Source: Squalus acanthias (Eukaryota). Taken from it: a stretch of 64,000 bases of DNA. Below the pieces are notes generated by a model that was not told where the DNA came from, did no database searches, and saw only the letters and a list, made by a program, of their open reading frames with translations. Position 1 is the first letter of the stretch. The number at the start of each line of letters is the position of its first letter. Below are positions 1 through 64,000 of this stretch, in pieces. The stretch covers positions 50,406,001 through 50,470,000 of the forward strand of contig CM059443.1 in assembly GCA_030390025.1 (NCBI GenBank), written 5' to 3'. The position numbers and the translations under genes are program-made.

Positions 1-1650
1 AAAGCTTCCCCACTACTGAAGTTAAACTGACTGGCCTGTAGTTGCTGGGTTTATCCTTACACCCTTTTTTGAACAAGGGTGTAACATTTGTAATTCTCCA
101 GTCCTCTGGCACCACTCCTGTATCGAAGGAGGATTGGAAGATTATGGCCAGTACCTCCGCAATTTCCACCTTAACTTCCCTCAGCATCCTAGGATGCATC
201 CCATCCGGTCCTGGTGACTTATCTACTTTAAATACAGCCAACCTTTCTAGTACCTCCTCTTTATCAATTTTTATCCCATCCAGTATCTCCACTACCTCCT
301 CTTTCACTATGACTTTGGCAGCATCTTCTTCCTTGGTGAAGACAGATACAAAGTACACGATCAGTACCTCAGCCCTTTTATGAGCCAGGTCTCCAGTATC
401 GCCATGACATCATATTCCCATGTGGCTATTTGCTTCCTGCAGCTCCCCAACCTTATTCACCAGGCTTCGTGCATTTACACACATGCACTGTAAACCTCTC
501 TTAGACCTTCTTATATTCTCTCTTAGTCTGACACCACCTAATACCTTACTATTTCTTATCTAGTGCTACCTGTCTCTCCCAACCCTTTGTGCACTTTGTT
601 TCTCCCTTCGAATGGAACATCCTGGTTCCCATCACCCTGCAAAATTAGTTCAAACCCTCCCCAACAGCACTAGCAACCTCTCCGCCCCACCCCGCGAGGA
701 TATTGGTCTCGGCTCTTTTGAGGTGCAACCCGTCTGGCCTGTACAGGTCCCACCTCCCCCAGAACAGGTCCCAATGTCCCATGAATCTAAAGCCCTCCCT
801 CCCACACCATTTCTCCAGCCATGCATTCATCTGCTCTATTCTCCTATTTCTATACTCAGTAGCTCATGGCACCGGGAGTAAGCCGGAGATTACTACCTTT
901 GAGGTCATGCTTTTTAATCTCTTTCCTAGCTCCCTAAAATCTGCCTGCAAGGCCTCATCCCTCTTTCTACCTATGTCGTTGATACCGATATGCACCACGA
1001 CCTCTGGCTGCTCCCCCTCCCCCCTCAGAATGTTCTGCAGCCACTCAGTGACACCCTTGACCCTGGCAGCAGGGAGGCAACATACCATCCTGGAACCACA
1101 TCTGCAGGCGCAGAAACGCCAAGCCGTTCCGCCAACTATCGAATCCCCTACCACTATTGCCTCTGTACAGCTGAGCCACCCGTGGTGCTGTGGACTTGGC
1201 TCTGGCTGTACTCCCCAGAGGAACTACTGCCCTCACCAGTATACCAGTTAGAGAGTGAGATGCACTCAGGGGACTCCTGCACTACCTGCCTGGTCCTCCT
1301 TGTCTGTCTGACGGTCACCCATTCCCTCTCTGCCAGCACACTCCTACGCTGCGGCGTGACCACCTTCTGAAACGTGCTATCTTTCCAGGTCTGCGCTGTC
1401 CTCAGGCTCCGCTCTGTTTAAGTACTGTCGCCGGTCCTGCCGCTTATTTCCAGGATCTAACTGGGTCTTGAATAAATCGAAGGTCTCCCTCCCCACTTCC
1501 TTACCAGCAACAACAGTCCAAGTGGTGGTCAGTCTTTGTGTGAAGACATTCTTCACAATGTCTGTGTTCAAATTGATTTTCACCAGTTTTAGCTCAAACA
1601 CATTGTTCTGGTATCTTGACTTACTGTCAAGTAGCGTCTGGATTGCTGGA
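1..1650 (-). mobile_element. Degenerate CR1 LINE fragments (RT piece, SGNH-esterase ORF1 piece, 3' piece)
   Basis: Minus-strand DKSPGPDG RT-region motif, and GDSIV / HIGINDIG / DGLHL esterase motifs at 645-1154. Duplicated at ~45342-48370. Confidence 0.85.
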
Positions 1651-1679
1651 TCCACAGGGTTCCATATTTTTTTTAACTC

Positions 1680-2659
1680 ATTTTGCAGTATGTGGGCATC
1701 AAGGGCAATTGCGGAATTTATTGCCCATCCCTAGTTGCCCTTGAGATGGTGATAGGCCCTCTCCTTGAACTGCTGCTGTCAGTGTCGTGAGGTTGCTCCC
1801 ACAGTGTTGTTAGTTCAGGAGTTCCAAGATTTTGACCCAGCGACAATGAAGGAACTGCCGATTTATGTCCAAGTCAGGATGGTGTGTGACTTGGAGGGGA
1901 ACTTGGAGGTGGTGGTGTGTCATGCACCTGCTGCCCTTGTCCTTCTTAAGTGGGGGAGGTTGCGGGTTTGGGAGGTGCTGTCGAAGAAGCCTTGGTGAGT
2001 TGCTGCAGTGCAGCTTGTAGATGGTGCACACTGTAGCCACGTTGTGCCGATGGTGGGGGGACTGAATGTTTAAGGTGGTGGATGGGATGCCAATTAAGCA
2101 GGTTGCTTTGTCTTGGATGGTGTCGAGCTTCTTGAGTGTTGTTGCAGCTGCAATCATCCAGGCAAGTGGAGAGTATTCCATCACACTCCTGACTTGTACC
2201 TTGTAGGTGGTGGAGAGACTTTGGGGAGTCAGGAAGTGAAACACTCGCCGCAGAATATGACCTGCTCTAGTAGCCAGGGATTATATGTGGCTGTTCCAGC
2301 TATGCTTCTGGTCAATTGTGACCCCCCCAGGATGTTGATGGTGGGGGATTCAGGGATGTTAATGCCATTGAATGTCAAGGGGAGGTTGTTACGCTCTCTC
2401 TTGTTGGAGATGGTCATTGTCTGGCACATAGGTGGTGCAAATGTTACTTGCCAGTTATCAGCCCAGGCCTGTATGTTGTCCAGATCTTGCTGCATGCGGA
2501 CATTGACTGGTTCATTATCTGAGGAATTATGAAAGGAGTTGAACACTGAAAACATCAGCAAACATCCCCACTTCTGACATGATGATGGATGGAAGGTCAA
2601 TGATGAAGCAGCTGAAGATCGTTGGGCCTAGGAGTACCTGAAGCGATGACCCCAGGGAC
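1680..2659 (-). mobile_element. CR1-clade LINE 'family 2' 3' fragment (resumes at 6161)
   Basis: QQDLDNIQAWAD.WQVTFAP and YK.QVRSVMEYSPLAW peptides; the uninterrupted paralogue is at ~48400-49410. Confidence 0.85.
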
Positions 2660-5600
2660 ATAGAAACATAGAAGATAGGAGCAGGAGTAGTCCATTTAGC
2701 CCCTCTAGCCTGCTCCGCCATTCAATGCAATCATGGCTGATCATCCAAATTCAGAACCCTGTCCCTGCTTTCTCCCCATATCCCTTGATCCCTTTAGCCT
2801 TAAGAAATATATCCAACTCCTTCTTGAATCTATTTAATGAATTGGCCTCTACTGCCTTCTGTGGCAGAGAATTCCAGAGTGTCACCACTCTCTGGGTGAA
2901 GAAATTCCTCCTCATTTCTGTCCTAAATGGCTTACCCCTTATCCTTAGACTGTGACCCCTGGTTCTGGACTCCCCGACCATCGGGAACATCCTTCCTGCA
3001 TCTAGTCTGTCCAGTCCTTTCAGAATTTTATAAGTTTCAATGAGATCCCCTCTCATTCTTCTAAACTCTAGCGAGTATAAGCCCAATCGACCCAATCTCT
3101 CCTCATACGTCATTCCTGCCATCCTAGGTATCAGCTTGGTGAATCTTCGCTGAGCTCCTTCCATGGCAAGAAGATCCTTCCTCAGATAAGGCGACCAAAA
3201 CTGCACACAATACTCAAGATGTGGTCTCACCAAGGCCCTGTACAACTGCAGCAAGACATCCTTGTTCCTGTACTCAAACCCTCTCGCTACGAAGGCCAAC
3301 ATACCATTTGCCTTCTTAACCTCCTGCTGCACCTGTATGCTTACCTTCAGCGACTGGTGCACAAGGACACCCAGGTCTCGTTGCACTTCCCCTTCTCCCA
3401 ATCTATTGCCATTCAGATAATAATCTGCCTTCCTGTTTTTGACACCAAAGTGGATAGCCTCACATTTATCCACGTTATATTGCATCTGCCATGCTTCTGC
3501 CCAATCACCCAACCTGTCCAAATCATACTGGAGTTTCTCAGCATCCTCCTCACAGCACACACGCCCACCCAGCTTTGTGTCGTCTGCAAACTTGGAGATA
3601 TTACATCTAGTTCCCTTGTCTAGATCATTAATATATATTGTGAATAGCTGGGGTCCAAGGACCGATCCCTGCGGTACCCCACTAGTCACTAACTGCCACT
3701 CGGAAAAAGACCCGTTTATTCCGACTCTTTGCTTTCTGTCTGCCAACCAGTTCTCTATCCAAGTCAATACCTTGCCCCCAATCCCATGTGCCTTAACTTT
3801 ACACGCTAATCTCCTATGCGGGACCTTATCGAAAGCCTTTTGAAAGTCCAAATACACCACATCCACTGGTTCTCCCTTATCTATTTTACCAGTTACATCC
3901 TCAAAAAATTCTAGCAGATTAGTCAAGCACAATTTACCTTTTGTAAATCCATGTTGACTTTGTCCGATCCAGTCATTGTTTTCTAAGTGCTCTGCTATTA
4001 CATCCTTTATAATGGACTCTAGCATTTTCCCCACTACCGATGTCTGTAATTCCCCGTTTTCTGTCTACCAAATTTTTTGAATAGTCGGGTAACATTAGCT
4101 ACCCTCCAATCCATGGGTATTGTTCCAGATTCCATTGAATGTTGGAAGATGATCAGCAATACATCTACTATTTCTAGGGCCACTTCCTTAACTACCCTAG
4201 GATGTAGATTATCAGGCCCTGGGGATTTATCGGCCTTCAATCCCACCAATTTCCCTAACACCATTTTCCTACAAATACTGATTTCTTTCAGTTCCTCCCT
4301 TTCATCAGACCCTATGTTCCCCAACATCTCTGGGAGGTTATTTGTGTCCTCCTTTGTGAAGACAGAACCAAAATATGTATTTAATTTGCCTGACATTTCT
4401 TTGTTCCCCATTATAAGTTCCCCTGATTCTGACTGCAAGGGACCTACGCTTGACTTCACCAATCTTTTGCTCTTCACATATCTATAAAAGATTTTACAGT
4501 CAGTTTTTATGTTCCCTACAAGCTTACTCTCATATTCTATTTTCCCCACCTTAATTAATCACTTTGTCCTCCTTTGTTGAATCCTAAACTGCTCACAATC
4601 CTCAGGTTTACTGCTTTCTCTGGCCAATTTATATGTCTCTCCTTGGATCTTATGCTATCCCTAATTTCCCTTGTTAGCCACAGTTGAGTCACCTTTTTTG
4701 TTTTATTCTTATGCCAAACTGGGATGAACAAATTCTGTAGTTCATCCATGCGGTCTTTGAATGTATGCCATTGCCTATCCACCGTCAACCCTTTGAGTGA
4801 CATTCCCCAATCAATCCTACCCAACTCGCGCCTCATACCATCGTAGTTTCCTTTATTTAAATTCAGGACCCGAGTCTCTGAGGCAACTACTTCACTCTCC
4901 ATCTTAATGAAGAATTCTTTCATATTATGATCGCTCCGACCCAATGGGCCTCGTACAACAAGATTGCTAATTAATCCTTTCACGTTACTTAATACCCAGT
5001 CTAAGATGGCCTGCTCTCTGGTTAATTCCTCAACATATTGGTCCAGGAAACCATCCCGTAAACACTCTAAATACCACTCCCACTAATGTTTTCTGCCCCT
5101 TGGTATTTCTCAGTTCTACCCATACAGATTCCACATCATCAGAGCTAATATCCTTCCTTACAATTATGTTAATCCCCTCTTTAACCAGCAATGCTACATC
5201 ACCTCCCTTTCCTTTTTGCCTATCTTTCCTGAATATTGAATACCCCTGGATGTTGAGTTCCCAGCCTTGGCCACCCTGGAGCCATGTTTCCGTAATCCCA
5301 ATCAAATCATATTCGTTTACCTCTATTTGCGCAGCTAATTCATCCACCTTATTCCGAATGCTCCTCGCATTAAGGCACAAAGCCTTCAGGCTTATTTTTT
5401 TAACGCTCTTAGACCTATTAGAATTATTATTTACTGTGGCCATGTTTGATTTAAACCGTTGATTTCTCTGACTGCCACTTTTGCTTTTCTCCTTCCTATC
5501 TTTTGCTTTTATCCTTGTTTCCCTTTCCTCTGTCTCCCTGCTCAGGTTCCCAACCCCCTGCAATTTTAGTATAAACCCTCCCCCAGAGCACTAGCAAACA

Positions 5601-6160
5601 CTCCCCCTAGGACATCGGTCCCAGCCCTGCCCAGGTGCAAACCATCCGGTTTGTACTGGTCCCACCTCCCCCAGAACCGGTTCCAATGTCCCAGGAATTT
5701 GAATCCCTCCCCCTTGCACCATTCGTCTAGCCACGTATTCATCTGAAATATCCTTCTATTTCTACTCTGACTAGCACGTGGCACTGGTAGCAATCTGGAG
5801 ATTACTAACTTTGTGGTCCTATTTTTTAATTTACCTCCTAACTCCCTATATTCGGCTTTTAGGACCTCATCCCATTTTTTACCTATATCGTTGGTACCTA
5901 TATGCACCACGACAACTGGCTGTTCACCCTCCCCTTCCAAAATGTTCTGCAGCCGCTCTGAGACATCGTTGACCCTTGCACCAGGGAGGCAACACACCAT
6001 CCTGGAGTCTCGTTTGCGGCCGCAGAAACGCCTATCTATTCCCCTTACAATAGAATCCCCTATCACTATAGCTCTACCCCTCTTTTTCCTCCCGTCCTGT
6101 GCAGCAGGGCCACCCCTGGTGCCAGGAAGTTGGCTGCTGCTGCCTTCCTCTGATAAGCTC
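2660..6160 (-). mobile_element. Young CR1 LINE 'family 1' (~3.5 kb) with esterase ORF1 and broken EN-RT ORF2, nested in family 2
   Basis: ORFs 5566-6066 (SGNH esterase), 5030-5563 (APE start, NARS/ITETW) and 2751-4034 (RT, VPQGSVLGP/FADD). CATAGAA-type 3' microsatellite at 2659-2675. Empty site gggac|tgagg at ~49372. Confidence 0.93.
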
Positions 6161-7401
6161 TGAGGTCATTGGCCTCAAAAAACCACAACCATCTTCCTTT
6201 GTGCCTTAAAATCCACTCCTTTGATTAAACTTTTGGTCACCCCTTCTATTATCTCCTTCTTTAGCTCAGACTCCAATTTTTCCTAACACCTCTCTATGGG
6301 GACATGTTGGGAACAGTTCAGTTTTTCCACCAGTTCCTCTTTGTCATCTTTTGTCTTGGGAAGTTTGAACCAGAGGAACAAATGAAAAAGAGGAAGTCCC
6401 CTGAATGTGATAAATATATATCTAACTCGAGGTTTATTAGTTGCAGTTCTTCCACCCAAAGAAAAGGTCCCACCAGCCTAGAAATATCTGAGAACTGTTA
6501 CTGCAGATCACACAGTATAAATGCATCAAATTATTAACCAGCAGGAAAACTCAAAGACTGAATCCATTCGTATATCCGGCTGAATCTCACACCCACTTCG
6601 ACACCAATAAGCTGTAAATAGCCAAGCCTTTTACACTTGCATCATTGCCCATCATCAGTTTGAATTTCACAATCATCGCACACTTCCTGCCACTTTGTAT
6701 GGAGGAGGTTTTAGTACTGAGTTCATTAGGATTCATTTCACTTCAGTACTTGTATGTGTGGTGTTCATATTGTAAATAACACCCATTGTTCCAGAATTAG
6801 GTGCTGAAGTCAAGGGCTGGACAATGAGCCAAATGCCAGGGTTATGAGGGTAAATTCACTGACTCTATCCCCTCCCCGCACCCCGCCAGCAGTGAGCTCT
6901 GCTTGAAGGAGACACAATCTATCAGAGGGCCACAGTGCTAACCCCTGACCCCTGTTTGAGCATGGCTGCCCACAAGGAGTGTGGGATTGGTGAATCTAGC
7001 GTGAAAGTCCTTTTATCTTACTGAGCCATGCATTAAACATTTCCAACATTAAAATATAAACTTCTAATTTCAATGTAGTTACACTGTTTTATGCTTTGCA
7101 AAATACTGTTCAGAGATCGGCTGGGGGCAGACAATTTGTACCAAACTTTCCCTTACACAATCATGAATTTCCACCTCAGCGTCCTCATAAATTGGGTTCC
7201 GCGTCCCCCTCCGCCCCCTCTCCACAGCCCATTGCCCCCTCTCCACAGCCCATTCCACCCACTCCCCCACCCCACTCCCTCCTCCCACTTCCTCCTGAGT
7301 CTGATTGCAGTTGAGAGCAGTTCATTCATTCAATTGGTTTGGCATAAAATTCCTGCTGGACAGATAACACAGCTCGTCGTTTAGTTATAATTTTTAAAGT
7401 G

Positions 7402-7407
7402 TTTATT
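7402..7407 (-). promoter_or_regulatory. Candidate polyadenylation signal of gene A
   Basis: AATAAA on the minus strand ~1.7 kb past the stop. Conserved in B at 26640-26645 and deleted in C. Confidence 0.45.
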
Positions 7408-7529
7408 GAATGACTTTCAATTGCACAAGTTCCATTTTGTGTCTCACACAGCAGCGATGCGTTATTCTATCTAAACAGAGTCCAAGGGGGTGAAATTGCT
7501 CATCGCCAGTAGCGTGAAATTCATTCCGA

Positions 7530-7725
7530 ATCGATATTGGCCAGGACACCGGGGAGAACTCCCCTGCTCTTCTTCGAAATAGTGCCACGTGATCTTTTAC
7601 ATCACCTGAGAGAGCAGACGGGTCTCAGTTTAACGTCTCATCCGAAAGACGTCACCTCTGACAGTGCAGCACTCCCTCAGTACTGTACCGGAGTGTCAGC
7701 CTAGATGATGTGCTCAGGTCTCTGG
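7530..7725 (-). mobile_element. Deu-domain SINE fragment (SacSINE1-like)
   Basis: Reverse complement matches the core of 19381-19850. Confidence 0.7.
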
Positions 7726-8242
7726 AGTGCCATTCAAATTTCTGGATATGCATTCTCAGCTTGTCTGAGATTCCACAGCGCGAGCGTGAATCCGTAACAT
7801 CATCTCTACATGCTCCCACGTTTAGCATGGCTCCCTGTATTCTGCTCCAACAACGACACCAGTGTGATTTTCTGTTTCCCACACCAGCCGTCGCTACAGC
7901 TTCCCCATCCACCCCACCCCCGCCCGACTCACACTGGGAATTGAGTGCTGTGCTGTGAGACCATGTGTGAGAACTGGGCTGGGCTGGACTGGGCCAAACA
8001 CATTTCGCGTCGCTATGCTGCAAGCAGTGGAGAGAGGAGACTGTCATCCAGGCATTCTGGACTGCATTCAAAGCCAGATGCCAGAGAGAAAAAGTGAAAG
8101 GGTATCGTGCTAAAACTGGCGCCAGCTTAGCACGGACTGGCACTCTGACCCAGAGAGGTCACAAGGTCAGGTGGTGCGGGAAAAGTTGGCTCTGCACCAA
8201 ACCCGTGCTGTACCAGACCTGGGCCTGCTCGACACTGACACT

Positions 8243-8940
8243 GGGGCCTAGAAATTGGCTCCGGGTGCAGCACACACCGCACACACCCAATGGGGCCGGC
8301 GGCAGGAACACGGCACATTGGACCCCCGGCCTCATTAGTTTATCAGTAGCGAGCTGCAGGCTCCAGTCACGGCCTCAGAGGCAGCTCACAGGAGGAGGGA
8401 GCAAGATTGGCCGACTGGGACCTGAGCTGATTCCGGGATGGGGGGGGGACAGAGGGATGAGGCAAATGGGAGGGGGGCACGCGAGCGGTGTCTGGTAGTG
8501 GCTGACGGTTTTAATGTGGGGCCGGGAGGAGCACGCCTGCTTCCTCCTGATTCACATTCAGGTAAGGATTTGTTTTAAAACTTACTCTTTTGGTGGCGGC
8601 CTCCAGCGGTCTCTTTAAGGACCCCTGGTTAGGCCTGGTGAGGCCGCGTGGAGACCTGGTCACCCTGAATTCAGCAGGCCCAAGGCCGGCAGCGTTCAGG
8701 AAAAGCCAGTCTCCGGCTTGGGTCCTAGAACAAGCAGTAGGCCCTTCATTAGCATATTCAAGGTGCCTAACGCCTGTTTCAGGCGATCGCCAGGGACGCC
8801 TCTACAGTGCCCGAACCAATAAGGCATCAGACGTGTTTCCGACGCTATTCGGGCATGGAGGGTTGGCCCCCTAAATTGGACCTCTTTTGCACCCATTATC
8901 CACCCAGAAAAACGGTGCAACGATGTCCAATTAACCCCCA
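8243..8940. mobile_element. GC-rich probable non-autonomous DNA element in the gene A 3' UTR (paralogue ~28105-28808)
   Basis: Abrupt GC/CpG-rich block with weak terminal inverted motifs (GGGG..AATTGG / CCAATT..CCCC) and a hairpin at 8871-8933. Family not identified. Confidence 0.35.
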
Positions 8941-9080
8941 CCCCGGGTGTCTGCAGTGGGAAAGTGTTCAATACCCAGTGCTGACCATGATGAGTGTAAA
9001 ATATATGTATTTTTTAAATCTTGTACCACTATGAGTTTAAACAAGTTATCCGTTGCCTTTCTCCTGTTACTCGATTATGC

Positions 9081-9526
9081 TCAGGTTTCCTCCATTTTAG
9101 CATAAATAGGATTTTCTTCCATTTTTAACGGGCCAGGTCGTGGATCATCTTCCTCCAGCTGGGACTGTGTCACCGCGTCTACCGGGCAGCCTATCAAAGA
9201 ATAAATCTGCTCATTGGACAAAGCAACGGGATCCTCCTTACTGTCCTCTTTGGGCTGTGATTGGCCGTCTGGTTTGAGTTCAGCAGCTGAAGAGGTTTCA
9301 ACCTGCCGTCCATGGTCCGTGTGGTCTCTGCCTAGATATTAAGAGAGGAGATCACGTTTGATGGGTTCACTTCCAGTGGGGGACAGATAATGAAAGTGGA
9401 CTGTCTCGTTACTTGAGATAAAGGTCCAGGAGCTTTAGAACAGACACAGTGTTGACTGAGAGGATTATACTGAAAGATTGCAACGACTTACATTTTACTC
9501 CCTGGATTTCAGTTTTGTCTCCATCA
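9081..9526 (-). CDS. Gene A last two cytoplasmic exons (35 and 251 nt), ending QIYSLI...EENPIYAKMEET*
   Basis: 9526-9492 (ttcttag|...AAAT|gtaagt) and 9331-9081 (tatctag|...TGA) continue the frame. They are absent from the ORF track. Confidence 0.82.
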
Positions 9527-12500
9527 CTAAGAAAACAGAAAATTAAAACATGTGAATAATGAGTAACATAAGATTCAAACAATATCAAACCATTGTAAGT
9601 GGAGACTAGATTAGCTCACTTTCTCCCCAGAGCCTGGATTTCAGTCCAGCCCAGACTGAAATTCTCTCATTCATTTTCTCTCTCTCTGTCTCTCTCTCTC
9701 TCTGTCTCTCCGACTCTCGTTCTNNNNNNNNNNNNNNNNNNNNNNNNNNNNNNNNNNNNNNNNNNNNNNNNNNNNNNNNNNNNNNNNNNNNNNNNNNNNN
9801 NNNNNNNNNNNNNNNNNNNNNNNNNNNNNNNNNNNNNNNNNNNNNNNNNNNNNNNNNNNNNNNNNNNNNNNNNNCGTCTCTGTCTCCGTCTGTGTCTCTC
9901 ACTGTCTCTGTCTCTCTCTCTGTCTCTCTCTCTCTCTGTCTCTCTCTCTTTGTGTCTCTGTCTCTCTGTCATTGTCTCTCTGTCCCTATCTCTTTCTCTC
10001 TTGCTTTGTCTCTCTCTCTCTCTTTCTATCTTTGCTATGTGAGCAGTCCTCTCTACAATGAGTTTTCCCAGTCCCAATCCAATTCCTTGCCTAAAACTGC
10101 CCATCATTCAGTAAAATATTTGGACGAAATTGATCATTATCGTCAAATACGCCAAAATATTGTCCTGACAAAGTGTAAAAGAAAATAACTTCACACGGGC
10201 ACAGTGAAAGGAGCTATTCTGATATTGGGATAAAGGAGCACTATCAGGTCAGAGGGCAGAGTGATTTACACGGCCTCCAGCCATTCTATACCTGACTTAG
10301 AACTGTTCGGTTGTGAGATTGGCTGCACAGCCTGGAAATGTTTTGTGCTGGGTGGTGGAATAGATTAGTACGGCCCTTTCATATTTTAGGATCTGTTCTC
10401 AAATCAAGTCCAGAATATTGGGAATAAAAGTCTCTCTCTGTGCCTCTATTACTGTCTGTCTGTCCCTGTCTCTTTGTCTTTCTCTGTCTCTTTCTCTCGA
10501 AGGGTCCTTGATGAAATAAGTTTAGTCATCTCGTTCCAGTTTGTAGCTCGTGTGAGCCACAGTACAAAACTACCGCTAAATTGGCACTTTCACTCAAACA
10601 GGCCATGAGTTGTGAGAAGTGAAATGTCCGAGCTCCCTCCTGAGTTTGGAGTTGAGGAGCATTGTTGGGACAGTCCAGAGGGAGCTTTACGCTGCACCTA
10701 ATCTGGAGTGCTCCAAATGATACTGTGTGGCCACAGTGGAAAAGTAATCCATTTGCAGAGTGGGCTCCCCTCACCTTCATTACATTAACAATCTCCGAAC
10801 CCTCCATCGCAAAACAAACCCGTGGTCAGTGTTGAACGTTGCTGGGGCCGACAGCTGTCACTCTGCTTACCCTTTGACCATTGACTCTTCGATCAAACAG
10901 TACACATGCTCTGTAGAGTCAGACTTTGGGCCAGTGCTCTCCATTCCTTCACCAGGCCTTGGCTGGCTCGATGGCGTTGGAACTCTCGTCACCGAGTACG
11001 CAACATGCTCGTTGTCATCGCTCTGATCCCTTCTGGGAACCACAGAGTACGGGAAACCTAGACAGAAGGACGAGTAGACGATGTGTGCTTTTAGTTTCAA
11101 CTCTCAAAGGGACAGGCTTGGAAGAGCTGGGCAGTAATTCTAGTCACTTACATTCAGCCACCTGTGTCAGCTGCACATCACCGGCCCTACAGTTCGTAAA
11201 GAAAAGCAACCTGTAAATGTCCCATTAAATGAGGAAAACTATACAGAAAGTCTGCCTGAAAACTGAACAAATCCCATCCCTACCTGGGTCCTGGTGCTGA
11301 GGATCCTTCACAACACATGCCATAAGATTGGAAAGATAAATTTAAAAGTCTTTGTAAGGAGTCTGCACTTACAATTTTCTAGATTTAGAGCAAACATTTT
11401 AAAGCTCTTGCTTACCTTTGGCAGCTTGTCGTTTCCTTTGGATTATGCAAAGTGCCCCAACAATGCAAAGTACCCCAACAATGCAAATGATCACAACCGC
11501 ACACGCTATGGCTACTTTCACAGGTGTGGCAGTGTCTGGGCCTGCAGAGGAGAAGCAACATTAAGTTCAGTCTGTGCAATCCCGTGTTATATGTACAGCT
11601 GATCACACTGGTTACCTGGGCTGAGGAACAGACATTTCCGGTTAGAATCTGGAAAAGTGCAATGGCGAAGAAAGGAAATCGAACCAACTTTTAATGGGTA
11701 CAAACTGGACAACTGATCTGGAATCTATCAACTTTAATTTTTTTTATTCATTCATGGGACGTGGACGTCATTGACAAGGCCAACATTTATTGCCCATCCC
11801 TAATTGCCCTTGAGAAGGTGGTGGTGAGCTGCCTTCTTGAATCGCTGCAGTCCATGTGGTGAAGTTACTCCCACAGTGCTGTTAGGGAAGGAGTCCCAGG
11901 ATTTTGAGCCAGCGACGATGAAGGATCGGCGATGTACTTCTAAGTCAGGATGGTGTGTGACTTGGAGGGCAACTTGGAGATGATGGTGTTCCCATGAGCC
12001 TGCTGCCCTGTCCTTCTAGGTGGTAGAGGTCACGGGTTTGGGAGGTGCTGCCGAAGAAGCTTTGGCGAGTTGCTGCAGTGCATCTTGTAGCTGGTACACA
12101 CTGCAGCCAAGGTACGCCAGTGGTGGAGGGAGTGAATGTTTAAGATGTGGATGGGGTGCCAATCAAGCGGGCTGCTTTGTCCTGGATGGTGTCGAGTGTC
12201 TTCAGTGTTGTTGGAACTGCACTCATCGAGGCAAGTGGAGAGTATTCCATCACACTCCTTACTTGTGCCTTGTAGATGGTGGAAAGGCTTTGGTGAGTAA
12301 GGAGGTGAGACACTCGCTGCAGAATACCTAGCCTCTGACCTACTCTTGTTGCCACAGTATTTATGTGGCTGTTCCAGTTACGTTTCTGGTCAATAGTGAC
12401 CCCCAGGATGTTGATGGTGGGGGATTCGGCAATGGTAATGCCATTGAATGTTAAGGGGAGGTGGTTACACTCTCTCTTGTTGGAGATGGTCATTGCCTGG

Positions 12501-15500
12501 CACTTATGTGGCGCGAATGTTACTTGCCACTTATCAGCCCAAGCCTGAATGTTGTTCAGGTCTTGCTGCATGCAGACACGGACTGCTTCATTATCTGAGG
12601 AGTTGCGAATGGAACTGAATACTATGCAGTCATCAGCAAACATCCCCACTTCTGTCCTTATGATGGAGGGAAGGTCATTGATGAAGCAGCTGAAGATAGT
12701 TGGGCCTAGGACACTGCCCTGAGGAACTTTTGCAGCAATGTCCTGGGGCTGAGATGATTGGCCTCCAACAACCAGAACCACCTTCCTTTGTGATAGGTAT
12801 GACTCCAGCCAGTGGAGAGTTTACCCCCTGATTCCATTGCCTTCAATTTTACTAAGGTTCCTTGATGCCACACTCGGTCAAATGCTGCCTTAATGTCAAG
12901 GGCAGTCACTCTCACCTCCCCTCTGGAATTCAGCTTTTGTCCATGTTTGGACCAAGGTTGTAATGAGGTCTGGAGCCAAGTGGTTCTAGCAGAACCCAAA
13001 CTGAGCATCAGTGAGCAGGTTATTGGTGAGTAAGTGCCACTTAATAGTACTGTCGACAATACCTTCCATCACTTTGCTGATGATTGAGAGTAGACTGATG
13101 GCGCGGGAATTGACCGTTTTGGATTTATACTACTTTTTGAAGACCGGACATACCTGGGCAATTTTCCACTTTGTCGGGTAGATGCCAGTGTTGTAGCTGT
13201 ACTGGAACAGCTTGGCTAGAGGCACGGCTAGTTCTGCAGCACAAGCCTTCAGCACGACAGCCGGGATGTTGTCGGGGCTCATAGCCTTTGCTGTATCCAG
13301 TGCGCTCAACCGTTTCTTGATAGCACGTGGAGTGAATCAAATTGGCTGAAGACAGGCTTCTGTGATGGTGGGGACCTCAGGAGGAGGCCGAGATGAATCA
13401 TCCACTCGCCACTACTGGCTGAAGGTGGTTGCAAACACTTCAGCCTTGTCTTTTGCACTCACGTGCTGGGCTCTGACATCATTGAAATGGGGCTGTGCAT
13501 GGAGCCTCCTCCCGTTAGTTGTTTAATGGTCCACCACCATTCACGATGTGGCAGGACTGCAGAGCTTTGATCTCATCCATTGGTTGTGGGATCGCTTTAC
13601 TCTGTCTATAGCATGCTGCTTCTGCTGTTTAGCATGCATGTATTGTAGCTTCACCAGGTTGGCACCTCATTTTTTGGTACGTCTGCTGCTGTTCCTGGCA
13701 TGCTCTTCTACACTGCTCATTGAACCGGGGTTGGTCCCCTGGCTTGATGTTAATGGTAGAGTGAGGGATATGTCGGCCCATGAGGTTACAGATTGTGATG
13801 GAGTGCAATTCTGCTGCCGCTGATGGTCCACAGCACCGCATGGATGTCCAGTTTTGAGCAGCTAGATCTGTTCTGAATCTATCCCATTTAGCACGGTGGT
13901 AGTGCCACACAACACGATGGAGGGTGTCCTCAGGATGAAGACGGGTCCTCATCTCCACAAGGACTGTGCGGTGGTCACTCTTACCAATACTGTCATGGAG
14001 AGATGCATCTGCGACAGGTAGACTGGTGAGGACGAGGTCAAGTATGTTTCTCCCTCGTATTGGTTCTTTCACCACCCGCCGCTGGCAGCTATGTCCTTCA
14101 GGGCTTGGCCAGCTCCGTCAGTAGCGGTGCTACCGAGCCACTCGGTGATGGATATTGAAGTCGCCCACCCAGAGTACATTCTGTGCCCTTGCTACCCTCA
14201 GTGCTTCTTCCAAGTGGTGTTCAACGTGGAGGAGTACTGATTCATCAGCTGAGGGAGGGCGGAAGGTGGTAATCAGCAGGAGGTTTCCTTGCCCATGTTT
14301 GATCTGATGCCATGAGACCTCTTGGGGTCAGGGAGTCAATGTTGAGGACTCCAAGGGCCACTCCCTCCAACTGTATACCACTGTGCTGCCACCTCTGGTG
14401 GGTCTGTCTTGCCTGAGGGACAGGCCATACTTAGGGATGGTGATGGAGGAGCCTGGGACATTTCGTGAAAGAATTATTTATATTATTTATATTGAATTAT
14501 TTATATTAAATGAGTCGCATTGTTTCTAGATTGTATCACTTACTTTGAGTATTTGTACGAGTTAAGCTGCTGGTCACTGAGGAGAATCCAGATGTTGAGG
14601 TGGGGGTGTCTGAAGATTTACCACTGCTCATTACACTGGTTACCTGGGCTGAGGAACATACTTTTCTGGTTAGACTCTGGAATAGTGCAATGGCGAAGGA
14701 AGTAAATGAAAGCAACTTATAACGGCTAAAAACTGTACAACTGATCTGGAATGTCTCAGTTTGAATTATTGATATTAAATGATTCACATCATATTCTAGA
14801 TTGTATCGCTTACTTTGAGTATTTGTACGAGTTAAGCTGCTGGTCACTGAGGAGATTCCAGATGTTGAGGTGGGGGTGTCTGAAGTCTCTGCACTCGCCT
14901 CTGTCACAGTAAGGGAGATGTTTGCTGCAATCTTCCAGACAGGTTTCCCTGAATCCTGACCGTGGACAGCACAGAGATACTTCCCAGTGTCCACCACATC
15001 CGCTGAGTGAATAGTAAGGTTGTGAGACTGGGGTCTAGCAGTAGGATTGTCTGAGCTTTGGGCAGAGATTCTTTGTGACGACCTTCTATCCACACAGCAG
15101 CGTGTGTTAATTTTTGCCTCCTTTTCCTCAATGTGAACAGAGTGCAGACACTTGGAAACGTTTCCAGATCTGATCCAAAACAGAGTGAAGGGGAGCTTTT
15201 TTGTATTCTCAAACTGGCAGGGTAAAGTCACATTCACTCCCTCTGAGGAGATTTCTTCAGTAGAAAATATTTCATCTGAATGTATAAACAACATTTACAA
15301 GAACATTTATTAATATAATAATCTTCATTGCGGTAGTTTGTCAAACGATTTCCTAAAGTCCATGTACAGTATATTCCCTGCATTCCTCCATTTACCATAT
15401 CTGTTACCTTCTCGACGGTTTTTCAACCTCAATCATCCTCTTTGAAATCCGTGCCAGCTACTTATCACTATTTTCTCTTTATCTATATACATGGTTATTT

Positions 15501-18500
15501 CATCTTAATAAAGACCCTAAAGTTTTCCCAATGACAGTTATCTGCCCTAAAACCTCCTCTAATATCTCCCCAACACCTCCCAATATCTCCTCTAACATCT
15601 CACCTTATATCTCCCCTAAAGTCCCGGCAATAACTTCCCCGATACCACCCCATACTTCCCCTGATATCTCCTCCGATACTTCCCCGATCCCTCCCCCGAT
15701 ATTGCCCCAGTACACGTACCACTCTGGATTATCACAAAGAACAAGTCGTGGTTTTCACATCCCTCTCCTGACAGTGTGAGCCAGGACGGACAGTTCGATG
15801 ATCCTCCGTCTGTGGAATCCTGAGCCGAGCAGGTAAATACCATCGAGTTAAACGTCTCCACATCGAATGTCAGAGACTGAGACTCCATTTGTTCTTCATT
15901 TAATTTGCATTTACTAGACTTTGGTTTGCTGGGCCTTTTTCTCAACTTAGGACTGATGTTTTCACCAAATTTCCTTTCCTTCTTACATTTTATTTTGTCC
16001 ATTTCTGCTCCGAGATCAGTGGAGCTGCACAAGGTTACTTCATCCCCAGCACCAGTGGGCACGTTGCACTGCAGAGTGGTGACATCTCCTGGTCCTCGGG
16101 AGAAGAGATAAGTGGATCCTGCAGGGAAAGGGCAGAATCGGATAGAGATAAATAACATCCAACACAGGAAAGATCATTAAACACTCAATGTGACACAAGC
16201 CTCTCACAGTAAACGAAGGAATCATACTCTTGGTAATAGGCCAGTTTATTGTTCCTTTCATAGACTTCTTTGCCACAGTCTATAAATTAGCATCCCTCTC
16301 CATTCTCAGCCTTCTACACTGTTCCAACAAAGCTCAACGTAAGCTCGAGGAACAGCACCTCATAGAAGCATAGAAGATAGGAGCAGGAGTAGGCCATTCG
16401 GCCCCTCGAGCCTGCTCCGCCATTTAATGAGATCATGGCTGATCATCCAAATTCAGTACCCTGTCCCTGCTTTCTCCCCATATCCCTTGATCCCTTTAGC
16501 CTTAAGAAATATATCTATCTCCTTCTTGAATATATTTAATGAATTGGCCTCAACTGCCTTCTGTGGTAGAGAATTCCACAGGTTTACCACTCTCTGGGTG
16601 AAGAAATTCCTCCTCATCTCAGTCCTAAATGGCTTACCCCTTATCCTTAGACTGTGACCCCTGTTTCTGGACTCACCCGCCATCGGAAACATCCTTCCTG
16701 CATCTAGTCTGTCTAGTCCTGTTAGAATTTTATAAGTTTCAATGAGATCCCTTCTCATTCTTCTAAACTCTAGCGAATATAAGCCTAATCGACCCAATCT
16801 CTCTTCATACGTCATTCCTGCCATCCCAGGTATCAGTCTGGTAAATCTTCGCTGCACTCCCTCCATGGCAAGAACATCCTTCCTCAGATAAGGCGACCAA
16901 AACTGCACACAATACACAATACTCATCTTTCAATTAGGCACTTTACAGCCTTCTGGACTCAACATCGAGTTCAACAATTTCAGACCATAACCTCTGCCCC
17001 TATTTTTTCAGACAGCAGCTGTTGATGATTCTGCCATCCCCATTTGCAACATTTAACCACTCCTGCCTTCCACCCTATCACAGACCGTCCCTTTTCTTCT
17101 TTCCTCCCCGCCCCTCTTTCCCTGCCCCTGCACCTGGTTAAAATCTGTTACATCTCTAACTTTTTCCAGTTGTGACGAAGGATCACAGACCTGAAACGTT
17201 GACTCTGTTTCTCTCTCCACGGATGCTGCCTGACCTGCTGAGTGTTTCCAGCATTTTCTGTTTCTGTGCTGTAAATTAGCATATCCACTTGATGTTACCA
17301 ATTATTTTTTGTCTAATTACTTCTTCCAAATTGTTTCATTAACGCTTGTTGACAATGTCTATGTTTTCGGCCTTGTCGAAATGACCAACAATATCCTGTG
17401 TGATTACAATCACAGTGCGTTATCCTTCCTCAACCTCCTCAGCATCTCCAAGGCCCTTGACACAGTCAACCTCCGCAAATGCCTCTCCAATGGCCCACCT
17501 TTGTGGCACTGCCCGCAAATACATCCAGTCCTATCTGTCGCAGTGTAGCCAGCACATCCTCAGGAATCGCTCTTCTCCCGTGTCCAATGGTCGCCCCTCG
17601 TCCACCCAAGGCTCCATCCTTGCCCTATCCTATATTCCACCCATACGTGATGTCTCTCAGGAACGTTGTCAAGGAGTCAGCTTCTAAACGTAGCCAAGTC
17701 GATACCTCACTTCACCTCTCCATCAATGCCCTCAGTGCTGGACTGTCCGATTTCTTATCTGGCATCGGGTTCGGGAAAAACCAGGACTCTCCTCAGCTCA
17801 AAGTTGGGAAAGGCTAAGCCATCCCGTTCAGCTCCAGTACACACTGACCCTATTTGACCCTGAGCTGAACCTCAAACCCATATCCAGCCCACCACCAGAT
17901 GTCGTGACTTCCCCTCCCAAAGATTGCCTACCTCCATTCCTACCTCACCCTCAGTGCTGCTGGAACTCTCCTCCACAGCTTCATCTCCTCGACCACTGAC
18001 ATCTCCAATCCTTTCCTCATCGACCTCCTGAGCTTCACCGATAACAGACTCCAACTCAGCCGGAACCCATCACCCACATCCTGTCCCACACAGCATCCTA
18101 ATCACCAATCACTCCTGTCCTCACTGACCTCCCCCAGGCATTGAATTCAAAACTCCCCATTACACTCCTAGGGCAATGTCCTAGGCCCACCTATCTTCAG
18201 CTGCTTCATCAATGCCCTTCCCTCTATCATAAGGACAGAAGTGGGGATGTTCCCTGATGATTGCAGAGTGTTCAGCTCTATTCACAATTCCTCAGATAAT
18301 GAAGCAGTCCGTGCCTGCATGCAGCAACACCTGGACAAACATAGAAACATAGAAAAATCGGAGCAGGAGTAGGCCATTTGGCCCTTCGAGCCTGCTCCGC
18401 CATTCAATATGATCATGGCTGATCCTCTATCTCAATACCATATGCCCGCTCTCTCTCCATATCCCTTGATGCCTTTTGTGTCTAGAAATCTATCTATCTC

Positions 18501-21500
18501 CTTCTTAAATATATTCAGTGACTTGGCCTCCACAGCTGTCTGTGGTAGAGAATTCCACAGGTTCACCACCCTCTGAGTGAAGACATTTTTCCTCATCTCA
18601 GTCCTAAATGTCCTACCCTGTTTCCTGAGACTGTGACCCCTCATTCTACTTCTAGAGCCCACCAATCCAGGGGAAACAGCCTCCCTGCATCCAGTCTGTC
18701 TAGCCCTGTCAGAATGTTATACTTTTCCACGAGATCCCCTCTCATTCTTCTAAACTCTAGTGAATACAGGCCTAGTCGGCCCAATCTCTCCTCATACGAC
18801 AGTCCTGCCATCCCAGGAATCAGTCTGGTGAACCTTCGCTGCACTCCCTCTATGGCAAGTATATCCTTTCTTAGATAAGGAGACCAAAAGTGCACACAGT
18901 ACTCCAGGTGCGGTCTCACCAAGGCCCTGTATAACTGTAGTAAGACATCCTTGCTCCTGTACTCAAATCCTCTTGCAATGAAGGCCAACATGCCATATGA
19001 AGGACAACATCCAGGCTTGGCCTGATAAGTGGCAAGTAACATTTGCACCACACAAGTCCCAGGCAATGGCCATAGCCAACAAGAGAGAGTCTAACCATCT
19101 CCTCTTGACATGCAATGGCATTACCATCGTCAAAACGTCCACCATAAACATCCTGGGGGAGCCATCATTGATCAGAAACAAAACTGGCACATCTTTGGCA
19201 TCTGCAAAAGCTTCCTTAAAATCTACCTCTCCAACTGAGCATTTGGCCACTTCCACTCACTCCCCTCCTACCTCAAGTTTCCGTCCTTCCCTGCACTTCT
19301 ACATTTGCAAAACACCACAAGACCTTTCCCACTTTAAGCGCTCTCTATAAATTCAGTTCCTTTTTCTCATGATGCCAACTGTGGTTCAGTGGGTAGCGCT
19401 CTCGCTCCTGAGTCAGAATGTTGTGAGTTCAAGACCCACTCCAGAGACTTGAGCACAACAATCTAGGCTGATACTCCCAGTACAGTGCTGAGGGAGTGCC
19501 GCACTGTCGGAGGTGCCGCCTTTTGGATGACATATTAAACCGAGGCCCCATCTGCTCTCCCAGGTCGATATAAAAGGTTCCACGGCCACTATTTCAAAGA
19601 AGAGCAATGAAGTTCTCCCGGTGTTCTGGTCAATATTTATCACCAACATCAACCAACATCACTAAAACACATTAACTGGTCATTATCACATTGCTGTTTG
19701 TGGGAGCTTCCTGTGTGCAAATTGACTGCTGCGTTTCCTACATTACAACAGTGATTACACTTCAAAAGTACTTCATTGGCTGTAAGTTGCTTTGGGACGT
19801 CCTGAGGTTGTGGAAGGTGCTATAGAAATGCAAGTCTTTCTTTTCTTGTAATGAGCAGGTTTCTGATCAGCACATCTGGATTATCAGAAAGATATTTTCT
19901 GCAGTGTGTTCGGAGGCTCATTTCCGGCTGGTTAAGATGCTAAGCTGTGATGGAGAAGTTAGCACAGCTCTGATTGGTTGGGTTAAATTCCGGAACATAG
20001 TGTATCATGGAGCGGCTGATAGGGATCTGTGTTTACATAAGAACATAAGAAATAGGAGCAGGTGTAGCTCATTCGGCCCCTCGAGCCTGCTCCTCCATGC
20101 AATAAGATCATGGCTGATCTGATCTTGGCCTCAACTCCACTTTCCTGCCCGCTCCACCATAACCCTTGATTCCCCAGTTTTTCAAAATCTGTCTATCCCC
20201 GCCTTGTATATATAAACAATGACTCAGCCTCCACAGATCTCTGGGGTAGAGAATTCCAAAGATTCACGACCCTCTGAGAGCAGAAATTCCTCCTCATCTC
20301 CGTTTTAAATGGGCGACCCCTTATTCTGAAACTATGACCCCTAGTTCTAGATTCCCCAATGAGGGGAAACATCCTCCCTGCATCTACCCCAGTCAAGCCC
20401 CCTCAAAATCTTATATGGTTCAAGAAGATCACCTCTCATTCTTCTAAACTCCAATGAGTATAGGCCCAACCTGCTCAATCTTTCCTCATAAGACAACCCC
20501 TTCATCTCAGATCACCTAGTGAACCTTCTCTGAACTGCCTCCAATGCAAGTATATCCTTCCTTAAATAAGGAGACCAAATCTGTACGCAGTACTCCAGGT
20601 GTGGTCTCACCAACGCCCTGTACAGTTGTAGCAAGACTTCTCTACTTTTATACTCCATCCCCCTTGCAATAAAGGCCAATATTCCATTTGCCTTCCTAAT
20701 TATTTGCTGTACCTGCATGCAAACTTTTTGTGTTTCATCTACGAAGACACCCAGATCCCTCTGTTCTGCAGCATTCTGTAGTCTCTCTCCATTTCAATAA
20801 TATTTTGCTTTTTTATTCTTCCTACCAATGTTAATAACCTCACATTTTCTCACATTATACTCCATCTGCCAAATTTTTCCCCACTCACTTAACCTATCTA
20901 TATCCCTTTGCAGACTCTTTGTGTACTCCTCAAAACTTGCTTTCCCAACTATCTTTGTATCATCAGCAAATTTGGCAACAGTACACTCGGTCCCTTCATC
21001 CAAGTCATTAATATAGATTGTAAATTGTTGAGGCCCCAGCACTGATCCCTGTGGCACCCCACTAGTTACAGTTTGCCAACCTGAAAATGACCCATTTATC
21101 CAACTCTCTGTTTTCTGTTAGTTAGCCAATCCTCTAGCCAACCTAATATATTACCCCAACACCATGAGCTATCATCTTGTGCAGTAACCTTTTATGCGGC
21201 ACTTTATCGAATGCCTTCTGGAAATCCAAATACACGACATCTACCGGTTCCCCTTTATCCACCCTGCTCGTGACATCCTCAAAGAACTCTAGTAAATTTG
21301 TCAAACACGATTTCTCTTTCATGAAACCATGTTGACTCTGCTTGATTGTATTATGATTTTCTAAATGTCCTGCTATTCCTTCCTTAATAATGGATTCCAG
21401 CATTTTCCCAATGACAGATGTTAGGTTAACTGGCCTATAGTTTCCTGCTTTCTGTCTCCCTCCTTTCTTGAATGGGGAAGTTACATTTGGGGTTTTCCAA

Positions 21501-23477
21501 TCCGCTGGGACATCTCCAGAATCCAGGGAATTTTGGTAAATTTTCACCAATGCATCCACTATCTCTGCAGCCACTTCTTCTAAGACTCTAGGATGCAGGC
21601 CATCAGGTCCAGGGGACTTGTCAGCCTTTAGTCCCATTAGTTTGCCTAGTACTTTTTCTCTAGTGATAGTAATTGTTTTAAGCTCCTCCCTCCCTATAGC
21701 CTGTTCATTATCAATTATTATTGGGCAACTTGAGCATCTGACAGGCACAATTCCCCCTGTAATGGCCCTCACAGACTTCACCCAGAAACTCTCCACTCAC
21801 TGACACAGATGTGTCAGTACTGCAGATCACTATTCCAATAGAGCTCGAATAAACACTGAATCACATCTCCCAGTCAGACTCGATTGTAACTCAGACATCA
21901 GCCGTGTTGGACTGAGGATAGGAGCAGACGTCACTTATCATTTCAGGAACTCAGTCTGTCTGCAGACTGCACCCACCACACACAGTCTGTTTAGAAAAAC
22001 CAGCAGCCAAATTACACAGAGACTGGTTACAAACCCCCCATTACACAGTCTGGATAGAGACCCCCCCATTACACAGTCTGGATAGAGACCCCCCCCATTA
22101 CACAGTCTGGATAGAGACCCCCCCCCATTACAGTCTGGATAGAGACCCCCCCCATTACAGTCTGGATAGAGACCCCCCCCATTACAGTCTGGATAGAGAC
22201 CCCCCCCATTACAGTCTGGATAGAGACCCCCCCCATTACACAGTCTGGATAGAGACCCCCCCCATTACAGTCTGGATAGAGACCCCCCCCATTACACAGT
22301 CTGGATAGAGACCCCTACCGCCCCCTCCAATCACAGTGTCAGTTCCCATTTCTTTACAGAAGAATCGTGAAATGGGTGGGTCTGTAATGTACAGAAGGAC
22401 CTGAGCTGCTCCATTTTGCCAGAGTTGCTGAATTCCAGCCCTGGTCCGTGTGGTGTTGTGGATCCTGCCCAGTGTGGTTTGCACCCTTTACACTTCTCCG
22501 CAGTATTTATTGGTGTGAGGCTCGGCTGAGTCATCAACCATAATTGTTACTTTAGAGTTCACAGTGATCGAGTCTGAGCACAAAATCTTACACAGAATTA
22601 CATAGAATGTACGGCACAGAAACAGGCCATTCGGCCCAACTGCTCCATGCCGGTGTTAATGCTGCACAGGAGCCTCATCCCACCCCTCTTCATCAAACCC
22701 TGTCAGCAAATCCTTCTCACGCTTCTGAATCTTCCACCATTTAATTCTTAAAGTGAGATATGATTCTGCAGTAAGCGAACTTGGGATAGGATCAGCGCTG
22801 TTCTCGTACTTCATCTCTGCGCTGTTTTAAAACAGGTGTTGAACCAAAGATGTTTGCAGCACTGAGGAAACCGTTCGGCCCATCGTGCCAGTGCTGGCTC
22901 TTTGCCAGAGCAAACCCATTGCCCCCCACTCTCCCCACAGCCCTGTATCTTCCTCTGCTTCAAATGTTTTTCCAGTTTTACTTCAAAAGATGTAAAGGTC
23001 TCTGCCTCAACCACCCCGTGTGATAAATTTTTGGGAACGAAGGGAATTAAGGGATATGGGGATAGTGCAGGAAGGTGGAGTTGAGGTAGAAGATGAGCCA
23101 AGATTTTGTTGAATGGCGGAGCAGGCTTGAAGTGCCAAATGGCCTGCTCCAGCTCCTATTTCTTATGTAAAACAACCCTCTGTGTGAAGAATTTTTTCCT
23201 AACCTGTCTCCTCACTCTCAGTGGCACTTTTGAACTGACGCCCCATGATTAAACCATGTTAAAATGGCCCAGCGAGGACTGTGATGCAAGCTCATTAAAC
23301 GTCCACACGAAAACAGCACTGATATCTTTCAATCCTTATATTTCTCCATTGGGATATAGATAGAAACTGATATTTCCAGATAAGAAATATGTTGCAGGTT
23401 AACGTAAAATATTAATCCTTACCTGTAGCATGTTGGAACAGAAGGAAAAGACCCACAAACAAAGCACCGAGCGCCAT
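9081..23477 (-). CDS. Gene A: type I transmembrane Ig-superfamily receptor (SP, atypical Ig domain, V-type Ig domain, S/T stalk, TM, Tyr-motif tail), ~545 aa, probably inhibitory
   Basis: Hand-spliced GT-AG exons with consistent phases: 23477-23423, 16118-15720, 15275-14814, 14676-14644, 11648-11616, 11541-11416, 11305-11284, 11186-11152, 11057-10871, 9526-9492, 9331-9081. They sum to 1638 nt (545 aa + TGA) with no internal stop. All exons and splice sites are conserved in paralogue B. An N-gap (9724-9874) lies in one intron. Confidence 0.85.
9665..10030. repeat. (CT/GT)n compound microsatellite containing assembly gap 9724-9874
   Basis: Visible directly. Confidence 0.95.
10871..11305 (-). 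CDS. Gene A cytoplasmic exons (22, 35 and 187 nt) with FPYSVV, VAYSVT and HVYCLI motifs
   Basis: Exons 11305-11284, 11186-11152 and 11057-10871 join in frame (phases 1-2, 2-1, 1-2). The 22-nt exon has a weaker AAG acceptor. Confidence 0.8.
11416..11541 (-). CDS. Gene A transmembrane exon GPDTATPVKVAIACAVVIICIVGVLCIVGALCIIQRKRQAAK
   Basis: 25 hydrophobic residues followed by a basic stop-transfer (QRKR). Acceptor ctcctctgcag|, donor AAAG|gtaagc. Confidence 0.9.
11740..14460 (-). mobile_element. CR1-clade family 2 LINE in the stalk intron of gene A
   Basis: RT ORF 12140-12781 (VPQGSVLGP/FADD) and EN-region ORF 13629-14075. The same insertion is in B and C, so it predates the gene duplications. 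Confidence 0.9.
14814..15275 (-). CDS. Gene A exon: V-type Ig domain D2 plus S/T-rich stalk
   Basis: VTLPC...LFWI...NLTI...DTGKYLC...ISLTV is a canonical V-set pattern. Acceptor cattcag|AT, donor CAAA|gtaagc, 462 nt, phase 1-1. Confidence 0.92.
15720..16118 (-). CDS. Gene A exon: atypical Cys-rich Ig-like domain D1
   Basis: Acceptor ccctgcag|GATCC, donor AGTG|gtacgt, 399 nt, phase 1-1. TTLQC and VFTC look like the B/F-strand Cys. 7 Cys; no C-strand Trp. Confidence 0.8.
16276..17270 (+). mobile_element. Penelope-like element remnant (GIY-YIG C-terminus plus pLTR) split by a CR1
   Basis: Peptide RKLEEQHL|IFQLGTLQPSGLNIEFNNFRP* joins across the insertion. Degenerate hammerhead core GTGACGA...TGAAAC at 17171-17200. 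Confidence 0.75.
16364..16921 (-). mobile_element. 5'-truncated CR1 family 1
   Basis: ORF 16453-16926 (YCVQFWSP...WNSLP); flanked by a CTCAT duplication (16359-16363 / 16922-16926). Confidence 0.9.
17360..18140 (+). mobile_element. Old, highly decayed L2-type LINE fragment
   Basis: Residual RT-like peptide LVEMTNNIL...ISKALDTVN resembling L2 'LxKVxNDIL...LSAAFDTVDH'. Confidence 0.5.
18165..19160 (+). mobile_element. CR1 family 2 fragment with a nested antisense CR1 family 1 (~18339-18995)
   Basis: Family-2 sequence stops and resumes at a repeated GGACAA. The inner ORFs 18432-19066 encode a CR1 C-terminus. Confidence 0.85.
19381..19850 (+). mobile_element. Near full-length tRNA-derived Deu-domain SINE (SacSINE1-like)
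   Basis: A-box-like GTGGTTCAGTGGG, B-box-like GAGTTCAAGAC, Deu-like core GTGCTGAGGGAGTGCCGCACTGTCGGAGGTGCC, L2-like tail ending TCTTTCTTT. Confidence 0.8.
20035..21720 (-). mobile_element. CR1 family 1-related LINE, frameshifted RT
   Basis: ORFs 20193-21796 with RT motifs; CATAAGAA tail at 20035. Confidence 0.9.
22034..22311. repeat. Minisatellite, 10 x 27-29 bp: C(6-9)ATTAC(AC)AGTCTGGATAGAGA
   Basis: Counted directly. Confidence 0.95.
23423..23477 (-). CDS. Gene A signal-peptide exon MALGALFVGLFLLFQHAT(G)
   Basis: ATG, 18 mostly hydrophobic codons, then a phase-1 donor ACAG|gtaagg. An upstream acceptor ttctctcacag| at 23533 implies a further 5' non-coding exon. Confidence 0.85.
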
Positions 23478-23606
23478 TTCACATTCCTAGCTGGTTCGGA
23501 AGCTGGGTGGCTGTTTCACCATCACACTCTGATCTGTGAGAGAAAATGAGAAGTGCAACCTTTAGAGGTGGTGAAAGAGAAAATCATCTTCCTGTTTGAT
23601 CAGCTC

Positions 23607-24095
23607 AACTACAACAACAATAACAACTTGCATTTATATAGCCCCTTTAACGTAGTAAAACATCCCAAGGTGCTTCACAGGAGTGTTACAAAACAAAATT
23701 TGACACCGGACCACATTAGGGCAGATGACCAAAAGCTTGGTCAAAGAGTTTTGAGGAGCGTCTTGAAGCAGAAAAGAGAGTTAGAGAGGTGAAGAGGTTT
23801 AGGCAGGGAATTCCAGAGCTTAGGGCCTCGGCAGCTGAAGGCACGGCCACCGATGGTTGAGCGATTGAAATCGGGGATGCTCAAGAGGGCAGAATTAGAG
23901 GAGCGCAGTTATCTCGGAGGGTTGTGGGGCTGTGGGTGATTACAGAGATAGGGAGGGGTGATGCTATGGACGGACTTGATAACAAGAATGAGAATTTTAA
24001 AATCCAGGCGTTAATTAACCGGGAGCCAATGTAGGTCAGGTTGATTTGTGAACGGGACTTGGTGCGAGTTAGGACATGGGCAGCAGAGTTATGAT
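23607..24095 (-). mobile_element. L2-type LINE 3' fragment upstream of the gene A signal exon
   Basis: L2-like tail with (AAC)n; absent from the paralogous site at ~43658. Confidence 0.7.
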
Positions 24096-24799
24096 GACTC
24101 AGATGATATGTGTGCACTGACATTGTATTAATGGGCCTGAGGACAGCGATTGGGCTGTTCGTTCAACCCTCCAACCACAGAAAGGACTGGAGAGGTGAGA
24201 CGCTCTGAAATACAAAGTGTATACTATGAGCGTGCCACTGTGTACCACAGTGATAGTGAGTAACACACTCGGCAGCCGTGTCATTTTCTACTGCCCACAT
24301 AGAACAACACCCAGTGCAGGAAAGATTGTGAAACGCTTACTGAGACATAGAAGGAAGTTTTACATTAACCCACCCACCGGGAAAGTGACAGGATCGGGTG
24401 CAACACTGGTTTTACATCTCGCCCAATTGTACCCTCCATTGAGGTCTGTGTAGAGTAATATTGGGCAGGGTGTAAATGTGGCATTATACTGTGGGGCTCC
24501 CCCCGCCCCCCCACCGCCCCCCCCTGCCCCGTTAACTTAAAATGACCCTCAGCTGCTCACCATACATGAAGCATTTGTTCCGTAAGATAAGTGAATCTGG
24601 GTGTAAGCTCTAGTTCCTGAAACTATGGAAACAGAATTTAATTGGACAGGATCAAAGTGGGTTCACTGGTCACTTTGGGGGTCAGCGAGCAATAGCAGAC
24701 AGAAAGTTTCCCTGTACTGTAGTCCTGGCCGCAGGAGATTAGATACATTTGCTAAGATAGAGCAACTTGTACACAGTCTGCGAAGGGGGATGAAGAAAG

Positions 24800-25170
24800 A
24801 AAAGAAGAAAGAAAGCTAGAAAGAAAGACAGAAAGACAGGCAGACAGCCTTGCATTTATAACACGGCATTCATGACCTCAGGGCGTCTCAAAACGCTTTA
24901 CAGCCAATTATTTACTTTTTGAAGTGCAGTCACTGTTGTAATGTGGGAAACACGGCAGCCAATATGCACACAGCAAGCTCCACAAACAGCAATGTGATAA
25001 TGACCAGACCAACTGTTTTTAGTGATGCTGATTGAAATAACTGCTGGCCAGGACACCGGGGAGAACTCCCTTGCTCTTCTTTGAAATAGCGCAGTGGGAT
25101 CTTTCGCATCCACCTGAGCGGGCAGACGGGGCCTCGGTTTCACGTCTCATCCGAAAGACGGCACCTCAAA
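24800..25170 (-). mobile_element. Deu-domain SINE (5'-truncated)
   Basis: Reverse complement of the 19500-19850 core and tail; (GAAA)n end. Confidence 0.75.
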
Positions 25171-26199
25171 CAGTGAAGGAGGCCATTCAGCCCATCGTGC
25201 CTGTGGGTAGAAAGAGCTATCCAATTAGACCTAGTCCCCTGCTCTTTCCCCGTAGCCCTGCAAATTTGAAATAAGGTTCCCACCTATTTCTAGTGGGAGT
25301 GCTGGAGGCCATTTTGCTGCCCATCGAGAATTGAGTTGGGCAGACTTCAGGAATCCATTGGGTGGGAGATGGTTTTTCATCTTCATCTGATTTGCAGTGG
25401 GAACAGAGTGGTATGTGGATGGAAATCACCTCCTGGTGTCTAAAGTGAAGGTTATGTTCCGGAACAACGGTCATAAGGAGAGCGAGGCCGGCTTGCGAAT
25501 GACGTGACAGCGGGGCCACAGATCCACCTACTCCTGCTCCTATTTCTTATGTTCTTATGTCAGTAATCGGTTAGTGACGGCCGAATGCACTTCCTGTCTG
25601 GGCGCAAAGGTAACGGAATGTGCTTCCTGTCCTGGATCAAAGGTCAGCAAAGGGTCGGGTCGGGAATAAAATAGCAACTCATGATTTGTATAACAAATCT
25701 CATGATTTTTAAGAGTTTGTCTCTTGATTTATGAGACGGTGGGGTTGGCATTGCTGCTCACACCCACTTCTACACCAACAAGCTGTAAATAGCTGAGCCT
25801 TTTAGACTTGCTTTACTGCCACTCATCAGTTAGAATTTCTAATCATCACACACTTCCTGCCACTTTCGTACTGAGTTCATTTGGAATCACTTCACACCAG
25901 TCCTTGTTCTGTGTGGTGTTCATATTGTAAATAACACCCATTGTTCCAGAGTTAGGTGCTGAAGCCTAGGGCTGGACAATGAGCCAAATGCCAGGGTTAT
26001 GAGGGTAAATTCACTGACTCTATCCCCTCCCCGCACCCCGCCAGCAGTGAGCTCTGCTTGAAGGAGACACAATCTATCAGAGGGCCACAGTGCTAACCCC
26101 TGACCCCTGTTTGAGCATGGCTGCCCACAAGGAGTGTGAGATTGGTGAATCTAGCGTGAAAGTCCTTTTATCTTACTGAGCCATGCATTGTTTAACATT

Positions 26200-26340
26200 G
26201 AGAGGTCGCACAACACCAGGTTATAGTCCAACAGTTTTATTTGAAATCACAAGCTTTCGGAGCTATCGATTGCTCCTTCCTCAGGTGAAGTAAATTAGAT
26301 ACAGAATCGCCAAAGCATATATAGATAGAGAACAAAGCAT
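26200..26340 (-). mobile_element. Penelope pLTR fragment with hammerhead core
   Basis: Matches 42049-42130 and 58280-58400. Minus strand reads CTGAGGA-a-GGAGC..GCTCC-GAAA. Absent at the paralogous sites ~7033 and ~50243. Confidence 0.75.
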
Positions 26341-26639
26341 TTAACATTTCCAACATTAAAATATAAACTTCTAATTTCAATGTAGTTACCCTGTTTTATG
26401 CTTTTCAAAATACTATTCAGAGATCGGCTGGGGGCAGACAATTTGTACCAAACTTTCCCTTACACAATCGTGAATTTCCACCTCAGCGTCCTCATAAATT
26501 GGGTTCCGCGTCCCCCTCCCACTTCCTCCTGAGTCTGATTGCAGTGTCTTCACTGAGATCAGTTCATTCATTCAATTAGTTTGGATTCCTGCTGGACAGA
26601 TAACACAACTCGTTGTTTAGTTATAATTTTTAAACAGTG

Positions 26640-26645
26640 TTTATT
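26640..26645 (-). promoter_or_regulatory. Candidate polyadenylation signal of gene B
   Basis: AATAAA on the minus strand at the position paralogous to 7402. Confidence 0.45.
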
Positions 26646-27159
26646 GAATGACTTTCAATCGCACAAGTTCCATTTTGTGTCTCACACACCAGCGATGTGT
26701 TGTTCTGTCTAAACAGAGTCCAAGGGGGTGAAATTGCTCTTCACCAGTGGCGTGAAACTCAATCACGAATCGAGCGACTGTTTCATTTAATTTCCATCAA
26801 AGTTGAAACTGGCGAGGACCAATTTTGGACTCGAACGTGTAGCTGTTACATTCTTCAACTGTGGATTCCCATCGCCCACATCCCTTGTCGGTGAGAGTGG
26901 AAATCTCACGTTGAGTCTGTCTCCGTGTTTTGTGTCAGTCGTCACAAAACATCAGAACAATCTGTGAAAGCCAAGGAGCTGCCGCCAGCGGTTTAATATC
27001 ATTAGCGGAACACTGGGAGAAGATTTCTCCGCACACAATCCTGCGCTTCAAGCAGCCTCAGTGTTACAATCTGTGAAAACACACTTGCATTCAAGGGGGT
27101 TGGTTGCACACCTGCATTCTGCGTGGTTTCCTTTCCCTGAAAATTAATGAATGGATTGA

Positions 27160-27560
27160 AAGAAGAAAGCCTTGCATTTCTATAGCGCCCTTCACGGCCT
27201 CAGGACGTCCCAAAGCACTTTAAAGCAACAAAGTACTTTTTGAAGTGTAGTCACTGTTGTAATGTAGGAAAAGTGGCAGCTAATTTGCACACAGCAAGAT
27301 TCCACAACAGCAATATGATAATGACCAGATAATCTGTTCTCAGTGATGTAGGTTGATCAATAAATATTGGCCAGGACACCAGGGATAGCCCCCCTGCTCT
27401 TCTTCAAAATAGTGCCATGGGATCTTTTACGCACACCTGAGAGAGCAGACGGGTCTCAGTTTAACGTCTATCGAAAGACGTTACCTCTGACAGTGCAGCA
27501 CTCCCTCAGCACTGCACTGGAGTGTCAGCCTAGATGATGTGCTCAGGTCTCTGGAGTGCC
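27160..27560 (-). mobile_element. Deu-domain SINE in the gene B 3' UTR
   Basis: Longer paralogue of 7530-7725. Confidence 0.75.
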
Positions 27561-28948
27561 ATTCAAATTTCTGGATACGCATTCTGAGCTTGTCTGAGAT
27601 TTCACAGCGCAAGCGTGAATCCGTAACATCATCTCTACATGGTCCCACGTTTAGCATGGCTCCCTGTATTCTACTCCAACAACGCACCTTGATCCCAGCT
27701 TCTGAAGAGCTGCCCCAACGACACCAGTGTGATTTTCTGTTTCCCATACCAGCCATCGCTATAGCTTCCCCATCCACCCCACCCTCGCCCGACTCACACT
27801 GGGAATTGAGTGCTGTGCTGTGAGACCATGTGTGAGAACTGGGCTGGGCTGGACTGGGCCAAACACATTTCGCGTCGCTATGCTGCAAGCAGTGGAGAGA
27901 GGAGACTGTCATCCAGGCATTCTGGCCTGCATTCAAAGCCAGATGACAGAGAGAAAAAGTGAAAGGGTATCGTGCTAAAACTGGCGCCAGCTTAGCACGG
28001 ACTGGCACTCTGACCCAGAGAGGTCACAAGGTCAGGTGGTGTGGGAAAAGTTGGCTCTGCACCAAACCCGTGCTGTACCAGACCTGGGCCTGCTCGACAC
28101 TGACACTGGGGCCTAGAAATTGGCTCCGGGTGCAGCATACACCGCACACACCCAATGGGGCCAGCGGCAGGAACACAGCACATTGGACCCCCGGCCTCAT
28201 TAGTTTATCAGTAGCGAGCTGCAGGCTCCAGTCACGGCCCCAGAGGCAGCTCACAGGAGGAGGGAGCAAGATTGGCCGACTGGGACCTGAGCTGATTCCG
28301 GGATGGAGGGGGGGGGACAGAGGGATGAGGCAAATGGGAGGGGGGCACGCGAGCGGTGTCTGGTAGTGGCTGACGGTTTTAATGTGGGGCCGGGAGGAGC
28401 ACGCCTGCTTCCTCCTGATTCACATTCAGGTCAGGATTTGTTTTAAAACTTACTCTTTTGGTGGCGGCCTCCAGCGGTCTCTTTAAGGACCCCTGGTTAG
28501 GCCTGGTGAGGCCGCGTGGAGACCTGGTCACCCTGAATTCAGCAGGCCCAAGGCCGGCAGCGTTCAGGAAAAGTCAGTCTCCGGCTTGGGTCCTAGAACA
28601 AGCAGTAGGCCCCTCATTAGCATACTCAAGGTGCCTAACGCCTGTTTCAAGCGATCGCCAGGGACGCCTCTACAGTGCCCGAACCAATAAGGCATCAGAC
28701 GTGTTTCCGATGCTATTCGGGCATGGAGGGTTGGCCCCCTAAATTGGACCTCTTTTGCACCCATTATCCACCCAGAAAAACGGTGCAACGATGTCCAATT
28801 AACCCCCACCCCGGGTGTCTGCAGTGGGAAAGTGTTCAATACCCAGTGCTGACCATGATGAGTGTAAAATATAGGTATTTTTTAAATCTTGTACCACTAT
28901 GGGTTTAAACAAGTCATCCGTTGCCTTTCTCCTGTTACTCGATTATGC

Positions 28949-29394
28949 TCAGGTTTCCTCCATTTTAGCATAAATAGGATTTTCTTCCATTTTTAACGGG
29001 CCAGGTCGTGGATCATCTTCCTCCAGCTGGGAGTGTGTCACCGCGTCTACCGGGCAGCCTATCAAAGAATAAATCTGCTCATTGGACAAAGCAATGGGAT
29101 CCTCCTTACTGTCCTCTTTGGGCTGTGATTGGCCGCCTGGTTTGAGTTCAGCAGCTGAAGAGGTTTCAACCTGCCGTCCATGGTCCGTGTGGTCTCTGCC
29201 TAGATATTAAGAGAGGAGATCACGTTTGATGGGTTCACTTCCAGTGGGGGACAGATAATGAAAGCGGACTGTCTCGTTACTTGAGATAAAGGTCCAGGAG
29301 CTTTAGAACAGACACAGTGTTGACTGAGAGGATTACACTGAAAGATTGCAACGACTTACATTTTACTCCCTGGTTCTCAGTTTTGCCTCCATCA
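28949..29394 (-). CDS. Gene B last two cytoplasmic exons ending NPIYAKMEET*
   Basis: 29394-29360 and 29199-28949; QIYSLI and NPIYAKM conserved. Confidence 0.82.
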
Positions 29395-32300
29395 CTAGGA
29401 AAACAGAAAATTAAACATGTGAATAATGAGTAACATAAGATTCAAACAATATTAAATCGTTGTAAGTGGAGACTAGGTGAGGTCACTTTCTCCCCAGAGC
29501 CTGGATTTCAGTCCAGCCCAGACTGAAATTCTCTCATTAATTTTCTCTCTCTCTGTCTCTCTCCCTCTGAGTCTCTGATTGTCTCTCCGTCTCTCTTTCT
29601 CTCTGTCTCTTTCTCTGTCTCTCTCTCTCGCTGTCTCTCTCTGCCTGTCTCCCTGTCTCTCTGTCTGTCTATCTCACTGTCTCTCTCTGTCTCTCTGTCT
29701 GTCATTCCTTCCCTGTCTCTATGTCTGCCTCTCTCCCTGATCCTCTCTCCCTGTCTCTCTCTCTTTCTCTCTCTGTGTCACTCTCTGTCTGTCTGTCTGT
29801 CTCTCTCTGCCTGTCTCCCTGTCTCTCTCTGTCTGTCTCTCACATGTCTCCCTCGCTGTCTCTCTCCATTCACTCTGTCTCAGTCTCTTTGTGTCTGTCA
29901 TTCCCTCCCTGTCTCTATGTCTGTCTCACTATGTCTCTGTCCCTGACACTCTCTCCCTGTCTCTCTCTCTTTCTCTCTCTGTGTCACTCTCTGTCTGTCT
30001 GTCTGTCTCTCTCCCTGTCTCTCTATCTTTCTCTTTCTCTGTGTTGCTCTCTCTCTGTCTCTCTCTCCCTATCTCTATCACTCTTTGTCTCCCTCTCTCT
30101 CTCTCTTTGTCTCTCTCCCTGTCTCTCTATCTTTCTCTTTCTTTGTGTTGCTCTCTCTCTGTCTCTCTCTCCCTATCTCTATCACTCTTTGTCTCCCTCT
30201 CTCTCTCTCTTTGTCTCTCTCCCTGTCTCTCTATCTTTCTCTTTCTTTGTGTTGCTCTCTCTCTGTCTCTCTCTCCCTATCTCTATCACTCTTTGTCTCC
30301 CTCTCTCTCTCTCTTTGTCTCTCTCCCTGTCTCTCTATCTTTCTCTTTCTCTGTGTTGCTCTCTCTCTGTCTCTCTCTCCCTATCTCTATCACTCTTTGT
30401 CTCCCTCTCTCTCTCTCTTTGTCTCTCTCACTGTCTTTGCTGTGTGAGCAGTCCTCTCTGCAATGAGTTTTCACAGTCCCAATCCAGTTCCTTGCCTAAA
30501 ACTGCGCATCATTCAGTAAAATATTTGGACTAAATTGATCATTATGGTCAGATAAGCCAAAATATTTTCCTGAGAAATTAAAAAAAAAACTTCACACGGG
30601 CACAGTGAAAGGAGCTATTCTGATGTTGGGATAAAGGAGCACTATCAGGTCAGAGGTCAGAGTGCTTTACACGGCCTCTAGCCATTCTATACCTGACTTG
30701 GAACTGTTCGGTTGTGAGATTGGCTGCAAAACCTGGAAATGTTTTATGCTGGGTGGTGGAATAGATTAGTACGGCCGTTTAATATTTTAGGATCTGCCAA
30801 GTCCAAATTACTAGGAATAAAAGTCCTCTTTCTATATCTCCCTGGTCTCTATCTCTGTCTGTCTCTGTCGCACTCTCTGTCTGTCTCTGTCTCTTTCTCT
30901 CTGAGGGTCCTTGATGAAATGAGGATTGGGAGCAGTTTAGGATTCAGCAAAGGAGGACAAAGGGATTAATTAAGAGGGGGAAAATAGAGAATGAGAGTAA
31001 GCTTGCAGGGAACATAAAAACTGAATGTAAAAGCTTCTATAGATACGTGAAGAGAAAAAGATTGGTGAAGTCAAGTGTAGGTCCCTTGCAGTCAGAATCA
31101 GGGGAATTTATAATGGGGAACAAAGAAATGGCAGACCAATTAAATACATACTTTGGTTCTGTCTTCACAAAGGAGGACACAAATAACCTCCCAGAGATGT
31201 CAGGGAACATAGGGTCTAATGAGAGGGAGGAACTGAAAGAAATCAGTATTTGTACGGAACTGGTGTTAGGGAAATTGATGGGATTGAAGGCCGATAAATC
31301 CCCAGGGCCTGATAATCTACATCCGAGGGTACTTAAGGAAGTGGTCCTAGAAATAGTAGATGCATTACTGGTCATCTTCCAAAATTCTATAGACTCTGGA
31401 ACAGTTCTCATGGATTGGAGGGTATCTAACGTTACCCCACTATTCAAAAAAGGTGGTAGAGAGAAAACGGGGAATTATAGACTGGTAAGCCTGACATCGG
31501 TAGTGGGGAAAATGCTAGAGTCCTTTATAAAAGATGTAATAGCAGAGCACTTGGAAAACAGTGACAGGATCGGTCAAAGTCAACATGGATTTACAAAAGG
31601 TAAATTATGCTTGACTAATCTACTGGAATTTTTTGAGGATGTAACTGGTAAAATAGATAAGGGAGAACCAGTGGATGTGGTGTATTTGGACTTTCAGAAG
31701 GCTTTCAATACGGTCCCGCATAAGAGATTAGCGTGTAAAGTTAAGGCACACGGGATTGGGGGCAGGGTACTGACTTGGATAGAGAACTGGTTGGCAGACA
31801 GGAAGCAAAGAGTTGGAATAAACGGGTCTTTTTCCGAGTGGCAGGCAGTGACTAGTGGGGTACCACAGGGATCGGTCCTAGGACCCCAGCTATTCACAAT
31901 ATATATTAATGATCTAGACGAGGGAACTAGATGTAATATCTCCAAGTTTGCAGATGACACAAAGCTGGGTGGGCGTGTGTGCTGTGAGGAGGATGCCGAG
32001 AAACTCCAGTATGATTTGGATAGGTTGGGTGATTGTACTGCATTTGCCATGCATCTACCCAATGTGGATAAATGCGAGGTTATCCACTTTGGTGGCAAAA
32101 ACAGAAAGGCAGATTATTATCTGAACGGCAATAGATTGGGAGAAGGGGAAGTGCAACGAGACCTGGGTGTCCTTGTGCACCAGTCGCTGATGGTAAGCAT
32201 GCAGGTGCAGCAGGCGATTAAGAAGGCAAATGGTATGTTGTCCTTCGCAGCGAGAGGGTTCGAGTACAGGAACAAGGATGTCTTGCTGCAGTTGTACAGA

Positions 32301-35300
32301 GCCTTGGTGAGACCACATCTTGAGTATTGTGTGCAGTTTTGGTCGTCTTATCTGAGGAAGGATGTTCTTGCCATGGAGGGAGTGTAGCGAAGATTCACCA
32401 GACTGATACCTGGGATGGCAGGAATGACGTATGAGGAGAGATTGGGTCGATTGGGCTTATACTCGCTGGAGTTTAGAAGAATGAGAGGGGATCTCATTGA
32501 AACTTATAAAATTCTAACAGGACTAGACAGACTAGATGCAGGAAGGATATTCCCGATGGCCGGGGAGTCCAGAACCAGGGGTCACAGTCTAAGGATAAGG
32601 GGTAAGCCATTTAGGACAGAGATGAGGAGGAATTTCTTCACCCAGAGAGTGGTGAACCTGTGGAATTCTCTACCACAGAAGGCAGTTGAGGTCAACTCAT
32701 TAAATATATTCAAGAAGGAGTTAGATATATTTCTTAAGGCTAAAGGGATTAAGGGATATGGGGAGAAGGCAGGGACAGAGTTCTGAATTTGGATGATTTG
32801 CCATGATCTCATTGAATGGCGGAGCAGGCTCGAGGGGCCGAATGGCCTACTCCTGCTCCTATCTTCTATGATTCTATGATTCTATGAATTTGGTCATCTC
32901 GTTCCAGTTTGTAGCTCGTGTGAGCCACAGTACAAAACTACCGCTAAATTGTCACTTTCACTCAAACAGGCCATGAGGTGTGAGAAGTGAAATGTCCGAG
33001 CTCCCTCCTGAGTTTGGAGTTGAGGAGCATTGTTGGGAAAGTCCTAGGGAGCTTTACGCTGCACCTAATCTGGAGTGCTCCAAATGATACTGTGTGGCCA
33101 CAGTGGAAAAGTAACCCATTTGCAGAGTGGGCTCCCCTTACCTTCATTACATTAACAATCTCCGAACCCTCCATCCCAAAACAAACCCGTGGTCAGTGTT
33201 GAACGTTGCCGGGGCCGACAGCTGTCACTCTGCTTACCCTTTGACCATTGACTCTTCGATCAAACAGTACACATGCTCTGTAGAGTCAGGCTTTGGGCCA
33301 GTGCTCTCCATTCCTTCACCAGGCCTTGGCTGGCTCGATGGCGTTGGAACTCTCGTCACCGAGTACGCAACATGCTCGTTGTCATCGCTCTGATCCCTTC
33401 TGGGAACCACAGAGTACGGGAAACCTAGACAGAAGGACGAGTAGACGATGTGTGCTTTTAGTTTCAACTCTCAAAGGGACAGGCTCGGAAGAGCTGGGCA
33501 GTAATTCTAGTCACTTACATTCAGCCACCTGTGTCAGCTGCACATCACCAGCCCTACAGTTAGTAAAGAAAAGCAACCTGTAAATGTTCCATTAAATGTG
33601 GAAAGCTATACAGAAAGTCTGCCCGAAAACTGAACGAATTCCATCCCTACCTGGGTCCTGGTGCTGAGGATCCTTCACAACACATGCCATAAGATTGGAA
33701 AGATAAATTTAAAAGTCTTTGTAAGGAGTCTGCAATTACAATTTTCTAGATTTAGAGCAAACATTTTAAAGCTCTTGCTTACCTTTGGCAGCTTGTCGTT
33801 TCCTTCGGATTATGCAAAGTACCCCAACAATGCAAATGATCACAACCGCACACGCTATGGTTACTTTCACAGATGTGGCAGTGTCTGGACCTGCAGAGGA
33901 GAAGCAACATTAAGTTCAGTCTGTGCAATCCCGTGTTATATGTACAGCTGATCACACTGGTTACCTGGGCTGAGGAACAGACATTTCCGGTTAGAATCTG
34001 GAACAGTGCAATGGCGAAGAAAGGAAATCGAACCAACTTTTAATGGGTACAAACTGGACAACTGATCTGGAATCTATCAACTTTAATTTTTTTTATTCAT
34101 TCATGGGATGTGGGCGTCATTGACGAGGCAAACATTTATTGCCCATGCCTAATTGCCCTTGAGAAGGTGGTGGTGAGCCGCCTTCTTGAACCGCTGCTGT
34201 CCGTGTGGTGAAGGTACACCCACAGTGCTGTTCGGGAAGGAGTCCCAGGATTTTGATCCAGCGACGATGAAGTTTCGGCGATGTATTTCCGAGTCAGGAT
34301 GGTGTGTGACTTGGAGGGGAACTATGAGATGATGGTGTTCCCATGCACCTATTGCCCAGTCCTTCTAGGTGGTAGAGGTCGCGGATTTGGGAGGTGCTGC
34401 CGAAGAAGCCGTGGCGAGTTTCTGCAGTGCATCTTGTAGCTGGTACACACTGCAGCCACGGTACGCCGGTGGTGGAGGGAGTGAATGTTTAAGATGTGGA
34501 TGGGGTGCCAATCAAGCGGGCTGCTTTCTCCTGGATGGTGTCGAGCGTCTTCAGTGTTGTTGGAGCTGCACTCATCGAGGCAAGTGGAGAGTATTCCATC
34601 ACACTCCTTACTTGTGCCTTGTAGATGATGGAAAGGCTTTGGTGAGTAAGGAGGTGAGACACTCGCTGCAGAATACCCAGCCTCTGACCTACTCTTGTTG
34701 CCACAGTATTTATGTGGCTGTTCCAGTTACGTTTCTGGTCAATAGTGACCCCCAGGATGTTGATGGTGGGGGATTCGGCAATGGTAATGCCGTTGAATGT
34801 TAAGGGAAGGTGGTTAGATTCTTTCTTGTTGGAGATGGTCATTGCCTGGCATTTATGTGGCGCGAATGTTTCCTGCCACTTATCAGCCCAAGCCTGAATG
34901 TTGTCCAGGTCTTGCTGCATGCGGGCACGGACTGCTTCATTATCTGAGGGGTTGCGAATGGAACTGACCACTGTGCAGTCATCAGCGAACATCCCCGCTT
35001 TTGACCTTATGTTAGAGGGAGGTCATTGATGAAGCAGCTGAAGATAGTTGGGCCCAGGACACTGCCCCGTGGAACTCCTGCAGTGATGTCCTGGGGCTGA
35101 GATGATTGGCCTCCAACAACCAGAACCACCTTCCTTTGTGCCAGGTATGACTCCAACCAGTGGAGAGTTTACCCCCTGATTCCATTGACTTCAATTTTAC
35201 TCAGGTTCCTTGATGCCACACTCGGTCAAATGCTGCCTTAATGTCAAGGGCAGTCACTCTCACCTCCCCTCTGGAATTCAGCTTTTGTCCATGTTTGGAC

Positions 35301-38300
35301 CAAGGTTGTAATGAGGTCTGGAGCCGAGTGGTCTTTGCGGAACCCAAACTGGGCCTCAGTGAGCAGTGCTGCTTAATAGTACTGTCGACAACACATTCCA
35401 TCATTTTGCTGATGATTGAGAGTAGACTGATGGGGCGGGATTTGACCGTTTTGGATTTGTACTGCTTTTTGAAGACAGGACATACCTGGGCAATTTTCCA
35501 CTTTGTCGGGTAGATGCCAGTGTTGTAGCTGTACTGGAACAGCTTGGCTAGAGGTGCGGCTAGTTCTGGAGGACAAGTCTTCAGCACGACAGCCGGGATG
35601 TTGTCGGGGCCCATAGCCTTTGCTGTATCCAGTGCGCTCAGACATTTCTTGATATCACATGGAGTGAATCAAATTGGCTGAAGACTGGCTTCTGTGATGG
35701 TGGGGACTGCAGGAGGAGGCCGAGATGAATCATCCACTCACCACTTCTGGCTGAAGATGGTTGCAAACACTTCAGCCTTGTCTTTTGCACTCACGTGCTG
35801 GGCTCTGACATCATTGAGGATGGGGATGTGCATGGAACCTACTCCCGTTAGTTGTTTAATGGTCCACCACCATTCACGATGTGGCAGGACTGCAGAGCTT
35901 TGATCTGATCCATTGGTTGTGGGATCGCTTTACTCTGTCTATAGCATGCTGCTTCTGCTGTTTAGCATGCATGTATTGTAGCTTCACCAGGTTGGCACCT
36001 CATTTTTTGGTACATCTGCTGCTGTTCCTGGCATGCTCTTCTACACTGCTCATTGAACCAGGGTTGGTCCCCTGGCTTGATGTTATTGGTAGGGTGAGGG
36101 ATATGTCGGCCCATGAAGTTACAGATTGTGGTGGAGTACAATTCTGCTGCTGCTGATGGTCCACAGTACCTTATGGATGTCCAGTTTTGAGCTGCTAGAT
36201 CTGTTCTGAATCTATCCCATTTAGCACGGTGGTAGTGCCACACAACACGATGGAGGGTGTCATCAGGATGAAGACGGGTCCTTGTCTCCACAACGACTGT
36301 GCGGTGGTCACTCTTACCAATACTGTCATGGAGAGATGCATCTGCGACAGGTAGATTGGTGAGGACGAGGTCAAGTATGTTTCTCCCTCGTGTTGGTTCT
36401 CTCACCACATGCTGCAGGCCCAGTCTGGCAGCTATGTCCTTCAGGACTTGGCCAGCTCCGTCAGTAGTGGTGCTACCGAGCCACTCGGTGATGGATATTG
36501 AAGTCGTCCACCCAGAGTACATTCTTGGTCCTTGCTACCCTCAGTGCTTCTTCCAAGTGGTGTTCAACGTGGAGGAGTACTGATTCATCAGCTGAGGGAG
36601 GGCGGTAGGTGGTAATCAGCAGGAGGTTTCCTTGCCCATGTTTGACCTGATGCCATGAGACCTCTTGGGGTCAGGGAGTCAATGTTGAGGACTCCAAGGG
36701 CCACTCCCTTCCGAATGTATACCACTGTGCTGCCACCTCTGATGGGTCTGTCTTGCCTGAGGGACAGGCCATACTTAGGGATGGTGATGGAGGCGCCTGG
36801 GACATTTCGTGAAAGAATTATTTATATTATTTATATTGAATTATTTATATTAAATGAGTCGCATTGTTTCTAGATTGTATCACTTACTTTGAGTATTTGT
36901 ACGAGTTATGCTGCTGGTCACTGAGGAGATTCCAGATGTTGAGGTGGGGGTGTCTGAAGATTTACCACTGCTCATTACACTGTAGGCTTCGCAAAATCCC
37001 CCAGAAACTCGAACAGAACCCTAAAAGGAGTGATTTTTGGACCTTTCATACAAACTTGGGATGATGGGACCCAAGTGAAGTGATTTGAGGTAAAAACCTC
37101 AGTTTTGGACATTTTAAAGATCAGGGAAGAAAAGCCCTGAGGAAAATGACTTTTGAATCTTACTGTTGGGAAAGACACCTTTCACAGACACAAGACAGGC
37201 TGCGGAGGGGCGTGGCCAGGCAGTGGAAAGCTTTGGGTATTGGGGCCCAATCAAGCTGTCTGGGAATTGTTTACACTGCAATCCTACCAAGGAGGAAGAG
37301 ACAAACCCAAAGCCTCACACACACATCGAAATATGAATAATCCAAGACCCCCCTTTGAAATTCCCAGGCCCAAAAAGGATAGCAGAAGCCTGAAATCAAT
37401 AAAACATTTAGTACCCCGATTACTTCATCAAAAACCAATCAACCAGGTAGCCACAGGGACAGATTTACAAGCCCTCCAAAAACCTAGGACAATAGGGACA
37501 AGATTTGGCTGGCAGATAAAGGCCCCGCCTAAATGGGAAATATCGGAAGCCATCAGGACATGTTTAACACCAAGTTAAAGCCATCGAAACTGACAAGCCC
37601 ACCAAAACTAAGACAATGGAATAATCAGGGCTCAACTGAAATCTAAAGGAAACCGATTTAGTAAGGAGTTTTGGGCGCGAAAAGGACAAAGGGCCTCAAC
37701 AGTATAATTGGGGGCCTAATCCCCCAAGACAGGGTCTCTGGACTCTCTGACAACGCTCTCAACGCTCGCACAGCTCTCTCTCAGCTCTGTTCCAGCAAGA
37801 CACCACAAGCCACGAGCAGGAGGAGGAAAGAAGGCCAACAACTTCACAAGCAGACCAACATGTAATAAGAAACCAGAGCGACTGCCTCAGTGACCATCGG
37901 ACACCTCGCAGCAACAAGGGCCTTATGAAACCTTTTACTCAAAAGACTCTAAACCCTAACTCTCAACTGTCAAGGATTCGTTTGGTGAACATTATCCCTG
38001 ATCTCCTGAAACCAAAACCTAGCTAGATAGTGGGATTTTTGGGAGGGATAAGGTTTTTTTTGTATATTGTCCTTCTCCCTCGCCTGTACCGTATGTTTCC
38101 CAACCTGTGTTTAAGTGTTAAGTCTGTTTTAAGTTTGTTACCTTTTCTTTTAATAAAGTCAAAATTCTTTCATCAGAACCTGTTGTCTACTGCATCTTTG
38201 TTCACAACCCCTAAATAAGTCCAAAGTCTAAAACCAGGGGCGTGGGAGCGATTCGAGCCGCTCACTGAGTCAGAGGTGAAGGCTGACCCCACACACCACC

Positions 38301-41300
38301 CCCTACAACACTGGTTACCTGGGCTGAGGAACATACTTTTCTGGTTAGAATCTGAAATAGTGCAATGGCGAAGGAAGTAAATCAAAGCAACTTATAACGG
38401 CTACAAACTGTACAACTGATCTGAAATCTCTCAGTTTGAAATATTGATATTAAAAGATTCACATCATATTCTAGATTGCATCACTTACTTTGAGTATTTG
38501 TACGGGTTAAGCTGCTGGTCACTGAGGAGATTCCAGATGTTGAGGTGGGGGTGTCTGAAGTCTCTGCACTCGCCTCTGTCACAGTAAGGGAGATGTTTGC
38601 TGCAATCTTCCAGCCAGGTTTCCCTGAATCCTGACTGTGGACAGCACAGAGATACCTCCCAGTGTCCACCACATCTGCTGAGTGAATAGTAAGGTTGTGA
38701 GACTGGCGTCTAGCAGTAGGATTGTCTGAGCTTTGGTTAGAGATTCTTCGTGACGACTTTCTGTCCACACAGCAGCGTGTGTTAGAATGTGCCTCATAAT
38801 CCTCAATGTGAACAGAGTGCAGACACTTGTTGATGTTTCCAGATCTGATCCAAAACAGAGTGAAGGCGAGGTTTTTTGTATTCTCAAACTGGCAGGGTAA
38901 AGTCACATTCACTCCCTTTGACACTGTCAGCGACCAGGAGTTTTCTTCAGTAGAAAATATTTCATCTGAATCTATAAACAACATTGAAAAGAACATTTGT
39001 TACTAATTATTTAGAAGTGCTGTTCCCACATGTTATCCAGCTGTTTGATGTAAGTGTGAGTCTGTCTGTAACTAGCTGTATTATCAGCAGTGGAGACAGC
39101 AGGCGTGGGCCAGGGTCAAATCCTTGTTTGGAATATTTGTCTGATTTTCCCACCGTTAGATTAAACATTCCCCAGCTAGAGGCAGATTGTGTAAGATCAG
39201 GAAACACTCGGGGACTGAGAGCAAGGAGCGAGAAGACAGGACAAATAATGAAAGATCGAACACACAAAGGCAAAAGACAGGGGCAGACACTAAAGGACAG
39301 AGACAAGGGGGGGGAAGACTTCAAACTCGCTTCTCTGTATCTCGATACCTGGGAATTTTATCCCCCCGCCCAGATATTTCCCCAATACCTCCCCTGATAT
39401 CTCCTCCGATACTTCCCCGATCCCTCCCCCGATATTGCCCCAGTACACGTACCACTCTGGATTATCACAAAGAACAAGTCGTGGTTTTCACATCCCTCTC
39501 CTGAAAGTGTGAGCCAGGACGGACACTTCGATGATACTCCTTCTGTGGAATCCTGAACCGAGCAGGTAAATACCGTCGAGTTAACCGTCTCCACATCGAA
39601 TGTCAGAGACTGAGGCTCGGTTTGTTCTTCATTTAATTTGCATTTTCCACACTCTGGCTTACTGTGCCTGTTTGTCCAATTAAGACTGATATTTTCACAA
39701 AATTGCATTTCCTTCTCTTTATTCTCACATGTATTGTCAATTTCTGCTCCGAGAACAGTGAAGCTGCACAAGGTGACTTCATCCCCAGCACCAGTGGTCA
39801 CGTTGCACTGCAGAGTGGTGACATCTCCTGGTCCTCGGGAGAAGAGATAAGTGGATCCTGCAGGGAAAGGGCAGAATCGGATAGAGATAAATAACATTCC
39901 ACACAGGAAAGATCATTAAACACTCAATGTGACACAAGCCTCTCCCAGTAAATGAGCCTAGTGAGACCCCCACCACCCCCTTTACACATTGTGATAGACT
40001 GCCCTCCCATTACACAGTCTGAATCCAGTCCACACCACCCCCTCTCCCTGCCTCCATCACACAGGCCTGGACAGAGATCCCACCCCCACCATAACACATT
40101 CTGATCGAGACCTCACCCCCATCCCCATCATAGCCTGAACAGAAACCCTTTCACTGAGCCTGACTACAGTCATACATAGTACATAGGTTGAGGTTATTGG
40201 AAGTCAATCATCTCAGCTCCAGGACATCGCTGCAGGAGTTCCTCAGGGCAGTGTCAAAGCCCAACCATCTTCAGCTGCTTCATCAATGACCTTCCCTCCA
40301 TCATGAGGTGACACGTGGGACTGTTCACTGATGATTGCACAGTGTTCAGCTCCATTTCCAATTCCTCAGATAATGAAGCAGTCCGTGCCTGCATGCAGCA
40401 AGACCTGGACAACATCCAGGCTTGGGCTGATAAGTGATAAGTAACAGTCACACCACATAATGACCATCTCCAACAAGAGAGAGCCTAACCACCTGCCCTT
40501 GACATTTGATGGCATTACCATCATCGACTCTCCCACCATTAACATCCCGGGGTCACCATTGACCAGAGACTTAGCTGCAACAACCACGTAAATACTGTGG
40601 ATACTAGGGCAGGTCAGAGGCTGGGTACTCTGCGGCAAGTGGCTCACCTGACTCCCCAAAGCCTTTCCACCACCTATAAGGCACATGTCAGGAGAGTGAT
40701 GAAATACTCTCCACTTACGTGGATGAGTGCAGCTCCAAAAACACTCAGGAAACTCAACACCATCCAGGACAAAGCAGTCCACTTGATCGGCTCCCTATCC
40801 GTCCCCTTAAACATTCACTCCCTCCACCACTGGCACACCATGGCTGCAGTGTGTACCATCTACATGATAGTACCTCGCCAAGGCTTTTACGGCAGTATCT
40901 CCCAAACCCCCGACCTTCACCACCTATAAGAACAAGGGCAGCAGGTGTTTGGGAACACCATCACCTCCAAGTTTCCTTAAAAGTCGCACAACATTCTGAC
41001 TTGGAAATATATTGCTGTTCCTTCATTGTCGCTGGGTCAAAATCCTAGAATTGCCTACCTAGCAGCATTGTGGAGCACCTTCACCATTTGGAGTGCAGAA
41101 GAAAGGCCAAACCCAACTGACCTTCTCAATGGCAACTAGGGATTGGGCAATAAATGCCGGAATTGCCAGTGACACCCACATCCCGAAGAAAGATCAAATA
41201 AATATGAAGTAATCATCCACTTAATGAGGGAACTTAATTTAAGACGTGGCATTGAATACTGGTTCCTAACTTTCAGGGAGATTATAATAACTGATAATAG

Positions 41301-43520
41301 GTGTGAGGACATTAGTTAGTCCTGTAAAAGGAAAACATCTGGGTAAATATTATCTTTTTAGTTGGGGTTTCTGTAGAAGGAGGGAATTAGCTGAAGTTGA
41401 ATGGTGCAGACCAGAGAGATATTTAGAATTAAAAGTATCACTTGATGGAGAGCAATTATATGTAACAAGAGCCGAATTATTTATAAGGTAATGAAGTAGA
41501 GTTATACCAATCTCGTTAGCCAAATGGAAAAAGAGCTCGTTAGTTAGGAAATCAGCTGTTAGCTAAAGTTATCGATAAGGACTCAGTTCAATTAGACTCT
41601 CCTTATATGGAGTTGTTTTTCAATGCAGAAATGTGCAAATTGTCACATAGTCGGAGTGAGGGGTAAGTACAAAAAGTGGCAGAGTGTAATCAGTATTTGG
41701 ATTCGAAGGGGTTTGATTGGCCTAAAACACTGAACATTAACGCGTTTGAGTCGCCAGCCATCAGCTCTTGTAAGTTCTTGTGCCTCTTTGCCAGAATCAA
41801 CTCACGGCCTCGCTCTCCCCACAGTCCTCCTGTATCTTTCACAGCTTCAAATGTTTATCCAATTCTCACTTAAAAGATAGAATCATAGAATCATAGAAAG
41901 TTACAGCACGGTAGGAGGCCATTTCGGCCCATCGTATCTGCGCCGGCCAACAAAGAGCTATCCAGTCTAATCCCACTTCCCAGCTCTTGGTCCGTAGCCC
42001 TGCAGGTTACAGCATCCCAAGTGCACATCCAAGTACTTTTTAAATGTGAAGTCGCACAACACCAGGTTAAAGTCCAACAGTTTTATTTAAAATTACGAGC
42101 TTTCGGAGCTCCGCTCCTTCTTCAGGTAAAGGTACAGTGAGGGAATCTATTACACAGTATACATACACAGAGAACAATTTGTCTGCAGAGATACAATCTG
42201 TTAGGGAGGCATTACATCAAAGACACATCAGAGTACAGCTAAGACAATGAGGTGGACATTCAGCCTCGGATCTGCGGGTTAGTGTTCTCCAAGGCGGCCT
42301 TCGAGACACACGACAACGCAAAATCATCGAGCAGAAACTGATAGCCAAGTTCCGCACCCATGAGGACGGCCTCAATAGGGATCTCGGGTTCATGTCACGC
42401 TACAGAAAGTGACTCGACATCGTTGTCTGTCTTTCCAGTTTTTAAAAAAAAAACACAAAAAAAAAGTTAAAAGCTTAACTGCAGACGGCAGCATTTGACA
42501 CGTTGGACCCCCTGTGACCCACCTCATTGTCTTAGCTGTACTCTGATGTGTCTTTGATGTAATGCCTCCCTAACAGATTGTATCTCTGCAGACAAATTGT
42601 TCTCTGTGTATATATACTGTGTAATAGATTCCCTCACTGTACCTTTACCTGAAGAAGGAGCGGAGCTCCAAAAGCTCGTAATTTTAAATAAAACTGTTGG
42701 ACTATAACCTGGTGTTGTGCGACTTCTCATTTTTGTCCACCCCAGTCCAACACTGGCATCTCCGCATCATGACCACTTTTTAAATGTGGTTAGGGTTTCT
42801 GCCTCTACCACCCTTTCAGGCAGTGAGTTCCAGACCCCCACAACCCTCTGGGTGAAGAAAGTTCCCCTCAAATTCTCTCTAAACCTTCCACCAATTACTC
42901 TAAATCTGTGCCCCCTGGTTTTTGACCCCTCTGCTAAGGGAAATAGGTCCTTTCTGTCCACTTTATCTAGGCCCCTCATCATTTTATACACCTCAATAAG
43001 GTCTCCCCTCAGCCTCCTCTGTTCCAAGGAAAACAAACCCAGCCGATCCAGTCTTTCCTCATAGCTAAGATTCTCTACTCCCGGCAACATCCTTGCAAAT
43101 CTCCTCTGTACCCTTTCTAGTGCAATTACATCTTTCCTGTAATGTGGTGACCAGAACTGCACGCAGTACTCTAGCTGAGGCCTAACTAGTGTTTTATACA
43201 GTTGATAAGATCCAAAGCTCTCTGCCTCAACCATTCGCTGTGGTAAAGCATTCCCTGCTCCAACAACCCTCTGTGTAAAGACATTTCTCCTAACCTCTCT
43301 CCTCACTGTCTTAGTGCCATTTTTAAACTGATGACCCATGATTAAACCGTGTTAAAATGCCACAGCAAGTACTGTGATGCGAGAACATTAAACATATTCA
43401 CAAGAACACCACTGTTTTATATCCTTATCCTATGCTGAAGATTAACTGAAAGTATTAATCCTTACCTGTAACATGTTGGAACAGAAGGAAAAGACCCACA
43501 AACACAGCACCGAGTGCCAT
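28949..43520 (-). CDS. Gene B: paralogous Ig-superfamily receptor, ~546 aa (568 aa if the optional 66-nt exon is used)
   Basis: Exons 43520-43466, 39857-39453, 38965-38489, 38351-38319, [36953-36888 optional], 33997-33965, 33890-33783, 33672-33651, 33553-33519, 33424-33238, 29394-29360, 29199-28949. 1641 nt without the optional exon, open frame, all GT-AG, no assembly gap inside the gene. Confidence 0.87.
29540..30440. repeat. (CT/GT)n compound microsatellite with ~106-bp higher-order repeats
   Basis: Direct. A block beginning ctctccctgtctctctatctttctctttc recurs about four times between 30008 and 30430. Confidence 0.93.
30921..32888 (+). mobile_element. Young 5'-truncated CR1 family 1 in a gene B intron
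   Basis: RT ORF 31047-32387 plus 32415-32786 separated by one stop; (TTCTATGA)n tail; empty sites at ~10519 and ~51934. Confidence 0.93.
33238..33672 (-). CDS. Gene B cytoplasmic exons (22, 35, 187 nt)
   Basis: Near-identical to gene A 10871-11305, with the same splice sites. Confidence 0.8.
33783..33890 (-). CDS. Gene B transmembrane exon GPDTATSVKVTIACAVVIICIVGVLCIIRRKRQAAK
   Basis: 108 nt, 18 nt shorter than in A and C; 19-residue hydrophobic stretch followed by RRKR. Confidence 0.9.
34090..36800 (-). mobile_element. CR1-clade family 2 LINE in the stalk intron of gene B
   Basis: Paralogue of 11740-14460. Confidence 0.9.
36981..38307 (+). mobile_element. Solo LTR (1327 bp)
   Basis: TGTAGG...CCTACA termini, 4-bp TSD ACAC (36977-36980 / 38308-38311), TATA-like AGTATAATTG at 37701, AATAAA at 38152. 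Empty site in gene A at ~14633. Confidence 0.9.
38489..38965 (-). CDS. Gene B V-type Ig domain D2 plus S/T stalk
   Basis: VTLPC/LFWI/DTGRYLC motifs; 477 nt, 15 nt longer than in A near the N-terminus; donor gtaagt. Confidence 0.92.
39453..39857 (-). CDS. Gene B atypical Cys-rich Ig-like domain D1 (9 Cys)
   Basis: Same splice sites as gene A; 405 nt, phase 1-1; inside ORF 39358..39897. Confidence 0.8.
40185..41200 (+). mobile_element. CR1-clade family 2 3' fragment
   Basis: Homologous to 60348-61310. Confidence 0.85.
42049..42774 (+). mobile_element. Penelope-like element with inverted pLTR arrangement
   Basis: 207-bp inverted repeat (42049-42255 / 42519-42725) around a GIY-YIG C-terminal peptide GHSASDLRVSVLQGGLRDTRQRKIIEQKLIAKFRTHEDGLNRDLGFMSRYRK*. 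14-bp flanking duplication ACTTTTTAAATGTG (42035-42048 / 42775-42788). Confidence 0.85.
42092..42135 (-). ncRNA. Minimal hammerhead ribozyme-like motif (Penelope pLTR)
   Basis: Minus strand: CTGAAGA-a-GGAGC-gga-GCTCC-GAAA-GCT, i.e. CUGANGA and GAAA boxes flanking stem II. Confidence 0.65.
43466..43520 (-). CDS. Gene B signal-peptide exon MALGAVFVGLFLLFQHVT(G)
   Basis: Paralogue of 23423-23477; 55 nt, donor gtaagg. Confidence 0.85.
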
Positions 43521-44019
43521 TTCACATTCCTAGCTCGTTTTTTGCTCTTCAGAAGCTGGGTGGCTGTTTCACCATCACATTCTGATCTGTGAGATAAAGA
43601 GAGAAGTGAAACTTTTGATGATGGTGGAAGAGAAAAGCAGCTTCCTGTTTGATCAACTCAGATGATGTGTGTGCACTGACATTGTATTAATAGGCCTGGG
43701 GACAGAGGTTGGGCTGTTCGTTCAACCCTCCGACCACAGAAGTGTCTGGAGAGGCGAGAGGCTCTGAAATACAAAGTGTACACTATGAGTGTGCCACTGT
43801 GCACCACAGTGATAGTGGGCAACACACTCGGCAGACATGTTAACAGCCCCCTAGTACGATGTAGATAATAACCGTCTGGAGCACAAGAGCTTTTAGTCAA
43901 CAGTAACATTGGGTCACTCCCACTCTCGGAGAGGATTAACATGGGGGACAGTTTGGATGTTGGGTTACAAGATCACAACATCAATACAGATGAGAGCGTT
44001 AGCTCCTCCCCTATCATGC

Positions 44020-47000
44020 TATAGAATGGTTACAGCACAGAAGGAGGCCATTCGGCCTGTCGAGCCCGTGCCGGGTCTCTGCAAGAGCACTTCAGCTAGA
44101 CCCACTCCCCCGCCCTTGCCCCGTGGCCCTGCAATTGTTTTCCTTCAGGTACTTATCCAATTCCCTTTTGAAAGCCACGATTGAGTCTGCCTCCACCATC
44201 CTTTCAGGCAGTACATTCCAGATCCTAACCACTCGCTGCATAAAAAAGTTTTTCCTCATGTCGCGTTTGGTTCTTCTGCCAATCACCTTAAATCTGTGTC
44301 CTCTGGTTCTCGACCCTTCCACCTATGGGAACAGTTTCTCTCTATTTACTCCGACCAGACCCTTCATGATTTTGAACACCTCTATCAAATCTCCTCTCAA
44401 CCTTCTCTGTTCTAAGGAGAACAATCCCAGCTTCTCCAGTCTATCCACGTAACTGAAGCCCCTCATCCTGGAACCATTCTCATAAATCTTTTCTGCACCC
44501 TCTCTAAGGCCTTCCTAAAGTGCGGTGCCCAGAATTGGACACAATACTCCAGTTGAGGCCGAACCAATGTTTTATAAAGGTTCACCATAACTTCCTTGCT
44601 TTTGTACTCTATGCCTCTATTTATAAAGCTTGTATGCTTTTTTAACCACTTTCTCAACCTGCCCTGCCATCTTCAACGATTTGTGCACATATATCCCCAG
44701 GTCTCTCTGTTCATGCACGCCCTTTAGGATTGTACCCTATACTTTATGTTGCCTCTCCTCATTCTTCCTACCAAAATATATCACTTCGCACTTTTCTGCG
44801 TTAAATTTCATCTGCCACGTGTCCGCCCATTTCACCAGCCTATCTATGCATTTTTGAAGTCTTATCCCTATCCTCCTCACTGTTCACTATACTTCCAAGT
44901 TTTGTGCAAATTTGAAATTGTCCCCTGTACACCCATGTCCAAGTCATTAATATATATCAAGAAAAGCAGAGGTGCTGGTACTGACCCCTGGGGAACACCA
45001 CTGTATATCTTCCTCTCATCCGAAAAACAACCGTTCACCACTACTCTCTGTTTCCTGTCACTTAGCCAATTCCGTATCCATGCTGCCACTGTCCCTTTTA
45101 TTCCATGAGCTTCAACTTTGCTGGCAAGCCTATTATGTGGCACTTTATCAAACTCCTTTTGGACGTCTATGTTCACCACGTCAACCGCATTGCCCTCATC
45201 AACCCTTTCTGTTACCTCATCAAAAAACTCGATTAAGTTAGTTAAACATGATTTGCCTTTAACAAATCCATGCTGCCTTTCCTTAATTACTCCACACTTG
45301 TCCAAGTGACTGTTCATTTTGTCCCTGATTATCGTTTCTAAAAGCTTCCCCACTACTGAGGTTAAACTGACTGGCCTGTAGTTGCTGGGTTTATCCTTAC
45401 ACCTTTTTTAGAACAAGGGTGTAACATTTGTAATTCTCCAGTCCTCTGGCACCACTCCTGTATCTAAGGAGGATTGGAAGATTATGGCCAGTACCTCCGC
45501 AATTTCCACCTTAACTTCCCTCAGCATCCTAGGTTGCATCCCATCCGGTCCTGGTGACTTATCTACTTTAAATACAGCCAACCTTTCTAATACCTCCTCT
45601 TTATCAATTTTTATCCCATCTAGTATCTCCACTACCTCCTCTTTCACTATGACTTTGTGTAGGCTTCGCAAAATCCCCCAGAAACTCGAACAGAACCCTA
45701 AAAGGGGTGATTTTTGGATTTTTCATACGAATTTGGGATGATGGGACCTAAGTGAAGTGATTTGAGGTAAAAACCTCAGTTTTGGACATTCTTAAGGATC
45801 AGGGAAGAAAACCCCTGAGGAAAATTACTTTGGATATTTACTATTGGGAAAAACACCTTTCACAGAAACTCCACAGGCTGCAGGAAAGGGTGTGGTGAGG
45901 CAGTGGACAGCTTTTGGCTATTGGGGCCCAGTCAAGCTGTCTGGGAAATGTTTGCACTGCAATCCAACCAGGGAGGAAGAGCCTCACCCAAAACCTCACA
46001 TACACATCCAAATATGAATAATCCAAGACCCCTTTTGAAATCCCCAGGCCCAAACAGGATGCTAGAAGCCTGAAAACAATAAAACATCCAGTACACCCAT
46101 TACCCCATCAAAAACCAATCAGCCAAGAAGATCGACAGGATGCAAACCATCCCAAAAAAAAACATTTGACACTTACAGAACCCATTAAAGACATTCATAA
46201 AGGTTAAACAACAGATCGACAGTAAAGTCGTTACTGTTAACGAGGTCTTACAATGACCAGGATTTGATTTGGTTTTGACAAGGCCACTTCAATTTAGTAT
46301 AATTGAAGGCTCTTCAAGCAATTACAACAGTTACAAGTTCGAGTTCTCCAGTAAAACAGTTCAAGTTCAACAGAAGGCAGTTCTGCAGTTCAATCGAAAA
46401 GCCTGTTTTCAGCAAGAAGTCAGTGCTGGAGTTACAGAGTTCAGGACAAGCAGGCAGAAGGCAGTTTCCACAGTTCTGCAAGAAGGCAGTTCCACAGCTC
46501 GGAAGAAAACAGTTTAAACAGAGGCAGAGTTACAGCAAGAAGTTCAACAAAGAAGGCCAACAACTTCACAAGCAGACCGACACGCAAGAAGAAACCAGAG
46601 CGACTGCCTCAGTGACCATCGGACACCTCGCAGCAACAAGGGCCTTACGAAACCTTTTACTCAAAAGACTCTAAACCCTAACCCTAACTCTCAACTGTCA
46701 AGGATTCGTTTGGTGAGCATTATCCCTGGTTCTCCAGAGTCCAACCTAGCTAGTGAAGTGGGATTGGGAGGGGTGAAGTATTCTCCTAATGTTATTTCCT
46801 TCGCTTGTATCAATGTGTTCCCCAACCTGTGTTTAAGCATTAAGAGTGCTTTAAGTTTGTTACCTTTTTCTTTTAAAATAGTCAAAATTCTTTCATCAGA
46901 ACCTGTTGTCTACTGCATCTTTATTCATAACCCCTAAATAAGTTCAAGGTCTAGAACCAGGGGCGTGAGAGCGATTCGAACCGCTCACTGAGTCAGAGGT

Positions 47001-47095
47001 GAAACTGACCCCGCACAACACACCCTACATTTGGCAGCATCTTCTTCCTTGGTGAAGACAGATGCAAAGTACTCGATCAGTACCTCAGCCCTTTT
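44020..47095 (-). mobile_element. CR1 LINE (RT fragments) interrupted by a solo LTR
   Basis: ORFs 44092-45671; the element resumes at 47030. Confidence 0.88.
45658..47029 (+). mobile_element. Solo LTR (1372 bp), same family as 36981-38307
   Basis: TGTAGG...CCTACA termini, TSD TTTG (45654-45657 / 47030-47033). Empty paralogous site gactttggca at 311-320. Confidence 0.9.
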
Positions 47096-49410
47096 ATGAG
47101 CCAGGTCTCCAGTATCGCCATGACATCATATTCCCATGTGGCTATTTGCTCCTGCAGCTCCCCAACCTTATTCACCAGGCTTCGTGCATTTACACACATG
47201 CACTGTAAACCTCTCTTAGACCTTCTTATATTCTCTCTTAGTCTGACACCACCTAATACCTTACTATTTCTTATCTAGTGCTACCTGTCTCTCCCAACCC
47301 TTTGTGCACTTTGTTCTCCCTTCGAATGGAACATCCTGGTTCCCATCACCCTGCAAAATTAGTTCAAACCCTCCCCAACAGCACTAGCAACCTCTCCGCC
47401 CCACCCCGCGAGGATATTGGTCTCGGCTCTTTTGAGGTGCAACCCGTCTGGCCTGTACAGGTCCCACCTCCCCCAGAACCGGTCCCAATGTCCCATGAAT
47501 CTAAAGCCCTCCCTCCCACACCATTTCTCCAGCCACGCATTCATCTGCTCTATTCTCCTATTTCTATACTCAGTAGCTCGTGGCACCGGGAGTAAGCCGG
47601 AGATTACTACCTTTGAGGTCCTGCTTTGTAATCTCTTTCCTAGCTCCCTAAAATCTGCCTGCAAGGCCTCATCCCTCTTTCTACCTATGTCGTTGATACC
47701 GATATGCACCACGACCTCTGGCTGCTCCCCCTCCCCCCTCAGAATGTTCTGCAGCCACTCAGTGACACCCTTGACCCTGGCACCAGGGAGGCAACATACC
47801 ATCCTGGAACCACATCTGCAGGCGCAGAAACGCCAAGCCGTTCCGCCAACTATCGAATCCCCTACCACTATTGCCTCTGTACAGCTGAGCCACCCGTGGT
47901 GCCGTGGACTTGGCTCTGGCTGTACTCCCCAGAGGAACTACTGCCCTCACCAGTATACCAGTTAGAGAGTGAGATGCACTCAGGGGACTCCTGCACTACC
48001 TGCCTGGTCCTCCTTGTCTGTCTGACGGTCACCCATTCCCTCTCTGCCAGCACACTCCTATGCTGCGGCGTGACCACCTTCTGAAACGTGCTATCTTTCC
48101 AGGTCTGCGCTGTCCTCAGGCTCCGCTCTGTTTAAGTACTGTCGCCGGTCCTGCCGCTTATTTCCAGGATCTAACTGGGTCTTGAATAAATCGAAGGTCT
48201 CCCTCCCCACTTCCTTACCAGCAACAACAGCCCAAGTGGTGGTCAGTCTTTGTGTGAAGACATTCTTCACAACGTCTGTGTTCAAATTGATTTTCACCAG
48301 TTTTAGCTCAAACACCTTGTTCTGGTATCTTGACTTACCGTCAAGTAGAGTCTGGATTGCTGGATCCACAGGGTTCCATATTTTTTTTAACTAATTTTTC
48401 AGTATGTGGGCATCAAGGACAATTGCAGAATTTATTGCCCATCCCTAGTTGCCCTTGAGATGGTGATAGGCCTTCTCCTTGAACTGCTGCTGTCAGTGTT
48501 GTGAGGTTGCTCCCACAGTGTTGTTAGTTCAGGAGTTCCAAGATTTTGACCCAGCGACAATGAAGGAACTGCCGATTTATGTCCAAGTCAGGATGGTGTG
48601 TGACTTGGAGGGGAACTTGGAGGTGTTGGTGTGTCATGCACCTGCTGCCCTTGTCCTTCTTAAGTGGGGGAGGTTGCGGGTTTGGGAGGTGCTGTTGAAG
48701 AAGCCTTGGTGAGTTGCTGCAGTGCAACTTGTAGATGGTGCACACTATAGCCACGTTGTGCCGATGGTGGGGGGACTGAATGTTTAAGGTGGTGGATGGG
48801 ATGCCAATTAAGCAGGTTGCTTTGTCTTGGATGGTGTCGAGCTTCTTGAGTGTTGTTGCAGCTGCACTCATCCAGGCAAGTGGAGAGTATTCCATCACAC
48901 TCCTGACTTGTGCCTTGTAGGTGGTGGAGAGACTTTGGGGAGTCAGGAGGTGAAACACTCGCCGCAGAATATGACCTGCTCTAGTAGCCAGGGATTATAT
49001 GTGGCTGTTTCAGCTATGCTTATGGTCAATTGTGACCCCCCAGGATGTTGATGGTGGGGGATTGAGGGATGTTAATGCCATTGAATGTCAAGGGGAGGTT
49101 GTTACGTTCTCTCTTGTTGGAGATGCTCATTGTCTGGCACATAGGTGGTGCAAATGTTACTTGCCAGTTATCAGCCCAGGCCTGGATGTTGTCCAGATCT
49201 TGCTGCATGCGGACATTAACTGGTTCATTATCTGAGGAATTATGAAAGGAGTTGAACACTGAAAACTTCAGCAAACATCCCCACTTCTGACATGATGATG
49301 GAGGGAAGGTCAATGATGAAGCAGCTGAAGATCGTTGGGCCTAGGAGTACCTGAAGCGATGACCCCTGGGACTGAGGTCATTGGCCTCAAAAAACCACAA
49401 CCATCTTCCT
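47096..49410 (-). mobile_element. CR1 esterase-ORF1 fragment and family 2 fragment (duplicate of 378-2659 + 6161-6190)
   Basis: ORF 47359-47868 is an SGNH esterase; near-identical to the window start. Confidence 0.85.
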
Positions 49411-51039
49411 TTGTGCCTTAAAATCCACTCCTTTGATCAAACTTTTGGTCACCCCTTCTCTTATCTCCTTCTTTAGCTCAGACTCCAATTTTTCCGAACA
49501 CCTCTCTATGGGGACATGTTGGGAACAGTTCAGTTTTTCCACCAGTTCCTCTTTGTCATCTTTTGTCTTGGGAAGTTTGAACCAGAGGAACAAATGAAAA
49601 AGAGGAAGTCCCCTGAATGTGATAAATATATATCTAACTCGAGGTTTATTAGTTGCAGTTCTTCCACCCAAAGAAAAGGTCCCACCAGCCTAGAAATATC
49701 TGAGAACTGTTACTGCAGATCACACAGTATAAATGCGTCAAATTATTAACCAGCAGGAAAACTCAAAGACTGAATCCATTTGTATATCCGGCTGAATCTC
49801 ACACCCACTTCGACACCAATAAGCTGTAAATAGCCAAGCCTTTTACACTTGCATCATTGTGAAATTCGAACTGATGATGGGCAATCATCGCACACTTCCT
49901 GCCACTTTGTATGGAGGAGGCTTTAGTACTGAGTTCATTAGGATTCATTTCACTTCAGTACTTGTATGTGTGGTGTTCATATTGTAAATAACACCCATTG
50001 TTCCAGAATTAGGTGCTGAAGTCAAGGGCTGGACAATGAGCCAAATGCCAGGGTTATGAGGGTAAATTCACTGACTCTATCCCCTCCCCGCACCCCGCCA
50101 GCAGTGAGCTCTGCTTGAACGAGACACAATTTATCAGAGGGCCACAGTGCTAACCCCTGACCCCTGTTTGAGCATGGCTGCCCACAAGGAGTGTGGGATT
50201 GGTGAATCTAGTGTGAAAGTCCTTTTATCTTACTGAGCCATGCATTAAACATTTCCAACATTAAAATATAAACTTCTAATTTCAATGTAGTTACACTGTT
50301 TTATGCTTTGCAAAATACTATTCAGAGATCGGCTGGGGGCAGACAATTTGTACCAAACTTTCCCTTACACAATCGTGAATTTCCAGCTCAGCGTCCTCAT
50401 AAATTGGGTTCTGCGTCCCCCTCCGCCCCCTCTCCACAGCCCATTGCCCCCTCTCCACAGCCCATTCCCCCCACTCCCCCCACCCCACTCCCTCCTCCCA
50501 CTTCCTCCTGAGTCTGATTGCAGTGTCCTCACTGAGAGCAGTTCATTCATTCAATTGGTTTGGCATAAAATTCCTGCTGGACAGATAACAAAGCAATGGA
50601 TCCTCCTTACTGTCCTCTTTGGGCTGTGATTGGCCGCCTGGTTTGAGTTCAGTAACTGAAGAGGTTTCAACCTGCCGTCCATGGTCCGTGTGGTCTCTGC
50701 CTAGATATTAAGAGAGGAGATCACGTTTGATGGGTTCACTTCCAGTGGGGGACAGATATTGAAAGTGGACTGTCTCGTTACTTGAGATAAAAGTCCAGGA
50801 GCTTTAGAACAGACACAGTGTTGACTGAGAGGATTATACTGAAAGATTGCAACGACTTACATTTTACTCCCTGGATTTCAGTTTTGTCTCCATCACTAAG
50901 AAAACAGAAAATTAAAACATGTGAATAATGAGTAACATAAGATTCAAACAATATTAAATCATTGTAAGTGGAGACTAGATTAGGTCATTTTCTCCCCAGG
51001 GCCTGGATTTGAGTCCAGCCCAGACTGAAATTCTCACAT

Positions 51040-51450
51040 TCATTTTCTCTCTCTGTCTCTCTCTCTCTCTGACTGTCTCTCATTGTCTCTCGGACACTCG
51101 TTCTCCCTGTCTCTTTCTCTTTCTATGTCTCTCTCTCTCTCTCTTTGTCTGTCTCTCTCTGTCTCTCTCTCTGTCTGTCTCTCTCTCTCTGTCTCGCGAT
51201 CTGTCTCTCTGTCTCGCGANNNNNNNNNNNNNNNNNNNNNNNNNNNNNNNNNNNNNNNNNNNNNNNNNNNNNNNNNNNNNNNNNNNNNNNNNNNNNNNNN
51301 NNNNNNNNNNNNNNNNNNNNNNNNNNNNNNNNNNNNNNNNNNNNNNNNNNNNNNNNNNNNNNNNNNNNNNNNNNNNNNNNNNNNNNNNNNNNNNNNNNNN
51401 NCCTATCTCTTTCTCTCTTGCTTTGTCTCTCTCTCTCTTTCTATCTTTGC
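51040..51450. repeat. (CT/GT)n microsatellite containing assembly gap 51220-51401
   Basis: Visible directly. Confidence 0.95.
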
Positions 51451-53154
51451 TATGTGAGCAGTCCTCTCTACAATGAGTTTTCACAGTCCCAATCCAATTC
51501 CTTGCCTAAAACTGCCCATCATTCAGTAAAATATTTGGACGAAATTGATCATTATCGTCAAATACGCCAAAATATTGTCCTGACAAAGTGTAAAAGAAAA
51601 TAACTTCACACGGGCACAGTGAAAGGAGCTATTCTGATGTTGGGATAAAGGAGCACTATCAGGTCAGAGGGCAGAGTGATTTACACGGCCTCCAGCCATT
51701 CTATACCTGACTTAGAAATGTTCGGTTGTGAGATTGGCTGCACAACCTGGAAATGTTTTGTGCTGGGTGGTGGAATAGATTAGTACGGCCCTTTCATATT
51801 TTAGGATCTGTTCTCAAATCAAGTCCAGAATATTGGGAATAAAAGTCTCTCTCTGTGCCTCTATTACTGTCTGTCTGTCCCTGTCTCTTCGTCTTTCTCT
51901 GTCTCTTTCTCTCGAAGGGTCCTTGATGAAATAAGTTTAGTCATCTCGTTCCAGTTTGTAGCTCGTGTGAGCCACAGTACAAAACTACCGCGAAATTGGC
52001 ACTTTCACTCAAACAGGCCATGAGGTGTGAGAAGTGAAATGTCCGAGCTCCCTCCTGAGTTTGAAGTTGAGGAGCATTGTTGGGACAGTCCAGAGGGAGC
52101 TTTACGCTGCACCTAATCTGGAGTGCTCCAAATGATACAGTGTGGCCACAGTGGAAAAGTAATCCATTTGCAGAGTGGGCTCCCCTCACCTTCATTACAT
52201 TAACAATCTCCGAACCCTCCATCCCAAAACCCGTGGCCAGTGTTGAACGTTGCCGGGGCCGACAGCTGTCACTCTGCTTACCCTTTGACCATTGACTCTT
52301 CGATCAAACAGTACACATGCTCTGTAGAGTCAGACTTTGGGCCAGTGCTCTCCATTCCTTCACCAGGCCTTGGCTGGCTCGATGGCGTTGGAACTCTCGT
52401 CACCGAGTACGCAACATGCTCGTTGTCATCACTCTGATCCCTTCTGGGAACCACAGAGTACGGGAAACCTAGACAGAAGGACGAGCAGACGATGTGTGCT
52501 TTTAGTTTCAACTCTCAAAGGGACAGGCTCGGAAGAGCTGGGCAGTAATTCTAGTCACTTACATTCAGCCACCTGTGTCAGCTGCACATCACCAGCCCTA
52601 CAGTTAGTAAAGAAAAGCAACCTGTAAATGTCCCATTAAATGAGGAAAACTATACAGAAAGTCTGCCCGAAAACTGAACGAATCCCATCCCTACCTGGGT
52701 CCTGGTGCTGAGGATCCTTCACAACACATGCCATAAGATTGGAAAGATAAATTTAAAAGTCTTTGTAAGGAGTCTGCACTTACAATTTTCTAGATTTAGA
52801 GCAAACATTTTAAAGCTCTTGCTTACCTTTGGCAGCTTGTCGTTTCCTTCGGATTATGCAAAGTGCCCCAACAATGCAAAGTACCCCAACAATGCAAATG
52901 ATCACAACCGCAAACGCTATGGCTACTTTCACAGGTGTGGCAGTGTCTGGACCTGCAGAGGAGAAGCAACATTAAGTTCAGTCTGTGCAATCCCGTGTTA
53001 TATGTACAGCTGATCACACTGGTTACCTGGGCTGAGGAACAGACATTTCCGGTTAGAATCTGGAATAGTGCTTTGGCGAAGAAAGGAAATCGAACCAACT
53101 TTTAATGGGTACAAACTGGACAACTGATCTGGAATCTATCAACTTTAATTTTTT

Positions 53155-55880
53155 TAATTCATTCATGGGATGTGGGCGTCATTGACAAGGCCAACATTTA
53201 TTGCCCATCCCTAATTGCCCTTGAGAAGGTGGTGGTGAGCTGCCTTCTTGAACCGCTGCAGTCCATGTGGTGAAGGTACTCCCACAGTGCTGTTAGGGAA
53301 GGAGGCCCAGGATGTTGAGCCAGCGACGATGAAGGAACGGCAATATACTTCTAAGTCAGGATGGTGTGTGACTTGGGGGGCAACTTGGAGATGATGGTGT
53401 TCCCATGAGCCTGCTGCCCTGTCCTTCTAGGTGGTAGAGGTCACGGGTTTGGGAGGTGCTGCCGAAGAAGCTTTGGCGAGTTGCAGCAGTGCATCTTGTA
53501 GCTGGTACACACTGCAGCCAAGGTACGCCAGTGGTGGAGGGAGTGAATGTTTAAGATGTGGATGGGGTGCCAATCGAGCGGGCTGCTTTGTCCTGGATGG
53601 TGTCGAGTGTCTTCAGTGTTGTTGGAACTGCACTCATCGAGGCAAGTGGAGAGTATTCCATCACACTCCTTACTTGTGCCTTGTAGATGGTGGAAAGGCT
53701 TTGGTGAGTAAGGAAGTGAGATACTCGCTGCAGAATACCCAGCCTCTGACCTACTCTTTTTGCCACAGTATTTATGTGGCTGTTCCAGTTACGGTTCTGG
53801 TCAATAGTGACCCCCAGGATGTTGATGGTGGGGGATTCGGCAATGGTAATGCCGTTGAATGTTAAGGGGAGGTGGTTAGACTCTCTCTTATTGGAGATGG
53901 TCATTGCCTGGCACTTATGTGGCGCGAATGTTACTTGCCATTTATCAGCCCAAGCCTCAATGTTGTCCAGGTCTTGCTGCACACAGACATGGACTGCTTC
54001 ATTATCTGAGGAGTTGCGAATGGAACTGAACACTGTGCAGTCATCAGCAAGCATCCCCACTTCTGTCCTTATGATGGAGGGAAGGTCATTGATGAAGCAG
54101 CTGAAGATAGTTCGGACTAGGACACTGCCCTGAGGAACTTTTGCAGCAATGTCCTGGGGCTGAGATGATTGGCCTCCAACAACCAGAACCACCTTCCTTT
54201 GTGATAGGTATGACTCCAGCCAGTGGAGAGTTTACCCCCTGATTCCATTGCCTTCAATTTTACTGAGGTTCCTTGATGCCACAATCGGTCAAATGCTACC
54301 TTGATGTCAAGGGCAGTCACTCTAACCTCCCCTCTGGAATTCAGCTTTTGTCCATGTTTGGACCAAGGTTGTAATGAGGTCTGGAGCTAAGTGGTCCTCG
54401 CAGAACCCAAACTGAGCATCAGTGAGCAGGTTATTGGTGAGCAATTGCCACTTAATAGTACTGTCGACAATACCTTCCATCACTTTGCTGATGATTGAGA
54501 GTAGACTGATGGGTCGGGAATTCACCGTTTTGGATTTATACTACTTTTTGAAGACCGGACATACCTGGGCAATTTTCCACTTTGTCGGGTAGATGCCAGT
54601 GTTGTAGCTGTACTGGAACAGCTTGGCTAGAGGCACGGCTAGTTCTGGAGCACAAGCCTTCAGCACGACAGCCGGGATGTTGTCGGGGCTCATAGCCTTT
54701 GCTGTATCCAGTGCGCTCAACCGTTTCTTGATATCACGTGGAGTGAATCAAATTGGCTGAAGACTGGCTTCTGTGATAGTGGGGACTGCAGGAGGAGGCC
54801 GAGATGAATCATCCACTCACCACTTCTGGCTGAAGATGGTTGCAAACACTTCAGCCTTGTCTTTTGCACTCATGTGCTGGGCTCTGACATCATTGAGGAT
54901 GGGGATGTGCATGGAGCCTCCTCCCGTTAGTTGTTTAATGGTCCACCACCATTCACGATGTGGCAGGACTGCAGAGCTTTGATCTCATCCATTGGTTGTG
55001 GGATCGCTTTACTCTGTCTATAGCATGCTCCTTCTGCTGTTTAGCATGCATGTATTGTAGCTTCACCAGGTTGGCACCTCATTTTTAGGTACGTCTGCTG
55101 CTGTTCCTGGAATGCTCTTCTACACTGCTCATTGAACCGGGGTTGGTCCCCTGGCTTGATGTTAATGGTAGAGTGAGGGATATGTTGGCCCATGAAGTTA
55201 CAGATTGTGATGGAGTACAATTCTGCTGCTGCTGATGGTCCACAGTACCTCATGGATGTCCAGTTTTGAGCTGCTAGATCTGTTCTGAATCTATCCCATT
55301 TAGTACGGTGGTAGTGCCACACAACACGATGGAAGGTGTCCTCAGGATGAAGACGGGTCCTTGTCTCCACAAGGACTGTGCGGTGGTCACTCTTACCAAT
55401 ACTGTCATGGAGAGATGCATCTGCGACAGGTAGATTGGTGAGGACGAGGTCAAGTATGTTTCTCCCTCGTGTTGGTTCTTTCACCACCCGCCGCTGGCAG
55501 CTATGTCCTTCAGGACTCGACCAGCTCGGTCAGTAGCGGTGCTACCGAGTCACTCTTGGTGATGGACATTGAAGTCCCTCACCCAGAGTACATTCTGTGC
55601 CCTTGCTACCCTCAGTGCTTCTTCCAAGTGGTGTTCAACGTGGAGGAGTACTGATTCATCAGCTGAGGGAGGCCGGTAGGTGGAAATCAGCAAGAGGTTT
55701 CCTTGCCCATGTTTGACCTGATGCCATGAGACCTCTTGGGGTCAGGGAGTCAATGTTGAGGACTCCAAGGGCCACTCCCTTCCGACTATATACCACTGTG
55801 CTGCCACCTCTGGTGGGTCTGTCTTGCCTGAGGGACAGGACATACTTAGGGATGGTGATGGAGGAGCCAGGGACATTTTG
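53155..55880 (-). mobile_element. CR1-clade family 2 LINE in the stalk intron of copy C
   Basis: Paralogue of 11740-14460, sharing a small internal deletion with A (14100 / 55490) that B lacks. Confidence 0.9.
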
Positions 55881-56149
55881 TGAAAGAATTATTTATATTA
55901 TTTACATTGAATTATTTATATTAAATGAGTCGCATTGTTTCTAGATTGTATCACTTACTTTGAGTATTTGTACGAGTTCAGCTGCTGGTCACTGAGGAGA
56001 TTCCAGATGTTGAGGTGGGGGTGTCTGAAGTCTCTGCACTCGCCTCTGTCACAGTCAGGGAGATGTTTGCTGCAATCTTCCAGACAGGTTTCCCTGAATC
56101 CTGACTGTGGACAGCACAGAGATACCTCCCAGTGTCCACCACATCCGCT

Positions 56150-59100
56150 AATGAATCAGTACTTTGCCATGTTGAACACCAGTCTGGGCCTGCGACAGGT
56201 GGTGAGAGAACCAACACGAGGGAAAAACTTACTTGACCTCGTCCTCACCAATCTACCTGTCGCAGATGCATCTGTCCATGACAGTATTGGTAGCAGTGAT
56301 CACCACACAGTCATTGTGGAGACGAAGTCCCATCTTCACACTGAGGACACCCTCCATCGTATTGTGTGGCGCTAACACCGTGCTAAATGGGATAGATTCA
56401 GAACAGATCTAGCAACTCAAAACTGGACATCCATGAGGCGCTGTGGGGCAGCAGCAGAATTGTATTCGACCACAATCTGTAACCTCATGGCCCGGCATAT
56501 CCCTCACTGTACCATTACCACCAAGCCAGGGGACCAACCCTGGTTCAAAAAGGAATGTAGAAGAGCATGCCAGGAGCAGCATCAGGCATACCTAAAAATG
56601 AGGTGCCAACCTGGGGAAGCAGCAACACAGGACTACATACATGTTAAAAAACGGAAGCAGCATGCTATAGACAGGGCTAAGTGATCCCACAATCAACGGA
56701 TCAGATCAAAGCTCTGCAGTCCTGCCACATCCAGTCATGAATGGTGGTGGACAATTAAACAATTAACTGGAGGAGGAGGCTCCATGAATATCCCCATCCT
56801 CAATGATGGTGGAGCCCAGCACGTGAGTGCAAAAGACAAGGCTGAAGCGTTTGCAGCCATCTTCAGCCAGAAGTGCCGAGTGGATGATCCACATCAGCCT
56901 ACTCCTGAGGTCCCCACCATCACAGAAGTCAGTCTTCAGCCAATTCGATTCACTCCACGTGATATCAAGAAACGGTTGAGCGCAGTGGATACAGCAAAGG
57001 CTATGGGCCCTGACAACATCCCGGCTATCATGCTGAAGACTTGTCTTCCAGAACTAGCCGCGCCTCTAGCCAAGCTGGTCCAATACAGGTACAACACTGG
57101 CATCTATCCGACAATGTGGTAAACTGCCCAGGTATGTCCTGTCCACAAAAAGCAGGAGAAATCCAATCTTGCCAATTACCGCCCCATCAGTCTACTCTCA
57201 ATCATGAGCAAAGTGATGGAAGATGTCATCGACAGTGCTATCAAGCGGCACTTACTCACCTATAACCTGCTCACTGATGCCCAGTTTGGGTTCCACCAAG
57301 ACCACTCTGCTCCCGACCTCATTACAGCCTTGGTCCAAACATGGACAAAAGAGCTGAATTCCAGAGGTGAGGTGAGAATGCCTGCCCTTGACATCAAGGC
57401 AGCATTTGACCGAGCGTGGCATGAAGTAAATGGGAATCAGGGTGAAAACTCTCCACTGGCTGGAGTCATACCTAGCACAAAGGAAGATGGTTGTGGTGAT
57501 TGAAGGTCAATCATCACAGTCCCAGGACATCGCTGCAGGAGTTCCTCAGGGCAGTGTCCTAGGCCCAACCATAAGAACGTAAGAAATAGGAGCAGTAGTA
57601 GGCCATTCGGCCCTTCGAGCCTGCTCCGCCATTCAATGAGATCATGGCTGATCTTCTGCCTCAACTCCATTCACTGGCCCTATCGCCATATCCCTTGATG
57701 CCCTTACTAGTCAGAAATCTATTGACTTCTGTTTTGAATATACCCAATGACTGAGCCTCCACAGCCCTCTAGGGTAGTGAATTCCAAAGATTCACCACCC
57801 TCTGTGTGAAGAAATTTCTTCTCATCTCAGTCCTGAATGGCCTACCCTTTATCTTGTGGCTGTGGCCACTGGTTCTAGACTCCCCAAGGGAAACATTCTC
57901 CCAGCATCCATCCTATCAAGCCCTGTAATAATTTTGTATGCTTCAATGAGATCCCCTCTCATTCTTCTGAATTCAAGAGAAACAGGCCTAGTTTACTCAA
58001 TCTCTTCTCATATGACAGTCTCGCCATCCCAGGAATCAATCTCGTGAACCTTCGTTGCGCTCCCTCTATGGCAAGTATATCCTTCCTTAGGTAAAGAGAC
58101 CAAAATTGTACACAGTACTCCAGGTGTGGTCTCACCAAGACCCTATATAATTGGAGTAAGACTTCTTTACTGGAGTGGAGCTGTGGTCATTGTTTGGTGT
58201 GATTGCCGTGATTATCTCTCTGCCGAGGTGTGATAAAGGGCAGTTAGAAAGATTAACTGTAATCATCTGGCAGTGTTCTCTGACTATATATGCTGTGCCG
58301 AAATACATCTCTTCACTTCACCTGACGAAGGGGCAGCAGCTCCGAAAGCTTGTGATTTCAAATAAAACTGTTGGACTATAACCTGGTGTTGTGCGACTTC
58401 TCACATTTGTCCACCCCAGTCCAACACTGGCATCTCCACATCATTGTTTGGTGTGGAATTGAGGGAAGCAGAACGTAATGAGAAGATGTTAAACATTGCT
58501 CAACAGTAATTTCTATGCTGGTGGTACCTTTCTGCGGGACAACTGCAACTAATTAACCTCGAGTTAGATTTCTATTTATCACATTCAGAATTTCCTCTTT
58601 TTCAATTGTTTCTCTGACTCATGCTTCCTAAAAAAAGAGGAACGGTACAAAAACTGAACTGTTCCCAACATCTTATCAGTAATCTAAACATCAATTTGTC
58701 TAAAATGCAGAATTATCTGAACCTGCTTTTCAAACTTGCGTGTGTATATATCCCTCCCCCATGACAGTCAGTGTAATGTTGAGGGACCACTCCGAGCTGC
58801 TACAAGCTGAATGAGGGATTGGGGGTGTTGCCTGTGACGGGCTTAAGGAAATACCACAGCAACTTAATATAATGCCTTTAACGTTGTAAAACATCCCAAG
58901 CTGCTTCACAGAGGCATAAGCAAAATGGAATCCAAGCTAAGGAAGGATATATTGGCCTTGGAGGGAGTGCAGCGTAGATTTACTAGAACGATACCTGAAC
59001 TCCAGGGGTTAAATTACGAGGAGCGATTACACCAACTAGGGTTGTAGTCCCTGGAATTTAGAAGGTTAAGGGGTGATTTGATTGAAGTTTTCAAGATATT

Positions 59101-61310
59101 AAGGGGAACTGATAGAGTAGATAAAGAGAAGCTATTGCCGCTGGTTGGGGAGTCTAGGACTAGGGGGCATAGTCTAAAAAATTAGAGCCAGACCTTTCAA
59201 GAGTGAAGTTAGGAAACACTTCTACACACAAAGGGTGGTAGAAGTTTGGAACACTCTACCAAAGTGGGTAACTTCACATTTATCCACATTATATTCCATC
59301 TGCCATGTTCTCGCCCACTCACTGAGCCTGTCGAGATCCCCTTGAAGCCTCTTCACATCCTCTTCGCAACTGACACTGCCACCTAGCTTTGTGTCATCAG
59401 CAAATTTGGAAATGTTTCATTTAGTCCCTTCATCCAAATCATTGATATAGATTGTGAATAGCTGGGGCTCAAGCACCGATCCTTGCGGTACCCCACTAGT
59501 CACAGCCTGCCATCCTGAAAAAGACCCGTTTATCCCTAATCTTTGTTTTCTGTCCATTAACCAATTCTCAATCCATGCTAGTATATTACCCCCAATTCCA
59601 TGTGCCCTAATTTTGTTCACCAACCTCTTGTGTGGGACCTTATCGAAGGCCTTCTGAAAATCCAGATACACCACATCTACCGGTTCCCCTTTGTCTACTC
59701 CACTAGTTACATCCTCAAAGAACTCCAATAGGTTTGTCAAACAGGATTTCCCTTCCATAAATCCATGTTGACTCTGCCCAATCTTACTATTAGTTTCTAA
59801 GTGTCCAGTTATTGCATCCTTTATAATAGATTCCAACATTTTCCCAACTACTGATGTGAGGCTAACAGGTCTGTAGTTCCCCGTTTTCTCTCTCCCTCCT
59901 TTCTTAAATAGCGGGGTTACATTTGCTATCCTCCAATCTGCAGGAACCATTCCAGAATCTATAGAATTTTGGAAGATGACAACCAATGCGTCCACTATTC
60001 CAATGGCCACCTCTTTCAAAACCCTAGGATGTAGGTCATCCGGTCCTTGGGATTTATCGACTGCTAGTACTGTTTTTTTACTAATAATAATTTGTTTAAG
60101 TTTCACATTCTCGTCACACCCTTGGTTTTCTCATATTTCTGGGAGGTTTTTTGTGTCTTCCTCCGTGAAGACAGAAACAAAGTATTTATTTAATTTCTTT
60201 GCCATTTCCTCATTTTCCATTATAAATTCTCTCGTCTCTGACTGTAAAGGACCTTCGCCAGTCTTTTCCTTTTCACATACCTATAGAAGCTTTTACAATC
60301 CATTTTTATATTTTTTGCTAGTTTGTGCTCATATTCCATTTTCCCTTTCTTCAGCTGCTTCATTAATGACCTTCCCTTCAACATAAGGTCAGCAATAGGG
60401 ATGTTCGCTGATGACTGCACAGCGTTCAGTGCCATTCACAACTCCTCAGATAATGAAGCAGTCCATGCCCGCATGCAACAAGACCTGGACGACATTCAGG
60501 CTTGGGCTGATAAGTGGCAGGTAACATTCGCGCCACAGAATTGCCAGGCAATGACTATCTCCAAAAAGCGAGAGTCTAACCAATGCCCCTTGACATTTAA
60601 TGGCATTACCATCACCGAATCCCCCACCATCAACATCCTGGGGGTCACCATTGACCAGAAACTTAACTGGACCAACCACATAAATACTGTGGCAACAAGA
60701 GCAGGTCAGAGGCTAGGTATTCTGCGGCGAGTGTCTCACCTCCTGACTCCCCAAAGCTTTTCTACCATCTACAAGGCACAAGTAAGGAGTGTGATGGAAT
60801 ACTCTCCACTTGCCTGGATGAGTGCAGCTCCAACAACACTCAAGAAGCTCGACACCATCCAGGACAAAGCAGCCTGCTTGATTGGCACCCCATCTAACAC
60901 TTTAAGCATTCACTCCCTCCACCACCAGCATACCGTGGCTGCAGTGTGTACCATCTACAAGATGCACTGCAGCAACTCGCCAAGGTTTCTTCGGCAGCAC
61001 CTCCCAAACCCGCGACCTCTTCCACCTAGAAGGACAAGGGGAGCAGGCGCATGGGAATACCACCACCTCCAAGTTCCCCTCCAAGTCACACACCATCCTG
61101 ACTTAGAAGTATATTGCCGATCCTTCATCGTCGCTGGGTCAAAATCCTGGAACTCCCTCCCTAACAGCACTGTGGGAGTACCTTCACCACACGGACTGCA
61201 GCGGTTCAAGAAGGCGGCTCACCACCACCTTCTCAAGGGCAATTAGGGATGGGCAATAAATGCTGGCCTTGCCAGCGACGCCCACATTGCATGAACGAAA
61301 AAAAAAAAAT
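56150..61310 (+). mobile_element. CR1-clade family 2 LINE (56150-57570 + 60348-61310) with a nested antisense CR1 family 1 (57571-60347) and further inserts
   Basis: The GGCCCAACCAT|CTTCAGCTGCTT RT sequence is split between ~57570 and ~60350. ORF 60323-61246; poly-A at ~61298-61309. Confidence 0.85.
58202..58444 (+). mobile_element. Penelope solo pLTR with hammerhead core
   Basis: CTGACGA (58322) a-GGGGC-agca-GCTCC GAAA (58344) GCTT; 15-bp flanking duplication TCATTGTTTGGTGTG (58187-58201 / 58441-58455). Confidence 0.8.
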
Positions 61311-61319
61311 CGCACGGTA

Positions 61320-63745
61320 AAAATGCATCAAATTATTAACCAGCAGGAAAACCCAAAGACTGAATCCATTTTTATATCCAGCTGAATCTCTCACCCACTT
61401 CTACACCAATAAGCTGTAAATAGCCAAGCCTTTTACACTTGCATCATTGCCCATCATCAGTTCAAATTTCACAATCATCGCACACTTCCTGCCACTTTGT
61501 ATTGAGGAGGCTTTCGTACTGAGTTCATTTGGATTCACTTCACAGCAGTCCTTGTTGTGTGTGGTGTTCATATTGTAAATAACACCCATTGTTCCAGAGT
61601 TAGGTGCTGAAGCCAAGGGCTGGACAATGAGTCAAATGCCAGGGTTATGAGGGTAAATTCACTGACTCTAACCCCTTCCCGCACCCCGCCAGCAGTGAGC
61701 TCTGCTTGAAGGAGACACAATTTATTAGAGAGCCACAGTGCTAACCCCTGACCCCTGTTTGAGCATGGCTACCGGCATGTAAACAGTAAGTGGGTAGTAA
61801 GAGGCGGGGTGGGGCCTATTAGAGACAAAGAAGGTGATATATGCTTAGAGGTGCAGGGCAAGGTTAGAATATTCAATGAGTACTTTGTATCGGTGTTTAC
61901 TAAGGAGGTGGATGCTGACAAAATATCAGTAGAAGTGGAAAAGGTAGAAGCAATGGAAGGGGTGAAAATTGATTGACAGGATGTACTAGAAAGGCTGGGT
62001 ATGCTTAGAGTGGACAAGTCGCCTGGTCCAGATGGCTTGCATCCCAGGTTGCTAAGGAAATTGGGGGAGGAGATAGCAGAAGGGCTTGCCATAATTTTCC
62101 AATCTTCCCTAGATGCGGGGGAGGTGCCTGAGGATTGGAAAGTGGCAAATGTGACACCATTGTTCAAGAATGTGTGTAACGACAATTCTAGTAACTACAG
62201 GCCGGTTTAACATCAGTGGTGGATAAAGTTTTAGAAATAATAATCAAGGAATTAATTAACAGGCATTTGGAGAGGTTTAAGCTAATTAAGGAGAGCCAAC
62301 ACGGATTTGTAAAAGGCAGATCGTGTTTGACTAATCTAATTGAATTTTTTGATGAAGTAAGAGAGGATCGATGAAGGGAATGCAGTGGATGTTTTCTACA
62401 TGGATTTTCAGATGGCGTTTGACAAAGTACCACATAGAAGGCTGGTTAACAAAATTGAGGCTCATGGAATAGGTGGGTCAGTGGCAGCTTGGATAAGGAA
62501 TTGGCTTAAGGACAGAAAACAGCAAGTTGTGGTAAATGGCTGTTTTTCAGACTGGAGGATGGTAGACAGTGGTGTTCCCCTAGGGTCAGTGCTGGGGCCA
62601 CTGCTTTTTTTGATATATATAAATGACCTGGATATTGGAATACAGAGTAGAATTTCTAAATTGCAGATGACACCAAACTTGGGGGTGTGGCAAACAGTGA
62701 TGATGATATCAATCGACTGCAACAGGACATAGAAAGGCTAGCAGAATGGGCAGACAATTGGCAGATGGAATTTAATACAGAGAAATGTGAGGTGATGCAT
62801 TTTAGCAGAAGGAACAGGGAGAGGCAATATACACTTAATGGCACAGTTTTAAAGAGTGTGCAGGGACAGAGGAACCTGGGAGTTAATGTGCATAGGTCCC
62901 TGAAGGTGGCAGGACATATTGAGAGAGTGGTTAACAAAGCATATGGGATCTTGGGCTTCATAAATAGAGGTAGAGTACAAAATTAGAGAAGTTATGCTGA
63001 ATCTTTATAAAGCGCTGGTTAGGCCACAACTGGAGTATTGCGTCAGGATGTGAAGGCCCTTGAGAGGGTACAGAGGAGATTTACCAAAATGATTCCGGGG
63101 ATGGGGGATCTTAGTTACAAGGACAGGTTGGAGAAGCTGGATTTGTTTTCATTACAGCAAAGGAGGTTGAGGGGTGATTTGATAGAGGCGTACAAGATTA
63201 TGACGGGTTTGGATAGGCTCGACGGGGAAAGGCTGTTCCCACTTGTTGATGGTACAAGGACTAGGGGACACAGATTTAAGGTTTTGGGCAAGAGATACAG
63301 GGGGGACGTGAGGAAAAACTTTTTTACGCAGCGAGTGGTGATGACCTGGAATTTGCTGCCGATGGAAGTGGTGGAAGCGGAGACACTCGATGTTTTCAAG
63401 GGGAGACTGGATAGGTACTTGGGAGAAATAAACTTGCAGGGCTACGGGGATAGAGCGGGGGGAATGGGACTGACTGGATTGCTCTACAGAGGGCCGGCAC
63501 GGACTCGATGGGCTGAATGGCCTCCTTCTGTGGCTCTATGACAAGCAGTGTGGGACTGGTGAATCGTGAAAGTCCTTTTATCTTACTGAGCCATTGTTTA
63601 ATATTTCCAACATTAAAATATAAACTTCTAATTTCAATGTAGTTACACTGTTTTATGCTTTTCAAAATACTGTTCAGAGATCGGCTGGGGGCAGACAATT
63701 TGTACCAAACTTTCCCTTACACAATCGTGAATTTCAGCGTCCTCA
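61320..63745. repeat. Start of a fourth array unit (conserved inter-gene block)
   Basis: Homologous to 6520-7190, 25760-26490 and 49730-50400, interrupted by the CR1 above. Confidence 0.85.
61771..63540 (+). mobile_element. 5'-truncated CR1 LINE
   Basis: RT fragments 62001-63541; inserted into the conserved block whose empty form is catggctgcccacaagg (6961, 26117, 50173). Confidence 0.88.
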
Positions 63746-64000
63746 CCCCTCCCCCACAATCCCCACTCCCCCCCCTCTCTCCTCCCACTTTGCCCTCTAC
63801 CCCTGCGCCCTCCCCCCACCACAGTATCTAAACAGAGGAAATGCATGATGCCCCATCAGGGAAAGCTCCGTACCAAATGACCACATTTAACCAGCAGCTC
63901 ACCACAGCAACAGGAAGCACTCGGACCGTGAGGGTTTATGGGAGAATCAGTGCAATTCACTTCCCCTTTTGAAAGCATCTGTATTTGGTTTGATTTCATT

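Follow-up and report, generated by a model that had tools for sequence, protein, structure and literature searches.

What would a shark receptor do with a long cytoplasmic tail in which several ITIM-like tyrosines precede a terminal tyrosine that can be read both as NPxY and as YxxM? This question is raised by one gene, here gene A, in the window, the 64,000-nucleotide stretch of Squalus acanthias DNA that was analyzed as a whole. A sequence-only reading of the window had proposed that this single tyrosine is contested by Dok or Shc on one side and PI3K on the other, and thereby switches the receptor between an inhibitory and a costimulatory output.

Gene A consists of nine exons on the minus strand with AG/GT junctions throughout and a single open reading frame of 523 amino acids (table 1), and its product is a type I receptor composed of a leader, a cysteine-rich first domain (D1), an IgV domain with a stalk (D2), a transmembrane (TM) segment, and a tail of 184 residues. 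The three tail exons recognized earlier have AG/GT ends and join in frame, and their joined translation yields the motifs that had been read from them, FPYSVV, VAYSVT, HVYCLI, QIYSLI, and EENPIYAKMEET before the stop codon. The earlier exon set was incomplete in that it lacked two micro-exons of 22 and 35 nt between the TM exon and the first of these three, which add 19 residues in frame and both occur in ortholog annotations. D2 matches the Pfam V-set profile with 27.6 bits (cut-off 26), and no Pfam match was obtained for D1. An NPIY-like reading near position 26500 was set aside as a chance occurrence, with a stop codon about 20 codons upstream of it.

Table 1. Positions in the window of the parts of gene A and of its two relatives
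Feature	Position	Strand	Remarks
Gene A, leader exon (signal peptide)	23423..23477	-	Matches ortholog N-termini
Gene A, D1 exon, Cys-rich, predicted degenerate V-type Ig	15720..16118	-	Family Cys31, Trp44, and Cys97; turtle member modeled with seven strands
Gene A, D2 exon, IgV with extra Cys (C and CC) and Ser/Thr stalk	14814..15275	-	Pfam V-set; generic IgV fold
Likely optional stalk exon, 105 nt, in frame, outside the 523-residue model	14544..14648	-	Inferred; AG/GT ends; same peptide in Pristiophorus annotations
Gene A, TM exon, uncharged (long type)	11416..11541	-	
Gene A, micro-exon, 22 nt	11284..11305	-	Peptide present in orthologs
Gene A, micro-exon, 35 nt	11152..11186	-	Ortholog annotations; length arithmetic on a transcript contig
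Gene A, tail exon with Y370, Y387, and Y419	10871..11057	-	
Y370 (ECFPYSVV)	codon 11049-11047	-	Homologous to the family-wide C-x-P-Y
Y387 (VAYSVT)	codon 10998-10996	-	
Y419 (TEHVYCLI)	codon 10902-10900	-	
Gene A, tail micro-exon, 35 nt	9492..9526	-	
Gene A, last coding exon with Y484 (QIYSLI, codon 9203-9201), terminal motif, and stop	9081..9331	-	
MEENPIYAKM, predicted PTB-type site, invariant, with labile +3 Met	9093..9122	-	Y517 codon 9104-9102
Gene B, intact long-tail paralog, 524 aa	28949..43520	-	Ectodomain 84% identical to gene A
Unit C, headless fragment: 3' part of V, long TM, tail exons	50588..56161	-	Cut before NPIY

Evidence for splicing comes from contigs of four runs from two studies, which are presumed, not recorded, to be RNA. 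Each of the four runs contains a contig whose match to the window stops at the last acceptor (9330/9331). Contig X3 record 16 covers 9101-9330 and 11283-11540 with 257 letters between, which by length arithmetic is 35+187+35, the sum of the three middle exons, and the joint between the D1 and V exons is visible in contig X1 record 7. The joints of the tail are inferred from contig ends and lengths, with the intron-skipping contigs as the only direct sign of splicing; the same tail is found in public annotations of ten other shark species. Because of these contigs and ortholog annotations, a transcript that reads on from the first tail exon and ends at MVKG*, named earlier as the outcome that would speak against the tail, is not supported as the sole product. 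In contig X3 record 16 the 110-nt intron that follows the TM exon is still present, and its retention would yield a tailless form.

Comparison of the tail among sharks shows which parts of it are constrained. In the alignment of nine species, 38 of the 197 columns show no variation, and the longest blocks are MEENPIY, TEHVYC, and VAY, the latter two present in 9/9. MEENPIY, the longest, is found in 11/11 species when Heterodontus and Rhincodon are included, and it ends 18 of the 20 database rows listed, the exceptions being a short Pristiophorus isoform and one unnamed protein. The closest homologs are those of Pristiophorus (86% identical in the tail) and Heptranchias. Around the terminal tyrosine, all 11 species have a hydrophobic residue at -8, Glu at -5, and Ala or Ser at +1, and eight have Lys at +2. 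Methionine at +3, which completes YxxM, is present in five species (Squalus acanthias in the window, Heterodontus, Mustelus, Carcharodon, and one of two paralogs of S. canicula, being replaced in the other); the residue is Ile in Pristiophorus and Thr in Heptranchias and S. torazame, and in Hemiscyllium, Stegostoma, and Rhincodon the protein ends at +2. The proposal that NPIYAKM is a conserved double motif thus stands for its NPxY half (11/11) and is not supported for its terminal Met (5/11). Presence in both shark superorders makes the Met probably ancestral, and it is evidently dispensable, whereas the residues on the N-terminal side of the tyrosine are not.

In 100,000 shuffles of the 184-residue tail, NPxY occurred in 0.75%, YxxM in 10.5%, and NPxYxxM, a pattern chosen post hoc, in 0.019%; in the Squalus acanthias genome NPxYxxM is present in all ten full copies of the last exon. 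The observation that the ITIM-like motifs carry noncanonical residues at -2 (F, H, Q) was correct, and a direct reading of the five window tyrosines found none that matches the strict ITIM [ILVS]xYxx[ILV]. VAYSVT has Thr instead of a hydrophobic residue at +3, which had been overlooked. The first site is a canonical ITIM in some orthologs (LPYSVV, VAYAVV, VAYSLV, LPYSVI), and its tyrosine is lost in Heptranchias.

PTB domains recognize residues N-terminal to the phosphotyrosine; the Dok-1 PTB consensus is (Y/M)xxNxLpY, and IRS PTB domains prefer hydrophobic residues at -6 to -8. The invariant Met at -6 and the hydrophobic residue at -8 would fit IRS/Dok-type PTB domains and the Dok-1 consensus. 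We favor PTB-type docking at Y517 because all invariant residues lie N-terminal to the tyrosine, the side that is read by PTB domains, and because in three species the protein goes no further than +2. IRS-type PTB proteins (21 matches) are encoded in the genome, as are two zeta-zeta TM adaptors.

Gene A belongs to a cluster of related genes. Gene B, with tail exons at 33424-33238, 29394-29360, and 29199-28949, carries the same five motifs, in agreement with the earlier reading; in a third copy, unit C, the tail part (52952-50588) lacks the NPIY end. Unit C lies downstream of a short-type gene located outside the window. Two clusters are present on contig C19, at 48.65-48.82 and 50.38-50.53 Mb, with 17 gene units in the stretches examined: four long genes with frames open through the motif, four long genes with a disruption (a frameshift or an insertion into the HVYCL exon), four short-type genes (three with intact open reading frames), four headless long-TM/tail fragments, and one tail remnant. 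Part of this duplication could be an assembly artifact, since the clusters are 95-99% alike in blocks. The TM segment encoded by the short-type genes has an Arg at its N-terminal end and an Asp inside, the latter replaced by His in two species and by Asn in one, and the predicted tail is short, free of tyrosine, and formed by the counterpart of the 35-nt tail micro-exon 9492..9526 read in another frame. The same short tail is annotated in Pristiophorus, Scyliorhinus, and Mustelus, and tail tyrosines are absent from 8/9 short proteins examined, one Hemiscyllium isoform having a single one. One of the short genes is 98% identical to gene A in the ectodomain.

Phylogenetic analysis of 22 rows revealed different histories for the two halves of these receptors. 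In the ectodomain tree, long and short forms pair within species in seven species; in the TM tree, which is based on only 46 columns, all nine short TM regions from eight species form one clade (support 98/98), and the long forms do not join in a resolved clade of their own. The family combines clustered genes, near-identical ectodomains, and long versus short, charged-TM forms with ectodomains that group by species and signaling parts that group by type, at least for the short TM regions. Species-wise ectodomains with type-wise TM segments are the mark of concerted evolution in paired receptors; repeated lineage-specific duplication with exchange of exons could also produce the grouping of ectodomains by species.

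A profile search returned 90 proteins at E ≤ 0.001, 62 of them at ≤ 1e-10. Thirty proteins of this list were looked up, and some others were named from other searches. The named members come from sturgeon, gar, teleosts, lungfish, frogs, newt, caecilian, turtles, crocodilians, lizards, kiwi, duck, and echidna, and nearly all are labeled uncharacterized or hypothetical, the exceptions being three predictions that bear the names of other genes and one weak match called CD300H-like (E 3e-4). No marsupial or placental homolog was seen among the named rows, and no ray or chimaera homolog among the named matches of separate, word-limited searches. In an alignment of 56 sequences the shared D1 residues are Cys31 (48), Trp44 (40), and Cys97 (51), and the first tail motif, C-x-P-Y, is family-wide (C 42/56, P 45/56, Y 48/56); a V domain with C and CC is likewise common to family members. 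The C-terminal end differs among lineages: in 25 hand-chosen named rows, [KR]xNxxY lies near the C-terminus of 10/12 ray-finned rows and 0/12 tetrapod rows, the lungfish row has DNILY, TVYx[LV][LVA] forms the end of five tetrapod rows, and Pelobates has NTVYCVV.

A literature search at the level of listings, with few subscription journals covered, found no description of the family. We tentatively suggest, as a broader scenario that is possible and on balance doubtful, that it is an undescribed checkpoint family of jawed vertebrates which dates to the split between sharks and bony fishes and was lost in placental and marsupial mammals, and whose terminal tyrosine would be a PTB site in sharks and bony fishes that became ITSM-like in tetrapods. 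Its members would be paired in sharks and matched across both superorders, and in this genome a headless long-TM/tail cassette of compatible phase would lie downstream of each short gene, so that one promoter could splice either an activating or an inhibitory receptor.

A model of the turtle member built with 56 sequences has a mean pLDDT of 77 and seven strands in D1; AlphaFold, given 18 shark sequences, returned no folded shark D1 (pLDDT about 25). Sequence searches of the PDB gave only generic Ig matches, fold searches ended in ties among many IgV domains with no family singled out, and the Atlas search returned an unnamed top cluster and look-alikes only, JAML/CD226 among the latter. A Foldseek search with the whole turtle model placed two-V proteins first (JAML, scFvs, CD226, pIgR) with TM-scores of 0.31 or less, and JAML and CD226 (DNAM-1) are the top rows that are not antibodies. 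They have two tandem V-type domains, an arrangement that is predicted for the family as well; they differ from it with 10-16% identity, TM-scores of 0.22-0.26, and an rmsd over 10 Å, and the one sequence match to CD226 (E 2.4e-6) covers only part of D2 and ranks below Robo and FcεRIα. JAML and CD226 are costimulatory single genes and are not known to have a paired cluster or an NPxY.

CD200R is another obvious comparison, being a receptor with a V-C2 ectodomain for which short, charged-TM partners exist. CD200R1 and CD200R-like proteins share with the sharks a terminal PTB-type NPxY or NxxY with Ile or Leu at -1 (NPIY in 11/11 shark species), and likewise an acidic-xx-PY element earlier in the tail. 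In contrast, the membrane-proximal domain of the shark family scores as V-set and folds as IgV, not C2, and the fold search does not favor CD200R, which ranks 46 of 50 (Z 10.3). Fish members of the family show [KR]xNx[IL]Y, the form conserved in CD200R according to an excerpt of PMC8007030, but the complete tail motif EEDExxPYxxYxxKxNxxY given there was found in 0/10 family tails tested, and the PY and NxxY elements of the family are tens to about 150 residues apart.

As a cluster, the genes resemble CD300 and skate MDIR, which likewise form clusters of paired receptors, some with a long tyrosine-bearing tail and others with a short tail and a charged TM segment. CD300, TREM, and MDIR have a V domain (single or modular) with YWCR and a second disulfide (PMC3031540), whereas the shark family has two dissimilar domains, FWI[RT] in the C strand, and C and CC elsewhere, as against the single V domain with YWCR in CD300; with MDIR the comparison is by description only. 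The same split between species-wise and type-wise parts has been reported for CEACAM pairs, which gene conversion keeps matched (PMC5112662), with the difference that the activating CEACAMs of Xenopus and mammals bear their own ITAM, whereas the short shark members mostly have a tyrosine-free tail and a polar TM segment. By analogy, the receptor likely works like CD200R at the end of its tail and like CD300 or CEACAM as a paired cluster.

Taken together, the data are best explained if gene A is a likely inhibitory member of a shark paired family, with Y517 docking an IRS/Dok-type PTB adaptor and the short-tailed members likely activating, a reading to which we assign a probability of about 0.58 on the basis of sequence comparison. 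Clustering by ligand would lead Src-family kinases to phosphorylate the tail, and the invariant terminal site (hydrophobic-x-M-E-E-N-P-I-pY-A/S) would then dock an IRS/Dok-type PTB adaptor, as CD200R docks Dok2 and RasGAP. SH2 partners such as SHIP or SHP-2 may join at VAY and TEHVYC, both of them invariant, and at YS[LV]I, with net inhibition; the part left to the +3 Met would be, at most, an adjustment of binding in some lineages. The short-tailed copies would pair through the TM segment with an ITAM adaptor of FcRγ/CD3ζ type, and their ectodomains and those of the inhibitory forms are likely kept matched by gene conversion or exon shuffling, as would be expected where a pathogen exploits the inhibitory receptor. 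Several observations run against parts of this reading. The sharks have Glu rather than Lys or Arg at -5 and lack the full CD200R motif, and the 0/12 named tetrapod rows with [KR]xNxxY speak against a family-wide PTB site. Moreover, no tyrosine of the window lies in a strict ITIM, the Asp of the short TM segment is replaced in three species, the TM tree is short and does not group the long forms, and the +3 Met is probably ancestral. Activating short forms are favored because pairing of a charged TM segment with FcRγ or DAP12 is the rule in CD300 (PMC7247439, excerpt).

Other readers of Y517 have to be weighed against a PTB adaptor. The consensus of the Csk SH2 domain is pY-[TAS]-[KRQN]-[MIVR]; endocytic NPxY signals typically need an aromatic or hydrophobic residue at -5, and an acidic run ahead of a tyrosine suits a kinase substrate. 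We regard it as unlikely, though the least so of these alternatives, that the terminal tyrosine is an EPIYA-like site for Csk, in which case inhibition would come from turning off Src-family kinases and not via Dok, and the receptor would still be inhibitory and paired. ENPIY[AS] resembles EPIYA, the +1 residue is Ala or Ser in 11/11 species and +2 is Lys in 8/11, and YAKM, YSKM, and YAKI match the Csk consensus, but position +3 is Thr in two species (Heptranchias and S. torazame) and missing in three whose proteins end at +2, and the invariance lies on the N-terminal side, with the Asn at -3 common to bony-fish members too. Phosphorylated EPIYA-A/B and the EPIYA of Pragmin bind Csk, and EPIYA-B of CagA, a PIYA-type site, also binds p85 (PMC3593179, excerpt).

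The binding of p85 to EPIYA-B bears on the competition between Dok or Shc and PI3K proposed at the outset, which we consider improbable. It is consistent with the presence of NPxYxxM in all ten genomic copies and in five species of both superorders, with its rarity in shuffled tails, and with the probable ancestry of the Met; furthermore, CD300f joins ITIMs with p85 sites (PMC7247439, excerpt), and Ile at +3 is tolerated by the N-SH2 domain of p85 (PMC3514216, Table 3, in part). However, six of the 11 species and one S. canicula paralog lack the Met, and among 63 non-shark relatives, a set with redundant turtle sequences, YxxM occurs in two, in neither case at the terminal tyrosine. The +1 preferences of the p85 SH2 domains are V/D or V/M/E, Ala not being among them in the same table, and Shc is disfavored as the PTB partner by the Glu at -5 in all species, since its PTB domain wants a hydrophobic residue there (PMC3355962, excerpt). 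The literal NPxYxxM of MuSK (Y553, NPMpYQRM) is reported to serve, with one phosphotyrosine, a Dok-family PTB domain (DOK7) and the SH2 protein CRK (PMC8277574, excerpt), although MuSK is an unrelated receptor tyrosine kinase of muscle with the site in its juxtamembrane region; and separate short-type genes already provide activation here. Slightly less probable still is that NPIY(AKM) is mainly a trafficking signal, an unphosphorylated NPxY over a YxxΦ for endocytosis or recycling, and that signaling is left to the upstream tyrosines. NPxY motifs mostly serve trafficking (PMC8007030, excerpt), the NPEY of the insulin receptor mediates internalization without phosphorylation (PMC3355962, excerpt), and YAKM is a YxxΦ; against this, every species has Glu at -5, the acidic run would suit a kinase substrate, and the YxxΦ is lost in several species.

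The overlap of motifs is in itself ordinary, given that MuSK overlaps such sites, that in bird CD200R an NxxY overlaps an ITIM (PMC8007030, excerpt), that CD300f mixes ITIMs with PI3K p85 sites, and that the Met is expendable. The novelty is the unnamed, ancient, and paired receptor family rather than the overlapping motif. To our knowledge, few inhibitory/activating pairs of leukocyte receptors have been defined in sharks. Concerted evolution between two ancient signaling types points to pressure from pathogens, and the family offers a way to test how innate responses are regulated in the oldest lineage that has adaptive immunity. An Ig receptor present in fishes, amphibians, reptiles, birds, and echidna, and nearly always unnamed in annotations, is also a candidate for a lost mammalian checkpoint.

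The genomic surroundings were also compared. Contig C19 carries a pair made up of CHRNA3 and a beta-2/4-type gene 13 Mb away from the family, a distance too great for these genes to be counted as evidence of synteny or orthology. No family member was found in the 200 kb around the FAM81-like locus on contig C23 (best E 0.14), and the turtle gene predictions fuse the family gene with FAM81A.

A headless cassette, comprising part of the V (IgV) domain, a long-type transmembrane (TM) segment and tail exons, follows every one of the four short-type genes (charged TM, short tail) found in the source genome. Three of the four cassettes are intact as far as the terminal NPIY and match the V exon in phase; the cassettes could provide for alternative activating/inhibitory splicing, or else be duplication relics. 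Long-type copies (uncharged TM, five-tyrosine tail) were found broken at an identical point just past the tail motif HVYCL in three cases, with insertions of ~3.8 and ~6.9 kb in the two of these that were looked at; unless the insertion is spliced out, the NPIY end is thereby severed from the rest of the gene.

Positions of family features in the window and on its contig, C19, of the source genome
Feature	Window	C19
Long-type copies broken past HVYCL		near 50.499, 48.702 and 48.646 Mb
Headless cassettes after short-type genes	56161-50588	near 50.385, 48.746 and 48.667 Mb
Short-type TM exon with juxtamembrane Cys (example)		50399655-50399539

The two clusters of family members on C19 (48.65-48.82 and 50.38-50.53 Mb), separated by ~1.6 Mb, share blocks, the longest about 20 kb, that are 95-99% identical, a likeness that would fit either a recent segmental duplication or an uncollapsed haplotype. 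A multi-exon gene of the IRS-type PTB class (Dok/FRS-like) lies at 46.51 Mb, ~2 Mb away from the first cluster. Further along C19 (63.906-63.934 Mb), CHRNA3 and a beta-2/4-type nicotinic receptor gene (L087, L088) stand in tandem, resembling the CHRNB4-CHRNA3 cluster, and turtle and duck gene predictions connect the receptor family, through their names, with FAM81A and CHRNA7; together these give no more than a hint of a shared linkage group.

In gene A, the 110-nt intron after the TM exon (window 11415-11306) is kept in one otherwise spliced contig (X3 record 16), from a run guessed to be RNA. Its retention would stop the protein a few residues past the TM, an ending also found in a Chiloscyllium annotation (P0016), and a tailless decoy form of the receptor is possible. 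A second NPIY-containing reading (window 26500-26410, minus strand), with a stop a short way upstream, was taken as chance; related DNA occurs at 7276-7534.

All nine short-type proteins carry an extracellular Cys next to the membrane that the long types lack, and it may allow disulfide-linked dimers. The leader exon of gene A carries a short upstream ORF (ATG, 10 more codons and TAG; window 23522-23477) directly ahead of the start codon; gene B shares the ATG and has this stretch in a longer version. The annotated variants (P0001, P0024, P0002, P0040) include a four-domain short form (D1-V-D1-V) from Heptranchias, isoforms from Pristiophorus without V or without TM, and an unnamed protein with a shark-type tail that lacks both V and NPIY.

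What the first reader, a model, noticed from the sequence alone, without database searches (positions are those of the whole stretch)
9081..56149. Hidden tandem array of a probably undescribed shark-type inhibitory Ig receptor family
Seen: 11 phase-compatible GT-AG exons rebuild two intact ~545-aa type I membrane proteins (A, B) and a pseudogene (C), with a fourth unit starting at 61320. The layout is SP, odd Ig domain, V domain, mucin-like stalk, uncharged TM, and a five-tyrosine tail. Established: clustered, fast-turnover, Tyr-motif IgSF receptors are typical innate immune regulators (mammalian CD300/SIRP/CD200R/KIR, teleost NITR/DICP, skate MDIR). Inference: this architecture matches none of those that I can recognise, so it may be a lineage-specific family undergoing birth-and-death evolution. 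Most exons are invisible in the ORF track.
Basis: partly seen in the sequence, partly recalled or inferred. Interest (0 to 1): 0.9.

Follow-up and report, generated by a model that had tools for sequence, protein, structure and literature searches.

The report
Shark two-Ig receptor gene array
The window holds two intact, transcribed genes and one broken copy of a membrane receptor with two antibody-like domains and a tyrosine-rich tail; the family is unnamed and unstudied, yet relatives occur from sharks to platypus.

Summary
On the minus strand lie two intact multi-exon genes, A (23477-9081) and B (43520-28949), a truncated pseudogene C (56161-50588), and the 3' flank of a fourth unit (61309-61770). 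All splice sites are GT-AG and all phases fit. Spliced transcript contigs and annotated shark orthologues confirm most junctions. Both N gaps lie in a CT-rich simple repeat inside one intron.

Corrections: the stalk exon is a 105-nt exon (14648-14544), not twin 33-nt mini-exons. In B an LTR-like insertion splits it.

Every relative I found is labelled only "uncharacterized", apart from a few automatic misnomers, and I found no paper on the family. But it is not shark-specific: the same odd-V domain, V domain, TM and Cys-x-Pro-Tyr-Ala-Val tail occur in sturgeon, teleosts, lungfish, amphibians, reptiles, kiwi and monotremes.

Other sharks carry paired forms. The long-tail form has an uncharged TM and five conserved tyrosines, as in A, B and C. 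The short-tail form has an Asp in the TM.

"Inhibitory" is inferred only: none of the five tyrosines in A or B fits the canonical ITIM. Membership of DICP could not be tested by sequence. The scan's other notes on this family are on this same window.

The parts
23423..23477 (-). Gene A exon 1: signal peptide (MALGALFVGLFLLFQHAT, phase 1 donor)
   Evidence: 96% identical to the B copy. 15 of 18 residues match residues 1-18 of Heptranchias P0002.
15720..16118 (-). Gene A exon 2: D1, a derived V-type Ig domain with a Lys-rich variable loop (399 nt, phase 1-1)
   Evidence: The model has pLDDT 78.6 and a V-type fold, VIA Z 8.8. Contigs with 0 mismatches lie at 15856-16024, and the joint to the V exon is seen.
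14814..15275 (-). Gene A exon 3: V-set Ig domain plus 30-aa Ser/Thr stalk (462 nt, phase 1-1)
   Evidence: Pfam V-set E 1e-5. The model has pLDDT 86.1. Contigs lie at 14812-15082 with 2-3 mismatches. 17 of 30 stalk residues are Ser or Thr.
14544..14648 (-). Gene A exon 4 (optional): second stalk exon, 105 nt, phase 1-1 (QVTSVMSSGKSSDTPTSTSGFSSVTSSLTRTNTQ)
   Evidence: The same exon peptide is present in the Pristiophorus, Heterodontus and Mustelus models and absent from the Heptranchias model. RNA use in this species is not shown.
11416..11541 (-). Gene A exon 5: uncharged transmembrane exon with an 18-nt tandem duplication
   Evidence: The joint to the 22-nt exon is seen in 4 of 4 runs.
11284..11305 (-). 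Gene A exon 6: 22-nt micro-exon
   Evidence: Found from the RNA joints 11304>11415 and 11185>11283, CT..AC on the + strand. Phase fits.
11152..11186 (-). Gene A exon 7: 35-nt micro-exon
   Evidence: RNA joints 11185>11283 and 11055>11150 in 4 of 4 runs. Phase fits.
10871..11057 (-). Gene A exon 8 (cy1): tyrosines 1-3 (FPYSVV, VAYSVT, HVYCLI)
   Evidence: Contigs with 0-2 mismatches.
9724..9874 (.). Assembly gap inside the cy1-cy2 intron of gene A, within CT-rich simple repeat
   Evidence: The B copy has 688 bp of the same repeat at this place. Not filled.
9492..9526 (-). Gene A exon 9 (cy2): 35 nt. In another frame it reads VMETKLKSRE-stop, close to the C-terminus of short-tail relatives.
9081..9331 (-). 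Gene A exon 10 (cy3): tyrosines 4-5 (QIYSLI, NPIYAKM) and the stop codon
   Evidence: 60 of 78 residues match P0002.
43466..43520 (-). Gene B exon 1: signal peptide
39453..39857 (-). Gene B exon 2: D1
   Evidence: 27 of 131 aligned residues differ from A.
38489..38971 (-). Gene B exon 3: V + stalk; its acceptor lies 6 nt upstream of A's
   Evidence: The RNA joint 15281>15720, with a 15-nt B-type insertion, is carried by a 1053-nt contig.
36981..38307 (-). 1327-bp LTR-like insertion (TG..CA ends, 4-bp GTGT target duplication) that splits gene B's 105-nt stalk2 exon 16 nt after its start
   Evidence: A second copy lies at 45658-47029.
33783..33890 (-). Gene B TM exon (108 nt, without the 18-nt duplication)
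33238..33672 (-). Gene B 22-nt (33672-33651), 35-nt (33553-33519) and cy1 (33424-33238) exons
28949..29394 (-). Gene B cy2 (29394-29360) and cy3 (29199-28949, with stop)
50588..56161 (-). Unit C, a pseudogene. It holds the 3' 203 nt of the V exon with an in-frame TGA (56161-55959), TM 52952-52827, 22-nt 52716-52695, 35-nt 52597-52563, cy1 52468-52282, cy2 50895-50861, and cy3 cut at 50588. It has no SP, D1 or stalk2. Gap 51220-51401 lies in its intron.
61309..61770 (-). 3' flank of a fourth repeat unit (matches A 6507-6967); no exon of it lies in the window

Best explanation
The window carries a tandem array of long-tail members of an unnamed, jawed-vertebrate-wide family of type I receptors.

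Each protein consists of:
- a signal peptide;
- a membrane-distal, derived V-type Ig domain (D1) with a variable Lys-rich loop;
- a canonical V-set domain with extra cysteines;
- an O-glycan-type Ser/Thr stalk;
- an uncharged TM;
- a tail of about 190 aa with five conserved tyrosines.

Shown:
- A and B are intact and C is a recent truncated copy.
- Family transcripts are spliced as modelled.
- Orthologues exist from sharks to monotremes.
- Other sharks also have short-tail partners with an Asp in the TM and nearly identical ectodomains.

Inferred: the ectodomain binds a fast-changing ligand on cells or microbes. After binding, Src-family kinases phosphorylate the tail. The tail then recruits SH2 or PTB proteins: ITIM-like sites for SHP or SHIP phosphatases, NPxY for Dok-type adaptors, and YxxM for PI3K p85. 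The long-tail form would thus set a threshold against the short-tail, adaptor-coupled form, as in other paired immune receptors.
For: Gene models:
-.

Transcription and splicing:
- One search shows four CT..AC joints at the predicted exon borders in 4 of 4 runs.
- Contigs identical to A lie in D1 and cy1.

Folds:
- D1 has a V-type fold, VIA Z 8.8, rmsd 2.8 over 97 residues.
- The V exon matches Pfam V-set. Its Foldseek best hit is Nav beta4 V at 1.9e-7, followed by PD-1, CD96 and CD8.

Family breadth:
- 84 proteins reach E<=1e-3 in 1.84 billion representatives. Four shark proteins are the closest, followed by many two-domain proteins of 320-420 aa.
- Named taxa span sharks to monotremes.
- D1, V and tail motifs are conserved.
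- 27 of the 84 carry PY[AS]V.
- The V tree follows the species tree: shark clade 98/99, A+B 99/91.

Pairing:
- Long-tail forms occur in 8 shark species.
- Short-tail Asp-TM forms occur in 4 species, with Asn or His variants in 2 more.
- Heptranchias short and long forms are 99% identical over the ectodomain.

Tail:
- NPxY is present in 11 of 11 shark sequences.
- A canonical ITIM sits at Tyr1 in 5 of 11.
- YxxM is present in 4 of 11, and in A and B.

Ectodomain divergence between A and B is mostly amino-acid-changing: dN/dS is 1.31 for D1 and 1.71 for V.
Against: - No tyrosine of A or B fits the canonical ITIM or ITSM. The family-wide CxPYAV motif is not a known docking site, so 'inhibitory' is an analogy.
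- The dN/dS values rest on 4-6 synonymous changes per exon and were not tested for significance.
- No short-tail (Asp-TM) exon lies in this window, so pairing is shown only in other species.
- The runs are labelled 'RNA?' by guess. Tissue and organism are coded. Several contigs come from paralogues rather than from A or B.
- Ligand, expressing cells and signalling are all untested.
- Four of the five tyrosines also fit the endocytic YxxPhi pattern.
Confidence: 0.7

Rival explanations
1. The genes are cartilaginous-fish members of the DICP family (diverse immunoglobulin domain-containing proteins), which is already described in teleosts, holosteans and coelacanth. On this reading the family is known and only its range is new.
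For: Passages of bioRxiv 10.1101/2021.06.11.448072 describe DICP genes in these terms:
- Exons for signal peptide, D1, D2, TM and then tail.
- Some genes are D1a-D2a-D1b-D2b.
- There are four conserved cysteines per domain.
- There are inhibitory, activating and ambiguous forms.
- Range: teleosts, holosteans and a coelacanth candidate.

The family here shares several of these traits:
- The same exon order.
- A D1-V-D1-V member in Heptranchias.
- About four conserved cysteines per domain.
- Long-tail and charged-TM forms.
Against: - None of the named relatives I saw is called DICP: 30 clusters, and 22 + 3 + 25 rows.
- The teleost relatives are clupeiform, characiform, siluriform and elopomorph. 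No zebrafish, carp, salmon, tilapia or pufferfish protein appeared, although DICPs are described from those fishes.
- As I recall the 2012 DICP paper (recalled, not read), DICP D1 is the canonical V and D2 is merely 'Ig-like', the reverse of what is seen here.
- No DICP sequence could be reached with these tools, so there was no direct test.
Confidence: 0.12
2. The proteins are endocytic, adhesion or co-stimulatory receptors rather than inhibitory ones. On this reading the tail tyrosines are sorting signals (YxxPhi, NPxY), or a PI3K site (YxxM), as in CD28 or ICOS.
For: - FPYSVV, HVYCLI, QIYSLI and NPIYAKM all fit YxxPhi.
- The last tyrosine is both NPxY and YxxM.
- None is a canonical ITIM.
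- The nearest folds of the V domain include adhesion-type V domains: Nav beta4, nectin-1, P0 and CD96.
Against: - Short-tail Asp-TM partners with 99%-identical ectodomains are typical of paired immune receptors, not of sorting or adhesion receptors.
- A canonical ITIM sits at Tyr1 in 5 of 11 shark relatives.
- Copy turnover and an ectodomain that changes faster than the tail point the same way.
Confidence: 0.15
3. The array consists of decaying copies without function; the open frames are a remnant of recent duplication.
For: - Unit C is clearly dead.
- Gene B's stalk2 exon is split by an insertion.
- The introns are full of transposons.
Against: - A and B keep 9-10 exons open with intact splice sites.
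- The cy1 and cy3 exons are 99% identical between A and B, against 95-98% in the flanking DNA.
- Contigs identical to A are present and spliced.
- Orthologues are conserved across sharks.
Confidence: 0.03

Closest known systems
Uncharacterised shark proteins predicted by automatic annotation: Heptranchias perlo XP_067829442 (533 aa), Pristiophorus japonicus isoforms (550-557 aa), Carcharodon LOC121271932, Mustelus asterias LOC144480561, Scyliorhinus torazame, Rhincodon LOC125487102
   Same: The architecture is the same from end to end. Each exon of A and B maps in order. Identity is 74-80% in V and 57-61 of 61 residues in cy1 for the closest ones. The five tyrosines are the same.
   Different: They come from other species and none has a name or a study. 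The Heptranchias model lacks the second stalk exon; the Pristiophorus, Heterodontus and Mustelus models have it.
Uncharacterised two-Ig proteins of bony vertebrates, e.g. Chrysemys LOC101950452, Apteryx LOC112974736, Tachyglossus LOC119931841, Ornithorhynchus LOC103166618, Protopterus LOC122806918, Huso huso KAK6476809, Denticeps LOC114766096
   Same: D1 shares GxTYF..LxC..GxFAC..C-x3-FFIV. V shares YWIK..SxCLxS..HCC..SDSGxYLC. Both have a TM and a tail with CxPYAV and further YS tyrosines. Their V domains follow the species tree.
   Different: They are about 350-420 aa with tails of about 80 aa and 3-4 tyrosines, and 25-37% identical in V. They lack the long Ser/Thr stalk. Each appeared as a single LOC, though copy number was not checked. 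Shark proteins have a longer tail ending in NPIY.
Paired Ig-like immune receptors (KIR, LILR, CD300, SIRP, PILR; fish NITR and DICP)
   Same: Clustered genes with copy turnover. Long-tail Tyr-motif forms and short-tail forms with a charged TM residue share near-identical ectodomains.
   Different: There is no significant sequence link to any of them. The membrane-distal domain is the odd one and the V-set domain is membrane-proximal. The charged TM residue of the short form is Asp, not Lys or Arg. The tail motif CxPYAV is not an ITIM.
CD300 / pIgR-type V receptors, including skate MDIR and carp SITR
   Same: SITR has the 'rare' order of an N-proximal Ig domain followed by a C-proximal V domain (PMC3031540, section 5 read). 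MDIRs are cartilaginous-fish multigene receptors (passages).
   Different: Those V domains have a WCR motif in strand C, two cysteine pairs, and BLAST E<=1e-9 to CD300 or pIgR. Here strand C reads FWIR/YWIK. CD300 is not among the 60 best PDB sequence matches, and pIgR scores only E 0.008 on a partial stretch.
CD200R (inhibitory receptor that signals through NPxY and Dok; function recalled, not from a call)
   Same: A membrane-distal NPxY tyrosine is conserved in 11 of 11 shark sequences. As in CD200R, there is no canonical ITIM.
   Different: CD200R is V + C2 with the V domain distal (recalled). No sequence similarity was found.

Membership tests
Immunoglobulin V-set domain (Pfam PF07686) | Significant match to the V-set profile; B- and F-strand cysteines, strand-C Trp, DxGxYxC | tested here: met
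   The V exon scores E 1.1e-5 (A ORF) and 7.2e-8 (B ORF). 26 of 27 family members match. The model has pLDDT 86.1 and V-domain folds are the best matches.
Immunoglobulin fold, V type (D1 domain) | Beta-sandwich that superposes on V domains | tested here: met
   There is no Pfam or PDB sequence match. The model (pLDDT 78.6) gives VIA Z 8.8-8.0, and the rows shown are mostly V-type domains: TCR V, pIgR D2, VNAR, TREM-1. The Foldseek best hit is only E 1.8e-3. A Z near 8 is close to the tool's stated background for models without a clear match.
CD300 / pIgR / MDIR / SITR-type V receptors | WCR motif in strand C, a second cysteine pair, and BLAST E<=1e-9 to CD300 or pIgR (PMC3031540 section 5) | tested here: not met
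   Strand C reads FWIR. The best PDB sequence matches are TCR alpha at 1.4e-3, PD-1, and a partial pIgR stretch at 0.008; CD300 is not in the 60 listed. No relative is named MDIR among 25 shark rows. There was no direct comparison with the MDIR sequences themselves.
NITR | Membrane-distal V domain with a J-like FGxGTxL motif (VJ exon), followed by an I-type domain | tested here: not met
   The distal domain is D1, not a VJ domain. The V exon ends WKIAANISLTV with no FGxG. The definition comes partly from passages of 10.1101/2021.06.11.448072 and partly from recall.
DICP | Exon order SP, D1, D2, TM, tail; some D1a-D2a-D1b-D2b forms; long-tail and charged-TM forms | tested here: met
   compared with passages of 10.1101/2021.06.11.448072. 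These traits are shared by many IgSF receptor families and do not define DICP on their own.
DICP | Sequence kinship of D1 and D2 with named DICP domains | not testable with these tools
   No DICP sequence was reachable, and supplements are closed. Indirect evidence: no relative is named DICP, and none comes from zebrafish, carp, salmon, tilapia or pufferfish.
ITIM-bearing inhibitory receptor | At least one cytoplasmic S/I/V/L-x-Y-x-x-I/V/L | tested here: not met
   0 of 5 tyrosines in A and in B fit. Tyr1 is canonical in 5 of 11 shark relatives. This lowers 'is an ITIM receptor', not 'works like one'.
Paired activating/inhibitory receptor system | Near-identical ectodomains on a long signalling tail and on a short tail with a charged TM residue | tested here: inconclusive
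   Met in other sharks: Asp-TM short forms occur in 4 species, and Heptranchias short and long forms are 99% identical over the ectodomain. No short-form TM exon lies in this window. An unchecked scan note (s1-889756) places an Asp-TM gene 3.5 kb beyond the window.

The most novel reading that the evidence does not exclude
This is an ancient orthologous receptor gene, older than the split of cartilaginous and bony vertebrates. It has never been named or studied. It has a derived distal V domain, a proximal V domain, and its own conserved tail motif (Cys-x-Pro-Tyr-Ala/Ser-Val). It was kept from sharks to monotremes, was not seen in therian mammals, and in sharks grew into arrays of long-tail and Asp-TM short-tail partners. 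On this reading it marks a regulatory axis of jawed-vertebrate immunity that mouse and human work could not have found.
Probability: 0.4. Interest if true: 0.7.

Novelty: new variant of a known kind. Interest (0 to 1): 0.55.

Why it matters
Receptor families of this kind control NK, myeloid and lymphocyte thresholds, and almost none is characterised in cartilaginous fishes.

This family gives comparative immunology several things:
- a tractable family that can be followed by orthology from sharks to monotremes, which is unusual for fast-evolving immune receptors;
- a conserved but unassigned tyrosine motif that can be tested directly;
- clear long-tail and short-tail partners in sharks.

It also corrects misleading automatic names: 'serine-rich adhesin for platelets-like', 'PD-L1' and 'PILR alpha'.

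Tried and rejected
- Twin 33-nt mini-exons (14676-14644 and 11648-11616). They have AG/GT borders and phase 1-1, but no stored protein contains their peptide. Orthologues instead show a 105-nt exon that starts 5 nt before the supposed donor. Rejected.
- My own first 66/69-nt version of stalk2. Replaced by the 105-nt exon.
- Reading the 1053-nt and 766-nt contigs as a direct V-to-TM splice. Only 62 of the 229 nt after the V exon were placed, so up to 167 nt are unknown. That count equals 105 + 62, which fits inclusion of stalk2, but this is not shown. One X1 contig joins V to a TM-like start with 4 differing letters and may come from a paralogue.
- ESM Atlas with D1: best score 0.86, only weak Ig-leaning rows. 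No use.
- PDB sequence and profile searches: only generic Ig matches.
- Paper searches found no description of this family:
  - One search was badly posed and returned skateboarding papers.
  - searched MDIR / immune-type receptor / cartilaginous.
  - searched DICP.
  - searched six LOC identifiers and found 0 papers.
  - searched shark / ITIM / IgSF / paired receptors / multigene family.
  Subscription papers and supplements were not searchable.
- Review PMC6795676 (passages) lists no such receptor in cartilaginous fish.
- A profile search with a tetrapod-first alignment found only 3 rows, so absence from therian mammals is 'not seen', not shown.
Exons were translated and searched one by one, protein lengths were obtained by arithmetic, and public orthologue proteins served for full-length comparisons.

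Full report
**What is there**

The window is vertebrate-like: GC 0.47, CpG o/e 0.38, with two N runs at 9724-9874 and 51220-51401. It is crowded with LINE-type reverse-transcriptase ORFs.

Self-BLAST shows a large repeat unit present three and a bit times:
- A 9985-14615 = C 51402-56030 at 97.2%.
- A 10521-14638 = B 32889-36982 at 94.8%.
- A 7851-9709 = B 27716-29576 at 97.7%.
- The Ig-exon region of A and B is 92% identical.
- A 6507-6967 recurs at 61309-61770 (93.7%), and once in B and once in C.

All coding parts are on the minus strand.

**Gene models**

I read the minus strand and checked borders and phases by script, exon by exon. Gene A has these exons:
- SP 23477-23423
- D1 16118-15720
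- V plus stalk 15275-14814
- stalk2 14648-14544
- TM 11541-11416
- 22-nt exon 11305-11284
- 35-nt exon 11186-11152
- cy1 11057-10871
- cy2 9526-9492
- cy3 9331-9081

Every exon is bounded by AG and GT, the phases chain without a break, and there is no internal stop. Gene B (43520-28949) has the same exons. The first intron of A is 7.3 kb of transposons, which is why its signal-peptide exon lies far upstream.

By arithmetic A encodes 523 aa without stalk2 and 558 aa with it; B encodes 526 aa. I did not build or search a joined protein.

Unit C keeps only the last 203 nt of the V exon, with an in-frame TGA. It also keeps the TM, 22-nt, 35-nt, cy1 and cy2 exons and 113 nt of cy3. It lacks SP, D1 and stalk2, so it is a pseudogene. 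The fourth unit is represented only by its 3' flank.

**The gaps**

Both N runs lie in the intron between cy1 and cy2, inside CT-rich simple repeat. They are 196 bp or more from the nearest splice site. In the gap-free B copy, the stretch between the flanks that align to A is 688 bp of the same repeat. The gaps therefore do not touch the reading frame. An exon hidden in them cannot be strictly excluded, but B has none there. I did not fill them.

**Independent support**

Orthologue mapping:
- Each exon of A and B maps in order onto Heptranchias perlo XP_067829442 (P0002): SP 1-18, D1 20-154, V 156/158-315, TM to 352, 22-nt 355-359, 35-nt 362-371, cy1 373-433, cy2 435-445, cy3 447-529.
- Mostly one residue is left between neighbouring exons, which is what split codons predict. 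Two residues are left at the TM-m22 and m22-m35 borders.

Transcript contigs:
- Eight public runs from two studies hold parts of 14500-16150. Ids and organisms are coded and the label is 'RNA?'.
- I laid contigs of four runs on 10800-16300. They show joints 11055>11150, 11185>11283 and 11304>11415 in 4 of 4 runs, and 15281>15720 in 4 of 4.
- The three tail joints have CT..AC ends on the + strand, that is GT..AG on the minus strand, at the predicted borders. The two micro-exons were found this way.
- The D1-V joint uses B's acceptor, 6 nt upstream of A's. The contig carrying it has B's 15-nt insertion.
- Contigs identical to A cover 15856-16024 and 10871-11055.
- Not shown: the SP-D1, cy1-cy2 and cy2-cy3 junctions.
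- The V-TM region is ambiguous. One X1 contig joins V to a TM-like start with four differing letters. Two longer contigs have up to 167 unplaced letters between V and 11479.

**The stalk**

Those sites exist, but no stored protein contains their peptide.

Instead, the Pristiophorus, Heterodontus and Mustelus models carry a second stalk exon beginning (T/I/D)QV(T/N).., which corresponds to a 105-nt exon at 14648-14544. The Heptranchias model skips it.

In B this exon is split 16 nt after its start by a 1327-bp insertion. The insertion has TG..CA ends and a GTGT target duplication. B can therefore only skip the exon or use a cryptic acceptor.

**What the domains are**

- The V exon matches Pfam V-set. 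With a 42-row alignment it folds at pLDDT 86.1. Its best structural matches are V domains of Nav beta4 (E 1.9e-7, TM 0.78), PD-1, CD96, CD8 and pIgR D2.
- By sequence it has only weak, generic matches in the PDB: TCR alpha 1.4e-3, PD-1, and a partial pIgR stretch.
- D1 has no Pfam or PDB sequence match. With a 37-row alignment it folds at pLDDT 78.6, with a disordered 50-56 loop.
- D1 superposes on V domains at VIA Z 8.8, rmsd 2.8, 97 residues (TCR V, pIgR D2, VNAR, TREM-1). Foldseek alone gave nothing below 1e-3.
- The stalk is 17 of 30 Ser/Thr.
- The TM has no charged residue.

**The family**

An exhaustive HMMER search of 1.84 billion representatives with B's V exon gave 84 proteins at E<=1e-3.
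- Four shark proteins are closest, at 60-77% identity.
- Next come many proteins of 320-420 aa, about 30-40% identical, with the V domain in second position.

Names looked up for 30 of the 84, plus three profile searches, show the following taxa:
- Sharks: Heptranchias, Pristiophorus, Mustelus, Carcharodon, Cetorhinus, Scyliorhinus, Heterodontus, Hemiscyllium, Chiloscyllium, Rhincodon.
- Sturgeon.
- Teleosts: clupeiform, characiform, siluriform and elopomorph.
- Lungfish, salamanders and frogs.
- Lizards, turtles and kiwi.
- Echidna and platypus.

Almost all are 'uncharacterized' or 'hypothetical'. [quoted passage not shown] I saw no therian mammal, but I did not see all names.

The alignment shows conserved D1 and V signatures and a tail motif CxPYAV. 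27 of the 84 hits carry PY[AS]V. Pfam has only generic Ig models for them.

A V-domain tree follows the species tree: sharks 98/99, teleosts 96/99, monotremes 100/100. A+B (99/91) is sister to the Heptranchias copies (100/99). So the duplications are within species (37 rows, chosen from the named relatives).

**Pairing in sharks**

Shark proteins fall into two forms:
- Long-tail: uncharged TM ..LICIVGVICIIRRKRQ, tails of 160-195 aa with 5-7 Tyr, seen in 8 species.
- Short-tail: TM LVLYL..LIC(I/L)DG..CII with an Asp, tails of 18-39 aa without Tyr, seen in Heptranchias, Heterodontus, Pristiophorus and S. torazame. Mustelus has Asn and Hemiscyllium has His at that position.

The Heptranchias short form is 99% identical to the long form over the ectodomain. 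A, B and C are long-tail; no short-form TM exon is in the window.

The short forms end in a peptide close to VMETKLKSRE (8 of 10 residues in Pristiophorus). That peptide is the cy2 exon read in another frame, as would follow from splicing TM directly to cy2. An unchecked scan note places an Asp-TM gene 3.5 kb beyond the window.

**The tail**

A and B carry FPYSVV, HVAYSVT, EHVYCLI, EQIYSLI and NPIYAKM. None is a canonical ITIM or ITSM. The last is both NPxY and YxxM.

Among 11 shark sequences:
- NPxY is present in 11.
- YxxM is present in 4.
- Tyr1 is a canonical ITIM in 5.

**Divergence between A and B**

- D1: 27 of 131 residues differ, dN/dS 1.31.
- V: 17 of 153 residues differ, dN/dS 1.71.
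- TM plus tail: dS 0.014.
- Counts are small and untested.
- Identity rises from 92% at the 5' end to 97.7% at the 3' end. This fits partial homogenisation.

**Comparison with the known**

- CD300 / pIgR / MDIR / SITR-type V domains are defined by WCR, two cysteine pairs and strong BLAST similarity (PMC3031540, section 5 read). None of these is met.
- NITRs have a distal VJ domain. That is not met.
- DICPs share the exon order, the doubled D1-D2 forms and the functional classes (passages). I could reach no DICP sequence, and supplements are closed. Names and taxa of the relatives argue against identity. I put this at about 12%.
- I found no paper on the family. The library lacks most subscription journals.

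**Verdict**

This is an undescribed family, and it is clustered with copy turnover. But it is jawed-vertebrate-wide rather than shark-specific.
- 'Inhibitory' is a reasonable inference from pairing and ITIM-like sites. It is not a finding.

Noticed in passing
window 36981-38307 and 45658-47029: A 1327-bp element with TG..CA ends and a GTGT target duplication sits inside gene B's stalk2 exon. A second, 87-89% similar copy lies at 45658-47029. It looks like a solo LTR.
   Followed up: partly
window 11462-11497 (gene A TM exon) and the same place in unit C: An 18-nt tandem duplication adds six residues (CIVGVL/CIVGAL) to the TM of A and C but not of B. Pristiophorus long-tail proteins show a similar repeat in their TM.
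   Followed up: partly
window 9492-9526, 29360-29394, 50861-50895: The 35-nt cy2 exon is used in two frames across the family. In long-tail proteins it reads DGDKTEIQGVK. In short-tail shark proteins the other frame gives the C-terminus, a VMETKLKSRE-like peptide followed by a stop.
   Followed up: partly
window 7851-16213 versus 27716-39952: A-B identity rises stepwise from 92% (D1 and V exons) through 94.8% (middle) to 97.7% (3' end). The cy1 and cy3 exons show no synonymous change. This suggests partial gene conversion or unequal crossing-over.
   Followed up: no
window 29545-30436; gaps 9724-9874 and 51220-51401: About 0.9 kb of CT-rich imperfect simple repeat with internal direct repeats lies in the cy1-cy2 intron. 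The same repeat caused both assembly gaps in A and C.
   Followed up: partly
window 2751-6075, 12140-14075, 20794-21796, 31047-32786, 59417-61246 and others: Many LINE-type reverse-transcriptase and endonuclease ORF fragments lie on both strands, several inside the introns of A and B. They reach very high depth in the transcript contigs.
   Followed up: no
beyond the window end (scan notes s1-889756, s1-889808): Unchecked notes say that a gene 3.5 kb past the window has a TM with an Arg motif and an Asp. That would fit a short-tail partner of this family as the next unit.
   Followed up: no
public proteins P0001, P0018, P0114: [quoted passage not shown]
   Followed up: partly

Follow-up and report, generated by a model that had tools for sequence, protein, structure and literature searches.

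What kind of protein is encoded by the Cys-rich exon on the minus strand of this 64,000-nt stretch of the Squalus acanthias genome (the window), and what is the exon's variable core for? A preliminary description had read the exon as a divergent Ig-like N-terminal receptor domain, a proposal that the gene context bears out strongly and the fold signals weakly. On balance, and with modest confidence, we read it as the membrane-distal domain (D1) of a type I receptor of sharks. The predicted fold of D1 is a divergent Ig sandwich, and the receptor is likely an inhibitory member of a paired family.

The window is vertebrate DNA with 46% GC and many LINE fragments. When it was compared with itself, three related blocks were detected, mostly 92–97% identical where aligned (Table 1). 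Blocks A and B are intact tandem gene copies, and block C is a truncated third copy. A and B are unlikely to have arisen by false haplotype duplication, because both lie between the same two N gaps, their introns differ by 1–6% and each carries separate insertions. Copy C begins in the middle of the second domain (D2), where a LINE fragment adjoins it; its D2/stalk exon contains a stop, its last exon is disrupted and diverges past about 50590, and neither D1 nor leader was found for it within the window. The LTR-like element in the second stalk exon of gene B is 1.3–1.4 kb long in its two copies, the other of which lies at 47029-45658, also with TG...CA ends and a 4-bp target duplication.

Table 1. 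Features of the receptor locus (positions are those of the window)
Feature	Position	Strand	Basis or remark
Block A	about 9–23 kb
Block B	29–43.5 kb
Block C	50.6–56.2 kb
Gene A leader exon (signal peptide)	23423..23477	-	tblastn with homologue leader, 89% identity; GT donor
Gene A exon 2 (D1, 7 Cys)	15720..16118	-	AG/GT ends, phase 1-1; homologues in the D1 sequence search 49–61% identical to D1 of B
Gene A exon 3 (V-set D2 with 5 invariant Cys, and first Ser/Thr stalk unit)	14814..15275	-	Pfam V-set
Gene A second Ser/Thr stalk exon, 105 nt, phase 1-1	14544..14648	-	homologue stalk match
Gene A transmembrane (TM) exon, no charged residue in TM	11416..11541	-	hydropathy
Gene A five cytoplasmic exons	9081..11305	-	five Tyr: four YxxPhi, terminal NPxY
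Gene A tail exons singly	11305-11284, 11186-11152, 11057-10871, 9526-9492, 9331-9081	-
Gene B, whole	28949..43520	-	526-aa ORF if interrupted stalk exon is skipped
Gene B leader	43520-43466	-
Gene B D1 exon, 405 nt	39453..39857	-	9 Cys (family-typical), 4 sequons
Gene B D2	38971-38489	-
Gene B TM	33890-33783	-
Gene B tail exons	down to 28949	-
LTR-like insertion in gene B second stalk exon	36981..38307		TG...CA ends, 4-bp target duplication
Copy C	50560..56161	-	3' half of D2 with stop, TM and tail exons

By homologue-guided mapping, gene A consists of 10 exons, with every splice site AG/GT and an Open Reading Frame (ORF) of 558 aa. Its product has the order of a type I receptor: leader, D1, V-set D2, Ser/Thr stalk, TM and five-tyrosine tail. 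All indels between A and B are multiples of three, and the tails differ at 6 of 176 residues. The D1 exon lies where the preliminary description had placed it, with 399 nt, a CAG acceptor and a GT donor; a 400-nt exon in phase 1-1 is typical of Ig domains. That it is spliced into the receptor is supported indirectly by the public models of other sharks, which join the same exons.

Some smaller features were also found along the gene. A 22-nt micro-exon (11305-11284) with a weak AAG acceptor is present in all three copies and is skipped in some homologue models. The D2 exon has tandem acceptors 6 nt apart (15281-15275 in A; 38971-38965 in B); gene A has lost the upstream AG, and 15 nt (five residues) are missing from the first strand of its D2. 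Just upstream of the TM acceptor, all three copies keep the remnant start of a further stalk exon (11620, 33969 and 53031).

A sequence search with D1 matched 17 proteins among 91 candidates, all of them from sharks. Profile searches also returned sharks throughout (28 of 28 and 22 of 22 matches), having scored only 8000 word-sharing candidates, and rays, chimaeras and bony fish may hold relatives. Among 1.84 billion representatives there were six matches, five from sharks and the sixth by chance. A 22-residue match in a repeat protein (P0020, E=2.7e-4) was rejected as chance. The relatives come from 13 shark species, nearly all named uncharacterized or generically labelled, and none was found outside sharks in these database searches. 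For example, LOC121271932 (Carcharodon), LOC125487102 (Rhincodon), LOC144480561 and LOC144480428 (Mustelus) and models from Pristiophorus and Heptranchias have the same leader-D1-V-stalk-TM-tail order, and the D1 of shark homologues is 39–61% identical to that of gene B. These are automatic models without an informative name, and they differ from gene A, whose 7-Cys D1 is derived. One Heptranchias protein (P0002) carries a tandem pair of D1-D2-stalk units. A tree built on D1+D2 from 21 rows, which leaves out fragments without both domains, places the window genes with those of Pristiophorus and Heptranchias (97/94). In the mainly open-access literature searched, neither a mention of six homologue LOC identifiers nor a description of this D1 receptor family was found. 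From the above, this is apparently an undescribed receptor family of shark IgSF.

The tails of A and B each contain five tyrosines, as four YxxPhi motifs and a terminal NPxY, with YAKM at the tail end; no strict ITIM or ITSM is present in either. Among 18 long tails of the family, YxxI/V motifs are conserved, a strict ITIM occurs in 6 and a YCLI-type motif in all 18, and NPIY is found in 18 of 18 full long tails. In 7 species, all of them with a long-tailed form as well, there are short-tailed forms whose TM contains Asp, Asn or His; the Heterodontus one, missed by the motif pattern, was read from its model. The putative activating residue of these siblings is thus acidic or polar, not Lys/Arg. 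Receptors with an Asp in the TM, for example CD16 and FcepsilonRI alpha, pair with FcR-gamma. In all four testable cases, the short-tail ectodomains group with the long-tail ones of the same species (support 100/99 or better). No short-tail gene was found within the 64-kb window. A pattern of conversion plus diversification has been described for the Ceacam paired receptors of Xenopus (available part of PMC5112662), and the shark family shares that signature, with short- and long-tail ectodomains alike within a species. The family thus likely works as paired inhibitory/activating immune receptors, as far as sequence can indicate. As a separate observation, the 35-nt tail exon at 9526-9492 (also at 29394 and 50895) is read in a different frame in the short-tailed Pristiophorus homologue P0005, and short-tail forms seem to reuse the long-tail exon out of frame in this case.

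D2 is, by its Pfam assignment, a V-set domain (27.6 and 33.5 bits against a gathering cut-off of 26; E=3.6e-6 for A), and D2 of a homologue model matches TCR V domains by Foldseek at E=1.6e-7, with TCR alpha V nearest in PDB. For D1 we predicted the structure from the gene B sequence with AlphaFold, using 18 sequences. Seven strands were obtained in the order A-B-C-(loop)-D-E-F-G, with a best mean pLDDT of 55.9 (47.1, 33.9, 31.0 and 29.3 in the other four models) and values below 50 at residues 35–65. When Cetorhinus D1+D2 was used, the D1 part was unfolded (pLDDT 22–33). Foldseek gave no match to the D1 model at E<=0.001, and NCX1 CBD2, which occupied its top rows, was not accepted as a relative (E > 0.001). 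With VIA-align, the top 50 structures are mostly Ig sandwiches (V- and I-type) without a stand-out; the best has Z 7.5, a level common for this tool, with rmsd 2.7 over 80 aligned residues, and none reaches Z 8. The D1 profile had three matches at E<=10 among 177,635 PDB sequences, all weak and all to F strands of IgSF proteins (titin, E=0.014; CEA; LRIG1). The sole PDB sequence match of D1 from A, a bacterial surface protein (E=0.32), was regarded as chance. Pfam reported no family at threshold for D1 of A or B, and below threshold Ig_2 in 4 and ig in 3 of 11 family members. Atlas scores for D1 are 0.87 or lower, and are leads toward the Ig clan only. The strand motifs named in the preliminary description (TTLQC, VTLCS and SMVFTC/STVFTC) are all present. 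Judging from these weak signals, D1 probably has an Ig fold, though it matches none of the well-known domains specifically. There is no support for a D1/D2 duplication, since their profiles show no similarity (probability 0.3%). A homodimer prediction for D1+D2 of a homologue, made without an alignment, scored 0.00 and is informative neither way.

The domain had been called Trp-less, which holds for the C strand; a Trp in the CPSW motif is kept in 20 of 22 D1 rows, and D1 of B holds an additional one, W60. There is precedent in the IgSF for domains without the C-strand Trp or without the B-F Cys pair that have formed new disulfides, as the available text on CD4/LAG-3 states (PMC10768021), so the absence of this Trp from D1 does not exclude an Ig fold. 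The C-strand Trp site is Leu-Cys in 20 of 23 D1 rows and Trp-Trp (29-30) only in the three Heptranchias rows, in which C30 and C72 are both lost. This one event suggests that a C30-C72 disulfide replaces the C-strand Trp.

The Cys counts of the preliminary description (7 in D1 of A, 9 in D1 of B) are correct. Its claim that B had gained a Cys pair must be reversed: of the 23 D1 rows of the family, 20 have C52/53 and 21 have C69, which means that A lost C53 and C69, and paralogue-specific disulfides stand only in the form of this loss. All nine B-type Cys occur in 12 of 23 distinct rows; by this comparison, nine Cys is the family norm and the 7-Cys D1 of A is a derived state. C17, C111 and C122 are invariant across D1 rows (C17 in 23 of 23), and C98 occurs in 20 of 23. 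C53 and C69 are both absent from A and also from Hemiscyllium P0023, which belongs to a different clade, and this independent co-loss suggests a C53-C69 bond. Against a rigid pairing scheme stand losses of a single Cys: C53 in Carcharodon, C72 in Mustelus P0014 and C98 in 3 Pristiophorus rows; the Carcharodon and Mustelus P0014 proteins each have an extra Cys at another position. In D2, five Cys are shared by all 22 rows, and with odd counts in both domains an interdomain or interchain bond is possible. We infer a pairing in which C17-C98 would be the canonical B-F bond, C30-C72 the stand-in for the C-strand Trp, C53-C69 a staple on the loop of about 35 residues that joins strands C and D, and C111-C122 the closure of the F-G loop, while C43 would stay unpaired and available for an interdomain or interchain bond. 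In gene A the C-D loop would be opened through loss of the C53-C69 staple. Pristiophorus models include TM-less isoforms and also D1-only isoforms, so D1 need not sit on D2.

In the core of D1, A and B differ as sharply as had been claimed, at 16 of 30 aligned residues compared with 11 of 101 in D1 outside the core (20 of 90 and 14 of 303 nucleotides, respectively), and the cluster has a scan permutation p=2.5e-4 that allows for the post-hoc choice of window. The core of A is very basic (13 K/R, 3 D/E), which is not peculiar to it: A reaches a net charge of +10, Heptranchias +9, and Heterodontus and C. punctatum +7 each, in a range from -3 to +10 across 23 rows. B does have more sequons (4 compared with 1 in A), but only NWT59 of the three extra ones lies in the core. 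Between species, the core has a p-distance of 0.71, against 0.43 in the remainder of D1 and 0.31 in D2, and the core exceeds the rest of D1 in 66 of 66 species pairs, which are non-independent. It is plausible, though no more than that, that the core is a hypervariable binding site. The within-species paralogue pairs of four other sharks show no marked core excess: Mustelus 2/32 in the core vs 7/100 in the rest, S. torazame 4/32 vs 7–8/86–89, Heptranchias 0/34 vs 2/101, and Pristiophorus at most 6/34 vs 10/99. In D2, the A/B differences peak at 15135-15076 (9/60 nt), past the C' strand, which is a second candidate binding patch.

The tail and the fold can each be read in another way. The long-tailed receptor might be co-stimulatory or adhesive (JAML- or CD28-like), acting through PI3K via the terminal YxxM, or its NPxY might be mainly endocytic. 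We consider this improbable: YAKM does end the tails of A and B, the language-model look-alikes of the full protein are JAML-like, G6f-like, BTLA and G6b clusters (0.94–0.96), and NPxY motifs mostly serve trafficking according to the available part of PMC8007030, but YxxM occurs in 6 of 18 long tails compared with 18 of 18 for the YCLI-type motif, and short-tailed siblings with a polar TM fit an inhibitory long form. As for the fold, there is a slim chance that D1 is a different Cys-rich beta fold whose Ig-like motifs are coincidental, as could be argued from the missing Pfam, Foldseek and D1-D2 profile matches, the unfolded Cetorhinus model and Atlas scores that are merely leads. Against it, the weak signals of five methods converge on the Ig clan, and the Trp of Heptranchias stands at the expected C-strand site.

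The core itself could be a low-constraint flexible loop, the A/B difference being an older tract between homogenised flanks or an import from another paralogue, with ligand binding placed on D2 or on the D1 framework. This is compatible with the receptor model and incompatible with a "hypervariable binding core". For A versus B, the core has dN 0.259 and dS 0.285 (dN/dS 0.91), where dS comes from 3.5 differences on 14.8 sites, few in number and with manual gap placement; outside the core, dS is 0.031, and the synonymous excess has p=0.0015–0.016 (Fisher on rounded counts). As dS in the core is as high as dN, an older tract among homogenised flanks fits at least as well as positive selection, and dN/dS is not significantly above 1 in any region, with D2 highest (2.29, p=0.13). 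The small core excess within other sharks and the low pLDDT at residues 35–65 point in the same direction, whereas C43, C53 and C69 are kept in the core across sharks despite the greatest between-species divergence, and the dS estimate is subject to the few sites noted above; we therefore regard the low-constraint loop as possible but doubtful. That gene A is a decaying duplicate, whose Cys-pair loss and core changes are neutral decay, appears very unlikely. Its dN/dS against B is near or above 1 in most regions, it has lost five residues of D2 and the upstream D2 acceptor, and the neighbouring copy C is broken; on the other hand, its ORF and splice sites are intact, its indels keep the frame, both Cys were lost together as in Hemiscyllium, and the tail is nearly unchanged.

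Under the favoured reading, that of an inhibitory receptor in a paired family, D1 would bind a cell-surface or pathogen ligand, probably via the exposed C-D loop. Upon binding, the tail tyrosines would be phosphorylated, phosphorylated YxxI/V would engage SH2 phosphatases and NPxY a PTB adaptor, and cell activation would be damped. Short-tailed siblings would signal through an ITAM adaptor, and gene conversion would keep the ectodomains alike within a species. A more far-reaching version seems rather unlikely to us: D1 would be a new Ig subtype, with a cross-sheet disulfide in place of Trp and a stapled, fast-evolving and germline-encoded binding knob, in a paired family specific to sharks. 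That family would be the counterpart, so far missing from sharks, of the NK or myeloid receptors of KIR/NITR type, and its activating members would rely on an acidic or polar residue in the TM.

For cartilaginous fish, the literature searched yielded few innate paired receptors (MDIR in skate; available part of PMC3031540). The family described here, with its matched long- and short-tailed members, is conserved in many lineages of sharks and has an Ig-type domain for which no database offers a family name. It could serve as a marker and ligand probe for NK-like, myeloid or thrombocyte cells of sharks. Its natural variants, Trp versus disulfide in Heptranchias and staple-on versus staple-off in B and A, make the structural claims directly testable. 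Lineage-specific expansion of IgSF receptors is a common vertebrate pattern, and the surprise is moderate.

D1 had been likened to shark VNAR, and both are indeed shark Ig-type domains with non-canonical Cys. As described in the available part of PMC12907318, VNAR is a RAG-rearranged V-D-D-D-J product without a conventional CDR2, and its variable Cys in CDR1/CDR3/FR2/FR4 come largely from the rearranged CDR3. In contrast, a single germline exon encodes D1, its C-D loop is long, and its Cys are fixed across the family. The exon ends in a splice donor with no RSS adjoining it (three relaxed RSS-like matches in the 64 kb, at 22560, 32066 and 61283, none beside D1 or D2), no VNAR is among the PDB sequence matches of D1, and the exons downstream encode V, stalk, TM and tail, not IgNAR constant domains. 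The resemblance is thus not borne out. CD4/LAG-3 share the loss of the C-strand Trp (PMC10768021, in part) and differ in architecture and tail, without a sequence match. The CD28 family has a single extracellular V domain (available part of PMC11599192), and the two-domain shark receptor falls outside that definition. CD200R is alike in its two Ig-type domains, its paired family and an acidic stretch followed by a terminal NPxY; its tail motif is given as EEDExxPYxxYxxKxNxxY in the available part of PMC8007030. Compared with this motif, the shark tail has the acidic stretch and NPxY without PYxxY (two further tyrosines); moreover, the V domain is second in the shark receptor, and there is no significant sequence match.

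The skate MDIR are multigenic activating/inhibitory receptors (PMC3031540, in part). No protein of MDIR, CD300, NITR or CEACAM is among the significant matches, nor did these database searches match a V domain of CD300/TREM/pIgR type. Unlike CEACAM, CD300, MDIR and NITR, the shark family has a nine-Cys pattern of its own in D1, lacks a strict ITIM in A and B, and carries Asp/Asn/His, not Lys/Arg, in the TM of the siblings. What the shark family has in common with the paired IgSF immunoreceptors (CEACAM1/3-type, CD300, skate MDIR and teleost NITR) is a tandem multigene cluster, long Tyr-bearing members beside short-tailed siblings, and ectodomains that are alike within a species.
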